The position numbers were made by a program, and so were the translations under genes. 64,000 nucleotides of DNA from Malacoraja senta (taxonomy: Eukaryota), in the NCBI GenBank assembly GCA_038087875.1, contig CM075993.1, forward strand, positions 11,968,001 through 12,032,000, read 5' to 3'. The notes beneath the pieces are model-generated. The model was not told the origin of the DNA and made no database searches. It worked only from the letters and a program-made list of their open reading frames with translations. Each line of letters begins with the position of its first letter. Positions within the stretch are counted from its first letter, which is position 1. Below are positions 1 through 64,000 of this stretch, piece after piece.

Positions 1-177
1 TTTAGTAAATAGGGAACAAAAGGGCGTACCAAATGGTAGCATTTAAAAAAAGCAGTACAAAAGTCTTAAAGCATCTTTAATATATCCCATTGTCATACGA
101 TTCTTCAGTAGATTCAAAGGACATATATCATTAAAAAATTGTTTCACCCTGAATTGATGTACTTTTCTAACTGGTAC

Positions 178-499
178 TTTAGTTTTTAGTTTAGTTTAGT
201 TTAGAGATACAGCACGGAAACAGGCCCTATGACTCACCAAGTCCGCACAGAGCAGCGATCCCTGCTAATTAACACTATCCTGCACACACTAGGGACAATT
301 TTTACATTTACCAAGCCAATTTACCTACAAACCTGTACGTCTTTGGAGTGTGGGAGGAAACCGAAGATCTCAGAGAAAACCCACGCAGATCATGGAGAGA
401 ACGTACAAACTCCGTACAGACAGCACCCATAGTCGGGATCAAACCCGGGTCCCCGGCACTGCAAGCTCAGCAACTCTACGGCTGTGCCACCGTGCCGCC
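178..499 (-). mobile_element. tRNA-derived V-SINE (HE1-like)
   Basis: tRNA-like head (GGTGGCACAGC...GGTTTGATCC), central GGAGTTTGTACGTTCTC domain, CR1-like 3' end with (CTAAA)n tail; many similar copies in window. Confidence 0.85.
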
Positions 500-667
500 G
501 CTCATGTTCTTTTATTTAGAAAACACAGTAAAAAAATGCTTAATAATGCTAACTTAATGTTCTTCAATCAACGACTGAAATACCTTCCAGATGCTTGCAA
601 GTTATCTTCAAACTCTTTTGAAGTTACTTTGGAAACACTTGAAAGTGTGAAGGTCATAAAGACTTAC

Positions 668-727
668 CTTGAGCGTCTGTTCAGTGGTGTCCTGATTCTT
701 TTTAAAATGTGGACTATTTTTATCAAT
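668..727 (-). CDS. VPS13C: VPS13C exon (60 nt): IDKNSPHFKKNQDTTEQTLK
   Basis: cag|ATT...AAG|gtaagt; resembles ADKNGPSF...TEQTVK. Confidence 0.92.
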
Positions 728-799
728 CTGCAACAATACATTTTGATTATTTAGCTTTACTTCATGACAGATATAAATTATCAGCAAATTCTGTTTAAC

Positions 800-1215
800 G
801 AAACGATATGATACGATACAACTTTATTCATCCCGAGGGAAATTGGTCTGCCAACAATTAAAAGCACATGACAAGGTGCATGAAAACTTGAAATTAAAAT
901 TAAATTAAAAGTGAAAAAGTGGAAAAAAAAAGACTTTTGTCTGGCTGCCGTGTGCACAGCGCCTTAAGCGGAACCAACGAACAAACAAACAAACGCAGGC
1001 TTATTCCCTGGGCAGAGGGTTCTAACACTAGAGTGCCCCCCCCCTCTCCCCACACCGTGTCCCCCTTCGTTCTCCCACCGTCTCTCAAGGCAGTCCCCCC
1101 ACCGGGTCCTCCATTGTTCTTCTCTTCAAGGCAGTCCCCCACGCCGGGTCCCAATTGTCTTCCCCTCCCCTTCCCCCGCCCCCCCCCCCCACCTCATCAA
1201 CCGCTGATCGCGCTT
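800..1215 (-). mobile_element. non-LTR element 3' fragment (Rex1/Babar-type end) with G-rich body
   Basis: Minus strand ends AATTTCCCTCGGGATGAATAAAGTTGTATCGTATC; same end at 59920-60010. Confidence 0.55.
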
Positions 1216-1409
1216 TATTAACATTGGCAAGACCTGCATTTATCACCAACAAAAATGAACTTAATTACAATGACGTTATTTTAAAGAGAAGCAAAAGATC
1301 AGCAGTCACTGTTTCTGGAGCTGTCTTGGTCTGGACAGTTACAAATGGACCTTACTGCTGGTAAGTATGAGGTGGTATGAAGAACAAGTACCTTGTGAGA
1401 ATATTAAAG

Positions 1410-1810
1410 ATAGGACATGCAATGACACACAACTGGACAAACTTGGATTGTTTTCTCTGGAATGCCAGAGGTTGAAGGGCGACCTGATAGAAGAATATAA
1501 AATTAGATAGTAGTCAGAACCTTTTTTTCCCCAGGGTGGAACTGTCAAAGACTAGAAAGCATGGCTTTAAGGTGAGATGGGTAACGTTTAAAGGAGTTGT
1601 GCAGGGCATTTTCTTTCTCTACACAGAAGCGGTAGAGGAGGCAGATGCAATTGTGTGTTTAAGCAGCTTTAGATAGGCACATAGACATGCTGGGAGTGGA
1701 GCCATATGAACCATGTACAGGCTGTTGAGATGAGTTTACCTTGACACTGTGTTTAACACTAACATTGTGGGCTGAAGGCCCTGTTCTCATACAGTATTTC
1801 TCCATGTTCG
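1410..1810 (+). mobile_element. degenerate CR1 LINE 3' end
   Basis: Similarity to the ORF2 C-terminus and 3' UTR of younger copies in the window. Confidence 0.7.
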
Positions 1811-2029
1811 CTATTCAGTGGATGGTGGCACCCTAGAGTGTACCATGGAAGGTTGGAAGGTTAGGAGCTTGGTGTAAGAGATCAAGGATCCATCGAGGTG
1901 GTTTTGTAATTGTAATTGTATTTTATTTCTTAGCCAAGTGTGTAAAAACATACAAGGAATTTCATTTGCCATACAGTCATGCCCAGGTAGATAAGATGAA
2001 GTAAGATGACCAAATATTGTAAGAGCAGT

Positions 2030-2725
2030 GAGATCATGGTAAATATCTATGACACATTGGTTTTATAAAGGTTTAGAGGGGTATGGACCAAATGCAGGCA
2101 GGTGGCACTAGTGTAGAAGGAGCATCTTGGTCAGTATAGGCAAGTTGGGCCAAAATGCCTGTTTCCCTGCTGTCTGACTGCATGACATTGATCTGGCCAC
2201 GGCTAGAGTACCACATACAGTTCTGGCTGCCACATTATAGAAAGGAAGTGCTTGCATGGAGGGGGACAGAGGAGATTCACCGCAATGTTGCCTGGGAGGG
2301 ATAATTTCAGCTATGAGGAGAGATCGGACTGGTATGGTTTGTATTCCTTGATGTGAAGGTGTCTAAGGAGAGACCTAACTGAAATGTTGGAAATTCCGAG
2401 TGGCAACAAACTGATCCCATGGCAAAGGAGTCTGAAAATGGTTAGCATTGATTTAATCTGAGAGCAGGAGATTGAGTGGGGAACTGAGGACAAATTCTCC
2501 ACCCAGAGCTTGGTTTGGATTGGGGCACACTGCTTGAGTGGGTGATAGAGACAGTTACTCCACAATATTTAACTAACAATAAGACAAGCAATTGAGTTAT
2601 TAAGGAATTGATGGCTAAGGTCAGATGTTGGCAGGTGAATTAAATATATATGGGTGGTTTATGGTCAATATGGACAAGGTGGATGGAAGGATCTGTTTAT
2701 CAGCTGTACGACTCCATAACTTCTG
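2030..2725 (+). mobile_element. degenerate CR1 LINE fragments
   Basis: RPRLEY..QFW.P.YRK-like remnant plus CR1 3' UTR. Confidence 0.6.
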
Positions 2726-2842
2726 GTTTAGTAACCAAAATCAATGTCACTAATTGCTTCGACAATATCTAAAAATACTTGCAAGTGAATGAAACCTCTA
2801 ATTTATCCCAAGGATACATTTAATGGAAGATTATTAACCAAC

Positions 2843-2922
2843 CTTAATGTATTCCACTTTCAGAAGATCCGAACCAATGGGATCTACGCAACTGATCAAA
2901 TGAAGCTTCTGATTTTGGTCAT
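2843..2922 (-). CDS. VPS13C: VPS13C exon (80 nt): DQNQKLHLISCVDPIGSDLLKVEYIK
   Basis: cag|AT GAC...AAG|gttggt. Confidence 0.93.
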
Positions 2923-3474
2923 CTGAAGAACACAAAACGATGATGTACAATTTTAATGTGTCCTCCTTTAATAGACCACAATTTAAAATATTACAATAAG
3001 GTAAAGGCAATCGAGAAATCTCAACGAAGATAATTCCTCCGTGTCATAGGTAAAATTTAAAATTACAATAGTTCTTAATAAGCCAATTTTCAAAAACATA
3101 TTACAGATACAACATTTCAGTCCATCAAGATCATGACCATAGATCCATCGTTCACACTAGTTTGATGTTATGCCATGTTCTCGTCCACTCCCTACACATC
3201 AGAGGCAATGTGCAGAGGCCAATTGACCGACAAACTCGCACGTCTTTGGGACATGGGAAGAAACCAGGGCACCAAGGAGATGGTCACCAATCCCTCTCAC
3301 TGTACCTGTGGTGTGACCACCTCACTAAATATACTATTTGCAACGTATCCCACATCATCGCTGCTCCATAGCAAATTCAGTCACAACTCCAACTGTTTTA
3401 CAGTTTGCCCGGACATTTAGCTGGACAAGCTAAATCATAAATATTTAGCTGGACAAGCTAAAAATATTGGATAG

Positions 3475-3870
3475 TGTAGTAAGGAGCTACAGACCGAGTC
3501 TAAACCGAAGATAGACACAAAAAGCTGGAGTAACTCAGTGGGTCCGGCAGCATCTTTGGAGAGAAGGAGTAGGTGACTTTTCGGGTCGAGACCCTTCTTC
3601 AGACCGAGAGTCAGGGGAAAGGGAAAAGAGAGATATAGACGGTGATGTAGAGAGATATAAAAAAAATAATGAAAGATATGCAAAAAAATAACAATAATAA
3701 AGGAAACACCATTATTAGCTGTGGTCTAGGTGAGAACAAGTACAGACAAAGACTCATCAAGGCGACTTTGAAGCTGGTATGACGGATGGGGGAGGGATGG
3801 AGAGAGAGGGAATGGAGGGGTTTACTTGAGGTTAGATAAATCAATATTCATACCACTGGGTGGTAATCTG
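3475..3870 (-). mobile_element. Penelope-like element 3' end / pseudo-LTR
   Basis: Ends ...LPPSGMNIDLSN like the GIY-YIG ORF C-terminus at 8130-8160; carries hammerhead-like core. Confidence 0.8.
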
Positions 3871-4289
3871 GGTTGTAAGATACTGGATATATCCCTGATG
3901 TCACACTTCCTGCAAGAGCAACATACAACTACCATACTCTTTATCGCACTCAAGGACAAAAAAAGAGACAAAGAGAAAGATAGAGCAAAGAGAAAACATG
4001 ACACAGTCTTCAAAGGGCACTTTGTGAAGGATGAACGCTTTCTTTATTCCCCAATGTTTTGTCCTCTGGCAGTTCAGTTCTGATGCACAAGTCAAAATAA
4101 AAAGAGAGCGATATGACAGTCAGAATTTCTTTCCCCTTGATCTTCAACATAAAGCCAGACCACAATCTTCATTTAGAACCAAACCTTGACAATCAATTAA
4201 GACAAAAATAGAAATCAGCAACGTGAATAATTGATACCTATGGTTCGGGCTAGGCTTGACCATTTGCAAATAAGAGGCTAAGTACTTAC

Positions 4290-4443
4290 CCGGAACTTCA
4301 CAGTAATCACAATTGATTTTTTTCAGATATGATGTGGACGTTAAGTCAAATGTTCTCATGTTCACTTCTGTACCCAGCTGCGACACGCTGAAAACAAGCA
4401 GGGGCTTCTCCTGGCTGTCTTGCCGTGAAAGTTCAATGACAAC
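4290..4443 (-). CDS. VPS13C: VPS13C exon (154 nt): VVIELSRQDSQEKPLLVFSVSQLGTEVNMRTFDLTSTSYLKKINCDYCEVP
   Basis: tag|GTT...CCG G|gtaagt. Confidence 0.95.
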
Positions 4444-5747
4444 CTACCAACAAGATACCAAAGGAGTGCCCATTACTGAATGTCTGTAACACAAATCACT
4501 CACTCGCTACCTCAGGTGCACTCTTCTCAGAGTCTCTTGAGCAACACATGGAGATCGCAAAGTTAAGTCATTTAAAATCAAAGAACCGTAAATGCTGGAG
4601 ATCTGAAATAAAAGCAAAAAGCATTCAAGGTACTCAGCAGGTTCAGATAGCGTCTTAGAACAGAACGAGTTCACATTTCAGGACCATGACATTTCATCAG
4701 AGGTTAAAAAGCAAGAAAACAAACTGTGTCCTGCATCTCGGTGTTGAATTGATTCGAGTTATAAAAACAGCACGGAAACAAACGCTTCTGCCCACTGAGG
4801 CCACACCAACCATCAATCACCCATTCACACCAGTCCTGTGTTATCCCACATTCACATCCACTTCCTATACATTGGGGGCAACTTAAAGAGTCCAATTCAT
4901 AAAATACATGATACATTAAATTAAAGTGATGAGTGGAAAGGCTTGGGGGATGGGCAAAGATTGGGAAAGGGGGGTGGGGGGGGGAAGGGAGTCAGTCTCA
5001 GTTTACCCCACTACAGAAGTGGAGGGGGGGGGGGGAGTTGTAATGTTTGATAGCCACAGGGAACCCACATATTTTTGGATGTGAGAGCTAACTCACTGAG
5101 GAAACCCATGCGGTCAGAGATAACATGTAAACTCCATGCAGACAGCACCGAAGGTCAGGATCGAACCCAGATCTCTAGAGCTGTGAGGCAGTAACTTTAC
5201 CCACTGCACGACCCTGCGTGTTCCAGCATGGCCTTTTGGTTGGATTTTTCCCTCTTCTCTAACTGCACTGGTTCACCTACCAACCTGCTGGCATTGAAAT
5301 CTAGACAACCTCGTCCTTGTCCCTGCACAGACCCTCTCTCTTTGTTCCTCCAATACTCTCCCTCTCAGCAGCACATCTGTTTTCTCACTTTACATGTCCA
5401 GGTAAAGCTTTGCTGACCTGAAACATTAACTGCCTGACCTGCCAATTCTCATAATAATTTTATGTTTTAATTTGCAAAGTTATTGCCATAATTTTAGTTT
5501 AGTTTATTGTTACATGTACAGAGGTACAGTGAAAAGGTTTTGTTGCATGCTAACCAGTTCACAGTAAGCCTGTACATCAAATGGCCATGATTCTCACACA
5601 CAAGGCTATGGTCAGGTTCTTTCAATATTAGTACTTTTATTACAACCTACAAGCTGGGCAAAGTCAACAACACAATAAGATAATCAAACTGTCACTGATA
5701 TGGTCCTAATATGGATTAGAGTGTTTCAAAACAGGGAGAGTTTTCAC

Positions 5748-6746
5748 TTTAGTATTAGATATACAGTACAGAAACATACCCTTTGGCCCACTGAGTCCAC
5801 ACCGACCAGCAATCCCGCACATTAGCACTATCCTACACACACAAGGGACAATTGACATTTATACCAAGCCAATTAATCTACAAATGTGTAGGAAGGAAAT
5901 GCAGATGTTGGTTAACACCAAAGATAGACACAAATTGTTGGAGTAACTCAGTGGGATGGGTAACATCTCTGGATAGAAGTAATGGGAGACGCTTCGGGTT
6001 GAGACCCTTCTTCAGATAGAATTAACCTCCAAATCTGTACGTCTTTAGAGTGCGGGAGAAAACTAAAGATCTCGGAGAAAACCCCGCAGTCACGGGGAGA
6101 ATATACAAACTCCATACAAACAGCATCAGTAGTAGGGATTGAACCCGGGCCTCTAGCGCTGTGAGGCAGCAACTCATTGTGTGCAGTTTTGGTCTCTTAA
6201 TTTGAGGAAGGACATTCTTGCTATTGAGGGAGCGCAGCGAGGTTCACCAGGTTAATTCCCGGGATGGCGGGACTGACATATGATGAACAAACTGATCGAT
6301 TGGACTTGTATTTAGAAGGATGAGAGGGGATCTTATGGAAACATATAATATTATTAAGGGATTGGAGAGGCTAGATGCAGGAAAAATGTTCCCGATGTTG
6401 GGGGAGTCCAGAACCAGGGGTCACAGTTTAAGAATAAGGGGTAGGCCATTTAGGACTGAGATGAGGAAAACCCTTTTCACCGTCAGAGTTGTGAATCTGT
6501 CGAATTCTCTGCCATAGAAGGCAGTGGAGGCCAATTCACTGAATATCTTCTGGAGAGAGTTAGATATAACTCTCAGGGCTAATGGAATGAAGGGATATGG
6601 GGAGAAAGCGGGAACGGGGTACTGATTTTGGATGATCAGCCATGATTATATTGAATGGCGGTGCTGGCTCAAAGGGCGGAATGGCCGACTCCTGCACCTA
6701 TTGTCGATGTTTCTATGTTTCTAACTCTACCGCTGTGCCACCGTGC
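5748..6746 (-). mobile_element. V-SINE interrupted by a mini-PLE (5885-6019) and a CR1 (6176-6722)
   Basis: SINE sequence resumes after each insertion; AACTC repeated on both sides of the CR1. Confidence 0.8.
6176..6722 (+). mobile_element. CR1 LINE, 5'-truncated
   Basis: RGDLMETYNIIKGL...RTRGHSLRI; 3' tail TTTCTATG. Confidence 0.9.
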
Positions 6747-7150
6747 GAGATTGGATAGATTTGGATAGTTTTCTCTGGAATGTCGGTGGCTGAGTGGAGA
6801 CTTGATAAAAGTATGTAATATTATGAGAGGCAATGATAGGGTAAGAAAGACGGAACCTTTTTTCCCGGGGTGTAAATGTCTAATACTAGAGGGCATAGCA
6901 ATAAAGTGAGAGGGGGAAAGTGTAATGGAGATGTGAGGGGAAAGTTTTATTTACACAGAGAGTAGCGGGGGACTGGAACACTTTGCTGGTTGAGGAAGAT
7001 ATGATAGTGGCATTTCAGAGCCTTTTAATAGGCACATGGAAGTACAGGGATATGGATCATATGCAGGCAGATGAGATCAGTTTAACCAGGCATCATGCTC
7101 AGCGCAAACATTGTGGGCCGAAGGGCCTGTTCCTCTGCTGTACTGTTCTA
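6747..7150 (+). mobile_element. older CR1 LINE 3' end
   Basis: ORF2 C-terminal remnant and 3' UTR ending GGGCCGAAGGGCCTGTT. Confidence 0.75.
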
Positions 7151-7151
7151 T

Positions 7152-8490
7152 AGATAGACACAAAAAGCTGGAGTAACTCAGTGGGACAGGAAGCATCTCT
7201 GGAGAGAAGGAATGGGTGATGTTTCGGGTCGAGACCCTTCTTCAGACTGGTTAGGGTTAAGGGTAACGAGAGATATACTATAAAAGGTGATGTGGAGAAA
7301 TATAGAACAATGAATGAAAGATATGCAAAAAAGGAAACAGGCCATTGTAAGCTGTTTGTAGGGTGAAAATGAGAAGCTAGTGTAACTTGGGTGGGGGAGG
7401 GATAGAGAGAGAGAGCCGGAGCTACCTGAAGTGAGAGAAATGAAAATTCATACCACTGGGCTGTAAGCTGCCCAAGCAAAATATGAGATGCTGTTCCTCC
7501 AATTTGCGTTTCGCCTCACTGTGACAATGGAGGAGACTGAGGACAGAAAGGTCAGTGTGGGAATGGGAAGGGAAATTAAAGTGTCCAGCACCGGTCGCCC
7601 AGTCTATGTTAGGTCGCGGAATTTCCGCCACCTCCAACGGGATCCCACCACTAGCCATATTTTCCCATCTCCACCCCTTTCCGCCTTCCGCAGAGACCGT
7701 TCCCTCCGCAACTCCCTGGTTAACTCATCCCTTCTCACTCAGTCCACCCCTCCCAAGGTACCTTCCCCTGCAATCGCAGAAGATGCAACACCTGTCGCTA
7801 TACCTCCTCCCTCGACTGTCCAGGGACCCACACAGTACTTTCAGGTTAGGCAGAGGTTCACTTGCACGTCCTCCAACCACATCTACTGTATCCATTGTTC
7901 AAGATGTGGACTCTTATACATCGGCGAGACCAAATGCAGACTGGGCAGTCGTTTCGCGGAACACCTTCGCTCAGCCCACGTGAACCAACCTGATCTCCCG
8001 GTTGCTAAACACTTTAATTCTCCTTCCTATTCGTACACAAACCTTTCTGTCCTCTGTCTCCTCCATTGTCAGAGTGAGGCTAAATGCAAATTGGAGGAAC
8101 AGCATCTCATATTTTGCTTGGGCAGCTTACAGCCCAGTGGTATGAATATTGATTTCTCTCACTTCAGCCCATTCAGTCCAGCATTCCCTCTCTCTATCTC
8201 TCCCCCACCCAAGTCACACTAGCTTCTCATTTTCATCCTACAAACAGCTAACAATGGCCTGTTTCCTTTATCATCATTACTTTTTTGCATATCTTTCATT
8301 CATTGTTCTTTATCTCTCCACATCACCGTCTATATCTCTCGTTTCCCTTATCCCTAACCAGTCTGAAGAAGGGTCTCGACCCGAAACATCACCCATTCCT
8401 TCTCTCCAGAGATGCTGCCTGTCCCGCTGAGTTACTCCAGCTTTTTGTGTCTATCTTTGGTTTAAACCAGCATCTGCAGTTTCTTCTTAC
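7152..8490 (+). mobile_element. Penelope-like element (GIY-YIG endonuclease, Neptune-like) with inverted 5' pseudo-LTR
   Basis: FTCTSSNHIYCIHCSRCGLLYIGETKCRLGSRFAEHLRS...VAKHFN is a PLE GIY-YIG with CCHH residues; 7152-7594 is the reverse complement of 7998-8456. Confidence 0.9.
8361..8393 (+). ncRNA. minimal hammerhead ribozyme-like motif in PLE pseudo-LTR
   Basis: CUGAAGA-A-GGGU(CUCG)ACCC-GAAA-CAUC. Confidence 0.55.
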
Positions 8491-8692
8491 ACTGTTCTGC
8501 ATGGGACTAGCATGGATGGACAAAAAATGGCCTGGATGGACAAAAAATGCTGTACACATCTACGACTCAGTCAAAACCAGTCCAAACTCTAAATTAGAAA
8601 AACCATCATAATGAAAAAATACATGTTTTCCAAAAGGAGAATTATTGCTAAAGAATACAAACCAATAGGGAACATATTAAAATTATTTCTAC

Positions 8693-8844
8693 CTCCTTAA
8701 CTTCAAACTTCAGCTGGAGATCTGTGAGCTCCTCGCTTGGAGTTTCGTTGTCTTCTTGCTGGGCTTCATCAGCCACTGCAGCTCGACTTGGCACGACAAC
8801 CCCTTCCCTTGCATCACTGAATTCCTCTTCAGATCCAAGTGAAC
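8693..8844 (-). CDS. VPS13C: VPS13C exon (152 nt) with FFAT-like motif: SLGSEEEFSDAREGVVVPSRAAVADEAQQEDNETPSEELTDLQLKFEVKE
   Basis: tag|GT TCA...GAG|gtaga; EEL..L.LKFE.KE motif. Confidence 0.92.
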
Positions 8845-9883
8845 CTAAGGAATACCAAGTCAACAGGATACTGCAAATGTATTGAACTGGCTTCCTTTCA
8901 TTGACACTATACAGCGTGTATTATTGATGCTTTCTCAAACTTGGCAAAAGTACATACAATTGCCTGCTGCAGGGATAGAATCAGCAAAGCACTCACTGGA
9001 TCTATTCCTGTACCCCAACCAATATTAAGTCAAGTCAATCAGCGGGCCAGGACCATCCCAGCAAAATGGCCCAACTCGCCCACCACAGATCGATGATGGA
9101 GGAGATTTCGTCTGCTGCGGAACGATAATGGAGGCCCAGTATGGGGAGAAGGCAGGAACGGGGGTACTGATTGGAGATGATCAGCCATGATCACATTGAA
9201 TGACGGTGCTGGCTCGAAGGGCCGAGTGGCCTACTCCTGCACCTATTGTCTATTGGTAGGCCTGGCTCAAACACCGCACTCCAAATCGGCCCCGGAAACA
9301 GGAAAAGAATCGGTGCCAGTGAGGGGGCTGGGGTCTTCCACCGTGACTGCACCTCACACCCACCTCTCCACATTTCATCAAGGAGGCCAAGCTGAGGACC
9401 AGCAAGCCCACAGCTGAGCCGGGCTCCACCATGAGGGAAAACCCACGTGCTTTAATCATTTTGCTTTTAAATACACATTGTTGTTTTAGCAACATTGAAT
9501 TGTATGCATTTTCATTCATTTTTTAAGTAATCTTTGAATAGTTTTAAGTTGTTTCTGTTAAGCAGGCACCCAAGCTCAGTTAAAGAGTTCTTCGTAGCCT
9601 TTAACAGACACGCTATCGAAGTCTATCAGGGCAGTTGGGGAATGGGATTCCAGCAAGTTATTTTATAAATTGTTCATCTCATGTTTGCACTCTTGCAGGA
9701 AGAACAGAATGTTAAAGTCCAGCCCAAGAGAACTTCCTCAATCTTTTATGCTCAGAGATGCAAATATGCATCACTGAAGGGCAAAGATTGCAAATACTTA
9801 GTGGAGTAATCAGCGGATAACTTAGTTGGACCAATGGGCCTGTTTCCACACTGTATAACTCCAATGAACATCGCACAGCAATA

Positions 9884-10065
9884 TGTTAAAGAAGGAACTG
9901 CAGATGCTGGAAAATCGAAGGTAGACAAAAATGCTGGAGAAACTCAGCAGGTGAGGCAGCATCTATGGACAGTCTGAAGAAAGGTTTCGACCCGAAACGT
10001 CGCCTATTTCCTTCGCTCCATAGATGCTGCCTCACCCACTGAGTTTCTCCAGCATTTTTGTCTAC
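9884..10065 (+). mobile_element. miniature fold-back PLE derivative with 15-bp TSD
   Basis: TSD CATCGCACAGCAATA at 9869-9883 and 10066-10080; 50-bp inverted arms around a hammerhead core. Confidence 0.85.
9972..10004 (+). ncRNA. minimal hammerhead ribozyme-like motif
   Basis: CUGAAGA-A-AGGU(UUCG)ACCC-GAAACGUC. Confidence 0.55.
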
Positions 10066-10420
10066 CATCGCACAGCAATACTTTCTTTCATGCATCAATA
10101 TGTGTTTGCTCCAATTTAACTGGAGCGATGTTTAATACTCTTATCTTAACCCGAAAACATTTAAAAAATCTCCATTTCCAATTTTCTCATTTTCACAAGC
10201 TTTTCACTGTACCTTGGAAAGACTTTCACTGTACCACTGTACATGTGACTATAACTAAACTAAACATAAACAATCCTGTGCATAAGTGGAATTAAAAGTG
10301 ATCTCCAGTCTGTAATGTAAAGCTTTGCGATATTCATGTAGTCCTAATTAATGCTGAGTGAAATAGCTTCTGCAGCTTGTGCCACAAGAGCCCAGATGCA
10401 TAGCTGGTTTCATAGCATCC

Positions 10421-10555
10421 GAGTCTGAAGAAGGGTCTCGACCGGAAACGTCACCAATTCCTTCTATCCACAGATGCTGCCTGTCACACTGTGTTACTCC
10501 AGCATTTTGTGACTATCTTTGGTTTAAACTAACATCTGCAATTCCTTCCTACAAT
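10421..10555 (+). mobile_element. solo PLE pseudo-LTR with hammerhead core
   Basis: GTCTGAAGAAGGGTCTCGACCGGAAACGTCACC followed by the conserved PLE terminus. Confidence 0.75.
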
Positions 10556-10892
10556 ACATCACTGTCATAACTTTACATTTAGATGTACAGGATCCTGTTT
10601 TACAACATTCTTCACCCTTGACAGTCACAGTAATGCAGCATAGAAACAGATTCTTTGGCCCAACTAGTCCATGCCCCATCTAACAAGTCACATTTACCCA
10701 CATTTTCCTCATTTAGAGAAGGCGGGAACGGGGTACTGATTGGGGATGATCAGCCATGATCACATTGAATGGCGGTGCTGGCTCGAAGGGCCAAATGGCC
10801 TACTCCTGCACCTATTGTCTATTGTCTATTTCTCTCTGAACCTTTCCTATCCATGCACCAGTCTAACTGCCTCAATTACCTTCTCTGGCAAA

Positions 10893-11170
10893 ATGTGCAG
10901 GAAGGAACTGCAGATACTGGTGAACACCAAACATAGACACAAAATGCTGGAGTAACTCGGCGGGTTAGGGAACATCTCTGGAGAAAAGGAATAGGTGATG
11001 TTTGGGGTCGCGACCCTGCTTCAGACAGTCAAGGAAGAGGGAAAATAGAGGTATGGAAAGGTACAGAACAGATCAGAGCCCACAATGGTCCATTGTTGCC
11101 TGTGGGGGAGGTGATAACGAAGGGATAAATGCGGGTTGAGTCTGAACTGGGAGGTCTGGAACGGGATTTG
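10893..11170 (-). mobile_element. PLE pseudo-LTR fragment
   Basis: Same terminus (GGAAGGAACTGCAGAT...GAGTAACTC) with degenerate hammerhead core. Confidence 0.7.
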
Positions 11171-11375
11171 GAATGGCCAAGGCAGAAGATGGAACCGCAG
11201 GAAAGCCCCGAGAAAACAACACCTGGCTGTGGTAGCGAGTCCGGGTTTAAACTTGGTTGTAGAGCCGGACAGCAGGAGGAATCACAATGGGGAGCTTGTT
11301 CCACAGACCCACCACCGTCTCAGTACTCCTTTCCAGTTTTACCACCTAATAATGCAAGGTACTGTGAGAATCAAA

Positions 11376-11532
11376 GGTAGACAAAAGTGCTGGAGAAACT
11401 CAGCCTGAAGAAGGATTTCGGCCCGAAAGGTTGGCTATTTCCTTCGCTCCATAGATGCTGCTGCACCCGCTGAGTTTCTCCAGCACTTTTGTCTACCTTC
11501 GATTTTCCAGCATCTGCAGTTCCTTCTTAAAC
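11376..11532 (+). mobile_element. miniature fold-back PLE derivative with 15-bp TSD
   Basis: TSD ACTGTGAGAATCAAA at 11361-11375 and 11533-11547; perfect 29-bp inverted arms. Confidence 0.85.
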
Positions 11533-11706
11533 ACTGTGAGAATCAAACTAATTTTACTGCTTTTGTGCTTAGATCATTTAAGGAAGGTACTTAAACTAAA
11601 ATTTAGATTTGAAGGATGCATTGCATTACTTAAAAAAACAAAGCAAATTACATCTGTTATACAGCGTTAAAGGGATCTTGGGTCAAAACAGATACTAGAC
11701 ACTTAC

Positions 11707-11785
11707 TTGATTCTTCCAATGATGCTGATGAACCAATTACTACGAGACGTGGGTCAAACACCTCCACTGGTCTTACACGTACCAT
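11707..11785 (-). CDS. VPS13C: VPS13C exon (79 nt): MVRVRPVEVFDPRLVVIGSSASLEES
   Basis: tag|ATG...TCA A|gtaagt; poorly conserved linker, but supplies the phase 0 to 1 transition the flanking exons require. Confidence 0.8.
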
Positions 11786-12989
11786 CTACCAGACAGAAAG
11801 AAAATCTGAGTTACTGCAGCACTTTGTGTCTTTCTTCAGTATAAACCAGCATCTGCAGTTCCTTCCTATACAGCTTTTCACTGTACCTCAGTACACATGA
11901 CAACAAATTAAACTTCGCAGGTCAGGTGGCATCTCTCAAGGATAAGTGACGTTTCTTTAGTCAGCCTGAAGAACCCGAAACGTCACCTATTCCTTTTCTC
12001 CAGAGATGCTGCCTACCCGCTGTGTTAGTCCAGTACTTTGTATCTATCTTCAGTAAAAAAAATGATTATGGTTATGGGTATTGATTGAAATGCAGTTGCA
12101 TCGATCACCACCTGCTGGCCAAATGCAACAACGATCCAACATTCAATCCATTTCAGTTCCTATTAAATCGCTCTCAATTCCTCATCGTTTGCCTTCATGG
12201 AGGATTCTCTTATATCACTTCATTCATAGTGAATATCAACCAGTATTCATTAGATTTAAAGAACATTTTTTTAAAGTTGACTTTTTTTTTTTTTGATATG
12301 CTCATCAATTCAATGCATTAAATAAATGGTAAAATGTGTTCCGAAATCAAGACTGTAGAAATAAAACAATAAGAACTGAAGATACTCAGCAAGTCAGGCA
12401 GCATCCATGGAGATAGAAAAATAGTTACTATTAATGTAAAATGAATTTAAAGAGAATTATCTGAAATTTATTCTGAAAATTATCTGAAATAATGATTTTT
12501 AAGACAAATAGGAAATGCTATTAACCCAGAGTATCAAATTACACAAATGCCACTTTTAAGTTTTCAGTCGAACATGAATGAAATTGTCTCACAGTCCGTT
12601 TTTCATGACATTCATCTTAAGCTTATCATTAATGCAGGAGCTGAGGGGGGGGGGGTCTAGTTGACCAAGATCTCTGAGGTGCTTCATGATCAAGATGCAA
12701 GGGCATAAACAACGCAGCCACACTGTGGTGCGCGGAAACATTTAGGTTAATCTTTAAAATTTAATGAATCAATTATGTTTCCTATCAGCAGTACTGTGGC
12801 AATGACAAGATGCCAACACATGGAATTTTGAAACTTCAACGTTACTTGGTCTCAATTTAAGACAAGACTTGACACCAGTCTAATGTCAGGTATTTAAAAT
12901 CAGACCAGTTCATGGTTCCCATGCAAATTGCTCACATACTGAACTTTTGCCCTGAGGGATCGTATCACATGCATTTCCACTGGCTCACC

Positions 12990-13074
12990 CTAATGTTTCA
13001 GGTTGCAGGCACTTGTATATATTTGAATGCCAGCCATACAAATATATACAAGTGCCTGCAACCTGAAACATTAG
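12990..13074. repeat. perfect 36-bp inverted repeat, 13-nt loop
   Basis: 12990-13025 is the exact reverse complement of 13039-13074. Confidence 0.95.
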
Positions 13075-13219
13075 CCCTGCTTCTTTCTGCAGATGTGCCT
13101 GGGCCAGGTGAGAATTTCCAGCATTTTTTGCTTTCAATGTACAGGAAAAATATTTATCCCTGGTAACTATTGTGATTGCGCAATGAGCAAAACTGCAATC
13201 ACCGTGCCAATGGTGGAAC

Positions 13220-13417
13220 GGTGGCACAGCAGTAGAGAAGCTGTCTTACAGCGTTTGAGACCCAGGTTCAATCCTGACTATGGGTGCTGTCTGTACGGAG
13301 TTTGTACGTTCTCCCTGACACTATGTGGGTTTTCTCCAAGATCGGGGATCACTGTTCGGTGCGGACTCGGTCGACCGAAGGACCTGTTTCTGCGTTGTAT
13401 CTCTAAACTAAACTAAA
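13220..13417 (+). mobile_element. V-SINE (internally deleted)
   Basis: tRNA-like head, V-domain, (CTAAA)n tail. Confidence 0.8.
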
Positions 13418-13560
13418 TTGCCAGCAGACAAGAATAGCTTCCCTCAGCGTTCTGCAGAACTCCATTGAAGAGTCATGCCATTTGAAGTGTACATTTTCCA
13501 ACACCACAACATGGCGAGTATCAGAGAGAATGCAGTACTAGTATCAGGCATCACACTGAC

Positions 13561-13696
13561 CTTTGACCTGACAGGCGAGCTGGTGGATGACAACGTCGGA
13601 GGAAGGGGAATACTATCAGCAAGTTGACAAACACTTCGCAGTTTTTGATCAGACATTTTGATGTGGACCAAAGGGAGCTCCCCTGATACTTTAAAC
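13561..13696 (-). CDS. VPS13C: VPS13C exon (136 nt): FKVSGELPLVHIKMSDQKLRSVCQLADSIPLPPTLSSTSSPVRSK
   Basis: cag|G TTT...AAG|gtcagt; donor chosen because it keeps phase 0. Confidence 0.88.
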
Positions 13697-13769
13697 CTGA
13701 AAAAGAATCACTTCAGTGAAACAATCCACGACATTCAAAATCCCATTACTATCATTGATTGGACATTCT

Positions 13770-14110
13770 GTAATATAGAACAGTACGGCACAGGAACAGG
13801 CCCTTCAGCCCACAATGTCTGTGCCGAACACAATGCCACGATAAACTAATTTCCTCAACCTGCATATGATCAATATCCCTCCATTCCCTGCATATCCATG
13901 TGCCAACTAAAAGCCTTGTAAATTGCATACCACCCCTGGTAGTGCATTCCAGCCACCCAGTAATTAAAAACTTGCACCACACATATCTTTTGGACTTTGT
14001 CCCGCTCACCTTAAAGCTATGCCCTCTAGTCTTGACATTTTCACAGTGGAATAAAAGTTCTGACTGTCTAACCTATCTATGCCTCTCATAACTTCTGTAT
14101 ACCTCTTATA
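13770..14110 (-). mobile_element. CR1 LINE 3' end
   Basis: Reverse complement of the CR1 3' UTR seen at 6850-7150. Confidence 0.7.
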
Positions 14111-14126
14111 ACACCAGAATTAAGAA

Positions 14127-14421
14127 TGGCACAGTGGCGCAGCGGTAGAGTTGCTGCCTTACAGCGCCAGAGATCTGGGTTTAATCCTGACTATACAGAG
14201 TTCGTACGTTTTCCCTGCGACCAAGTGGGTTTTCTCCGGGTGCTCCAGTTTCCTTCTACACTCCAAAGACGTACACGTTTGGAGGTTATGGTTAATTTGA
14301 CTTCGGTAAAATTGTAAATTGTCCCTAGTGTGTAGGGCAGTGCTAGTGTACGGGGATCGCTGGTTGGCACCGACTCGGTAGGCCGAAGGGCCTGTTTCCA
14401 CGCTGTATCTCTAAAGTCTAA
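14127..14421 (+). mobile_element. V-SINE (HE1-like)
   Basis: Full head, V-domain and tail. Confidence 0.85.
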
Positions 14422-14665
14422 ATTATTTAATCAGCGGAATTCAAATTCCAGTGGAATTGGAACTCATTTTCAGAACAGTCACCCACACTTCTGCCGTACT
14501 TCACCCCCCACCTCCAGCACTCCCTCGGCATTGCACCAGAGTTTCCGTCTACACGTACACAGTGTGACTTAAACCCAACTGAGCCACATCAAGCCACTAC
14601 TTATGATAGAGGCATTCTGTCATGAAATTCACGAGTCACTGAGGGTATCTAATTCTATTAAAATT

Positions 14666-14969
14666 AGTTTAGTCTAGTTTAGTTTAGAGATACAGTGCAG
14701 AAACAGGCCCTTTGGCCCACCGAGTCCACACCGACCAGCCCCGCACAGTAACACTATCCAACACACACTAGGGACAATTCACAATTATGCCAAACCAATT
14801 AACCAACAAACCTTTGGAGTTTGGGAGGAAACCTGAGCTTCCAGAGAAAACCTACATAGGTCACAGAGAGCACGTACAAACTCCATACAAACAAGCACCC
14901 ATAGTCAGGATTGAACCCGGGTCTCTGGAGCTGTAAGGCAGCAACTCTACCACTGAGCCACCGTGCTGT
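14666..14969 (-). mobile_element. V-SINE (HE1-like)
   Basis: Full head, V-domain and tail on minus strand. Confidence 0.85.
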
Positions 14970-15344
14970 CCTAGATTAGTGTTCTGAAATTTATTTTTGT
15001 GTTAGCGACTACTTATAGCAAATGCTCATTCCCTGACAATTGCAAATCAGTGTGATTATTCTTGCATAAATGAGTAAGAGATTTAAGTATTTTCATCTAC
15101 CAAATATGATTTTATTTCATTTGTAAAATAATATTAAAGATACAAAGTAAGATCAGGTCAAATTTGGGCAGCTGCCATTTGGCATCATGGGCATTTGGCA
15201 ATTTCACAAGAGGGCCCTGATGCTGCTACTTCTACATGTATGTTGGAGACACTGAAACAGATACTATTAAACATGCAAGAATGTGGACCTTGCTTTGCTG
15301 AAATTCAATATTCGCCAAAAGGACGTTAAAATCAGCTGTATAAT

Positions 15345-16982
15345 CTTCCTGATGTACTAGTAGCCAGAGGATCTGGGGTGAGGAGGATCTAAAGGAAATC
15401 CACATTGGGCAAGAAATGGTGTTGGGTAGACTGATGGGACTGAAGGCTGATAAATCCCCAGGGCCTGATGGTCTGCATCCCAGGGTATTAAAGGAAGTGG
15501 CTCTAGAAATCGTGGATGCATTGGTGATCATTTTCCAATGTTCTATAGATTCAGGATCAGTTCCTGTGGATTGGAGGGTAGCAAATGTTATCCCACTTTT
15601 TAAGAAAGGCAGGAAAACAGGGAATTATAGACCAGTTAGGCTGACATCGGTGGTGGGGAAGATGCTGGAGTCAATCATAAAAGATGAAAATCTGCATATT
15701 TGGTTAGCAGTAACAGGATCGGTCCGAGTCAGCATGGATTAACGAAGGGGAAATCATGCTTGACTAATCTTCTGGAATTTTTTGAGAATATAACTAGAAA
15801 AATGGACAAGGGAGAGGCAGTGGATGTAGTGTACCTGGACTTTCAGAAAACATTTGAGAAGGTCCCACAGAGAAGATTAGAGGGCACATGGTATTGGGAG
15901 TGGTAGGGCACATGGTATTGGGAGTAGAGTGCTGACATGGATAGAAAATTGGTTGGCAGACAGGAAACAAAGAGTAGGGATTTCAGAATGGCAGGCAGTG
16001 ACTAGTGGGGGTGCCGCAAGGCTCGGTGCTGGGACCACAGCTATTTACAATATATATTAATGATTTAGATGAAGGGATTACGTAACATTAGCAAATTTGC
16101 AGATGTCACAAAGCTAGGTGGCAGTGTGAACTGTGAGGAGGATGTTATGAGAATGCAGGTTGTGAGGTTATCCACTTTGGTAACAAAAACAGGAGAGCAG
16201 ATTATTATCTAAATAGTGTCAAGTTGGGAAAAGGGGAAGTACAACGGGATCTGTGGATCCTTGTTCATCAGTCAATGAAAGTAAGCATGCAGGTACAGCA
16301 GGCAGTGAAGAAAGTGAATGGCATGTTGGCCTTCATAACAAGGGGAGTTGATATAGCAGCAAAGAGGTCCTTCTGCAGTTATATAGGGCCCTAGTGAGAC
16401 CACACCTGGAGTATTGTGTGCAGTTTTTGTCTCCAAATTTGAGGAAGGACATTCTTGCTATTGAGGGAGTGCAGTGTAAATTCACAAGGTTAATTCCCGG
16501 GATGGTGGGGCTGTCATATGCTGAGAGAATGTAGCGGCTGGGCTTGTATACTCTAGAATTTAGAAGGATGAGAGGATATATTATTGAAACATATAAGATT
16601 ATTAAGGGTTTGGACATGCTACAGGCAGGAAACATGTTCCCGATGTTGGGGGAGTCCAGAAGCAGGGGCCACAATTTAAGAATAAGGGGTAAGCCATTTA
16701 GAATACAGATGAGGAAACACTTTTTAATACAGAGAGTTGTGAATCTATGGAATTCTCTGCCTCAGAGGGCAGTGGGGGCCAGTTCCCTGGATACTTTCAA
16801 GAGAGAGATAGATAGGGCTCTTAAAGATAGCATAGTCAGGGGATATGGGGAGAAGGCAGGAACGGGGTACTGATTGTGGATGATTAGCCATGATTAGCCA
16901 TGATTAGCCATTGAATGGCAGTGCTGGCTCGAAGGGCAGAATGGCCTACTCGTGCACCTATTATCTATTGTCTACTGTCTAT
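15345..16982 (+). mobile_element. CR1 LINE ORF2 (RT), 5'-truncated and frameshifted
   Basis: KSPGPDGLHPRVLKE, NYRPV.LTS, QHG.TKGKSCLTNL, YLDFQK motifs; CR1 3' UTR. Confidence 0.93.
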
Positions 16983-17190
16983 AACAAACATTAGATAGCT
17001 ACAAAGTGCTGGAGTTACTCAGCAGGTCAGGCAGCCTATCTGGAGAAAAAAAGATGGGTGACGTTTTGGGCTGGTCTGAAGAAGGGTCGATCCAAAACGT
17101 CACCCATGTTGAGTTACTCCAGCACTTTGTGTTCAACTTCGGTATAAACCAGCATCTGCTGTTCCATTCTGCACTGTATAGCAAACATAC

Positions 17191-17308
17191 TTGGGTATTC
17201 TGCTGTCTTTCTCCACGATGGCTCTGGAAAGCTGCATCTTGACATCCAGGGGTTGCAGTATGTGCTGAGAGGAGGAGGATTGCTTGCGAGCAGACTTCCA
17301 ATCTTGAC
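17191..17308 (-). CDS. VPS13C: VPS13C exon (118 nt): QDWKSARKQSSSSQHILQPLDVKMQLSRAIVEKDSRIP(K)
   Basis: cag|GT CAA...AA|gtatgt. Confidence 0.94.
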
Positions 17309-20029
17309 CTGAACAAGTTGAATTGATGTTTTTGTTAATACTAACATTTGAAATGACAATTGCTTTTGAAAATTCAAAATAGAGACAATTCCATTAAATC
17401 CCCTCTAGCCCCATTATCAAGAAACTTTGATTGCCTATTTCTACATCGAAAGATGACATTTCAAAAGTACTTCACTGATTGTTGAGAAGTTCGAGGTTGC
17501 ATCACGTGGTCGTTGTGCAACCAGTTATTTTTCTTTTCCAAATGAAAACACAAAGAGGTCAAAATCTGATTGCTATGCATCACCGTGTAGCTTGTACAGC
17601 CACCAATTATCATAAAATCTATTCAAATCTTCAAATAAAAGCCATTCACTGCATACTAGATTATGCCTGATTGATATCCGCAGATTATTGATTAGCAGTA
17701 TTGTGTGTCTGTTAATTTAGCAGCCAGGTTTATGGCTATTTCCAGGGGTGATTGATCCTGGCACCAGTTACTGGTTCTGCCTCACAGCTCCAGCAACCCA
17801 TGTGTAATTCAAGCCTCTGATGCAATCTGGGGAGTTTCTATATTCTCCATCTCCATAGATTCCTGCCAGGAGCTCGTTTCCTCCCACGTCTCAAAATTAA
17901 TCGGCCACTATAAATGACCCCAAGCATAGCTGGATGGCAGGGGAGTTGGGGGCCATGTTGATGGGCAGTTAAGGGATGACACGGATGACACGGATGACAA
18001 AAGAAATGTCAGGGAAATAAGTGGTGGAATGGAAAATATAAACTGCTGTAAGAGCTGGAATAGGCTATTGTCCTTGGACTCCGAAGGCATAGAAGGATAC
18101 AGTCGTTTGATGCAAACTAAACGTCGTTTGCATCAAATTCCCGTTATTCCCCTTATTCTGTATTTGTACACCGTGGATGCCTCGAATGTAATCTTGTATT
18201 GTCTTTCCGCTGACTGGTTAGCATGCAACAAAAGCCTTTCACTGTACCTCGGCACATGTGACAATAAACTAAACTCAACTCATAATCAAGCAAATGGGTT
18301 CAGTGAAGGTGGGCAAAATTGTCAGTGTCGACCTGGTAGGTTGAAGGGCCTGGATCTCTGCTGTTTAATTCTGACTGAATATCATATGAAAATACCAAGA
18401 TAATTCGCTCTGGTTCACCAAAGTGAACTAGGTATTGCCTCATTAATGGTCGTATTATCTAACCTCCCCTGCTAAATGAGAATTCTTTCAAAATCTGATC
18501 ACAAATTGGAGCAGTAGATAGCTGGAAATAAGAGATTACACAGATTCCAAACTGTAACATATCTTAGGCCAGGGATAAATACAATTCAAATTCTCAATAA
18601 AAAAATGTTTCATGCAATGATGATTATTATGGTGCTTTCTTTGTAAAACATGCTGAGAATAACCTCTACTCTGGCACTATGCTGAAGGGTACAACAATTG
18701 AGAATATTATGTATTACAAATCTGAATGGAAAAATCACTGCATATTAGCATCCAAATACCACAGATGTGTGAACATTTTCCACATGATTGCATGCATTTC
18801 TCCCAGTTGCTCTGGCTTTTTCCCAGATCCCAAGGTCATGCTGGTTGGTAGGTTAATCGGTCGCTAAATTGCCCGCAGTGCGTGTAGATGTGAGGTGGGA
18901 TCTGGGAGGGATTGGGAAGGGGGAGTTGATGGGAATTTATGAGATGGCAGTGCAGACTCCATGGGCCAAAGCGTGCATTTATGTGCTATACAACTGCATC
19001 CGAGGAAACAATTTCTGAATTTCAAAACAATTTAATTCCAAGAATGGACTCCAGGAAGTGGAATACTTCTTCTTGACACTCAGTGCCACTGCTACAGCTC
19101 AACTTATTCTGCATTAAAATCCCTCATTCACTGCATGCCAGCACCTCTTGTCTTGCTTCAGGAAAGATAGGCCGAAGCAACCCATTCTGCACACTTTAAA
19201 ATACTGGGGCAGGAGTAACCTGTACTACAGGAATGGATGGATTGTACCTGAACTAGAGTTGCTGCCTTACAGTGCCAGACACCCAAGTTTGATTCTGACT
19301 ACGAGTATGTACGGAGTTTGCACGTTCTCCCTGTGACTGCATGGGTTTTCTCTGGGTGCTCAGGTTTCCTCCCACACTCCATGCAGGTTTGTGGGTTAAT
19401 TGGATAAAACTGCATTGATTTCAATGTAAGAGGCTTGATGGATAAGGCACATGAACTGAGGGAATGAATAAGTACATGGAACTGAGATATTATAACTATT
19501 GCAGAAATGTGGCTCACGAAGAGACAGAAAAGGCAGCTCAATGTTCCAGGTTCAAATGCTACAGGAGGGATGGGTGAAGTAAAGAGAGGAGAAGGAGTTG
19601 TCTTTTTGATCAGGAAGAACATCATGGCGGTACTGAGAAAGGATATTCCTGGGGATCGTCCAGAGAGGCTATATCAGTGGAACTGAGAAATAAGAATGGG
19701 GGTGATCACAATCGTCAGAGCTAATTAGGGGAAATAGGAGATCAACAGCATTGCAAAAGTGGAATGAGTTGCTGGTGGAATTAGTGAGGCAGATATAATT
19801 ATAACATTTAAAAGACACTTGGACAGGTCCATGGATAGGAAACGTTTGGAGGGATATGGACCAGGCACAGGCATGTGGGGCTAACTCAGTTACACAACTT
19901 TATCGGCATGGATAAGTTCTGAACAACTCTTGACAAATCTCAGGAAAGTAATGTATTAATACAAATTATCAGCCTTTCTCCTGACTCTATGACTGTTAAA
20001 GACTTATGTATATATCGTTCCTCTCACAG

Positions 20030-20395
20030 CACGAGGAAATCCCAAAAATGCTTTACAACCAATAAAATACTTTATTGAAGTGCAGTGATACAGGAAACAC
20101 CACAGCTAAATTGTTACAGGACATTCTGCAACATAACAAGTATATTAATTGAACAATAAATATTGCCTAGAACACAGGGGACAGCTCAAGCACTTCTCCC
20201 AAACAATATCTTAGGATCTTAAATATTCACTGAAATGCGGCTCCATTAAACATCACATCCGAAGGACTCCCATTCTGCACTCTTCAGTGCTGCATGTGGA
20301 CCTTCAACTGGATTTAGTATTCACGTCTCTGGGAGATTTCGAACCATGAGCTTGTGACACAGAGGGCTGAAAACTACCACTGTATCAGAGCTGTG
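20030..20395 (-). mobile_element. DeuSINE (SacSINE1-like), old
   Basis: Minus-strand tRNA-like head with GGTTCGAAAT, CAGCACTGAAGAGTGCAG...TTCGGATGTGATGTTTAA Deu-like core, and L2-type 3' end TTGTAAAGCATTTTTGGGA; recognised from memory. Confidence 0.6.
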
Positions 20396-20522
20396 CCATC
20401 TTCCAGCAGTCTCTGACCAGTTTAAACTACTTGACAATGCACAGACAGTGAAGGACTCAAAGTGGGGATTTAAGCTCTAAGGAAAGGCTACGCCAATTTA
20501 AAATACAATTTAAAATATATAC

Positions 20523-20652
20523 CTGGTTCACTGAACAAAAGTTGAACGCTTCTGAGCTCCACGACAAACTTTTCATAGGCTCGTTGCAGGATTTCCTCCA
20601 AGGATAAGGTTGGAGACGTTGCTTTCAGATCATTGTGGTCAATACTGTTTAA
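20523..20652 (-). CDS. VPS13C: VPS13C exon (130 nt): LNSIDHNDLKATSPTLSLEEILQRAYEKFVVELRSVQLLFSEP(G)
   Basis: cag|TTA...CCA G|gtata. Confidence 0.93.
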
Positions 20653-20792
20653 CTGACAAGAGATACATTTATTATTAGTACATGCTTTGTTATTCACATG
20701 CAACAAGATAGCTCAAAATTCCCAAAGATCATGGTCCAAGCTTTCAGTGCAAAGTACAAAACAGCAATGATAGACCCAAAGTACCAGAGTAA

Positions 20793-21134
20793 TGGGCCTG
20801 TCCCACATACGCAACATTTTCGGCGAATACCGGCACCCGTCATAGGTCGTTGAAGATCGCCGCAAAATGTTCAATATGTTGAAAATCCAGTGGCGACCAG
20901 AACAAGGAACGACTCTTTGGGCGACTACTCACGACCATACAGGCTTCACCCCGCGACATGTCGCCAGGGTGTCGCCTGTATGGTTGTGAGTCGTCCCCTC
21001 AGTCGCCCAAAGAGTTGTAGTGTCTTTCTGGTCACCGCTGGATTTTCAACTTGTTGGAAATTTTCAGCAACCTGCAACGACCTATGACGGGTGCCGACAA
21101 ACGCCGTAAAAGTCGAGTAAGTGGGACAGGCCCA
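20793..21134. mobile_element. palindromic MITE (PIF/Harbinger-like)
   Basis: TIR TGGGCCTGTCCCAC/GTGGGACAGGCCCA; flanks TAA/TTA; body is an imperfect palindrome centred on GCGACATGTCGC. Confidence 0.85.
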
Positions 21135-21389
21135 TTACTCAGCGACATCGGATCGTCTGACGACGGATCCCAACCCAAAACGTCACCTATCCTTTTTCTC
21201 CAGAGATGCTACCTGACCCGCTGAGTTTCTCTCGCACTTTGTGTCTATTTCCTCTAAACCTGCAGTTCTTTGCTTGTACAAAACAGCTGATTGGAATTTC
21301 TGGTCAACAATTTGGCTCACTCAAACTTCTGAACAACTCTTGCCAAACCTCAGAAAATAATTTCTGTAGACCATCAAGATCTGCCAATA

Positions 21390-22255
21390 TTCCCCCCATT
21401 CTCTGCATATCCATGTACTTATTCAAAAGTTTCTTAAATGCCACTATTGTATCTGCCTCCACACCACCTCTGACAGCATGTTCTTACTATGTAATAAACT
21501 TACCCCGCACATCTCTTTAAACCTTGCCACTCTCATCTTAAAACTATGTCCTCTAGTATGTGATATTTCTATCCTGGGAAATAGATTCTGACTGTCTGCC
21601 TCATAATAATATGCCTCTCATAATTGTAAATACTTCTGTCATGTCTCCCCACAACCTCTGAAATCTCGAGAAAACATTCCAAGTTCGCCCAACCTCTCCC
21701 TGTAGCTAATACAGGTAATTATTCTGGCAAACCTCCTCTGCGCCCTTTCCAAAGGCTCCACATCCTTCCAATAATGGGGAGCAGAGAAATGCATGCAATA
21801 CTCCAAATGCAGTCTAACAAAAGTCTTATACAGCTGCATCATGACTTCCTCACTCCTCCTCAATGACCCAAATAATGAAGGCAAGCATACCAAATGTCTT
21901 CCCACTCTATCTACTTGTGTTGCCAAACCTCTGGTTTATGAAATATATAAACAAGTTAGCAAAAACATACGTGGGTCGATTAGTAAGTTTGCAGACAACA
22001 CAAAAATTGCGGGAGTTGTGGATAGTATGGAAGGTTATGAAAGGACTGACCAGCATGTAGATTAATTGGGGATGTGGGCAGGACAATTTGATGGAGTCTA
22101 ATCTGAATAAGTGTGAAGAGTTGAACTTTGGTAGGACAAATGCAAGGGGAAAACATACAATTAATAGCAAGACCCTTGGAAGCTTTGAAGCAAGGATGGA
22201 TCCTGGGGTACAAGTCAATAGACAATAGACATTGGTCCCTGAGAGTGGCAATACA
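21390..22255. mobile_element. CR1 LINE fragments in opposite orientations (minus 21390-21925, plus 21940-22255)
   Basis: LYKTFVRLHLEYC on minus strand; ISKFADNTK on plus strand. Confidence 0.75.
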
Positions 22256-22439
22256 AGAAGGTGACACAAAGTGCTGGAGTAACTCAGTTGGTCAGGCAGC
22301 ATCCTGGAGAACATGGAGAGGTGACGTTTCAGGTTGAGACTCTTCTTCAGATTTTAATCTCAAACAAGATTACTTTTACTGACAGAGGACATCTGGTATG
22401 GTGGAATAATGGAGGAGCCACATATTTTTAATTCATGCA

Positions 22440-23820
22440 AGGTATGTGGATTTCCCAGTATGCGCCAGCATTTAATTGCCTATCCCTAATTGTCCTTGAG
22501 GTGGTGGGGGAGCAGCCTTTATGAACCACCGCATTCCTTACACATGTGGCTGCTCCCACAATGCTGTAATGGAGAGTTCCAGGATTCTGACCCAGTAATG
22601 GTGAAGAGGATAATTTCTACATCAGGGTACTGCGTGACTTAAGCTTTCAGGTGATGGTGGTGTTCCCGTGCTTTTACTGTCCATGTCCTGGTTACGCTGG
22701 TAAGTTTGGAAAGTGCAATCTAGGGAATCTTGGTGAGTTGCAGCAGGGCATCTTCCATCTGACACAAACTGTTGCTACTGTGTGACGGTGGAGTGAGTGG
22801 ATGTCTATCAAATGGGTTGCTGTATATCAAGCTTCTTGAATGTTGTTGAAACTGCACTCATTCAGGGTGGCACAGTGCGCAGCGGTAGAGTTGCTGCCTT
22901 ACAACGCCAGACACCCGGGTTCAATCCTGACTACGGGTGTTATGTGTACGGAGTTTGTACGTTCACCCTGAGACCGCATGTGTTTTCTCTGGGTGCTCCG
23001 GTTTCCTCCCACATTCCAGGTTTGTAGATTATTTGGCTTTAGTTAAAATTATACATTGTTCTGTGTGTAGGGTAGTGCAAGTATATGGGGTGATCGATGG
23101 TTGGCACAGACTCTGTGGGCCAATGGGCCTGGTTCCATGCTGTATCTGTAAAGTCTAAAGGTGTGCAAAGAGTATTCCATCAAATTGATAACTTGAGCCT
23201 TGTACAGGCTTTGGGGAGTTCCAATGCAAGTTACTTACTGCAGATTTCCTATCCTCTGATCTGCTCTTGCAGTCAGACTGTGCATAAGGCTACTCCAGAT
23301 CAGTGTCTGGTCAACGATAATGCCCAGGATAGTGATAGTGGGGGATTCATTGACGGGAATGCCATTGAATGTCACGGGGTAATAGCTGGATTTTCTTTTG
23401 TTAAATATCATCATTGCCAGGAACTTGTGTGACCATTCCTTCTCTCCAGAGATGCTGCCTGCCGCGTTGAGTTACTCCAGCATGTATCTATCTTCACTTG
23501 TGTGACATGCCAGTTGCTCACCGTCTATCAGCCCAGACCATCTGTCTACATTTTGAAGTGGGCTGCTTCATGACCCAATGAGTTATAAATGGTGTTGAGC
23601 ATCTCTACTTATGATCTTACAATTGAAGGAAGGTTATTGATGGAACAGACATAAATGGTTGGGTCTTGGACAATACCCATCCCAAAGGGATGTCCTGGGA
23701 CTGAGATGATTGACTCCATGACCATCTTCCTTTGTATTAGGTATGATTCTAACCAGCAAAGGATTTCCCTCCTGATTCCCCCTGACGTGTGTTTTTGGAA
23801 CCAAACACTTGGAAACTGAG
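22440..23820 (-). mobile_element. old CR1/L2-group LINE, interrupted by a SINE
   Basis: RT remnant (GIR...WLESYL..RKM; PTIY.C.IN.LPSIVRS); same 3' end type occurs on plus strand at 57600-57690. Confidence 0.6.
22865..23159 (+). mobile_element. V-SINE (HE1-like)
   Basis: Head, V-domain and tail. Confidence 0.8.
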
Positions 23821-24268
23821 AATACCAGGCAGCAAGGCACATTGTACGTACAGTTAAACACAATCAAACAATAAGCCAGAGAAATTTACCGCACAAGAGG
23901 TAGATTTTCAGCTCACTGTTTCCATGTTAGCTAAAGTACTCAGTCTTTAGCTTTGTCACTTAGTAGCTCTGTCTCTCTGTCTCTAGCCTTGTGGGGAATC
24001 GCACATTAAATGTAATGATAGTTTCTGCTCCACTCCTCTTCTGAACAGCGTTTCCACTCTAGCTGATGCTACTTTAAATCTATGTGTCCAATCACCGCCC
24101 CTTCCTGTTCACTTTTCAAGGCATCTAATTTTATTTACTTCTCATATCTCTCACATCAATACCCCTTGTTTCAATAAAAATATCTCAACCTATCCAAGGT
24201 AGACTATCCAAACTCTTATTATGATCAACGGTCTATAGTATTGACGATAAACAATTCAATGTGCTAGA

Positions 24269-24579
24269 TTAGTTTAGTTCAGAGATATAGCACGGAAACA
24301 GGCCCTTTGGCTGACAGAGCCCACGCCGACCAGCGTTCCCCCCATATTAACACTATTCTACACACACTAGGGACAATTCTACATTTATACAAAGCCAATT
24401 AACCTACAAACCTGTACAACTTTGGAGTGTGGGAGGAATCCGAAGATCTCAGAGGAAACCAACACAGGGCACGGGGAGAACGCACAGACTCTGTACCGAC
24501 TAGTACCTGTAGTCATGATCGAACACGGGGCTCTGGCGCTGTAAGGCAGGAAGTCTACCGCTACGTCACAATGCCACCC
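24269..24579 (-). mobile_element. V-SINE (HE1-like)
   Basis: Head, V-domain and tail. Confidence 0.85.
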
Positions 24580-24659
24580 CAGTTCTAGGAACAGACTCAA
24601 GGAGTCATATGACCTAATTCTACTCCTATGTCTTATGGTCTTCTCTACAATGAACTTAC

Positions 24660-24796
24660 CTGTAAACTTCCAAAGTCCAAAATCAATAAGTTTGACGTTG
24701 GATTGTAGAAACCCGTCTGGGGAACCACAAGATAGGACGGTTTAAAATTGATTTGGATATCAAAGGTTTTGCGAGTTTCAATAATGTATGACAGGC
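24660..24796 (-). CDS. VPS13C: VPS13C exon (137 nt): LSYIIETRKTFDIQINFKPSYLVVPQTGFYNPTSNLLILDFGSLQ
   Basis: tag|GC CTG...CAG|gtaagt; LLILDFG motif. Confidence 0.95.
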
Positions 24797-24925
24797 CTAG
24801 GAAAATAATTTTCAGCAAACAGTAATTATTAAAACAGAGAATGGGTGCATTTTGTACTTAAAAATTCAATCACATTAGGGTGTGGTTTAATTTTGTTTAT
24901 ATGTGAATATATTTAGGACATTTAC

Positions 24926-25040
24926 CTGTTGCAGTCTTTTCTTTGAATTCTTCCAATTTTAGCAAAGTAGCTGAAGTTAGCTGTTCAAGATCGAGTCCTC
25001 TGTTCGTCTGAAAAAACTCCACCAAACTGTTTATTGTTCG
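24926..25040 (-). CDS. VPS13C: VPS13C exon (115 nt): RTINSLVEFFQTNRGLDLEQLTSATLLKLEEFKEKTAT(G)
   Basis: cag|CGA...ACA G|gtaaa. Confidence 0.95.
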
Positions 25041-26010
25041 CTGCAAAAAGTGATGAGATTAATCTCAGTAATGTATTAATCTTACATATTAATGTATTCA
25101 TTTATTCATCTTCATGTATTAACCTAAATTGACAGGACTCGCATTGGGCAAAATAAACTAAAAGGTTTAAGGAGGGAGAGGAACCTATAAATGGGATCAG
25201 AGGGGTGATTTTCTCACAGCAGGTAGAGTATGTGGAACAAGCTGCCAGAGGAGGTTATAGGGATGGGTACAATTACAACGTTTAAAAGATATTCCGTCAG
25301 GCAAGTGGACAGGAAATGTTTAAAGGAATATGGCAGGTTAATGAGATTAGCATTAATGGGCATCTTTATGCTGTATAACTAAATATATAAATCTATGAAT
25401 TAAAAACTGAAGGATGAGAAAATGTCATTTGATAAATCGATGCTCACCAGCTGAACTCTGAGCATACTTACTCTTCAATTCTATTGTACTTTGTCATCTA
25501 CTGGGTAAAATATTTATCCTTTAATCATACTCAATTTAGTTTCACGTTTCTAAAGAGACACATATTCGCTAACCTAACAAATTGTCAGGGTTCACCTTGC
25601 CTATGGCATTTAACACTTTAACTTTGTGAAGTTCTCTCCTAATCCTTGCTGAAGGAACAATAGTTTGAAGCCAATCTAATATTGTTTCCAACTCATCTCT
25701 AATAACTGGGATCATTCCCGTTGCTGCTCTCCAGACATCTGTAATGTTGTGTCTTTCAAAATGTGATAATTAAAATAAATATTTTTTCTGGGTATGATGT
25801 TGGAAAAAAATTCAACACCGTGTAATCACATGTACACTGTTCTGTTCATATCTTGTAAAACGTTTTTATTTTAAAAGTTATTTTTCCAATTGGACATAAC
25901 GTCTTTTGTACTGCCAGGTTTCTTCGCACAAGTTATTGCGATGTGGTTAACAACACAACCATAAACGCAATGGAATAGCAAAGGCATGGATAAAAGATTC
26001 TAACAGATAA

Positions 26011-26308
26011 GTTTTAGTTTTTAGTTTTAGTTTTAGAGAAAACTGGCCCTTCGGCCCACCGAGTCCGCGCCGACCAGTGATCCCCACACATTAACACTAT
26101 CCAACACACACTAGGGACAATTTTACACATGCATCAAGCCAATTAACCTACAAACCTGTACGTCTTTGGAGTGTGGGAGGAAACCGAAGATCTCGAGGAA
26201 ATCCCACGCAGGTCACGGGGAGAGCGTACAAACTCCATACAGACAGCACCCGTAGTCAGGGTCGAACCCAAGGTGCTGCAACTCTACCACTGAGTCACAG
26301 TGCTGCCA
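26011..26308 (-). mobile_element. V-SINE (HE1-like)
   Basis: V-domain and (CTAAAA)n tail. Confidence 0.85.
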
Positions 26309-26617
26309 TATGAGTTGCAAACAAGTTGCAATCTTTGTTGTTATCTCAGACCCAGGTAATGGGAGAATCTTGGGTGACGTTAGTATATTTCGGAACAGAA
26401 TTAGTTATCAAGGACACTTGCTTTTTTATTTATTACTGAACCGCAGCGGCACAAAAGGAAATGATTCGGCTCATGAGCTCACATCTGCTCTCCATTATTT
26501 TCCAACAAAGACAGCACTTCAGGCATGTCTATTTTCCTGAAACATTTTACATTGAACGTAAGAAAGACACTTCACCAGAAAAAATTACCCAAAACATGCG
26601 ATAGGATTAACACTTAC

Positions 26618-26810
26618 AGCATCATAAATAAGCTCCACAGGTTGAGACTGAACATTTAACAGCTGATCTGCATTGCTTCCTTCTGGGTTCATCTCAAAGC
26701 AGACATTGAGCAAAGAGGACTCTGTGCCACCAAGGGAAGCCAAGAGAGATGGAACTATACCCTGTTGTTTCAGGCCTGTGACGTACCAGTGATGCAGTCT
26801 GGCCTCCACT
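26618..26810 (-). CDS. VPS13C: VPS13C exon (193 nt): VEARLHHWYVTGLKQQGIVPSLLASLGGTESSLLNVCFEMNPEGSNADQLLNVQSQPVELIYDA
   Basis: cag|A GTG...GCT|gtaagt. Confidence 0.95.
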
Positions 26811-26929
26811 CTGCAAACACAAAAAGGCAATGTAAAAGCTTTTTTTCTGTCAAGCCTGTAACAGCCCGTCCACTCAGAAACTTAACCATTCCCAATTTTG
26901 CTACTCTTCATAAGTTCATAAGTTCTTGG

Positions 26930-27450
26930 AGCAGAGTCTGTTCTCACCTTCTCCATCATGGTCTGGTTTGGCTCAGCCACCAAGCACGACACCTGGAGGC
27001 TGCAGCGAATCGTCCGATCAGCAGAGAAGGTTATTGGCTGCAACCTTCCCTCCATTGATGAACTGTACACTGCAAGGGCCAGGAAGCAAGCGGGCAAGAT
27101 CATCTCTGACCCCTCTCACCCTGGCCACAAACTCTTTGAATCACTTCCCTCTGGAAGGCGACTCCGGACTGTCAAAGCTGCCACAGCCAGACATAAAAAC
27201 AGTTTTTATCCACGAGTAGTTGCTCTACTCAACAGCCAAAAATCTGTAGCCTCCCTTTGATCTGGTATTTTGTTGGTTCACAAGCTTGATCAATGGTGTT
27301 TTATCATTAATGTTTTATTATTATTAATGTTTAATGTTTTCTGAGTCATTCGTAACTGTCACTGTATGTCTTGTTGTTACTTGTGGGCGGAGCACCAAGG
27401 CAAATTCCTTGTATGTGAATACTTGGCCAATAAACTTACTTACTTACCTA
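26930..27450 (+). mobile_element. Rex1/Babar LINE 3' end
   Basis: VWFGS...LQRIVRSAEKVIG..LPSI...DPSHPGH.LFESLPSGRR...NSFYP; AATAAA + (ACTT)n tail. Confidence 0.85.
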
Positions 27451-28935
27451 TTAGGCCATTCGGCCCATCAAATCTACTCTGCCATTCAATCATGGCTGAT
27501 CTATCTTTCCCTCTCAGCCCCATTCTTCTGCCTTTTCCCCATAACCCCTGACACCCGTACTAATCAAGTATCTGTCAATCTCCGCCTTAAAAATATCCAT
27601 TGACAGCCTCCACAGCCATCTGTGGCAATTAATTCCACGGATTACCCACCCTTTAACTAAAGAAATTCCTCCTCATCTCCTTTCTAAAGGGGTGTCCTTT
27701 TATTCTGAGGCTGTGGCCTCTGGTCCTAGACTGGTCAGCAGTCTGATCAGTGCCTTATAAAGCCTCAGCATTACATCCATCCTTCACTCTTCTGGCAACT
27801 AGCCAGGAGACCACAGCAAAAGACCTTTGCTCGCCCTATTCTCACAGCTTGCCCTCGGTCCTTGTCTCTTCAGTCGGGGGAAACAACCTCTCTGCATCGA
27901 GCCAATCAAGCCCTTTAAAGATTTTTTAAGATTCAATAAAGATCTTCACTCATACTAAATGCTGGAGAATACATTCTCGCTTTCTCCATGTGGCAAACCC
28001 ACCATCCCTGGAACCAGTCTCGTGCACTGTGGCCGTTTCTCCTCTATGGCAAGTACATTCCTTCTCAGGCAAGGAAGCAAAAATATTCCAGATGAGGTCT
28101 CACCAAAGCCTGATACAATTGTAATCAGACTTCCTTACTGCTATATTCAAGCTCTCTCGTTATAATGGACCATTTACCCTCCTAATCACCAGCCATACTT
28201 TCATATTGACCTTCAGTGACATGTATACAAGTACATCTAGGGACCTTACAACATTACCCAAATGTTCATCATTCCCCCCGCACTGTGTCTCTTACCATGT
28301 CCATATCTCCCAGAAGCCTCATTATATCCTCCTCTGAACTCTCAATAAAATTACAGCTGAATCATGTGCCCAATTTGTGGTACTGATATTTCAGTAAAGT
28401 TGTTGGAAATCCAAATAACCTTCAATTGAAGTATGACGTGACATCATTTCACCAGTTCAGGAAATAAGGATCCAAATCCTCAATGAAGTAGCAAAGATCT
28501 ACATTAACCAAACGCAGTTTGCTATTGCTACTTCAATAACCATGCAGGCCTGGATAGAGTGGATGTGGAGAGGATGTCAGAGTCTCGGAACAGAGGCCAT
28601 AGCCTCAGAATAAAGGGCCTTTAGATTGGAGATGAGAAGGAATCCGAGGGTGGTGAATCTGTGGAATTCATTGCCACAGAAGGCTGTGGAGGCAAAGTCA
28701 ATGGATATTTTTGCAGTGGGGATTGATAGGTTCTTGATTAGTATGAATGATAGGGTCATGGGGTGAAGGCAGGAGAATGGGGTTGAGATGGAAAGATAGA
28801 TTAGCCATGATTGAATGGCAGGGTAGACTTGATGAGCCGAATGGCCTTATTCTGCTCCAATGACTTACGAACGAACATTCATGCTTAACTTTCTGTCTAT
28901 TCCATCTAAAATGGGGGGAAAATGTAAGCTCTTAC

Positions 28936-29078
28936 TTGAGACCCTGGGCTCCAGGACGTTGGAATACACTCGTACTTAGATCAATGATTTGCACGTTGAC
29001 TATTTCTGGCACATTTGGTTCCTCTCGGATGGTGATGGAGGTAGTGACCAACTTGAAACTCATTACATGTGCAACGTA
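28936..29078 (-). CDS. VPS13C: VPS13C exon (143 nt): YVAHVMSFKLVTTSITIREEPNVPEIVNVQIIDLSTSVFQRPGAQGL(K)
   Basis: cag|TAC...AA|gtaag. Confidence 0.95.
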
Positions 29079-29749
29079 CTGCAAGATAGTCATGACAACA
29101 TGTAAGTACACTTCAAATTCAAAATCACTATTTCCACGAAGAGCAAAGCAATAAAGATCCATAACACAAAAGACAGAAAGCTATCTGACTAAAATACATG
29201 GACCAATTTTAGATAAAGGCTCTCTGCACAACTGTAGATCAAAATGGTGCCAATAAAGTAAACTCCGGCACATCTACCATAAAATGGTCGTGTTTATGCA
29301 TTTTGCACCTGTTGCCAACAATTATTTGTTTTGTTTGTAGGTTAACATTTCTTATTTGTTGATGATAATTAATAGTTTCCAAACCATCGGGTTATCAGCA
29401 ACACTTTGAAGGATCTTTAAAATGGGACTACTGTAGCATGCAGAAATTAGAAAAGATATTCAAAATTAATCCTTGTATCTCTTTTCAATGATTCAATTCA
29501 ATGATTCAACAAATGATACTTTTTTCAATGATTCAAAGATTATCTTTTAAAAAGGTAAAAGCCACCAATCTCAGAATCCATTTAGTTTTAGCTCATTCAC
29601 ATTGTTAAATACAACACACCTCCAAATTCCCCAATAAATAAAACCCAAATATAATGTCAAAATTATGCTATTTGGGAAGATTACAGAAAGAAATCAAGCA
29701 TGAGTTAAAAATTATTTGCCAGCTCTACCTGCAGAACTCTGACCCATAT

Positions 29750-30630
29750 CTCCAAGTAGATAGAGTAGTAAAGAAGGAGGCTAGTATGCTTCATTGTTCA
29801 GGGCATTGATTATGTCAGAAAGTTATGTTGCAGGTTTATGGGACTTTGGTTAGGCCGCATTTGGAGTATTACATGCAGTTCTGGTCGCCCCATTGCAGGA
29901 ATGTTATGGAGGCTTTGGAGAGGGTGCAGACGAGGTTTACTAGAATGATGCCTGGATTCAAGGATATTAGCTGTAAGGAGAGATTGGACAAACTTGAATT
30001 GTTTTCTCTGGAGTGTTGGAGGCTGAGGGGAGACCTTTTAGTTTAGTTTAGTTTAGTTTAGAGATCGAGCGCGGAAACAGGCCCTTCGGCCCACTGGGTC
30101 CGCTCCGACCAGCGATCCCCGCACATTTACACCATCCTACACCCACTAGGGACAATATTTACATTTACCAAGCCAATTAACCTACAAACCTGTACGTCTT
30201 TGGAGTGTGGGAAGAAACCGAAGATCTCGGAAAAAACCCACGCAGGTCACGGGGAGAACGTACAAACTCCGTACAGACAGAACCAGTAGTCGGGATCGAA
30301 CCCGGGTCTCCGGCGCTGCATTCGCAGCAAGGCAGCAACTCTACCACTGCGCCACTGTGACCACCGTGACCTGAGAGAAGTATATAAAATTATGAAAAGC
30401 ATAGATAGGGTGGACACTAAACTTGTCCCCAGGGCGGAAATATCTAACATTAGAGGGCATAGCTATAAAGGAGAGAGAGGTAAAGTTTAATGGAAATGTG
30501 TGGAGCAAACCTTTTGGTTAGACATAAGGCATGGGTTACACTGGGGGCCTGGCATGCATTGCTAGGGGTGGTGGTGGAAGCAGATACTTTATTGGCATTT
30601 AATGTTCCTGTGCTGTACTGTTCTATGTTC
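29750..30630 (+). mobile_element. CR1 LINE fragment split by a V-SINE
   Basis: LVRPHLEYYMQFWSP...LRGDL resumes after the SINE; GACCT on both sides. Confidence 0.8.
30038..30367 (-). mobile_element. V-SINE (HE1-like), young
   Basis: Intact A and B boxes (GGTGGCGCAG-like; GGTTCGATCC) and tail. Confidence 0.9.
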
Positions 30631-31409
30631 CATGTTCATGTTTTAGATTGTTTTTACGAGGAATTGGCTGCAAGTAAAATGTAAAGCCCAATTCTTTCCT
30701 GTTTTTTTAAATTTTCGTTGTTCTCATTTATCACGAAGATGGAATGACTGTTTCTGGTATAGAATTTGCTAAAGAGCTGCTAAATATACTTAAGTAGATT
30801 AGAGAACTAGAGATGTCAGGATTCATTTGAATCAGTTCCACTTTCTACATGAAACAAGAGTCAACTTTGAAGATTCCCTAATGTGTTGCAGATAGCTCAA
30901 TGAATTTTAAACTCTAAGAAACTTATTGTGAACATTATGGGAATTCAAGATATGAATCGATTTTATAAATGTCATTACTTTAACCAAAGTCCCATCAAAG
31001 TTTGTTAGCTTTCCAATAGCACCCAATGATTTAACTAATTAAATAAACTATAGGAAACTGCACACACCAATTAAAAACAATAATTCTAGGCAATTCAATG
31101 AGGAAAAATGCTATTCCCCACATGACAGGAAAAAAAGGCAAATAAATTAGAAACATGGAACAAATTTTGTTGCAAAAATTCAAATTTCGTAGATTGGAAG
31201 TTGCAGGATTCAAAGTACTTTCATTCATCAATTATACAGTTTCAATTTTAAACACCACAGTTTCACATCTCAAAGAGGGAAATACACTCACAGGGCTCAA
31301 GAGTCAGACTCCCCGCAGCCCCTTCTTCTTTCCTGGAAGTGTGAAATCAGGAACTGAGGTCTCTCTTACTCAAAGCTCCCTTGCATAAAATTTCCAGCCA
31401 ACAATTACA

Positions 31410-31851
31410 GTGGCCTTTTATATGCTGAAGAGAAAACTGAAGGGGACTAGCCCCCAAAACAAGCATAAGGTAAAGATGGCTGCAATACAGGCCTGGCAGA
31501 GCATCACCAGAGACGATACCCAGCAACTGGCGATGTCCATGAATCACAGACTTCAAGCAGTCATTGCATGCAAAGGATATACAACAAAATACTAAACATG
31601 ACCACTTTCATTTACATGACATTGCTGTGTCCAAAACATTATGGTGCCCTGAAATGGGGGGACTACTGTATGTATAAACACAGCTGTAATTTCTACATGG
31701 TGAAACCAAAATGTGTAAAAATGGCCTTTATCCAATCTGACAATGTGCACTTTAACCACATGATTTTTTCTATTACAAATCTCAAATTGTGGAGTACAGA
31801 GGGAAATAAATAAATGATGGGTCTTTGTCCCAAACATTATGGATGGAACTG
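31410..31851 (+). mobile_element. Tc1-like DNA transposon, right end
   Basis: Transposase C-terminus (AWQSITR...SMNHRLQAVIACKGYTTKY); end TCCCAAACATTATGGATGGAACTG followed by TA; matching left end at 51334. Confidence 0.85.
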
Positions 31852-31868
31852 TATGTCAAAAGACGCAC

Positions 31869-31963
31869 CTCTTTAGGTAAGATCAAGTTGTGGGAACTCT
31901 CACTGTATCCAATGGCAGTGTACAGCTTAGTCTTTTCTTCAGTCGTCAAGAGATCATTAATAC
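31869..31963 (-). CDS. VPS13C: VPS13C exon (95 nt): INDLLTTEEKTKLYTAIGYSESSHNLILPKE
   Basis: tag|GT ATT...GAG|gtgcgt. Confidence 0.94.
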
Positions 31964-32081
31964 CTAGTTATGGTCAATCAACAACAGATATTAGCAAATC
32001 CCAAGCCAATCTAACAATATTTATCAAAGTTCAAACAAAAAAAACATAGAAAGTAAACATCTGCTTACAAGCAATGGAGTG

Positions 32082-32567
32082 AGTAGTGGCCGTTTGGCTT
32101 GTTTTGTGTGTCATTGATTATGGCACATGAGTTTATATTTTAGACTGCCCGTTATATTGTGGGTGGGATTTATGACGTATTTTAGGATGTGTTTGGAGCT
32201 AAGTTTCTTGTGCAGAAGCTTAGTTTTTAGTTTAGCTTTGGACCGGCATGGGGAAGGTTTACCCTTTGACCCTGCGAAGTGTAACGGAGACACGAGGAGT
32301 TTTCTAACGTTTAATGCAATAAGCTGGAGTTCAATGAAGATTAAAGCGTACGAGTCGGAAGAAGTTTGAATGTACCTTATTGTTTTTCATCAACAATAAA
32401 GAATTTATTAATCAAAGGACTGTGTTTTGAGGATTTATCTGTGAAGATGCTCTGAAGGTCCCCGATGGAGAGCTTGCATGCGTACAGAGACATTCCCCTT
32501 AACCATGTAGTCCATTTAGCGGCTAGAGGGAGTAATCTCTTGAACGATATAAAAATCTGCCGCTACA
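32082..32567 (+). mobile_element. solo LTR
   Basis: 5-bp TSD GAGTG (32077-81, 32568-72); termini AGTAGTGGC...GCCGCTACA; AATAAA at 32395. Confidence 0.7.
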
Positions 32568-32970
32568 GAGTGAAACCCATTATTTGGCCTGGAAGTGTCC
32601 AGAATCGTCAGCGTATTGAAAGCAGGTAACATTGAGTATACAGCAACTTGCAGTTATACAGTAACTACAAAACAATCTCAAAGTTGCCCCTCAGAAAGAA
32701 GTCAGGCACTAATTGGAAGACACAAGGACACATGACATGAAGATAGATGTGAAAAGATTTACTTTGAGGATAGAAAATTGGATAGGTAAGAACTTGAGCA
32801 AATTCCAGGGCTATCCACAAAAGAGCAAAGGATATGGGGGGGAAAAAAGCTAAATCTGAAGAATTATCCCCAGAACACAGTTGAGCCACTAAATGTTCTT
32901 TCGCACATTTTTTCTGGGTTGCACAGGACATGTTGCCAGGAACAAAAGCACAAATGGAATCAGTGCTACA

Positions 32971-33264
32971 GGGGGTCAGTGCACTATGCAGCAGAGGCGT
33001 GGTACCTGGTCAGAATGGCATGCAGCAGAGGCGAATTACCTCGTCAGTATACCATGCAGTAGACAGGTGTGTTACCTGGTCAGTATATTACGCTGCAGAG
33101 AGGTGTGTGACCTGGTCAGTATATGATGCAGCAGAGGTGTGTGTTACTTGGTCAGTACACTACGCTGCAGAGACCTGTGTGTTATCTGGTCAGTATATTA
33201 CGCTGCAGAGACCTGTGTGTTACCTGGTCAGTATATTACGCTACAGAGAGGTGTGTGTTACCTG
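32971..33264. repeat. minisatellite, 8 units of 34-38 bp
   Basis: GTCAG recurs at 32975, 33009, 33043, 33079, 33115, 33151, 33189, 33227. Confidence 0.9.
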
Positions 33265-33645
33265 CTACTTGCAGAGCAGCTGCAATGTGAACCTTGCATG
33301 GAGCTTGCCTCTTAGCTACATCATTCAATCTCTCTATTACAAGCATTCTGTGTGCTCTCTCCAAATCAAAATCTTTCATTATCCAATTTTTATTAGTTAG
33401 TCTAAATAACCTGAACTTTAGCTCCATCTCCACCGTTGCTACTGCTCATTAAAATACTAATTGGTGCACAAGAAATAGAACATTATGTCCATAAACACTT
33501 GTTTTCAGACTTTCTAGCACAACGTCACTGAGGAAGTAGAAACTTGTTTTCAATCTGCGCAGGCGTTACCATCTGTGAAAGGTCACAAAGATCACATTAG
33601 CCAGGTTCACAGTGAAGACAAACACAACGGTAGTGTTTCACTAAC

Positions 33646-33775
33646 TTTCTGGTACAGATTTATCTTCATCTTCATCCTTCTTGGATTCTTTTTTTCCCCA
33701 GAGGCTACTGAACCAGCCTCCACTCTGCTTCTCTTTTCCCTTCTTGCCCAGCATCTTGTGTCCTGATCTGATCAC
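33646..33775 (-). CDS. VPS13C: VPS13C exon (130 nt): VIRSGHKMLGKKGKEKQSGGWFSSLWGKKESKKDEDEDKSVPE
   Basis: cag|GTG...GAA A|gttagt; GGWFS.LWG motif. Confidence 0.93.
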
Positions 33776-34502
33776 CTGAGAGCAAAATAGCACGAATGAG
33801 TTAATGTTGAACTGGTACCTTGTTTAGCAACAGGGTGCATTTCCAGGGAAAAGGCTGCCAAAGCAATTTGTACTAAAAACTGAATGGGGTTAGGAGGGAG
33901 AGATAGATCAGCCATGATTGAATGGCGGAGTAGACTTAATGGGCCGAATGGCCTAATTCTTCTCCTTTCACTTTTGGAATTATTACAGATGCATTACTGA
34001 CAATGTTTCTGTGCTGGTAAACTGGCAACTTCAGCCCTTCCTGTTGCCCATATTGTGTGCAAGTTGGGCAGAAGCTGTACAGCCAAACAAACAGAGAGCA
34101 AGACAGCAGCAATAAAACAGATTGATGAAAAACTAGACTCTGGGCAGTCTATGACACACAGAGCCGGCTTCAACAACAGTCTAGCAGTCTTCAACAACAG
34201 CCCAAACTCACCCAGTCACCAAGGGTGCGGCTGAGGGCATAATATCACAGAGTTGAGCATCCACAGTGCTCCACACATCCACTCACACAAAGAGCCTTCA
34301 CCCAAGCTGCGGGCTGATTCAATGATGGGGAAGCATTAGGTTTCTGCCGCAGCATCGGATGACTTTTAAAAGAACAGGGGATACCCACCTGTGGAACACC
34401 CACCTGAAGGACCAAGTGCTACAATGAAACAGTCTATGGAATAGCACTATGATGGATACCAATGCATAGAGTAGTTTCATTAGGATTCATGTTCAGAATT
34501 AC

Positions 34503-34565
34503 CTCAACATGTGCCTGTTGTCTTGCTAATGTTATGTTGAAAATGTCCAGAGACTTCTCCAGGAC
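34503..34565 (-). CDS. VPS13C: VPS13C exon (63 nt): VLEKSLDIFNITLARQQAHVE
   Basis: cag|GTC...GAG|gtaat. Confidence 0.94.
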
Positions 34566-35419
34566 CTGAAAAGAATTCAACAAATTAATAACTTCTGGAA
34601 AGTAATTAAAAGAATGTCAACTTTTCCACGACTCTTCCTCTGCATCCTACACCTTCCTTCCCATCCCCTTTACAGCTGCCGGCTGTGCAGAAAATGCCCA
34701 ACCCATTTGAAACTTCACTTTTAGTTGCCTTTTCTTTCGTTGCATAGAATGATCGGGCATCAAAATGAGACACACCCAGAACATGCAATATTTCTGGCTG
34801 TAATGGAATATTTAATGTTGAACTTGGATACCATTATGGAATAAAGGAGTACTTTAATAATGCAATGAACTTTACTCAATAAATATCAACATATAGAAGA
34901 GTCATTTTATTGTCAACTTGTTTAAGGTAACATGCTATTGAAATTTCCTGACAATGTGTCACGTAAACATCAAGATATTTAAACTAGAAAAGAGCGAGCA
35001 ACTGAACAGACCTGGAGAGAATAAAGAGTCCAAGATTGTAAATGGGTTTAATCTATTAATTTACTGTGAGTGTTTAAATACGGTGCCAAAACACTGACAA
35101 AAGGCTACCTTGATACTTTACAAAAGCAAGATGGAACATGGCATGTGAGCCACAGTTCAGTCAACTTAAAGACTATTTAGAGTCACAGAGTCATCGTCAT
35201 TGAGTCATACAGCAAGGAAACAGGCCCTTTGCCGTACTCGTCCATGCCGACCAAGATGCCCCATCTAAGCTAGTCTCAACTGCCCACGTTTGGCCCATAT
35301 CCTTTATACTTTAGAGATACAGCACGGAAACAGGCCCTTCAGCCCACCGAGTCCACGCCAACCATCAATCACCCCAATTTGTGATTCCAGCTACCAAGAC
35401 AGATGTGTACAGCAATTCG

Positions 35420-36204
35420 GAGGAGGCGCTGTCCAGAACGGCTGCCTGTCCTGCTGCTGTCCGTTTTTTCCCCTTCTTTTTTTATTATTTTTAGTACGTT
35501 GAGTGTGTAGTCAGGGGGCCTAATATTTTTATGTGTGGGGGGTGGTGGGGGGGAAGGGGGAAACTGCTTTTCGAGTCCCTACCTGGTCGGAGGGGTTGCC
35601 TTCCTCCGAGCAGCGCCTTCGACCTGTCCTTGCGGCCTACCAGCGGGTCCTGGAGCGACGTTTCCCTGAGGGGACCTGGCCAGAACATCGGCTTTGGCGG
35701 CGGCGCAGAACATCGGCTTTGGCGGCGGTGCAGCGCTGGAGCGCTGTCGTGGAGCGGGCGATGCCTTTCCTGGGTCGCCGCGCTGGAACTCCAGTATGCT
35801 GGGACCGCCGATGAGAACATCGTGGAGCCACGGTTCTGTGGAGCGGCCAGCTGCGACGCTGAACGGTACATCCCGGAGCCTGGGATCTCTTGCCGGCGCG
35901 GTCTGTTGGCTTGGAAGCCGCGGTCTTCGGTGGGAATGTGGTCGTTCCTGGTACCCCAAGCCGCTGGGGGTTCTCCCGATGCCGGAGTACTATCACCCGG
36001 CGAGAACATCGGGCGCCGTGGCGGCGACTGTGGAGGCCTCAATGGGCCCGACTCTGGGTGGACAAGAGGATGGGGACTGGACTTTGTGTGTTGGTGTTGA
36101 ACTTCTTTTTAATACTATGTTGTATTTTATTAGTGTGCTGCAAGGACATTTGAATTTCCCCAGAATAAGGGGATTAATAAAGTCTAATTCAATTCAATTC
36201 AATT
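35420..36204 (+). mobile_element. GC-rich non-autonomous retroposon with (AATTC)n tail
   Basis: TSD CAATTCG (35413-19, 36205-11); 3' end AATTTCCCC...GGGATTAATAAAGT plus tandem tail. Confidence 0.7.
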
Positions 36205-36237
36205 CAATTCGTTCTTCCCCCGCACAATTAAAGCATT

Positions 36238-38073
36238 GAAGAGAAAGAGATTAGGTAAAACAAATGTAGGTCCCTTGTAGTCAGAAACATGTGAATTGAT
36301 CATGGGGAACAAGGACATGGCAGACCAATTGAATAACTACTTTGGTTCCGTCTTCACTAAGGAAGACATAAATAATCTGCCGGAAATAGCAGGGGGCCGC
36401 GGGTCAAATGAGATGGAGGAACTGAGTGAAATCCAGGTTAGTCGGGAAGTGGTGTTGGGTAAATTGAATGGATTAAAGGCCGATAAATCACCAGGGCCAG
36501 ATAGGCTGCATCCCAGAGTACTTAAGGAAGTAGCTCCAGAAATAGTGGATGCATTAGTGATAATTTTTCAAAACTCTTTAGATTCTGGAGTAGTTCCTGA
36601 GGATTGGAGGGTAGCAAACGTAACCCCACTTTTTAAGAAGGGAGTGAGAGAGAAAACGGGGAATTACAGACCAGTTAGTCTAACATCGGTAGTGGGGAAA
36701 CTGCTAGAGTGAGTTATTAAAGATGGGATAGCAGCACATTTGGAAAGTGGTGAAATCATTGGACAAAGTCAGCATGGATTTACGAAAGGTAAATCATGTC
36801 TGACGAATCTTATAGAATTTTTCGAGGATGTAACTAGTAGAGTGGATAGGGGAGAACCAGTGGATGTGTTGTATCTGGACTTTCAGAAGGCTTTCGACAA
36901 GGTCCCACATAAGAGATTAGTATACAAACTTAAAGCACACGGTATTGGGGGTTCAGTATTGATGTGGATAGAGAACTGGCTGGCAAACAGGAAGCAAAGA
37001 GTAGGAGTAAACGGGTCCTTTTCACAATGGCAGGCAGTGACTAGTGGGGTACCGCAAGGCTCAGTGCTGGGACCCCAGCTATTTACAATTTATATTAATG
37101 AACTGGATGAGGGAATTGAAGGCAACATCTCCAAGTTTGCGGATGACACTAAGCTGGGGGGCAGTGTTAGCTGTGAGGAGGATGCTAGGAGACTGCAAGG
37201 TGACTTGGATAGGCTGGGTGAGTGGGCAAATGTTTGGCAGATGCAGTATAATGTGGATAAATGTGAGGTTATCCACTTTGGTGGCAAAAACAGGAAAGCA
37301 GACTATTATCTAAATGATGGCCGATTAGGAAAAGGGGAGATGCAGCGAGACCTGGGTGTCATGGTACACCAGTCATTGAAAGTAGGCATGCAGGTGCAGC
37401 AGGCAGTGAAGAAAGCGAATGGTATGTTAGCTTTCATAGCAAAAGGATTTGAGTATAGGAGCAGGGAGGTTCTACTGCAGTTGTACAGGGTCTTGGTGAG
37501 ACCACACCTGGAGTATTGCGTACAGTTTTGGTCTCCAAATCTGAGGAAGGACATTATTGCCATAGAGGGAGTGCAGAGAAGGTTCACCAGACTGATTCCT
37601 GGGATGTTAGGACTGTCTTATGAAGAAAGACTGGATAGACTTGGTTTATACTCTCTAGAATTTAGGAGATTGAGAGGGGATCTTATAGAAACTTACAAAA
37701 TTCTTAAGGGGTTGGACAGGCTAGATGCAGGAAGATTGCTCCCGATGTTGGGGAAGTCCAGGACAAGGGGTCACAGCTTAAGGATAAGGGGGAAATCCTT
37801 TAAAACCGAGATGGGAAGAACTTTTTTCACACAGAGAGTGGTGAATCTCTGGAACTCTCTGCCACAGAGGGTAGTCGAGGCCAGTTCATTGGCTATATTT
37901 AAGAGGGAGCTAGATGTGGCCCTTGTGGCTAAAGGGATCAGAGGGTATGGAGAGAAGGCAGGTACGGGATACTGAGTTGGATGATCAGCCATGATCATAT
38001 TGAATGGCGGTGCAGGCTCGAAGGGCCGAATGGCCTACTCCTGCACCTAATTTCTATGTTTCTATGTTTCTAT
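36238..38073 (+). mobile_element. young CR1 LINE, 5'-truncated, RT domain nearly intact
   Basis: Continuous ORF2 frame with a single TGA at 36710-12; YLDFQKAFDKV, GVPQGSVLGP, FADD motifs; (TTTCTATG)n tail. Confidence 0.95.
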
Positions 38074-38285
38074 CACAAGGCAATTGTAGACAAAGAACTT
38101 CTTAAATGTTGACACTAATGCCTTGTGGAACATAATGGGCGAGAGGTGCATGCTCATCGAGAACAAGGTGGAAGGTGAACAAGGTAGGCACACTTCCATC
38201 TGGAAGGACAAACCAGAAGTACCCATCTTTATGGGGTTGCTTTGCTATCCAGATGAATAATTGGCATATTGATGACTCCTTGTGA
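38071..38285 (+). repeat. 215-bp direct duplicate of 50768-50982
   Basis: 212/215 identical by manual alignment. Confidence 0.95.
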
Positions 38286-40211
38286 CAGACAGCACCCAAA
38301 GTCAGGATCGAACCCAGGACTCGCGCTGTAAGGCAGCAACTCTACCATTGTGACACAGTGCCACTCCTAAACCTTTCCTATCAATGTACCTGTCCAAGCA
38401 TCTTTTAAATGCTTTTATAGTACCTGCCTCAAATAGCTCTTCTGTTTCATATACCCGGTGAAAAGGTTGTCCCTCAGGTTCCTATTAAATCTTTCATTCT
38501 CATTTTAAACCTACGATTTCTAGTTTTTGATTCCTCATCCCTGGGAAAACGACTGTACATTCACCCTATTAATTCCCCACATGATTTTATGCACCTCTAT
38601 AAGATCATCCCTCAACCTCCTGTCCTCCGAGGAATAAAGGTCCATCCTGCCCAACCCCACTGACCACAACTGAACACAGTCCTCTAAACGTGATCCTCAC
38701 CAACATCTTATACAACGTCCCAACTGAACACAGTCCTCTCAACGTGATCCTCACCAATGTCTTGTACAACTGTAATATAACGTCCCAACTGTTATGCTCA
38801 ATACTTTTACTGATGGAGGCTAATGCACCAATAGCCTTCTTCACCACCCCATCTACCAGTGACACCACTATCAGGGAACTATGTACTGGCTCTCCTTCAT
38901 TGGAAAAATAATAAAATATCAACTGAAAAGTGCAGAAACTAAAACTGCAATCACCAACATGAACTTTTAAAAGGGAAATTCTTGTTTGACCAATCTCACT
39001 AAATTCTTTAACTCTGAAAGAATTTCAGCCAAATGGATAGCCAGTAAGACAGTTTAAGAAACAGTTAGACAGGTACGTGGATAGGACAGGTTTGGATGGA
39101 TATGGACCAAGAGCAGGCAAGAGCAGGCAAGTGGGACTAGTGTAGCTGGGACATTGTTGGCCGGTGGAAACAGACCCTTCGGCGAGTTGGGCCGAAGGGC
39201 CTGTTTTCACACTGTATCACTCTATGACTCTACAAGGGATAAATGACAAATATTCAGTTTCAGGAGCTCGTGAGTGGGTCCCCGCCTGTATCAATGTGTT
39301 TGCTTGCAATTTACACAAACCATTTAGGAGATTGCTAAGTCTAAATGAAATAATGCAAGTAAATACGATTGGGGTAGAAAGGTACAATGTGCGGCATGGA
39401 TACAGTGGGCTGATCGGTCTGTATTACACTTGACTATGTGCATTGACTGCAAGAGAGCGTTAATATTGAGGGAGCCTGCAGCAAATTCTAAAACAGTAGA
39501 ATGGACATCAAACTCATCACTGAATTTTAACAAGGTGTCCAAAGAATTATGATTTGGCAATAAATAAAAGGGTCATGTGTTACTTAGAAAATAAATGAAT
39601 TAGGGCAAAATAACACAAATCTGGTGCAAATACACTGATCACGGAGCAGCAATGCAAGTAAATGCGATATCGCATTGTTTTTTTGCATTAAAGCATCAAG
39701 CATCAAGTCAAAGAATATTTGGAGTAGTGTATATATATTTCTGGTTATCATCTTATCTGTCCAAAACATTTGTTTGACCACATTTACAACATTGTGGACA
39801 GGTCTGCATGCCTCACGACAGAAAGGCTGTGGTTTTAAGAGAGATTACCAAAGAGATTCTGTAGGATATTGCCCAGAATGTAGGGCTGTCATTATGAGGA
39901 AAAATTGGATGGGCTGTAGTTTATTTTGATGTAGGAGGCTGAGGTGTGACAGTCAGTCTTTCCCCACAGCCAGGGGAGTCTACAACTGGAGGGCACATTG
40001 TTAATTGAGAGGAGAGAAACCTAAGGGACAGGTTTTTCATACATAGTGTAATGATTATCCTGCATGAGCTACCAGAGAAGCTGGCGGAGACAGATACCAA
40101 CAGTTAACAGACATTTGGACAGGTATGTGTAGAGGAAAGGCATAGAAGGACAAGGACTAATGCAGGCAAATGGGATTACAGCATATAGAGATCACATTCA
40201 GCATGGGTACA

Positions 40212-40680
40212 AAGAAAATTTGCGAGAATGTTGCCAGGACTGGAGGGTCTGCGCTACAGACAGAGGTTGACTACGGTGGGACTCTATTCCTTGGAACACA
40301 GGAGGATGAGGGGTGATCTTATAGAGGTGTATAAAATCATGAGAGGAATAGATCGGGCAGATGCACAGAGTCTTTTGCCCAGAGTAGGTGAATCGGGAAC
40401 CAGAGGACATTGGTTTAAAGTGAAGGGAAAAGATTTAATAGGAATCTAAGGGGTAATTTTTGCACACATGTATGGAACAAGCTGCCAGAGGCGGTAGTTG
40501 AGGCTGGGACTATCCCATCGTTTAATAAAGTGTTGGACAGCTACATGGATAGGACAGGTTTGGAGGGATATGGGCCAAATGCAGGCAAGTGGGATTAGTG
40601 TAGCTGGGACACGTTGGCCAGTGTGGACAAGTTGGGCTGAAGGGCCTGTTTCCACACTGTATCACTGTACGTGTCTATGA
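40212..40680 (+). mobile_element. CR1 LINE 3' end
   Basis: MLPGLEGL.YR.RL...RGDLIEVYKIMRG; 3' UTR. Confidence 0.85.
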
Positions 40681-41189
40681 CACGTTGGCCAAAAAGGCCT
40701 GTTTTTTGTGCTGTATGAATCAACGATCTAAGATTGCGATGAAGATGTCTTCAAGATCCTCCCGGTGCCAGGTTCACCACCTTTTATCCCATTCAGTTGC
40801 TCCTGCTATCCACTCCTCCCCCTTCTCTGCAACATAAAACAGTCTGTATTTCTTGGTTTGGATGGGATGTCATTAACCTGAAACGATAACTCAGTTTTCT
40901 GCCTCCACAGACGCTGCCGGACTGCTGAGTATTTCCATCATTTAATTTTTATATTCCTGCCCATTCACTGCTGATCCTCTCGATAATATATGTGACAATG
41001 CTGTGCAATGTACGTGATGCCAGCCGCAAAAAGATACATAAACATAAAAGGAACTGCAGATGCTGATTTACGAACACAGACACAATGTGCTGGAGTAACT
41101 CAGCTGGCCAGGCATGTTTGGAGAACATGGAAAGGAGACCAATTTTTGTCTGCAGAAGGGTCCCGACCCAAAACGTCACCAATCAATGT

Positions 41190-41660
41190 TTCAGTTTCAG
41201 TTTAGTTTATTGTCGCATGCACTGAGGTAGAGTGAAAAGCTTTTGTTGCGTGCTAGTGAAAAGCTTTTGTTGCGTGCTACCCAGTCAGCAAAAAGACAAT
41301 ACATGACTACAATTGAACCATTTACAGTGTAATAACATTTAGTGCAAGGTAAAGCCAGTAAGGTCCGATCAAAGATAGTCCGAGGATCACCAGTGAGTTA
41401 GATAGCAGTTCAGGACTGCTCTCTGGTTTTGGTAAGATGATTCAGTTGCCTGATAACAGCTGGGAAGAAACTGTACCTGAATCTGGAGATGTACATTTTC
41501 ACACTTCTCTACCTTGGAAGAGGGGAAAAGAGGGAGTGGCCAGGATGCAACTCGTACTTGATTATGTTGCTGGCCTTGCCGAGGCAGCGTAAGGTATAAA
41601 TGGAGTCAATGGAAGGGAGGTTGGTTTGTGTGATGGTCTTGGCTGCGTCCACAATGCGCT
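41190..41660 (-). mobile_element. Rex1/Babar LINE 3' end
   Basis: Reverse complement of the 56960-57418 type sequence; (AAACT)n tail. Confidence 0.75.
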
Positions 41661-41836
41661 GTTCCCCAAAGATGATTCCTGACCCGCTGAGTTACTCACC
41701 GTGTGTGTTATTTCACATAAAATACATGCTCAACCCAGTAGCAGATAAACTTGCTATTTAGACATTCAACTTACAAATTATGAGCGATTTCCAATTAGTG
41801 TTTCATTACCTCGAACTATTTTAAAAATCACTTTAC

Positions 41837-42008
41837 CTGAAGTTGTTTTAATAATTCCTCAGAAGGTTTAGTTTGTGTCAACTTATTCTTATAAGCCAGT
41901 TTGTAAGCCTTCAGATTCTGCCTGTGACGTTTGATGTGGTCCCAGGACCACATACGGTATTTTCTCCGAAGATGAACTTCCAAAATTCCTGTGACCACAT
42001 ACTTCCAC
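41837..42008 (-). CDS. VPS13C: VPS13C exon (172 nt): WKYVVTGILEVHLRRKYRMWSWDHIKRHRQNLKAYKLAYKNKLTQTKPSEELLKQLQ
   Basis: cag|G TGG...CAG|gtaaa; WWKY...WSW motif. Confidence 0.95.
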
Positions 42009-42119
42009 CTGAAGTAGAGAAAGTTAATGATTTTATGGCAAGAAAGGTTTCACAATGATGAAAGTAAAAGTCCAGGAAAAAAGATCATTGACACAGAACT
42101 GGTGGAATCCAAGGGAGTA

Positions 42120-42995
42120 GAGAGAGATACAAAGTGCTGGAGTAACTCTCCTGGATCAGGCAGCATCTCTGGAGAATATGGATAGGGGACGTTTCATGTT
42201 GGGACCCTTTTTCAGACTGATTGTGGGGGTGGGGTGGAGGGGGAGGGGACTGGTAGAGAGGAGGGACAGGACAAAAAAGAACACAAAGCGGGGAGAGCAG
42301 GAGGAAAAAGTCTGAAGAATGGTCTCGACCAGAAACATCACCCATTCCTTTTCTCGAATGATACTGCTTGTCCCGCTGAGTTACTCCAGCAAACTCTCCA
42401 TCCCCTCCCCAGTTCCCCACCAGTCTTACTGTCTCCGACTACATTCTATCTCTGTACTGCTCACTCCCCTGACATCAGTCTGAAGAAGGGTCTCGACCCG
42501 AGACGTTACCCATTCCTTCTCTCCAGAGATGCTGCCTGTCCCGCTGAGTTACCCCAGCATTTTGTGTCTACCAAAATACACAAAGTCTTGGAGTTAACTC
42601 CACCATGCCATGGCCGGTACGGTGGCACAGCGGTAGAGTTGCTGCTTTACAGTGCTTGCAGCACCGGAGACCCGGGTTCGATCCCGACTATGGGCGCTGT
42701 CTGTACGGAGTTTGTAAGTTCTCCTCGTGACTGCATGGGTTTTCTCCGAGATCTTCGGTTAACCCCCCACACTCCAAACACATACAGGTTTGTAGGTTAA
42801 TTGGTTCAGTAGAACTGTAAAATGTCCCTAGTGTGTGTAAGGTAGTGTTAATGTGTGGGGTTCACTGGTGGGCTGAAGGGCCTGTTTCTGAGCTGTATCA
42901 CTAAACTAAAACTAAACTAAACTCAGCGGATCAGGCAGCATCTCTGGAGAGCATGGCTAGGTGACATTTTGGGTCAGGACCCTTCTTTAGATTCC
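42120..42995. mobile_element. cluster of four PLE pseudo-LTRs (-,+,+,-) with a V-SINE inserted
   Basis: Hammerhead-type cores at ~42188(-), 42310(+), 42478(+), 42961(-). Confidence 0.75.
42615..42922 (+). mobile_element. V-SINE (HE1-like)
   Basis: Head, V-domain, tail; splits a PLE terminus at AACTC. Confidence 0.85.
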
Positions 42996-43150
42996 AGGAC
43001 AAAAAGACTCCACAGTAGGACAAAGCTAGCAAGTGATAGGTGGATACAGGAGAGGAGTTCTGCGAAGAGCAGAAAAAACAAGCCAAAAGGAAGAAAAATG
43101 GCTGACAAACTAAAAAGCTTTAGGAAACCAACACAGCTCAAATGACTTAC

Positions 43151-43257
43151 CATGTAGCAGCATTAGTATGAAGTGGTACGATTGGCTTGTATTTTCTATA
43201 CGGGGCATTTCTGACCATGTAGTTCACGGATTCCAATAGATCAATAATACTCAGATA
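43151..43257 (-). CDS. VPS13C: VPS13C exon (107 nt): YLSIIDLLESVNYMVRNAPYRKYKPIVPLHTNAAT(W)
   Basis: cag|TAT...TG|gtaagt. Confidence 0.95.
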
Positions 43258-43559
43258 CTGGAAACAAGTACAATTATTAGTTCAGAAAACCATCACTTCA
43301 AATGTTCACATACATGTCGAACTGTAGCACAAATTTTATTTTTCATACGTTAACTATACCCGCCACAAATCAATATTCAAATTGAACTTCCCGATCATTT
43401 CCAGATTCGCTGATTAAAGGAACGTTGGTTACTGATTGCTGGAACGTTGTTAATAAATCCATTTCCATCACTCAAAAGACGAATATTAGATAGGCAGGTC
43501 ATTTAGACCAACAGTTCATGAAACTGTTTATGAGCCATATGAACATCCTCCTCTCACAC

Positions 43560-45695
43560 TATCCATATGATAACCATATAACCATTACAGCACGGAAACA
43601 GGCCATCTCGGCCCGTCAAGTCCGTGCCGAACATTATTATTATTATTATAATTATATATTTTTTTATAAATAAATACTACCTGCACTCAGACCATAACCC
43701 TCCATTCCTTTCCCGTCCATATACCCATCCAATCTATTTTTAAAGGATAAAATCGAACCTGCCTCCACCACTTCCACTGGAAGCTCATTCCACACAGCTA
43801 CCACTCTCTGAGTAAAGAAGTTCCCCCTAATGTTACCCGTAAACTTCTGTCCCTTAATTCTCAAGTCATGTCCCCTTGTTTGAATCTTCCCTACTCTCAA
43901 TGGAAAAAGCTTATCCACGTCAACTCTGTCTAACTCGCTCATAATTTTAAAGACCTCTATCAAGTCCCCTCTTAACCTTCTGCGCTCCAAAGAATAAAGA
44001 CCTAACTTGTTCAACCTTTCTCTGTAACTTAGTTGCTGAAACCCAGGCAACATTCTAGTAAATCTCCTCTGTACTCTCTCTATTTTGTTGACATCCTTCC
44101 TATAATTAGGCGACCAAAATTGTACTCCATACTCCAGAATTGGCCTCACCAATGCCTTGTACAATTTTAACATTACATCCCAACTTCTATATTCAATGCA
44201 CTGATTTATAAAGGCCAGCACACCAAAAGCTTTCTTTACCACCCTATCTACATGAGATTCCACCTTCAGGGAACTATGTACAGTTATTCCTAGATCCCTC
44301 TGTTCAACTGAATTCCTCAATTCTCTACCATTTACCATGTACGTCCTATTTTGATTTGTCCTGCCGAGATGTAGTACCTCACATTTATCAGCATTAAACT
44401 CCATCTGCCATCTTTCAGCCCACTCTTCCAAATGGCCTAAATCTCTCTGTAGACTTTGAAAATCTACTTCATTATCCACCACACCACCTATCTTAGTATC
44501 ATCTGCATACTTACTAATCCAATTTTCCACACCATCATCCAGATCATTGATGTACATGACAAACAACAGTGGACCCAACACAGACCCCTGAGGCACCCCA
44601 CTAGTCACAGGCCTCCAACCTGACAAACAGCCATCCACCATTACTCTCTGGCATCTCCCATTCAGCCACTGTTGAATCCATCTTGCTACTCCACCATTAA
44701 TACCCAACAATTTAATCTTCTTAACCAACCTTCCATGAGGAACCTTGTCAAAGGCCTTACTGAAGTCCATATAGACAACATCCACTGTTTTACCCTCATC
44801 AATTTCCCTAGTAACCTCTTCGAAAAATTCTAGAAGATTAGTCAAACATGACCTTCCAGGCACAAATCCATGTTGACTGTTCCTAATCAGACCCTGCTTA
44901 TCCAGATGCTTATATATATATTATCTCTAAGTATCCTTTCCATTAATTTGCCCACAACTGACGTCAAACTAACAGGTCTATAATTGCTTGGTTTACTCTT
45001 AGAACCCTTTTTAAACAACGGAACAACATGCGCAGTACGCCAATCCTCCGGCACTATTCCCGTTTCTAATGACATTTGAAATATTTCTGTCATAGCCCCT
45101 GCTATTTCTACACTAACTTCCCTCAATGTCCTCGGGAATATCCTGTCAGGACCTGGAGACTTATCCGTTTTCATCTTTTTCAAAAGTGTCCGCACCTCCT
45201 CTTCTTTGAATCTCATAGTTTCCATTGCTACTCTGCTTGTTTCCCTTACCTCACATAATTCCATATCCTTCTCCTTGGTGAATACCGAAGAAAAGAAATT
45301 GTTCAATATCTCCCCCATCTCTTTTGGCTCTGCAGATAGCTGTCCACTCTGACTCTCTAATGGACCAATTTTATTCCTTGTTATCCTTTTGCTATTAATA
45401 TAGCTGTAGAAACCCTTTGGATTTACTTTCACCTTACTTGCCAAAGCAACCTCATATCTTCTTTTAGCTTTTCTAATTTATTTCTTAATATTCTTTTTAC
45501 ATTCTTTATACTCCTCAAGCACCTCATTTACTCCATGCTGCCTATAATTATTGTAGATCTCTCTCTTTTTCCGAACCAAGTGTCCAATTTCCCTTGAAAA
45601 CCATAGCTCTTTCCAATTTTTACTATTTCCTTTCAACCGAACAGGGACATAAAGATTCTGTACTCTTAAAATTTCACCCTTAAATGTCCTCCATG
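43560..45695 (-). mobile_element. CR1 LINE (second subfamily), ~2.1 kb, 5'-truncated
   Basis: ORFs 44887-45444 and 43664-44863 carry the RT (YMDFSKAFDKV, GVPQGSVLGP, YADD); frameshift at a (TA)n run near 44911. Confidence 0.95.
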
Positions 45696-47356
45696 CGAGG
45701 AATAGATCAGGTAAATGCACTGAGTTTTTTAATCTGGAAGAGGGGAATCAAGAACCAGAGGACATAGGTTTAAGGTGAAGGTGGGAGGGGGGGGAGATTT
45801 AATAGAAACCCCATGGGCATATTTTTACACAAAGGGTGTTCGGTATATGGAACGAATTGCCAGAAGAGGTAGTTAAGGCTGATACTATCAAAATGTTTAA
45901 AAAACATTTGGACAAGTGCGTGGATAGGATAGGTTTAGAAGGATATGGATCAAACGCAGGCAGGTGGGACTTGTGTAGATGGGGCATGTTGGTTGGTATG
46001 GGCAAGTTGAGCTGAAGGGCCTATTTTCATGCTATATGACTATGACAGCGCAACAATAACTGAATGATAAGTTCATCAAACATCACGGGTACTCAGAACA
46101 ATAAGTAAACCATTTAAAACACTGCCGTCAAAGGAAAGCATCAGGCAAAGATGGAATGAAGGAGGTTATTGGCTCAGAACCCCACACACATTGGGTTGAG
46201 CTGAGGGGTGTGACAGTTGAACTATATCAGAGCGATTTCCTTTAAATGATACACACACGCCCGGATAGAGCTGCCAGCGATGGCGGTGGAGGCAGATGCA
46301 AGTGGCATTTAAGAAGCTTTTGGATAGGCACGTGGATATGCGGCGAATGGAGGAACATGAATCACATGTAGGTTGAGGAGATTAGTTGGCATCAAGTTCG
46401 GCACAGATATTGTGGGTGAAGGGTTTGTTCCTGTGCTAGGTTGGCCACACTGCCCAATGTGCCAAGTCTATCTTTGTATGAACACTATGCAGCTAATAAG
46501 ACCCTCACTGGCATGTGCACAGGCATCCCCTGAACCAAAAGGGCCACGTCCATGGATGTTAACGGACTGAAGCAATGCAAGGTGCCCAAGATACAGCACC
46601 ATGCTCTAGCTAGAGTGCCACTGGCAATTTACAACAACATCACTTACACGAGATAAATCCCAAAACTCAGACTGTGCAAAGGGATAGCGGTCAGTGAGGA
46701 GGTTGAGCCGGCGGTCGAGGTCGAGGAAGGGGTCGGCGGGCAAGGTCGAGGGTGGCGGCAGTGGTCGAGGGCAGGCAACGTGGGTGCCGGAGGTCAGACG
46801 CGCCACCGAGAACAAAGGAGTCGCTCTTTATACGGCGACTCTTTGCATGGTTTGGGAATGCACGGTGACTTGTGCCTTTGTGACTATAAAGTATCATTCA
46901 TTCATAAAGTATCATTCATTCATAAAGTTATTCATTCATTCATTCATGAATGTGGTCGGCCAAAGGGCTCATTCCAGTGTTGTTCAACCCTAAGGCCTCT
47001 CTTTACTTCCCAACGGATATAGGATTGGAAGTGGCGATTAGCAATTGTGGGACAAAGAAAAGACAGTCCAAAATAACACAAATTTTAGGAACCTATTCCC
47101 CATCCTGGATAAATAGACCGATGTTTGCAGCTTTAATAGTAGCAGTTGAAATTATTACATTAAATTTTTATCACAGTTCCTTGGTTTGTTTCACTTTGTA
47201 CAAAAAAATATTTTCAATACCAGAAAAACTACAACATTGGACATCTAACCTTAAATTTATTTTTCACCAGTCATTAACCATAAACTAGTAAATCTTTAAT
47301 AAAGTTCTGGATGCTTTAATCATCAAACAGAATGAGGACGTTGAATACGATCCTAC

Positions 47357-47484
47357 CTGTGGCTTAGTCATCTCTATGTCTATGCTCTGCACTTCCATGT
47401 CCAGGTTTATTTTCGGCGAGTTCAATACAGCTTCAGCAGAAGGATTGATGTGAAGTTTGGCCGATGCTGATATTGGTCTGAAAA
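47357..47484 (-). CDS. VPS13C: VPS13C exon (128 nt): IFRPISASAKLHINPSAEAVLNSPKINLDMEVQSIDIEMTKPQ
   Basis: cag|TT TTC...CAG|gtagg. Confidence 0.95.
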
Positions 47485-47633
47485 CTGAATGGTGAATTAC
47501 ATTAAATATCCTGCATCATAAAACCAAAGCAACATAGCGGCATTTGCATGCATTTGCATAAACCATGAAAATTGCCTGGTCTATTGAGGAGAATAAACTT
47601 TGCTGCAGCATGATATGGATCAGTCCCAGGTGA

Positions 47634-47913
47634 GGGCGGCATGGTGGCTCAGAGGTAGAGTTACTGCTTACAGCGCCAGAGACCCAGACTACGGGTGCAG
47701 TCTGTACGGAGGTTTACTTTCGTGGATTTCCTCTGGGGAGCTCTGCTTTCCTCTCACATGCCAAAGACATACAGGTATGTAGGCTAATTGGCTTGGTATA
47801 ATCGTAAATTGTCTCTAGTGTGTGTAAGAGAGTGCTGAAGTACGGGGATCGCTGGTCATCGCAGACTTGGTGGGCCGAAGGGCCTGTGTCCGTGCTGTAT
47901 TTCTAAACTAAAC
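47634..47913 (+). mobile_element. V-SINE (degenerate)
   Basis: Head and tail match other copies. Confidence 0.75.
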
Positions 47914-47964
47914 TTAAGTAGGTCAGACAGATAGAGCAGCTGGAGTTAGAATTTAATCATATTT

Positions 47965-49300
47965 ATGAAGGAACTGCAGATGCGGGTTAAACTGAAGATA
48001 GTTGGAGTAACTCAGCGGGACAGGCAGCATCTCTGGAGAGAAGGAATGGGTGCCGTTTCGGAAAGAGACCCTTCTTCAGACTAGTCAGGGGATAGGGAAA
48101 TGAGAGATACAGACAGTGATGTAGAGAGATATAGAACAAATGAGTGAATGAAAGATATGCAAAAAAGTAACGATGATAAAGGAGACATGCCATTGTTAGC
48201 TGTTTACGTGAGAATGGGAGCCTGGTGCGACGAGTGGGGGAGGTATAGGGAGAGAGGGAATGCCAGGGTTAAGAAGTTAGAGAAGTCAATATTCATGCCA
48301 CTGGGTTGTGAGCTGCCCAAGCAAAATATGAGATGATGTTCCTTGAATTTGCGATTGGCCTCACTCTGACAATGGAGGAGGCCTAGGACAGAAAGGTCAG
48401 TGTGGGTACACAAAAATGCTGGAGAAACTCAGCGGGTGCAGCAGCATCTATGGAGCGAAGGAAATAGGTAACGTTTCGGGCCGAAACCCTTCTTCAGTGT
48501 GGGAATGGGAAGTGGAATTAAAGTGTTTGGCAACCGGGAGATCAGGTAGGTCCATGTGGACTGAACGAAGGTGTTCAGCGAAACGATCGCCCAGTCTACG
48601 TTTGGTCTCGCCGATGTTTAAGAGTCCACATCTTGTACAAAGAATACAGTAGATGAGGTTAGAGAAGGTGCAAGTGAACCTCTGCCTATCCTGAAAGGAA
48701 TGTCGGGGTCCCTGGACAGAGTCAAGGGAGGAGGTATAGGGACAGATGTTGCGTCTCCTGCAGTTGCAGGGAAAGGTACCTGGGGAGGGGGTGGTTTGGG
48801 TGGGAAGGGATGAGTGAACCAGGGAGTCGTGGAGGGAACGGCTTCTGCGGAAGGTGGAAATGGGTGGAGATGGGAAGATGTGACTAGTGTTGGGATCCCA
48901 TTGGAGGTGGTGAAAATGGCGGAGGATCTTGTGTTGTATGCGACGGCTGATGGGGTGGAAGATAAGGACTAGAGAGACTCTGTCCCTGTTGCGACTAGAA
49001 GAGGGGAACAAGGGCAGAGCTGCGGGTTATCAAGAAGATATGTGTGACAGCCTCATCTATGAAGGAAGAGGGGAACCCCCGTTCCCTATAGAATGAGGAC
49101 ATCTCGGATGTCTTGGTATGGAACACCTCATCTTAGGCGCAGATGCGGCGTAACCGGAAGAATTGGGAGTAGGGGATAGAGACTTTGCAGGAGGCAGAGT
49201 GGGAAGAAGTGACTTTGAGATAATTGTGGGAGTCAGTGGGATTGTAATAGACGTCAGTCGATAGTCTATCTCCCGTGATGGAGACGGTGAGATCGACTGA
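47965..49300 (-). mobile_element. Penelope-like element 3' part (RT thumb remnant, Cys-rich linker, GIY-YIG, pseudo-LTR)
   Basis: PGTFPCNC...C; NLIYCILCTRCGLLNIGETKRRLGDRFAEHLRS; nested mini-PLE at 48407-48493. Confidence 0.9.
48467..48497 (-). ncRNA. minimal hammerhead ribozyme-like motif (sense to VPS13C pre-mRNA)
   Basis: CUGAAGA-A-GGGU(UUCG)GCCC-GAAACGUU. Confidence 0.55.
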
Positions 49301-49944
49301 AATTTAATCAAGTGATGCGCAGTAGGCAGAGTGATGATGGTAGCTCATACATTGCAAATGCTGAGGCTCTGGAGAGTACTGAGGAACAGAGAGAACTGTG
49401 GGCAAGCTCAATGAAGGTGACAGCTTATGGTGGTTAAGACCGCAAACACTATCCGCCTTCATTAATTAGGGCACAGAATAAAATAGAAAGAACGTTATGG
49501 ATGAAATATTGATTCGGCCACAGCTAGAATATTGCGTGACCACGCTACAAATAGGAGGTGATTGCACTGGAAAGGGTGCAGAGAGATTCACTGACATATC
49601 ACCTGGGACAAAGCATTTTGGTCATAAGGAGAGACTGGATGGGCTAGGACCGTTTCCCTTGGAGTGGAGGAGGCTGAAGGGGAACCCGTTCGAGGTTTGC
49701 AAAATTGAGAAGCATTAAGAGGATAGATCTTTGCATTGGAACATTCAATCATATGGAATCGGTTTTTAACCTATTTTGAGATGATATATATGCCCCTCCC
49801 CTCATTATTTCTGCTGTTATTTTCCCCACGTGCATGGACAGGTAATGTTTAGTGGGACATGTATCAAATGCGGGCAAAGAGTACTGGCTTAGATTGGGTA
49901 TCTTGGTCAGCATGGACAAGTTGGGCCGAAGGGTCTCTCCCCCT

Positions 49945-50275
49945 ACCAACCCTCACGGTCCCTCAGATCCACATCAGCTGGTCTCCTCTCCACTCCGAAT
50001 TCAAACCTCTGCACTTTTGGAGGCAGAGCCTTCTCCAGGGCAGCTCCCAGGCTCTGGAATTCCCTCCCACAACCGGTCCGAAATTCTGAGTCCCTCACCA
50101 TCTTCCAGTCCCGCCTCAAGACCCATCTCTTCACCTCTGCATACCCTTAGTCCCATGTTCCCCTGCTCTATTACTGCTCTATTTTGTTTTGTTTATTCCT
50201 GACTCTCAATTGTAAAGCGACTTTGAGTCCTGAAAAGCGCTATATAAAATAAATCTATTATTATTATTATTATTA
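49945..50275 (+). mobile_element. L2 LINE 3' end
   Basis: GGRAFSRAAPRLWNSLP...FQSRLKTHLF; TGTAAAGCGACTTTGAG...AAAGCGCTATATAA + (TAT)n. Confidence 0.85.
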
Positions 50276-50423
50276 CATGCTATATTACCCCATGACTGGG
50301 ATTTTCTATGGGTGGAAACAAGAGAGTAAACAAACATTTTAAATAACAGACACCCAGTCTCAATAGGCATCTTTCATTGCAAAAATAATAAAGTCATTTG
50401 GCAGTAACAGTTTCAATACTTAC

Positions 50424-50481
50424 TATATTGATAATTTTTGGGTTCATGAGCACCTGAAGCGATCCCCCCTTTCAGCTGCAC
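50424..50481 (-). CDS. VPS13C: VPS13C exon (58 nt): VQLKGGIASGAHEPKNYQY
   Basis: cag|GTG...TAT A|gtaagt; phase 0 to 1. Confidence 0.9.
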
Positions 50482-50767
50482 CTGTCAAATTCAAGAGTGC
50501 AAACCATGAAACAAGACAATAATACACTTCCTACAATGTATTTTCCCAATAAACCCAGATTAACTGAGCTGGCTACGCATTGCGATGTATTCTGGTAAAA
50601 TGTCAGTGCTCTTGGACTGGACCAGGCCTCCTTCTGTCAAATCCATGTGGTAACTGCAATGCTTCCCTATCCTGCATTGAATTAAATCACATACAAGCAT
50701 CTTCCTATTGCAAAATGAAGTGTACAGCCTGCAACAACAAGACAACCCAAAAGGCAATGGCCTTGAA

Positions 50768-50982
50768 TATCACAAGGCAATTGTAGACAAAGAACTTCTT
50801 AAATGTTGACACTAATGCCGTGTGGAACATAATGGGCGAGAGGTGCATGCTCATCGAGAACAAGGTGGAAGGTGAACAAGGTAGGCACACTTCCATCTGG
50901 AAGGAGAAACCAGAAGTACCCATCTTTATGGGGTTGCTTTGCTATCCAAATGAATAATTGGCATATTGATGACTCCTTGTGA
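50768..50982 (+). repeat. probable source copy of the 215-bp duplicate at 38071-38285
   Basis: Continuous with non-repeat-looking intron sequence on its left. Confidence 0.9.
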
Positions 50983-51333
50983 GCTTCAGAACCTTCTAAG
51001 AACATAGAACACAGCAGAGGAACAGGCCCTTCAGAAACAATGTCTGTGCTGAACATGATGCTAAGACAAACTCTTATCTGCCCGTATATAATGCATATCC
51101 CTCCATTCCCTGCATATCCATATGCCGACCCATAAGTCTCTTAAATGCCACGATCATATCTGCCCCAACCACCACCCCAGCAGCGGGTTCCTGGCACTCA
51201 CCAACCTTTATGTGTAAAATAAACCTGCCCCGCACATCTTCCTAAAACTTTGCCCCACTCACCTTCAAAGCCCTGCCCTCTAGTATTTAATATTTCCATT
51301 TTGGGAAAAGGTTCTGACTGTCTACCCTATCTA

Positions 51334-51377
51334 CAGTGCCCTCCATAATGTTTGGGACAAAGACCCATCATTTATTT
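51334..51377 (+). mobile_element. Tc1-like left TIR fragment
   Basis: TA-CAGTGCCCTCCATAATGTTTGGGACAAAGACCCATCAT, near reverse complement of 31813-31851. Confidence 0.8.
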
Positions 51378-51571
51378 CTATCAGGTTTTCCCACAACATC
51401 TGGAGAAAACAAGCCAATTCTGTCCAATTCTTCCTGTAACTGATCCAGGCATCATTCTGGTAAGTCTCCTCTGCGCTCTCTTCAAAGCCTCCTCATCCTT
51501 CCTGTAATAGGGCGACCAGAACTGCATGCAATACTCCAAATGCAGCCTAATCAACGTCCTATTCAAAGCAA

Positions 51572-52078
51572 TATTCTTGCTATTGAGGGAGTGCAGCGTA
51601 GGTTCACGAGGTTAATTCCTGGGATGGCGGGACTGCCATATGCTGAGAGAATGGAGCGGCTGTGCTTGTATACTCTGGAATTTAGAAGGATGAGAGGGAA
51701 TCTTATTGAAACATATAAGATTATTAAGGGTTTGGACACGCTAGAGGCAAGAAACATGTTCCCAATGTTGGGGGAGTCCAGAACCAGGGGCTATAGTTTA
51801 AGAATAAGTGGTAAGCCAGTTAGAACGGAGATGAGGAAAAACTTTTTCACCCAGAGAGTTGTGAGTGTGTGGAATTCTCTGCCTCAGAGGACGGTGGAGG
51901 CTGGTTCTCTGGATGATTTCAAGAGAGAGTTAGATAGAGCTCTTAGGGATAGCGGAGTTAAGGGATATGGAGAGAAGGCAGGAATGGGGTATAGATTGTG
52001 CTTGATCAGCCATGATCACATTGAATGGTGGTGCTGGCTCGAAGGGCTGAATGGCCTACTCCTGCACCTATTGTCTAT
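51572..52078 (+). mobile_element. CR1 LINE 3' end
   Basis: ILAIEGVQRRFTRLIPG...GYGEKAG; 3' UTR. Confidence 0.9.
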
Positions 52079-52642
52079 AGAGCTGTATCATGACTTGCTA
52101 GACTTTATGACAGAAGAAGCACATTACATTCATTGATGCACATGTCCCCACCTTGGAAGCAATGGGCAGAGCTAATTAGACTCCAACCTGGAACAAGTCA
52201 CAGAAGGCAGTGGAGGCCAATTCACTGGATGTATTCAAGAGAGTTAGATATAGCTCTTAGGGCTAATGGAATCAAGGGATATGGGGAGAAAGCAGGAACG
52301 GGGTACTTCTTCTTGTGTATGGCGTGCACAGCCTAAAGTTGTAGGACAACTAGTTCTATTTCGATCTTATTTGATTGCGCACGCCAGGTTGATTGCATAT
52401 GTCGAAACAGGGCAGACCACGTGAAGGTTGCAATCTCCCACCCCGAACTGGGTACTGATTCTGGATGATCAGCCATAATCATTTGAATGGCAGTGCTGAC
52501 TCGAAGGGCTGAATGGCCTACTCCTGCACCTATTTTCTATGTTTCCAATGCCCCACCCCCAACCATCTATTCCACCATCATCATCATTAACCATCTTCCA
52601 CAACATTATAGGTACTGTATAAAGTTTTACAGAAAAACATAC

Positions 52643-52723
52643 CAAGATTTGTTCTCTTGAGTCTTGGCAACATAACAGACTGTTCACATTCCAGTAGGCA
52701 GAAAGGCAATCTAAGCGGACAAG
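52643..52723 (-). CDS. VPS13C: VPS13C exon (81 nt): LVRLDCLSAYWNVNSLLCCQDSREQIL
   Basis: cag|CTT...TTG|gtatg; LSAYWN motif. Confidence 0.95.
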
Positions 52724-52954
52724 CTGAAGGAGGGGAAAAAAACACCAGGAAAATTAGTTTTGTATTTATAATCTAAAGAGCAAATTGACTATTTCACAAA
52801 ATCGCTATTTCAAATATTTGAAACCACACAAAAAAAAACAAATAATCCCCAAATAATCCGTATTCTGCCAATATCACTGACCTGACAAGTTAACAGTTCC
52901 TGCTGATCTGCTGAATGTTTCCACACTTCTGGTTATATTTTTGATTTAGTCTTA

Positions 52955-53810
52955 GTGTCATCGAGTGATAGAGTGTGGAAACAGGCCCTTCGGTGCAACT
53001 TGCCCACACCAGCCGACATGTCCCAGCTCCACTACGCATTTGGTCCATATCCCAAAAAACCTCTATCAATGTACCTGTCAAAATGTTTCAGCCTCAACTA
53101 CCTCCTCTGGCAGCTCGTTCCATACACCACCACCCTTTGAGTGAACAAGTTACTCCTCAGATTCCTATTAAATCTTTTCCTCTTCACCTTGAACCTATGT
53201 CCTCTGGTCCTTGATTCACCTACTCTAAGCAAGAGACTGTGCATCTTCCTGATCTATTCCTCTCATGATTTTATACACTTCTATAAGATCACCCCTCATC
53301 CTCTTGTGCTCCAAGGAACAGAGCTACAGCCTACTCAACCTCTCCCGATAGCTCACACCCTCTATGCTGGCAACATCATCGTAAATTTACTTTGTACCCT
53401 TTCCAGCTTGACAACATCTTTCCTAGCACGGTGCCCAGAACTGAGCACAATACTCTAAATGCTGCCTCACCAACATCACATACAACTGCAACATGACCTC
53501 CCTACTATACTCAATACCTTGACGGATGAAGGTCAATGTACCTAAAGCCTTTTGGACCACCCGATCCACCTGCGACTCCACCTTCAAGGATTCTTCACCT
53601 GCACTCGTGGATCGCTCTGCTCTTCAACAATCCCCAGGGCCCAACCATTCACTGTGTAGGTCCTGCCCATGTTAGACTTCCCAAAATGCAACACGTCCTA
53701 CTTCTCTGTATTAAATTCCATCAACCATTCCTCAGCCCACCTGGCCAATCGATCCAGATCCTGCTGCGATTTTGCCCAAATATCTTCACTATCTCCAAAA
53801 CCTCCCACTT
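52955..53810 (-). mobile_element. CR1 LINE, degenerate
   Basis: Reverse-strand ORF2 C-terminal remnants and 3' UTR. Confidence 0.8.
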
Positions 53811-53844
53811 CTGTATCATTTCCTCCATCTGTACCTTTCTTCAC

Positions 53845-54700
53845 CTGATGGAGATGAGTCAGAGTATAGAAGTGAGATCGACGGATTGACCAAATGGTGC
53901 CAGCACAATAACCTGGCTCTCAACACCAGCAAAACCAAGGAACTGATTTTGGACTTCGGAAGGGGTAGGATGGGGACCCAGAGTCCCGTTTATATCAACA
54001 GGTTGATGGTGGAAAGGGTCAAGAACTTCAAATTCCTGGGCATGCATATTTCCGTAGATCTCTCCTGGTCCCAGAACACTGATTCAATCATAAAGTAAGC
54101 GCATCAGCGCCTCTACTTCCTGAGAAGATTACGGAGAGTCGGTACGTCAAGGAGGACTCTTTTGAACTTCTACAGGTGCACAGTAGAGAGCATGCTGACC
54201 GGTTGCATAGTGGCTTGGTTCGGCAACTTGAGCGCCCTGGAGCGGAAAAGGCTGCAAAAAGTTGTAAACACTGCCCAGTCCACCATCGGCTCTGACCTCC
54301 TTACCATCGAGGGGATCTATCGCAGGCGCTGCCTCAAAAAGGCTGGCAGCATCATCAAGGACCCACACCATCCTGGCCATACACTCATCTCTCCGCTGCC
54401 ATCAGGTAGAAGGTACAGGAGCCTGAAATCTGCAACATCCAGGTTCAGGAACAGCTACTTCCCCACAGCCATCAGACTATTAAACACAACTTCAAACAAA
54501 CTATGAACTATAACAGCCTATTGCACTTTATCCATGTATTTATGTGTGTATATATATATATATTCTATGGTATATGGTCACACTGATCTGATCTGATCTG
54601 TATTTAAGCCTAAAACATTCTGTCGTGTTGCATCAAGCAAGAATTTCATTGTCCTATCTGGGATACATGACAATAAACTCTCTTGACTCTTGACTTGACT
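53845..54700 (+). mobile_element. Rex1/Babar LINE 3' part
   Basis: WCQHNNLALNTSKTKEL..DF; FYRCTVES.LT.CI.AWFG; DPHHPGH...LPSGRRY; (GACTT)n tail. Confidence 0.9.
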
Positions 54701-55370
54701 ATTATTTTTATACTATACATTTTTGAATTAGTTTAATACATTTTGTGTGCATGTCCTCAAATGTTTCATTTGTATTGCAGCGACAATCATGAGTCAATGC
54801 TCGTCAGTAATTCACCCAACAATGGAAACATATTACTCTCACAACACCTTTGGCAATTTTGAGCTGTCTTAAATACTCTATACCACGGAGAAAAATCAGA
54901 CAGCCTACTCAATAAAGAGTCACATCTTATCACGACACTCTTAGCGACTTTACGATGGTCTTTCCTTAGCTTTTGCAATCTTTTTAAAAGTGGGCGGTAA
55001 GACTAACAAACAACAATCCAGCTTTTACTAAAAAATAAACGCATGCACAAGTTCAGCATCATAGCCTTAGTATTATCTTACAGTATACAAACAAAAATAG
55101 CATTTGTGTTTTTTTTCCCCTTAAAAAAAACCCATCTCTAAAGTCTACACAACAGTCTGAAAAAGTGTCTCGACCCGAAACGTCACCCATCCCTTCTCTC
55201 CAGAGATGCTGCCTGTCCTGCTGAGTTACTCCAGCCTTTGCGTCTCTCTGGAGAACATGGACAGGTGTCGTTCCAGATCGGGATCCTTTCTTTTATGTTA
55301 TACCTCAAGTGCACAGGAGTCCCAAAATTAGAGTGGAGCATCAGGCTTATGACTAATGATGATCAAGTAC

Positions 55371-55430
55371 CTTATAGATGATTTTTGCGTTGTCACTCAG
55401 TATGCATGGGGTCCAGCATTCATCTGCTGT
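55371..55430 (-). CDS. VPS13C: VPS13C exon (60 nt): TADECWTPCILSDNAKIIYK
   Basis: cag|ACA...AAG|gtact; resembles TANEHWTPCIL...KIIYK. Confidence 0.93.
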
Positions 55431-56254
55431 CTGGAAACATAAACAGTTGATTAGTCAGATAATTGTTTTTCAAAAAATCTATATCTTTGTCAAAAGTTCT
55501 TTTTTAATTCACAGCATTTTATATGCAATTGAACCTTAAGCATTAGGCAACATACTAATGTTGGACAACATATACATTAAGCATCACGTTTCCATTCCAG
55601 TTACATTGTTAGTCTTGACCCCAAATCATGTTTTGAGGAAGGAAGATTTAATTTTGTGATTGTCTCAATATACACAAGTTTCAGATTCTAACATTTTCAA
55701 AGAAATATGTTATTTTATTTCTGAGGTAAATCCAGAGTATCTTAGCACAATTACAACTGAACATTGAAAAAATTGATAAAGGAGCCAGATTCTTTCAACT
55801 ACTTTGTTAATCAAAAAATGCTGACTATTGGACGGTCGAATTCCTGGAGTGTTACTTTAGCATTTAAGTGATATCATGGAACACAACACAAAAGCTAATA
55901 TTTTGCCAGCATTCTGAATCCAGATTCTAAAGAGTGAGCAAGAAAGCAAGACATGCTTGTACAAACTTGGCAATTCATCCAAGTGGTACACCTCCATTTA
56001 TATATGGACATTAAACTTGTGATGCATTAGTTTCGCTTAAATACCCGAGTTCAGGGCACATCCTTCCTCAGAGAGTGCCACAGCACTTTATTTCAGTCAT
56101 AACAAGTTCCAACACTTCTGTGCCATACTGCTAGACTTCCTGAGCCATCATTACATACTCACTCTGGCTTCCAAGACCACCCCAACCCAGTTACATTTGT
56201 GTCAACAGCCAAGAAGCAATGCCCTTTGTATCGACAATTAAATGTGTAACAATA

Positions 56255-58098
56255 CAATGAACCATATGACTACAGCTCTGCGTTTAATACTATTATACCA
56301 TCCAAGCTTATCACCAAACTCGCGGGATTGGTGTCAGCACTCAACTTTGCAACTGGATCCACGACTTGCTGATCAACAGACCCCAATCAGAGGATGGGGG
56401 ACAAACCATCCTCCATATAATCCTCAACACGGGTGCTCGGCTATAATGCGTTTCACAGCCCCCTTGTTTACTCCTTGTACACCCACGACTGTGCAGCCAT
56501 GTACAAATCTGATTCAATTTTCAAATTCACAGACGACACCACCATTGTGGGCCGGATATCAAATAATGATGAGACAGAGTACAGGAAGGAGATCGAGAAC
56601 CTCGTGTCCTGGTGTCGAGACAACAACTCAATGTCAGCAAGACAAAGGAGATAGTGATCGACTTCAGGAAGTGAAGTGGTACTCATACCCCAGTTTGCAT
56701 TGACGGTGCTGAAGTAGAGATGGTTGAAAACCTCAAATTCCTTGGTGTCAATATCACCAACAACTTCTCCTGGATTGCCCACATTGAAGCAAGGACTAAT
56801 AAAGCACACCAACACCTCGACTTCCTTTGAAGGCTTAGGAAGTTTTGCATGTCCCCTACAACTCTCACCATCTTCTACAGATGCACCATAGAAAGCATTT
56901 TATCCGGATGCGGTTTGGACCCAGCTCCATCCAAGACTGCAAAAAATTACAGCGAATTGTGGACGCAGACCATCACACAAAGAACCTTCCTTCCATTGAC
57001 TCCATTTATACCTCACGCTGCCTCGGCAAGGCCAGCAGCATAATCAAGGACGAGCCGCATCCTGGCCACTCCCTCTTCTCCTCTCTCCCGTTAGGCAAAA
57101 AGGTACAGAAGTGTGAAAACGCACACCTCCAGATTCAAGGAGTTTCTTCCCAGCTGTTATCAGGCAACTGAATCATCCTACCACAACCAGCGAGCAGTGT
57201 TGAACTACTACCTATCTTTTGATGACCCTCGGACTATCCTTGATCGGACTTTGTTGGCTTTACCTTGCACTGAATGTTATTCCCTTATCATGTATCTATA
57301 CACAGTCAATGGATCGATTGAAATCATGTTGTCTTTCTGCTGACTGGTTAGCACGCAACAAAAGCTTTTCACTGTACTTCGGTACATGAGACAATAAACT
57401 AAACTAAACTGAACTGAACCCTCGTTATAACGGACCATGGGGGGGGGCAAAAATTACATTTGTTATTGCAGATTGGTCACTATAACTAAGCAAGGTTGTC
57501 TGTCCCCCCCATTGAGCACTGCCTGGGCACCGGGTCAGAATCCTGGAGCCCTGTTATTGAGACTCCAGTGGGATATCCCTCACCCCATGCATCGCAGTGG
57601 CCCTAAGAAGGCTGCCCACCACCACTTGTCCAGCGCAACAGGGGAACAGCAATAACCGCTGCCCTTGCTGTTGATTCCTGCATTCAGAGATTGAGAGCAA
57701 AATGGGAGGTGGCATGGCGGTGTGAGGAAACTCTGTACCGCTCTAAATGAGAGTCCCATGACCAACTTCCCACAAGGTCAGGATGAAAGGACTGCGACTT
57801 TAAACGTTAACTCCGTCTCCTTCCAAAGACGCTGCCTAACCTGCCGAGTGTACAAACTTATTTTTAACAGCAAAAAATGCATTTAGTTACTGCAAGCTAA
57901 AAATACTAAAGGCTATTTGTTACATTGTTTAATGGAGTTAATTGTCAATCAAAACAATTGCTTGTCAATTTCAATGGGTGCCTCAGCAAACTAGCAGCCT
58001 GTGTTCTTAAAGAGATATCAGTGTCTGATTACTGAGGGGACACTCCATTCACTGTAACCAAAATCTGTTATAAAGCGGTCCGTGATAACAAGAGACTG
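56255..58098. mobile_element. Tigger/pogo-like DNA element whose left TIR is split by the Rex1 LINE
   Basis: Reconstructed left end TA-CAATGAACCCTCGTTATAACGGACC; right end GGTCCGTGATAACAAGAGACTG-TA. Confidence 0.6.
56264..57414 (+). mobile_element. Rex1/Babar LINE, degenerate
   Basis: DYSSAFNTIIPSKLITKL; LYTHDC..KF.DDTT.VG.I; (AAACT)n tail; TSD TGAACC. Confidence 0.85.
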
Positions 58099-59162
58099 TA
58101 ATTCAAATTAATAGAGATGAAAATTAAAAATATAATAATCAGGAACAATCACATCCTCTCAGCACCTTTCACTATGAACATATTTTTCATGCTATTTGAA
58201 ATAAAACCAAAAGGACAAGCTAACCCAGAAACATGGTAAATTCCTAATCCTCAAACAATGCACATCAACAAAGTTCACATTACCAATGTAACAAAATGAA
58301 ATAACTCGCCTGCATGCAGGCGCATCAGTTATCGGAGTATCATGTATGTAAAAAACTTTGCCAGTGGCTTAGTTTCCACCAATTGTTCCATTTTTGTTTT
58401 TTTTAAATAAGCTGGACAGGCTTAAGTCAGGTTTCAGTTCTCCAAGATTGTTTGCATTTGAAGTCAACACAAAGACTACCTTTTGCACTTATATTCAAGA
58501 ATACCCCACAGCTTGTTAATTCCAAGGCATACATCCTTCTGGTTTATACAAAGGATGGTTCATATTCATTTTCACCAACTTTTATGCGAGAATTCTTTAT
58601 GCAACTCCAAAGTGAGCATGTCAGCATTGTACAGATTAGTGATATAAGGCATGAAGGCATCTGGAAGAGTGGGACATTAGATATCACAGATTTATTCCTA
58701 ACCAATAATCAAAATAAAGGGTGGGTCGAAAATGTTTGTTATATAATTTATGCCGACCAACAACGTAGAGACAGTTTTTTTGATGTGACACTCAACTGAT
58801 CACCTAAATGGTATTTAAGGTCATAAGTAATAGGAGTAGAATTAGGCCCATCAAGTCTACTCTGCCATTCAATCATGGCTGATCTATCTCTCCCTCCTAA
58901 CCCCATTCTCCTGCCTTATCTCCATAAACTCCAACACCTGTACTAATCAAGACTCAATCTTTCTGCCTTAAATATATCCACAGCCTTCTGTGGTAAAGAA
59001 TTCCACAGATTCACCACCCTAAAGAAATTTCTCATCTCCTTTAAGAGCGGCCTTGAATTCTGAGGCTATGACCTCTAGTTCCAGACTCTCCCACCAGTGG
59101 AAACATCCTCTCCACATCCACTCTATCTAAGCGTTTCACTATTTGGTCGGGTTCAATGAGGT

Positions 59163-59735
59163 CATTGAGTCATAGAATGATACAGTGTGGAAACAGGCCC
59201 TTCGGCCCAACTCGCTCACAACAATGTCCCAGCTACCCTAGTCCCACCTGCCTGCGCTTGGTCCATAACCCTCAAAACCTGTCCTATCCATGTACCTGTC
59301 CAACTGTTTCTTAAACGATGGGATAGTCCCAGCCTCAATTACCTCCTCTGGCAACTTGTTCCATACACCCACCTCCCTTGTGTGAAAAAGTTACCCCTCG
59401 GATTTCTATTGAATTTTTTCCCCTTCACCTTGAACCTATGTCCTCTGGACCTCGATTCCCCTACCCTGGGTTAAAGACTGTGCATCTACCCGATCTATTC
59501 CTCTCATGATTTTGTACACCTCCATAAGATCTCCCCTCATCCTCCTACGCTGCATGGAATAGAGACCCAGCCTACTCAACCTCTCCCCATAGCTCACACC
59601 CACTAGTCCTGGCAACATCCTCGTAAATCTTTTCTGAACTCTTTCAAGCTTGACAATATCTTTCCTATAACATGGTGCCCAGAACTGAACACAATATTCT
59701 AAATGCGGTCTCACCAATGTCTTATACAACTGCAT
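59163..59735 (-). mobile_element. CR1 LINE 3' end
   Basis: LYKTLVRPHLEYCVQFWAP...RGDLMEVYKIMRG. Confidence 0.9.
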
Positions 59736-61289
59736 AATTATGCAGTTGTATCAGACATTGGCATATACAACTGTTTAGAAGAATGAGGTCCCCCATCATT
59801 CTTCTAAACTCCATCAAGTACAGGCCCAGTGACGACAAACGCTCATCATAGGTTAACCTAGAGAATTTCAACAATTTATTTATGGAATAAACAATAAATG
59901 AACATTTTCCATTCATTGACACACGATATGATACGATGGAACTTTATTTATCCCAGGAGGGAAATTGATCTGCTAACAGTCATAAGACACAAGATACATG
60001 AAACATGACAACACAAGCACTAGATTTATTTTCTAGTTTCCAAATCACATTCAAATCTTCAGAGGCATAAACTTCAATAAAGGATGACCCAATACAGAGC
60101 TTGACATTCTATTTCACGGCTGTATCAGTGGTTATTTACTGTGAGCTTCAGTCTGGAGTAAAAGCTAAAGTTTTGAATTAATTTTGCTGGTTCATATGCA
60201 ACGTACAATAAATAAGCTGGAAGTTTTGCACATACCAATAAAAAGGATTACAAATAAATGCAATTACGATTAAATGAGGACATGATGGATTTTTCCAAAG
60301 AGACATTAAACAAAGGTGATTTCCTCCTGCCTTAAAACTGACTTAAAACAATTCTTCAATTGTACCTGACTATGAAATTATACAGATTATTTTATAAATC
60401 ATGTTGAAATTTATGGCGCTTGTTACCAAAGTATACTTCTTCCTTCCTCCTATATTCCACCAATTTACAGTACAGAAGGATATGGTCCTAATGCAGGCAA
60501 ATGTGGTTATAGATACACAAGAAGATTGGCAAGGACATAATTGGCTGAAGGCCCCGTTTCTGTTCTATCTGACTCCATGACTCTATTCTTCATGCAATGC
60601 ACAAACGACCTGCACTGTCTTAATTATCAGGGTATGTTCTACTGTCCTTTATGCCCACCCATCTAACAACACTCTGAAATAACATTCTTCTTCATTCTCC
60701 ATTTCTTTGACATGGTCTGCCACACAAACTACACTTTCATTCTACACTTTATCTGTCCAATTACATTTTAAATTGAACACTGCAACATCCAAATCTAGTT
60801 CTTCTGACTATTGCTATTTCAATAATATATTACAAATTGGGAGCCCTGTCATTTTTATCCATATGTAAATACTGATTATTTGAAACTTACAGCAGTGCAT
60901 AATTATGTCAAGAAATTATTTTCATATAATTTCCCAGCACTATTCATTCCAGAGTGTTTCTGGATTATCTGCTTTTGAAAGACAGAGGCCATGGCCTCTG
61001 AGGAGTCCAATGGTACTTGAATGGTCCCCTTTGGCCACCGAAGGACCTCGAAAGTCGGCTATGGGAACTGATCTGCTGCGACCGGGCGCAGGGGGCAAAT
61101 TCGATCTGCGAGGAAGTCCCTATGAGGTTAAGATCGCCCGCGTCACTGTCACATTTTCGGGGGGACTTCTGGGGGATCTCTCGTTATTTTGTCTGTATTA
61201 AAGGAGGTGGCGGACCATCAGTAGTACACCTGTATTTACTGTCGCCATTACATCATGAAACGTAAAACCTTCCATCCATTGAATTGTGT

Positions 61290-61922
61290 CACAGAGTGAC
61301 ACAGTGTGGAAACGGGCCCTTCGGCCCTACTTGCCCACACCGGCCAATATGTCCCAGCTACACTAGTCCCTCCTGCCAGCATTTGGTCCATATCCCTCAA
61401 AACCTGTCCTATCCATGTACCTGTCTAACACTTTCTTAAATGTTGGGATAGTCCCAGCCTCAACTACCTCCTGTGGCAGTTTGTTCCATACACCCACCAC
61501 CCTTTGTGTAAAAGAGTTACCCCTCATATTCCAATTAAATCTTTTTCCCTTCGCCTTATGTCCTCTCGTCGTCGATTCACCTACTCTGGGCAAGAGCAGG
61601 TTATACGCAGGTGATAACTACAGGTGGTTTTATGCACCTCAATAAGATCACCTCTCCTGGAATACCCAGCCTACTCAACCTCTCCCTATAGCTCACACCC
61701 TCTTACACTGGCAACATCCTTGTAAATCTTCTCTGTACCCTTTCCAACTTGACATCTTTCCTATAACACAGTGCCCAGAACTGAACACAATAATCTAAAT
61801 ACCACCTGACCAACGTCTTATACAACTGCAACATGACCTCCCAACTTCTACACTCAATAATCTGACTGATGTGCCAAATGCCGTTTGACCACCCTATGTA
61901 CCTGCAACTCCACCTTCAAGGA
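61290..61922 (-). mobile_element. CR1 LINE 3' end
   Basis: TRGH...FTQRVVGVWNKLP; 3' UTR. Confidence 0.85.
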
Positions 61923-62134
61923 AGGTGTCCTGACATTCGTCTCTGCTGTGAAGGGAAAATCTACATCCTTTACTCTTTTCAGCTTATTAAACATTCATGA
62001 TTTTGACTATTCTGATCAAGAGTAAATAACACCATCCTTTAGAAGAGGCTGGAAAGGGAGACTTCCATTCAAATGTATTTCCCCCACAGCCAATAGAGGA
62101 AATTCAAACTTCTCTACGGAGGATAGTACAACAA

Positions 62135-62368
62135 TCTACCATAGCTACCGTAATGTCAGGAGAAATAGGTGAGTACACATGTGCGAGCACAATGAACAAG
62201 ATCTACCATAGCAGGCATAATGTCAGGAGAAATAGGTGTGTGCATATGCACGCACACACGCATACACACAATGAACAACAGATCTACATTAGCTAGCATG
62301 TCAGGAGAAATTGGTGTGTATATGCGCACGCATGTGCACATGCAAACGCGCGCACACACACACATAGA
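62135..62368. repeat. three-unit tandem repeat with alternating purine-pyrimidine tracts
   Basis: TGTCAGGAGAAA at 62154, 62221 and 62299. Confidence 0.85.
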
Positions 62369-62475
62369 CATGGACAAAAGGAATCATTTCCCAAACACAT
62401 ATTGCTTTTACAATAATTTTAGCAAGAACCAAGCTTAGCTTTAAAACGGAGAGAGCTTTGCGTATTTGGGATTAC

Positions 62476-62535
62476 CTGTAAACTAAGTTCTGCCAACGTA
62501 ACACCAACAGAAATAGGGCTCGAGGCATCTGTAAT
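62476..62535 (-). CDS. VPS13C: VPS13C exon (60 nt): ITDASSPISVGVTLAELSLQ
   Basis: cag|ATT...CAG|gtaat; in phase with neighbours. Confidence 0.93.
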
Positions 62536-62711
62536 CTGAAAAATTAAGAACAAACCAAAATCAACAACTTTCCCTTTCCCAATAAATGTTTGGGCATTCA
62601 AGTAATAATGAAACAGATTACCAACCTAACATTTGTATTTTCAATGTTTGAACGACAAACTAGTAAAATTCCAAAAGATAAACTTCCAACCAAATATACA
62701 TGTCTACTTAC

Positions 62712-62821
62712 AGCATCTTCATATCTTATATGAATGCTCGTTATTTTGATTTGCAGGTTTTTAATAATCTGTGTTGCAAGTTTTTCTCCAAAGGTATCTT
62801 TTTTCTCTTCCTTTTCTTTGC
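62712..62821 (-). CDS. VPS13C: VPS13C exon (110 nt): KEKEEKKDTFGEKLATQIIKNLQIKITSIHIRYEDA
   Basis: ag|GC...GCT|gtaagt; conserved VPS13 N-terminal motif. Confidence 0.95.
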
Positions 62822-63539
62822 CTTAGAAATAAATAAATAAAAATAAAGACACTCTGATTCAGAAATTCTACTTTGAGTCTCAGAATTTCTGAGTGAATTA
62901 TTAAGGTGATGGGGAAATCCTGAGACATGACTTTAGATATTCACATTTTGTATATCAGGTAGCTGTGTGTTTGGCATTGTCACATCCCCATGTTGTGGGC
63001 AGAAATGGTACCTGTTTTACCAACTCAAATTCGAATGCATATGCCTGAAGTGCACCAACTCGCACCCCTCCCCAAACAATGCGGGTGCATGCTGTGAGGG
63101 AAAGGAACAATGCAGATCTTGCACCTTATGCTGCTTTGAGCACTGTGCAATACCCACCTCCAATGCAGAATGGAGCTGCTGCATTCTTCCATGACCAATG
63201 GACCAGGCACCTCAGCCAAGCAATTTTACTATACAGCCACTTAACCAACCCTGTTATACTCCTGCTATCTTCATCATTAGAAACAGGACCTGATAATAAA
63301 ACTTGTTAAAATGTCTTCACTTTTATTACTGAATAAACTTAGTTTTAACTAAACCGTCTCTTTTTCATGGCTCTATGTTTGAGCCCACATCACCTTGAAA
63401 AGTAAAGTAATTTGGCAGCAAATTCTTCAGTATTTTGATGTACCAATATAACATCAAAAACATGAGATTGTTTTGCTGTTGTACACTATCCAAATACAAC
63501 ATAATACTTCTGAAACTAAATACTTATAGAAACGTACAA

Positions 63540-63909
63540 AATTCGTATGGGGTTGGACAGGCTAGATGCAGGAAGATTGTTCCCGATGTTGGGGAAGTCC
63601 AGGACAAGGGGTCACAGCTTAAGGATAAGGGGGAAATCCTTTAAGACCGAGATAAGAAAAAACATTTTCACACAGAGAGTGGTGAATCTCTGGAACTCTC
63701 TGCCAGAGGGTAGTTGAGGCCAGTTCATTGGCTATATTTAAGAGGGAGTTAGATGTGGCCCTTGTGGCTAAAGGGATCAGGGGGTATGGAGAGAAGGCAG
63801 GTACAGGATACTGAGTTGGATGATCAGCCATGATCATATTGAATGGCGGTGCAGGCTCGAAGTGCCGAATGGCCTACTCCTGCACCTATTTTCTATGTAT
63901 CTATGTATG
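63540..63909 (+). mobile_element. young CR1 LINE 3' end (same subfamily as 36238-38073)
   Basis: Near-identical to 37700-38070. Confidence 0.9.
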
Positions 63910-64000
63910 TAAATAACGGAGAAGTCCATTGTATCTTTCAATCGTATTGAACTGGCTTTAATTCATCCTTAATTGACCTCAAACCTTTAGAATAAATTCA

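What the first reader, a model, noticed from the sequence alone, without database searches (positions are those of the whole stretch)
3573..55188. About 20 minimal hammerhead-ribozyme cores carried by Penelope-like termini throughout the VPS13C introns
Seen: the motif CTGAAGA-A-GGGT(CTCG/TTCG)(A/G)CCC-GAAAC-GT(C/T) recurs, variably decayed. Plus-strand copies: ~8361, 9972, 10423, 11404, 11964, 17073, 21156, 41148, 42310, 42478, 55156. Minus-strand copies: ~3573, 5986, 7216, 10994, 22320, 42188, 42961, 48050, 48467. The motif has both hammerhead boxes (CUGANGA, GAAA), a 4-bp stem II, a GUC/GUU cleavage triplet, and a palindromic ACGU in place of helix III. Stem II covaries: GGGU/ACCC, GGGU/GCCC and UGGU/ACCA (42310). 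Established: PLE pseudo-LTRs carry minimal type I hammerheads whose palindromic helix III is proposed to act as a dimer, and an extra nucleotide after A9 occurs in a natural viroid hammerhead. Inference: this is a high-copy ribozyme-bearing PLE family, and the minus-strand copies are transcribed within the VPS13C pre-mRNA. Caveat: helix I looks only 2-3 bp long.
Basis: partly seen in the sequence, partly recalled or inferred. Interest (0 to 1): 0.72.

Follow-up and report, generated by a model that had tools for sequence, protein, structure and literature searches.

The report
Dead Penelope retrotransposon ends with hammerheads
These are decayed end pieces of a known kind of jumping gene (Penelope-like) in the introns of a fish gene, likely of a ray or skate; they carry an already described tiny self-cutting RNA motif that is likely inactive here, and their shared sharp start point may mark where the element's RNA begins.

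Summary
Observation confirmed: all 20 cores lie within 3 nt of the stated places (18 matches at up to 3 mismatches, 0 in 100 shuffles). They sit in pseudo-LTRs of a Neptune-type Penelope-like element (RT thumb, Cx4CxxC linker, C-terminal GIY-YIG, inverted arms, 35-nt tail, 8-15-bp TSDs), between exons of minus-strand VPS13C. The motif fits the published PLE minimal-hammerhead consensus (Cervera and De la Pena 2014), whose extra base after A9 is a standard feature. None of 20 copies keeps every feature. Private changes hit the core as often as the flank (5.3% vs 5.8%), G12 decays by CpG, stem II covariation is not significant, and orientation is unbiased (9 sense, 11 antisense), so cleavage of VPS13C pre-mRNA is unlikely. 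One lead: 12 of 20 copies, and thousands of contigs in three DNA runs, start 1-4 nt before CUGA, not at the cleavage site, often after an extra G. This would fit run-off cDNA from a capped, uncleaved RNA; untested. The scan already noted this family and its sharp start on other genomes. New member of a known kind; low interest.

The parts
3575..3602 (-). Minimal hammerhead core; boxes and stem II intact, helix I 3 bp, 15.2/16.2 mismatch (A.G); long pLTR to about 3870, tail end about 3475
5988..6015 (-). Core with A15.1>G, helix I lost; unit starts 1-2 nt before C3, tail end about 5887
7152..8495 (.). Compound PLE insertion: inverted 5'-truncated copy (7594 to 7152, minus, short 3' end) head-to-head with a direct copy (7590-8495, plus, tail end); 8-bp TSD at 7142 and 8491
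7218..7245 (-). Core of the inverted arm; only defect G16.2>A (shared with 8363)
7617..8165 (+). Frameshifted PLE ORF end: Cx4CxxC linker and GIY-YIG endonuclease with CxxC and two later His
   Evidence: (Pfam GIY-YIG E 0.0015, below cut-off)
8363..8390 (+). Reference core (C3 = 8363, H17 = 8390, N1.1 = 8391); G16.2>A. 5' hotspot 8359-8362; 3' ends at 8457 and 8492
9884..10066 (.). Fold-back insertion, subfamily B: core-less inverted arm with tail plus direct unit with short end; 15-bp TSD (9869, 10066); core 9974-10001 has G10.1>A
10425..10452 (+). Core with C11.1>G; solo unit starting at AGT after an extra G, tail end about 10553
10997..11024 (-). Core with A9>C, G12>C, G16.2>A; long pyrimidine-rich upstream
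11376..11533 (.). Fold-back insertion, subfamily B: short inverted arm plus direct unit with tail; 15-bp TSD (11361, 11533); core 11405-11432 has a stem II mismatch and G.G at 15.2/16.2
11966..11984 (+). Core with the 5' strand and loop of stem II deleted; joined to an inverted arm
17076..17101 (+). Core with 2-nt deletion and G12>A, in a fold-back insertion (16985-17180)
21157..21184 (+). Core with G12>A and a stem II mismatch
22323..22350 (-). Core with boxes intact, stem II 3 of 4 pairs (G10.1-U11.1), helix I 1 bp
23433..23495 (+). Core-less pLTR unit starting 1-3 nt after the cleavage site, 11-bp TSD (23423, 23496): the only fragment that could come from cleaved RNA
41150..41177 (+). Core with A6>C and G12>A, in a fold-back insertion, 3' part interrupted
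42121..42572 (.). Cluster: inverted copy (core 42188-42215, G8>A) head-to-head with a direct tandem 168 nt apart (42312-42339: U10.1-A11.1, G16.2>A; 42480-42507: A14>G)
42963..42990 (-). Core with G5>A and G12>A; 5' extent ambiguous
47962..49297 (-). Longest PLE remnant: RT thumb region, linker, GIY-YIG, then pLTR with core 48052-48079 (U16.1>G, stem II broken) and tail
48405..48497 (-). 93-bp subfamily B unit inserted in the endonuclease frame of that remnant, 10-bp TSD; the only copy with intact boxes, stem II and palindrome, but its helix I 5' strand is lost
55157..55184 (+). Core with G8>A and a stem II mismatch; tail-to-tail with a degenerate minus fragment at 55245-55288
4147..62822 (-). 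Host gene VPS13C, N-terminal exons (frames at about 62.7, 47.4, 41.9, 34.5, 33.7, 29.0, 25.0, 24.7, 13.6, 8.8 and 4.3 kb)

Best explanation
The 20 motifs are decayed, likely inactive copies of the minimal hammerhead carried in the pseudo-LTR of a Neptune-type Penelope-like retrotransposon, and most are short units likely made when the element's reverse transcriptase started inside the uncleaved RNA and ran off its 5' end just before the ribozyme core. Shown: PLE anatomy; two 3' end points 35 nt apart; a 5' end hotspot 1-4 nt before C3; TSDs and inverted arms; neutral decay of the core in genomic copies. Inferred from other PLEs: the two 3' ends are the two internal RT start sites (the 'tail'); the endonuclease cuts both strands so each can prime, which gives fold-back insertions with one short and one tailed end; the master element's ribozyme works weakly, as a dimer or with help from the element's protein. 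Inferred here (about even odds): the 5' hotspot is the capped start of the element's RNA. Consequence: no meaningful cleavage of VPS13C pre-mRNA.
For: PLE identity: ORF remnants 45-52% identical to full-length RT + Cx2-5CxxC + C-terminal GIY-YIG proteins (61 of 63 such proteins have the linker); the window's own linker reads Cx4CxxC; nearest named relatives are ray and skate proteins at 65-73%. Tail: loose 3' ends at 8457 and 8492 (8457 listed for all 4 runs, 8492 for 2 of 4), matching the 30-40-bp tail. Fold-backs with one short and one tailed arm and 15-bp TSDs. Motif fits the published consensus, and helix I of 2-3 bp occurs in many entries of that alignment. Decay: core 10 of 187 cells changed, flank 36 of 624 after dropping 12 of 49 subfamily-diagnostic columns (p = 1.0), CpG sites 20 of 102; among genome contigs G12>A 14.7%, C11.1>T 10.8%, C15.2>T 10.6% of depth. 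Selection on masters only: core vs all flank columns 5.3% vs 11.8%, p = 0.008. 5' hotspot: 12 of 20 window copies; 5,116 of 12,538 partly laid contigs have loose 5' ends at 8359-8362 in run X2, of which 3,155 at 8360-8362; the rows at 8360 and 8361 have AT-rich flanks of low agreement; same peaks in X6 and X13. Uncleaved RNA was the main substrate for the anole PLE in vitro.
Against: No full-length element of this family was found: none of 63 long homologues has the peptide that starts at the ATG 49 nt after C3, and that frame stops at codon 18 in 3 of the 5 tailed subfamily A/C copies translated, so 'the unit is the 5' end of the mRNA' is not shown. No RNA data. The loose ends at 8359 are partly other subfamilies with a long pyrimidine-rich upstream, not true ends; 122 loose-end rows were not shown and the tool says some were not counted, so a minor class starting at the cleavage site is not excluded (one window fragment, 23433, starts 1-3 nt after it, and joints to 8391 occur in 10, 15 and 8 contigs). 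No variant reached 2% at 8363-8370, which could be read as conservation of the CUGAAGA box, though clipping near alignment ends explains it as well. Three copies (3602, 7245, 8363) are one substitution from intact, and chimeric sites between two sense copies are formally possible. The 17-copy test has low power.
Confidence: 0.85

Rival explanations
1. Some sense-strand copies are live ribozymes that cut VPS13C pre-mRNA as dimers and so affect its processing.
For: Nine copies are in the sense of the gene; 3602 and 7245 are one substitution from intact and 48497 has an intact core; dimeric minimal hammerheads showed low but real cleavage in vitro.
Against: 0 of 9 sense copies keep all features; the only close direct tandem (42312/42480) is antisense and both copies are defective; no orientation bias (p = 0.82); helix I probability at most 0.008 in 5 of 5 copies folded, and none of their 5 predicted homodimers shows the double-hammerhead; the published monomer did not cleave and the anole ribozyme needed the element's protein.
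Confidence: 0.04
2. The short units are a separate non-autonomous family (SINE-like or retrozyme-like) with its own start just before the core, copied by the PLE proteins; the hammerhead is selected in that family.
For: The unit is far more abundant than its upstream sequence (depth 3.2 million at 8340-8354, 37.7 million at 8370-8384 in X2); head-to-tail tandems of 99 and 122-133 nt exist (8457 back to 8359 in 31, 34 and 33 contigs); retrozymes are argued to derive from pLTRs, and one chondrichthyan genome has them.
Against: Short and long copies share one sequence in subfamily A; 3' ends follow the PLE two-site pattern; tandems are tens of contigs among hundreds of thousands; known retrozymes have canonical type I hammerheads in tandem arrays, not seen here.
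Confidence: 0.2
3. Same PLE origin, but the 5' hotspot is not a transcription start: it comes from a splice acceptor (CAG|U, as in D. virilis where the intron ends at helix I), from RT stalling or template switching at the hammerhead, or from the endonuclease cutting its own pLTR.
For: Long copies have a pyrimidine tract and AG just before the core (pyrimidine share 0.70-0.80); the D. virilis intron ends at helix I; two window junctions use microhomology (11405, 48497); the anole protein cuts its own ORF-pLTR junction.
Against: No shared upstream exon: flanks at 8360-8362 agree only 0.31-0.33; the consensus letter before 8360 is G in all 3 runs where that row is listed, and 4 of 4 listed joints landing on 8360 end in G, which none of these routes predicts.
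Confidence: 0.4
4. The motif only resembles a hammerhead and has never been catalytic in this family.
For: Helix I is only U-A plus G-C, weaker than the 2-bp G-C helices in the published alignment; no Rfam hit; folding z-scores from -1.2 to +0.5 in 6 of 6; N7 is as conserved as the catalytic bases.
Against: All consensus positions are kept in the majority sequence; subfamily differences fall in loop II, the wobble positions and the flank, in none of 11 core columns (12 of 49 flank columns); the position in the pLTR is the one known for PLE hammerheads.
Confidence: 0.15

Closest known systems
Minimal hammerheads (min-HHR) of metazoan PLE pLTRs, including fish Xena, Poseidon and Neptune (Cervera and De la Pena 2014, PMC4209133)
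   Same: Type I; CUGANGAH box with the extra base; G10.1-C11.1; GAAAN + palindromic 15.2/16.2 + UH; no helix III loop; short helix I; in pLTRs downstream of a GIY-YIG ORF; mostly dispersed single copies. The Acropora Neptune entry also has a 4-bp stem II, a 4-nt loop and a 3-bp helix I.
   Different: No cartilaginous fish appears in that paper's Table S1 or Fig. S3 as read; helix I here is 2 bp (U-A, G-C), at the weak end; density here (20 per 64 kb, decayed copies included) looks far above the 4,000-9,000 per genome reported by descriptor for coelacanth and Xenopus, but the counts are not made the same way.
EN+ PLEs of the Neptune clade (Craig et al. 2021, PMC8557442; Arkhipova et al. 2013, PMC3846280)
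   Same: C-terminal GIY-YIG with CCHH-type residues, CX2-5CxxC linker, 5' truncation, adjacent inverted copy, optional 30-40-bp tail, TSDs of about 8-15 bp.
   Different: No RT-core phylogeny could be made (only the thumb region survives), so Neptune versus Nematis is not formally separated; a sharp 5' start at the hammerhead is not described in the passages read.
Anole Poseidon PAc (Frangieh et al. 2024, PMC11167929)
   Same: Two internal RT start sites that define the tail; both target strands extended; hammerhead near the ORF start; uncleaved RNA as template.
   Different: Other clade; in PAc the ATG is at the start of stem II, here the candidate ATG is 49 nt after C3 and is unconfirmed.
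Non-LTR retrozymes (Cervera and De la Pena 2020, PMC7229834; Li et al. 2026, bioRxiv 10.64898/2026.07.22.740005)
   Same: Short, non-coding, high-copy, type I hammerhead, pLTR-related.
   Different: Retrozymes are tandem arrays with a hammerhead in each unit and give circular RNA; here copies are solo or fold-back, with one direct tandem in the window.

Membership tests
PLE minimal hammerhead | CUGANGAH and GAAAN boxes around stem II with G10.1-C11.1 | tested here: met
   Majority sequence of 17 aligned copies; strict pattern 6 vs 0.02 expected; consensus
PLE minimal hammerhead | Palindromic 15.2/16.2 and NUH site, no helix III loop | tested here: met
   Pairing 15.2/16.2 in 11 of 17; H17 is C or U in 17 of 17; U16.1 in 16 of 17
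PLE minimal hammerhead | Helix I of at least 2-3 bp | tested here: inconclusive
   2 bp in 11 of 17, 3 bp in 1 of those; within the published range but without a G-C-only helix
PLE minimal hammerhead | Covariation within the family | tested here: not met
   35 of 500 shuffles reach the score; one double change in stem II, in one copy; 17 copies only
PLE minimal hammerhead | Location in the pLTR of an RT-EN element | tested here: met
   Cores 8363 and 48079 lie about 200 nt after GIY-YIG ORF ends on the same strand
PLE minimal hammerhead | Self-cleavage as dimer or with protein | not testable with these tools
   Bench assay needed
EN+ Penelope-like element | RT with C-terminal GIY-YIG endonuclease in one ORF | tested here: met
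   Remnants align at 45-52% to full-length RT + GIY-YIG proteins; the RT catalytic core itself is absent from the window
EN+ Penelope-like element | Inverted 5'-truncated copy and optional 30-40-bp tail | tested here: met
   7152-8495, 9884-10066, 11376-11533; 3' ends 8457 and 8492
Neptune clade | CX2-5CxxC linker between RT and EN | tested here: met
   Cx4CxxC at about 7769-7795; one Cys changed in the 48-kb remnant
Neptune clade | Placement in the RT phylogeny (versus Nematis) | not tested
   RT core not present in the window; no reference set assembled
Non-LTR retrozyme | Tandem units each with a complete hammerhead | tested here: not met
   One direct tandem in the window, both cores defective; tandem joints in tens of contigs
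Rfam hammerhead families | Covariance-model match | tested here: not met
   No hammerhead family among 11 matches at E up to 5

The most novel reading that the evidence does not exclude
The element's RNA is capped at the A of an initiator-like TCAGTC, three bases before the hammerhead core. The ribozyme is then the first thing in the transcript and cleavage would act as a decapping switch, while the very numerous 99- and 133-bp genomic units are run-off cDNAs from uncleaved, capped RNA, marked by a cap-derived extra G. Template jumps from that end back to the RT start sites would build the tandem pLTRs. These genomes would then hold a genome-scale in vivo record of both ends of PLE reverse transcription, showing that the ribozyme does not process the insertion template.
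Probability: 0.4. Interest if true: 0.5.

Novelty: new member of a known kind. Interest (0 to 1): 0.25.

Why it matters
As a ribozyme finding it matters little: PLE minimal hammerheads are described, and these copies are decaying like the DNA around them. What could matter is the insertion record. The role of the hammerhead in the PLE cycle is still open. A family with this many short insertions and sharp ends lets one test, from assemblies alone, whether cleaved or uncleaved RNA is copied, whether both strands prime, and how tandem pLTRs arise.

Tried and rejected
Whole genome: none is held for this window, so no genome-wide alignment of copies or covariance model was made; contigs were used through read laying instead. 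Rfam: no hammerhead match. Related loci: 0 in viral contigs; 0 and then 17 in metagenome contigs, none of the 17 with a core upstream, so treated as chance. RNA: no RNA holder listed; all 24 runs are contigs; X18 is flagged probably DNA, so expression, strand and RNA ends were not examined. Consensus folding of the alignment gave only a weak alternative helix (stem II 5' strand with the bases after the cleavage site, -0.62 kcal/mol). An 'anti-ribozyme' helix between the CUGAAGAAGG box and the downstream pyrimidine tract appeared in short folds but passed 0.5 in only 5 of 20 full-length folds; not claimed. One search used helix I columns that were off by one and was redone. The ATG at C3+49 as ORF start: no support among 63 long homologues. 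Look-up of earlier findings by sequence gave nothing. Literature searches for an elasmobranch PLE hammerhead or for the 5' hotspot found no such description; the library lacks most subscription journals, and Repbase and Dfam were not available. A search for 'extra guanine' and one paper (PMC7353768) gave nothing usable; the held supplements of PMC11167929 had no hits for 4 terms, so its Fig. S2 was not seen.

Full report
Observation. The 28-nt motif has 18 matches at up to three mismatches and none in 100 shuffles; 11966 and 17076 are missed because of deletions. A strict minimal-hammerhead pattern has 6 matches against 0.02 expected. A profile from 17 of the 20 copies (11966, 17076 and 41150 were left out of the alignment because of deletions or an interrupted 3' part) finds 33 fragments of the same repeat, 20 with C3 and 13 without, and none in the reversed window. 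Rfam gives no hammerhead family at E up to 5.

Host. Minus-strand frames from 62.8 kb down to 13.4 kb hit Pfam VPS13_N in gene order (9 of 13 exon candidates at E up to 0.1). Three exons were compared with solved structures and human VPS13C was best each time (E 7.6e-19, against 7.5e-12 for VPS13A; 5.7e-19; and 1.3). The copy at 3602 lies past the last exon I placed (human residues 920-973 of a 3,777-residue chain), so its intronic position is inferred. The organism is likely a cartilaginous fish: the nearest named relatives of the endonuclease remnant are ray and skate proteins at 65-73% identity. No whole genome is held.

The element. Cores 8363 (plus) and 48079 (minus) follow the ends of broken ORFs by about 200 nt. 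These remnants hold an RT thumb region (49297-49004), a Cx4CxxC linker and a GIY-YIG domain (Pfam E 0.0015, below the curated cut-off), and align at 45-52% to full-length RT + endonuclease proteins, 61 of 63 of which have such a linker. Craig et al. (PMC8557442; passages) give the linker as the mark of Neptune and Nematis, and list partial tandems, an adjacent inverted copy and a 30-40-bp tail as PLE features. All appear here. 7152-8495 is an inverted plus a direct copy with an 8-bp TSD; 9884-10066 and 11376-11533 are fold-backs with one short and one tailed 3' end and 15-bp TSDs; a 93-bp unit sits inside the 48-kb ORF with a 10-bp TSD; TSDs of 7 bp or more were found for 7 of 17 intervals tried, two of them only 7 bp and possibly chance. 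Contigs from four runs of four studies show loose 3' ends at 8457 (all four runs) and 8492 (listed for two), 35 nt apart, plus 8481 and 8486 inside the tail. Frangieh et al. (PMC11167929; parts 1-2 of 4) showed for the anole PLE that the tail is the stretch between two internal RT start sites and that both target strands are cut and extended. That accounts for the fold-backs; here it is inferred.

The ribozyme motif. Cervera and De la Pena (PMC4209133; parts 1-2 of 4 and supplement parts 1-2 of 3) describe this motif in Xena, Poseidon and Neptune PLEs of fish, with the extra base after position 9, G10.1-C11.1 and palindromic 15.2/16.2 as common traits. Their Acropora Neptune entry has a 4-bp stem II and a 3-bp helix I; no cartilaginous fish is in the table or alignment I read. 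Their monomer did not cleave and dimers cleaved weakly; the anole ribozyme needed the element's protein. The majority sequence here meets the consensus, but helix I is only U-A plus G-C. The claimed covariation fails: 35 of 500 shuffles reach the score, the U-A pair at 10.1/11.1 is in 1 of 17 copies, and G>T at that place is not listed at 2% among contigs, while the partner C>A is 2.8%.

Are the copies alive? None of 20 has boxes, four stem II pairs with G10.1-C11.1, the palindrome and helix I together (17; 3 read). 48497 has the intact core but lost the 5' strand of helix I; 3602, 7245 and 8363 are one change away. Core positions differ from the majority in 10 of 187 cells, all flank columns in 98 of 828 (p = 0.008), but the flank falls to 36 of 624 once 12 of 49 columns with a minor letter in three or more copies are dropped (p = 1.0). 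This is the pattern of selection on the master elements and none on the insertions, though 0 of 11 versus 12 of 49 diagnostic columns is a small sample. CpG sites are changed in 20 of 102 cells. Among contigs of run X2, G12>A is 14.7% of depth, C11.1>T 10.8% and C15.2>T 10.6%; G12 is the general base (PMC6155905; passages). No variant reached 2% at 8363-8370; alignment clipping next to the 5' ends can cause that, so I take it as neither support nor refutation. Nine copies are sense and 11 antisense to VPS13C (p = 0.82). Helix I probability was at most 0.008 in five copies folded. The one close direct tandem (168 nt) is antisense and both cores are defective. Cleavage of the host pre-mRNA is therefore unlikely, though not tested at the bench.

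The sharp 5' start. Twelve of 20 copies lose homology within about 10 nt before C3, most within 5; 42990 is ambiguous and seven run on for 33 to 770 nt. In run X2, 5,116 of 12,538 partly laid contigs have loose 5' ends at 8359-8362; the 8359 class is partly other subfamilies (pyrimidine-rich, median 112 nt), which leaves 3,155 at 8360-8362, with low-agreement flanks of median 189-245 nt. X6 and X13 show the same peaks. The cleavage product start, 8391, is not among the six rows shown; 122 rows were cut and some ends were not counted. One window fragment (23433, 11-bp TSD) starts 1-3 nt after the cleavage site, and opposite-strand joints to 8391 occur in 10, 15 and 8 contigs, but the reference's own mismatch at 8388 could clip alignments there. 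The consensus letter before 8360 is G in X2, X6 and X13, where the AT-rich flank predicts A or T, and 4 of 4 listed joints landing on 8360 end in G, though these may not be independent events. In the window only 2 copies (10425, 17076) show such a G. An extra G marks the 5' junction of full-length, capped L1 insertions (PMC11702581 and PMC2831318; passages). The sequence there resembles an initiator (TCA+1GTC; consensus recalled, not from a call); an initiator-like element was noted in rotifer pLTRs (PMC3846280; passages). I therefore favour, at about even odds, a capped RNA start three bases before the core, with the short units as run-off cDNAs from uncleaved RNA. Head-to-tail joints from 8457, 8481 and 8492 back to 8359-8361 would be template jumps from that end. 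Rivals are a splice acceptor as in D. virilis (PMC2377424; passages), which predicts a shared upstream exon that is not seen, RT stalling, endonuclease cutting, or a separate short family. Against my reading: no RNA data, no full-length element, and the ATG at C3+49 is open through the tail in subfamily B but stops at codon 18 in 3 of 5 tailed A/C copies and matches none of 63 long homologues.

Abundance. The window has one core per 3.2 kb; 378,739, 461,513 and 428,857 contig records were laid on the 421-nt stretch in three runs of three organisms. The tool states that these are not copy numbers. Li et al. (bioRxiv 10.64898/2026.07.22.740005; part 1 of 5 and passages; supplements not seen, and they name the chondrichthyan sampled) report retrozymes and PLEs in one cartilaginous fish. 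The units here are not tandem arrays with intact cores and so fail the retrozyme test (PMC7229834; passages).

Novelty. Searches found no paper on this family or on the 5' hotspot, but repeat libraries were not available and the kind is well described. Earlier notes of this scan report the same family on other genomes, and two mention the sharp start; they are unchecked notes and were seen after my own tests. Verdict: real, a new member of a known kind, fossil in this locus; interest 0.25, carried mostly by the testable 5'-end signature.

Noticed in passing
window 8395-8411 and the same tract in all subfamilies: A pyrimidine tract ending in AG directly before the ATG at C3+49 looks like a splice acceptor, with the base after the cleavage site at branch-point distance; sense copies could act as cryptic acceptors. 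Two predicted ray proteins (P0003, P0020) are host genes fused to this endonuclease.
   Followed up: no
run X2 contigs on window 8335-8428: A 38-nt head-to-tail duplication of the bare core (8397 back to 8360, mostly with one G between) in 10 contigs: a natural close tandem that could be dimer-competent.
   Followed up: no
window 42312-42507: In the antisense tandem, the 5' half of 42312 and the cleavage triplet of 42480 could form one near-complete chimeric site (U-A in place of G10.1-C11.1).
   Followed up: partly
   Followed up: partly
window 12989-13075: Near-perfect 87-nt palindrome, MITE-like; gives sub-threshold Rfam microRNA matches.
   Followed up: no
window 36281-37975 (plus), 43664-45477 (minus), 51444-52136 (plus): LINE reverse-transcriptase remnants (RVT_1 E 4.9e-26 for the first), CR1-like by recall; about 41% of the window is repeated within itself.
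   Followed up: partly
window 53715-54506 (plus): Remnant of another LINE whose C-terminal part hits Pfam ALKBH8_N (PF09004, E 2.1e-7).
   Followed up: no
window 8651-8920 (minus): The VPS13C exon keeps an acidic FFAT-like motif aligned to human residues 874-883 (motif name recalled).
   Followed up: no

What the first reader, a model, noticed from the sequence alone, without database searches (positions are those of the whole stretch)
9869..10080. ~180-bp fold-back mini-retroelement: 50-bp stem, hammerhead core in the loop, exact 15-bp TSD
Seen: CATCGCACAGCAATA is duplicated exactly at 9869-9883 and 10066-10080. Inside, arms 9920-9969 and 10017-10066 are reverse complements (48/50) and enclose CUGAAGA...GAAACGUC. 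There is no coding sequence. Established: PLE insertions often have an inverted 5' pseudo-LTR. Inference: this is either an extreme truncation-plus-inversion product of PLE integration or a self-propagating non-autonomous hairpin unit (retrozyme-like) mobilised by the PLE RT/GIY-YIG. I know of no description of such a unit in cartilaginous fish.
Basis: partly seen in the sequence, partly recalled or inferred. Interest (0 to 1): 0.7.

Follow-up and report, generated by a model that had tools for sequence, protein, structure and literature searches.

The report
Tiny head-to-head Penelope insertion scar
This 182-base DNA hairpin is two short end-pieces of a very common Penelope-type jumping gene joined head to head, a known layout that was likely made afresh as it inserted rather than copied as a unit, so it is ordinary, although its fixed end points likely record where the element's RNA starts and where copying begins.

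Summary
In detail: exact 15-bp duplication, 48/50 arms, minimal hammerhead motif in the loop. The insert is two pieces of one pseudo-LTR (pLTR) joined head to head: a truncated piece with tail, and a hammerhead-to-arm piece without. The window holds 28 related segments; 8 follow element body sequence (4 clearly), part of it coding GIY-YIG. Five head-to-head copies (158-1340 bp) have five different junctions, and the 4 with both ends intact all pair a tail end with an arm end. A sister copy has an empty orthologous site in two other organisms. This copy's hammerhead has lost G10.1, and its arm mismatches are CpG decay. The layout is published (PMC3846280, PMC8557442, PMC11167929), and this scan reached the same reading on other skate/shark DNA. 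Residual interest: many copies start at an initiator-like motif just before the hammerhead. No genome or RNA test was possible, and my genome-wide junction test missed its target.

The parts
9869..9883 (+). Left target-site duplication, 15 bp
9884..9919 (-). Penelope 'tail' extension (36 nt), on this side only; family positions +94 to +129 (+1 = C of CTGAAG)
   Evidence: same tail at 11498-11533 and 8457-8492
9920..9969 (-). Left arm: 5'-truncated pLTR piece, family +44 to +93, read on the minus strand
9970..9973 (+). CAGT: the family's preferred 5' edge (initiator-like) and start of the second half; the junction lies between 9969 and 9970
9974..10001 (+). Minimal type I hammerhead core (no helix III loop; G10.1 changed to A at 9982); predicted cut after 10001
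   Evidence: motif class from PMC4209133
10002..10016 (+). Pyrimidine tract between hammerhead and arm; predicted to pair with the CUGAAGAAGG box in the monomer
10017..10066 (+). Right arm, family +44 to +93, ending at the tail-less end point GTCTACC
10066..10080 (+). Right target-site duplication; first base shared with the arm
11361..11547 (+). Sister fold-back of the same subfamily (B): 15-bp TSD, same two outer end points in swapped roles, different junction (+65 against about -4); empty site in two other organisms
48405..48497 (-). Subfamily B solo piece (hammerhead to arm end, intact core), 10-bp duplication, inserted into a Penelope GIY-YIG coding region
7153..8491 (.). 1.34-kb head-to-head copy of subfamily A with GIY-YIG coding sequence, junction at 7594/7617, arm end left, tail end right, 8-bp duplication
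47964..49297 (-). Longest Penelope body fragment in the window: RT C-terminal part, cysteine-rich linker, GIY-YIG, 3' region, pLTR with tail; broken by stops, frameshifts and the nested B piece
16994..17177 (.). Older fold-back (subfamily A-like): tailed half from about -3 with an internal deletion, tail-less half from about +15; about 12-bp duplication with 1 mismatch
41040..41183 (.). Older fold-back: tailed half from about +26, other half from about -2, right end lost

Best explanation
The insert is two pieces of the terminal repeat (pLTR) of a very abundant Penelope-like retrotransposon joined head to head, and it was likely made once, at insertion, when the element's enzyme would have cut both target strands 14-15 bp apart and copied its RNA from both cuts. 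Shown: the anatomy, the duplication, the family link to RT/GIY-YIG coding sequence, two fixed 3' end points (+93 and +129), a preferred 5' edge (-4 to +1), and different junctions in different copies. Inferred from the in vitro behaviour of the anole element (PMC11167929: both strands cut and extended, copying starts inside the RNA at two sites that bound the tail): the left cut primed at the tail end and copying stopped at +44; the right cut primed at the arm end and ran off the RNA's 5' end at -4; the two new strands were then joined by host repair. Inferred further: -4/-3 is the transcription start, so priming on the 5' pLTR of the message yields 95-135-nt run-off copies in bulk without any separate mini-element. 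The hammerhead is a passenger of the pLTR; the copy is now dead and decaying.
For: Five head-to-head copies, five junctions (tailed half / tail-less half start): +44/-4, about -4/+65, -746/-349, about -3/+15, about +26/-2. 4 of 4 with both ends intact pair a tail end with an arm end. Of 28 segments, 10 end at the arm end, 9 at the tail end, 2 near it, 7 elsewhere (hand-classed). In whole-genome contigs, ends with mixed flanks pile up at 11533/11535 (X2 292+114, X1 188+77) and 11498/11500 (X1 82, X2 121). The pLTR follows GIY-YIG coding sequence at 7467-8492 and 47964-49297 (Pfam GIY-YIG E 0.0015, under its cut-off; tblastn E 1e-56 to 1e-91 to named shark/ray RT-GIY-YIG proteins P0001, P0002). 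P0002 runs on into a peptide like the one the hammerhead region encodes (by eye). Empty site for the sister copy in X3 record 23 and X7 record 28. Both halves of a copy share their variant letters. Both arm mismatches are CpG decay, not compensatory. 6 of 14 segments with a demonstrable start begin at the hammerhead edge, p = 3e-5 against uniform truncation; 12 of 20 if unverified starts count. 5 of 8 body-linked copies match YYANWYY at -5..+2 (consensus recalled). Layout published: PMC3846280, PMC8557442.
Against: Only one 64-kb window could be censused (no genome). My genome-wide junction test began 9 bases inside the hammerhead by my indexing error and could not see junctions at the hammerhead edge, including this one. 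table 5c lists junction contigs inside the arm at high depth (X1 9965>10024, depth 471.8 against about 4-7 in flanks; X7 9965>10028, 443.6 against about 20), which could be a shared hairpin junction. All 3 subfamily B insertions start at the edge and none has body sequence, so B has no shown autonomous parent. pLTR-encoded peptides matched none of 188 retrieved proteins, so 'tail = start of the ORF' is not shown. 5 of 11 candidate insertions had no duplication above the null. The anole study saw no RNA ends at the hammerhead and does not explain inversions.
Confidence: 0.78

Rival explanations
1. Subfamily B is a bodiless, non-autonomous master of about 133 nt (initiator, hammerhead, arm, tail) that is mobilised in trans by a Neptune-type enzyme, like a SINE. 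Fold-backs are still made at insertion, but the template is a short RNA, not the 5' end of a full-length message.
For: 3 of 3 B insertions in the window start at the hammerhead edge with no body. Loose ends upstream of CAGT show no common sequence (consensus agreement about 0.6, most ends short). B is recently active (empty sites). pLTRs alone can drive insertion in trans (PMC3846280); retrozymes derive from pLTRs (bioRxiv 10.64898/2026.07.22.740005).
Against: Subfamily A, which has a body, shows the same edge and the same fold-backs, so no special master is needed. n = 3.
Confidence: 0.14
2. The fold-back itself is the replicating unit: a ~180-nt hairpin RNA with a hammerhead in the loop, retrozyme-like, copied as a whole.
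For: Very stable hairpin. One half starts at the same edge in 4 of 5 fold-backs. High-depth junction contigs table 5c.
Against: 5 of 5 junctions differ; sizes run to 1.34 kb; which half is complete swaps between the two B copies; single hammerhead that needs a dimer and cleaves poorly (PMC4209133); G10.1 lost; predicted pairing probability of helices I and II is 0.0 in this copy and 0.005 for helix II in the intact B piece; arm changes are not compensatory.
Confidence: 0.04
3. The inversion arises by self-priming (snap-back) on an antisense template before integration, as proposed for rotifer Penelope, not by priming from two target cuts.
For: Proposed in PMC3846280 from palindromes at inverted junctions; the high-depth arm junction near CATCTA would fit a snap-back point; the sister junction has a 3-4 nt match (CAG/CAGC) between halves.
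Against: This copy's junction is not a palindrome; both outer ends fall on the two fixed end points, which the two internal start sites of PMC11167929 explain directly.
Confidence: 0.04

Closest known systems
EN+ Penelope-like insertion unit with inverted 5'-truncated pLTR and one-sided tail (Adineta vaga Pen2a/Pen2, PMC3846280 passages; general scheme PMC8557442 passages)
   Same: Head-to-head pLTRs, 30-40 bp tail on one end (36 here), TSD around the whole unit (8-10 bp there), solo pLTRs, initiator-like motif in the pLTR
   Different: No ORF between the repeats; whole unit 182 bp; TSD 14-15 bp; tens of thousands of distinct contigs per run carry the family
Anole Poseidon PAc in vitro (PMC11167929, main text read)
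   Same: Both strands cut and extended; two internal start sites bounding the tail; hammerhead in the pLTR, not needed for insertion and inactive without protein
   Different: Poseidon clade, whereas the window's body fragments carry the cysteine-rich linker of Neptune/Nematis; the paper does not address inversions or short run-off copies
Minimal type I hammerheads of metazoan PLEs (PMC4209133, results and discussion read)
   Same: No helix III loop, extra base before helix II, mostly single dispersed motifs, some pairs on opposite strands 100-700 bp apart
   Different: This copy has lost G10.1 and has at most 2 bp of helix I; cartilaginous fish are not named in the parts read
Metazoan non-LTR retrozymes (PMC7229834 passages; bioRxiv 10.64898/2026.07.22.740005 parts 1-3 of 5)
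   Same: Short, non-coding, type I hammerhead, pLTR-related, long TSDs; reported in one chondrichthyan genome
   Different: Those are head-to-tail tandems with a hammerhead per unit and circular RNAs; this is head-to-head with one damaged minimal motif

Membership tests
EN+ Penelope-like element (pLTR-derived insertion) | Terminal repeat lies downstream of RT plus C-terminal GIY-YIG coding sequence | tested here: met
   For subfamily A at 7467-8492 and 47964-49297; the finding's subfamily B aligns with A but has no body in the window
EN+ Penelope-like element (pLTR-derived insertion) | 30-40 bp tail present on one end only | tested here: met
   36 nt at 9884-9919; 4 of 4 intact fold-backs; two end peaks
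EN+ Penelope-like element (pLTR-derived insertion) | Inverted 5'-truncated copy adjacent at the 5' end | tested here: met
EN+ Penelope-like element (pLTR-derived insertion) | Hammerhead motif in the pLTR | tested here: met
   motif at 9974-10001 and 6 more strict matches; activity untested
EN+ Penelope-like element (pLTR-derived insertion) | TSD and empty orthologous site | tested here: met
   TSD 15/15; empty site shown for the sister copy only
EN+ Penelope-like element (pLTR-derived insertion) | pLTR and tail overlap the start of the ORF | tested here: inconclusive
   Frames are open through arm and tail in B, but no match to 188 proteins; no full-length relative of this family in hand
Neptune/Nematis clades | Zn-finger-like motif between RT and EN (PMC8557442) | tested here: met
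   CNRRRCNTC at the 7.7-kb body; CxnCxxC in the last 260 aa of 76 of 80 long relatives (a loose pattern that can also hit the EN domain)
Neptune/Nematis clades | RT phylogeny | not tested
Metazoan non-LTR retrozyme | Head-to-tail tandem units, each with a hammerhead | tested here: not met
   Head-to-head, one motif; no such array among 17 tandem rows; a few go-back joints exist in the family (table 5c)
Metazoan non-LTR retrozyme | Intact, active type I hammerhead | tested here: not met
   G10.1 lost, helix II not predicted to form; cleavage itself not testable
Metazoan non-LTR retrozyme | Discrete linear or circular RNA | not testable with these tools
   Only contigs were available; no listed holder on record as RNA
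Self-replicating fold-back family | Shared junction among copies | tested here: inconclusive
   Not met in the window (5 of 5 differ); genome-wide test missed; ambiguous high-depth joints

The most novel reading that the evidence does not exclude
Subfamily B is a recently active, bodiless Penelope parasite: a ~133-nt hammerhead-bearing RNA with its own initiator, copied in trans by a Neptune-type enzyme into a very large number of sites in skates or rays, inserting as monomers or as two-ended fold-backs, with a few junction types possibly amplified as units. It would be a Pol II 'SINE' of Penelope elements distinct from tandem retrozymes.
Probability: 0.17. Interest if true: 0.5.

Novelty: new member of a known kind. 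Interest (0 to 1): 0.2.

Why it matters
As a feature it is a dead insertion of a known layout. Its value is as data: how Penelope elements make inverted copies and tails is still open (PMC8557442, PMC11167929), and this family offers very many short insertions with three fixed points (5' edge, arm end, tail end). A census could test directly whether both target strands are primed from the two internal start sites and whether short copies are run-offs from the RNA's 5' end. The scan has noted the same on other skate and shark DNA, so this copy adds one more case plus empty-site evidence.

Tried and rejected
No whole genome is held, so no copy census. Exact-pattern scans for outside copies found 0 in viral, metagenome and prokaryote collections; protein-guided locus search found none. 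No RNA holder listed; not used as evidence. One search was meant to list inversion junctions, but the reference began at 11414 while the hammerhead starts at 11405; it showed only 2 opposite-strand joints (the sister copy's own) and says nothing on junctions at the edge. Summed depth over the element is about 10^5 times the flanks, but the tool states this is no copy number. Rfam: nothing at gathering score; miRNA models match the stem only as a generic hairpin, so a miRNA gene is rejected. tRNA-derived SINE head: none. DNA transposon/MITE: rejected because the inverted repeats are not terminal on one side and the duplication is 14-15 bp. Junction at the hammerhead cut site (+28/+29): not for this copy (+44); one possible case at 23433 and one near +26 at 41.1 kb. 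Covariation in the pLTR fold: 1 of 21 pairs, covariation term -0.02, no support. Host gene: no exon-like Pfam hit among 49 window ORFs other than two RTs, GIY-YIG and one ALKBH8_N match. Literature searches for a description in cartilaginous fish found none beyond the retrozyme preprint; Repbase and Dfam could not be searched, and that preprint's supplements were not seen.

Full report
Observation. The TSD scores 15 against a maximum of 7 at 300 random sites, and no shuffle of 200 folds as well. Two details change the reading: 9884-9919 is a 36-nt extension on one side only, and base 10066 belongs to both arm and TSD.

The family. A search with two window copies found 28 related segments. Taking the C of CTGAAG as +1, the unit is hammerhead core (+1 to +28), pyrimidine tract, arm (+44 to +93) and tail (to +129). 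There are two subfamilies; the finding, 11376-11533 and 48405-48497 are B, the rest A or A-like. Four A copies share upstream body sequence clearly and four probably have a body. At 7467-8492 and 47964-49297 that body codes for broken RT/GIY-YIG protein, 53-65% identical to named stingray and zebra shark proteins. Full-length relatives are 800-1000 aa RT proteins with a C-terminal YIG motif. A cysteine-rich linker points to the Neptune or Nematis clades (PMC8557442 passage); no tree was built. The host is thus probably a cartilaginous fish, likely a skate or ray (inferred).

Anatomy. The left half (9884-9969, minus strand) is family +44 to +129. The right half (9970-10066) is -4 to +93. Both 3' ends face outwards. 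The hairpin is simply the overlap of the two halves, and the hammerhead is in the loop because only one half reached it.

Replicating unit or by-product. Five head-to-head copies can be read in the window. Their junctions (tailed half / tail-less half) are +44/-4, about -4/+65, -746/-349, about -3/+15 and about +26/-2. All differ, the longest is 1.34 kb with endonuclease code, and the complete half is the tail-less one in the finding but the tailed one in its sister. I left out two unclear loci (11917-12050, 42121-42572). All 4 with both ends intact join one tail end and one arm end. Of the 28 segments, 10 end at the arm end, 9 at the tail end, 2 near it and 7 elsewhere (hand-classed). Whole-genome contigs show the same two end peaks with mixed flanks. 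The sister copy is absent, with one TSD left, in organisms B and E (X3 record 23, X7 record 28), which shows true insertion and recent activity. The finding seems older: an X7 contig starts 22 letters inside the right arm and runs into the flank, short of the tool's 31-letter bridging rule, so suggestive only.

Against this reading: the genome-wide junction test failed through my indexing error; one search lists two arm-internal junction contigs at about 100 and 20 times flank depth, which may be a recurrent snap-back point, an amplified junction or a k-mer artefact; subfamily B has no body in the window; 5 of 11 candidate insertions had no TSD above the null; and pLTR peptides hit none of 188 proteins.

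The ribozyme. The core is the minimal type of PMC4209133 (results and discussion read): it needs a dimer and cleaves poorly. Here G10.1 is A, helix I has at most 2 pairs, and neither helix is predicted to form, in the hairpin or the half alone; even the intact B piece is predicted to hide its CUGA box by pairing with the pyrimidine tract. The two arm mismatches are separate CpG changes at one site, so the arms were identical at birth and are decaying.

Mechanism. The anole enzyme cuts and extends both strands and starts inside the RNA at two sites that bound the tail (PMC11167929, main text read). Applied here (inference): staggered cuts 14-15 bp apart, one primed at +129 and one at +93, two new strands growing towards each other, one stopping early and one running off the RNA end, then joined. 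The 5' edge is non-random: 6 of 14 demonstrable starts lie at -4..+1 (p = 3e-5), 12 of 20 with unverified ones. It matches a recalled initiator consensus in 5 of 8 body-linked copies, and an initiator-like motif was noted in rotifer pLTRs (PMC3846280). A transcription start there would make short copies the run-off product of the 5' pLTR. This step is untested.

Known or new. Inverted truncated pLTR, one-sided tail and TSD are described in PMC3846280, PMC8557442 and PMC8969392 (passages). Retrozymes are head-to-tail tandems with circular RNAs (PMC7229834 passages; bioRxiv preprint parts 1-3 of 5, which includes one chondrichthyan; supplements not seen). Seven searches found no paper on such fold-backs in cartilaginous fish; repeat databases were not searchable. 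Earlier notes of this scan report the same reading on other genomes; they are not independent evidence, and I took from them the lead on the fixed start and the pointer to PMC3846280.

Verdict. A real feature, a new member of a known kind: the smallest form of a Penelope inverted insertion. Interest 0.2; novel case (bodiless Penelope parasite) probability 0.17.

Noticed in passing
window 11361-11547: Sister fold-back is lineage-specific (empty site in organisms B and E), while its hammerhead already carries changes in helix II and at C15.2; junction has a 3-4 nt match between the halves.
   Followed up: partly
window 48405-48497: A subfamily B solo piece with an intact core is nested in a subfamily A GIY-YIG coding region; its 10-bp duplication overlaps the piece's own first four bases, suggesting microhomology at the 5' join.
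   Followed up: partly
window 9786-9868, 7090-7152, 16900-16993: Three of the five fold-backs sit in or next to the 3' tails of other abundant repeats (the one at 16.9 kb matches the tail after the LINE RT at 36.7-38 kb). May be chance given their density, or a target bias.
   Followed up: partly
window 10002-10026 and homologues: The pyrimidine tract followed by (C/T)AG and then ATG looks like a splice acceptor before a start codon; one reading frame through arm and tail stays in register between subfamilies A and B across a 3-nt length difference.
   Followed up: partly
window 55154-55295: A sense hammerhead-arm piece is followed directly by an antisense hammerhead-tract piece: tail-to-tail order, unlike the other inversions.
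   Followed up: no
window 42121-42572: Cluster of three pLTR pieces of different subfamilies in mixed orientation.
   Followed up: no
window 36713-37975 (+) and 43664-44920 (-): Two LINE-type RT ORFs of about 420 aa (Pfam RVT_1), about 65% alike in DNA.
   Followed up: no
window 23433-23494: A piece that may begin at about +29, the predicted hammerhead cut site.
   Followed up: no
table 5c, window 11435-11492: Go-back joints from arm end to tract (depth 381 in X2, 47 in X1) suggest small head-to-tail arrays of the arm elsewhere in the genome.
   Followed up: no
window 32974-33264: Tandem array of a 36-38 bp unit, about 8 copies.
   Followed up: no
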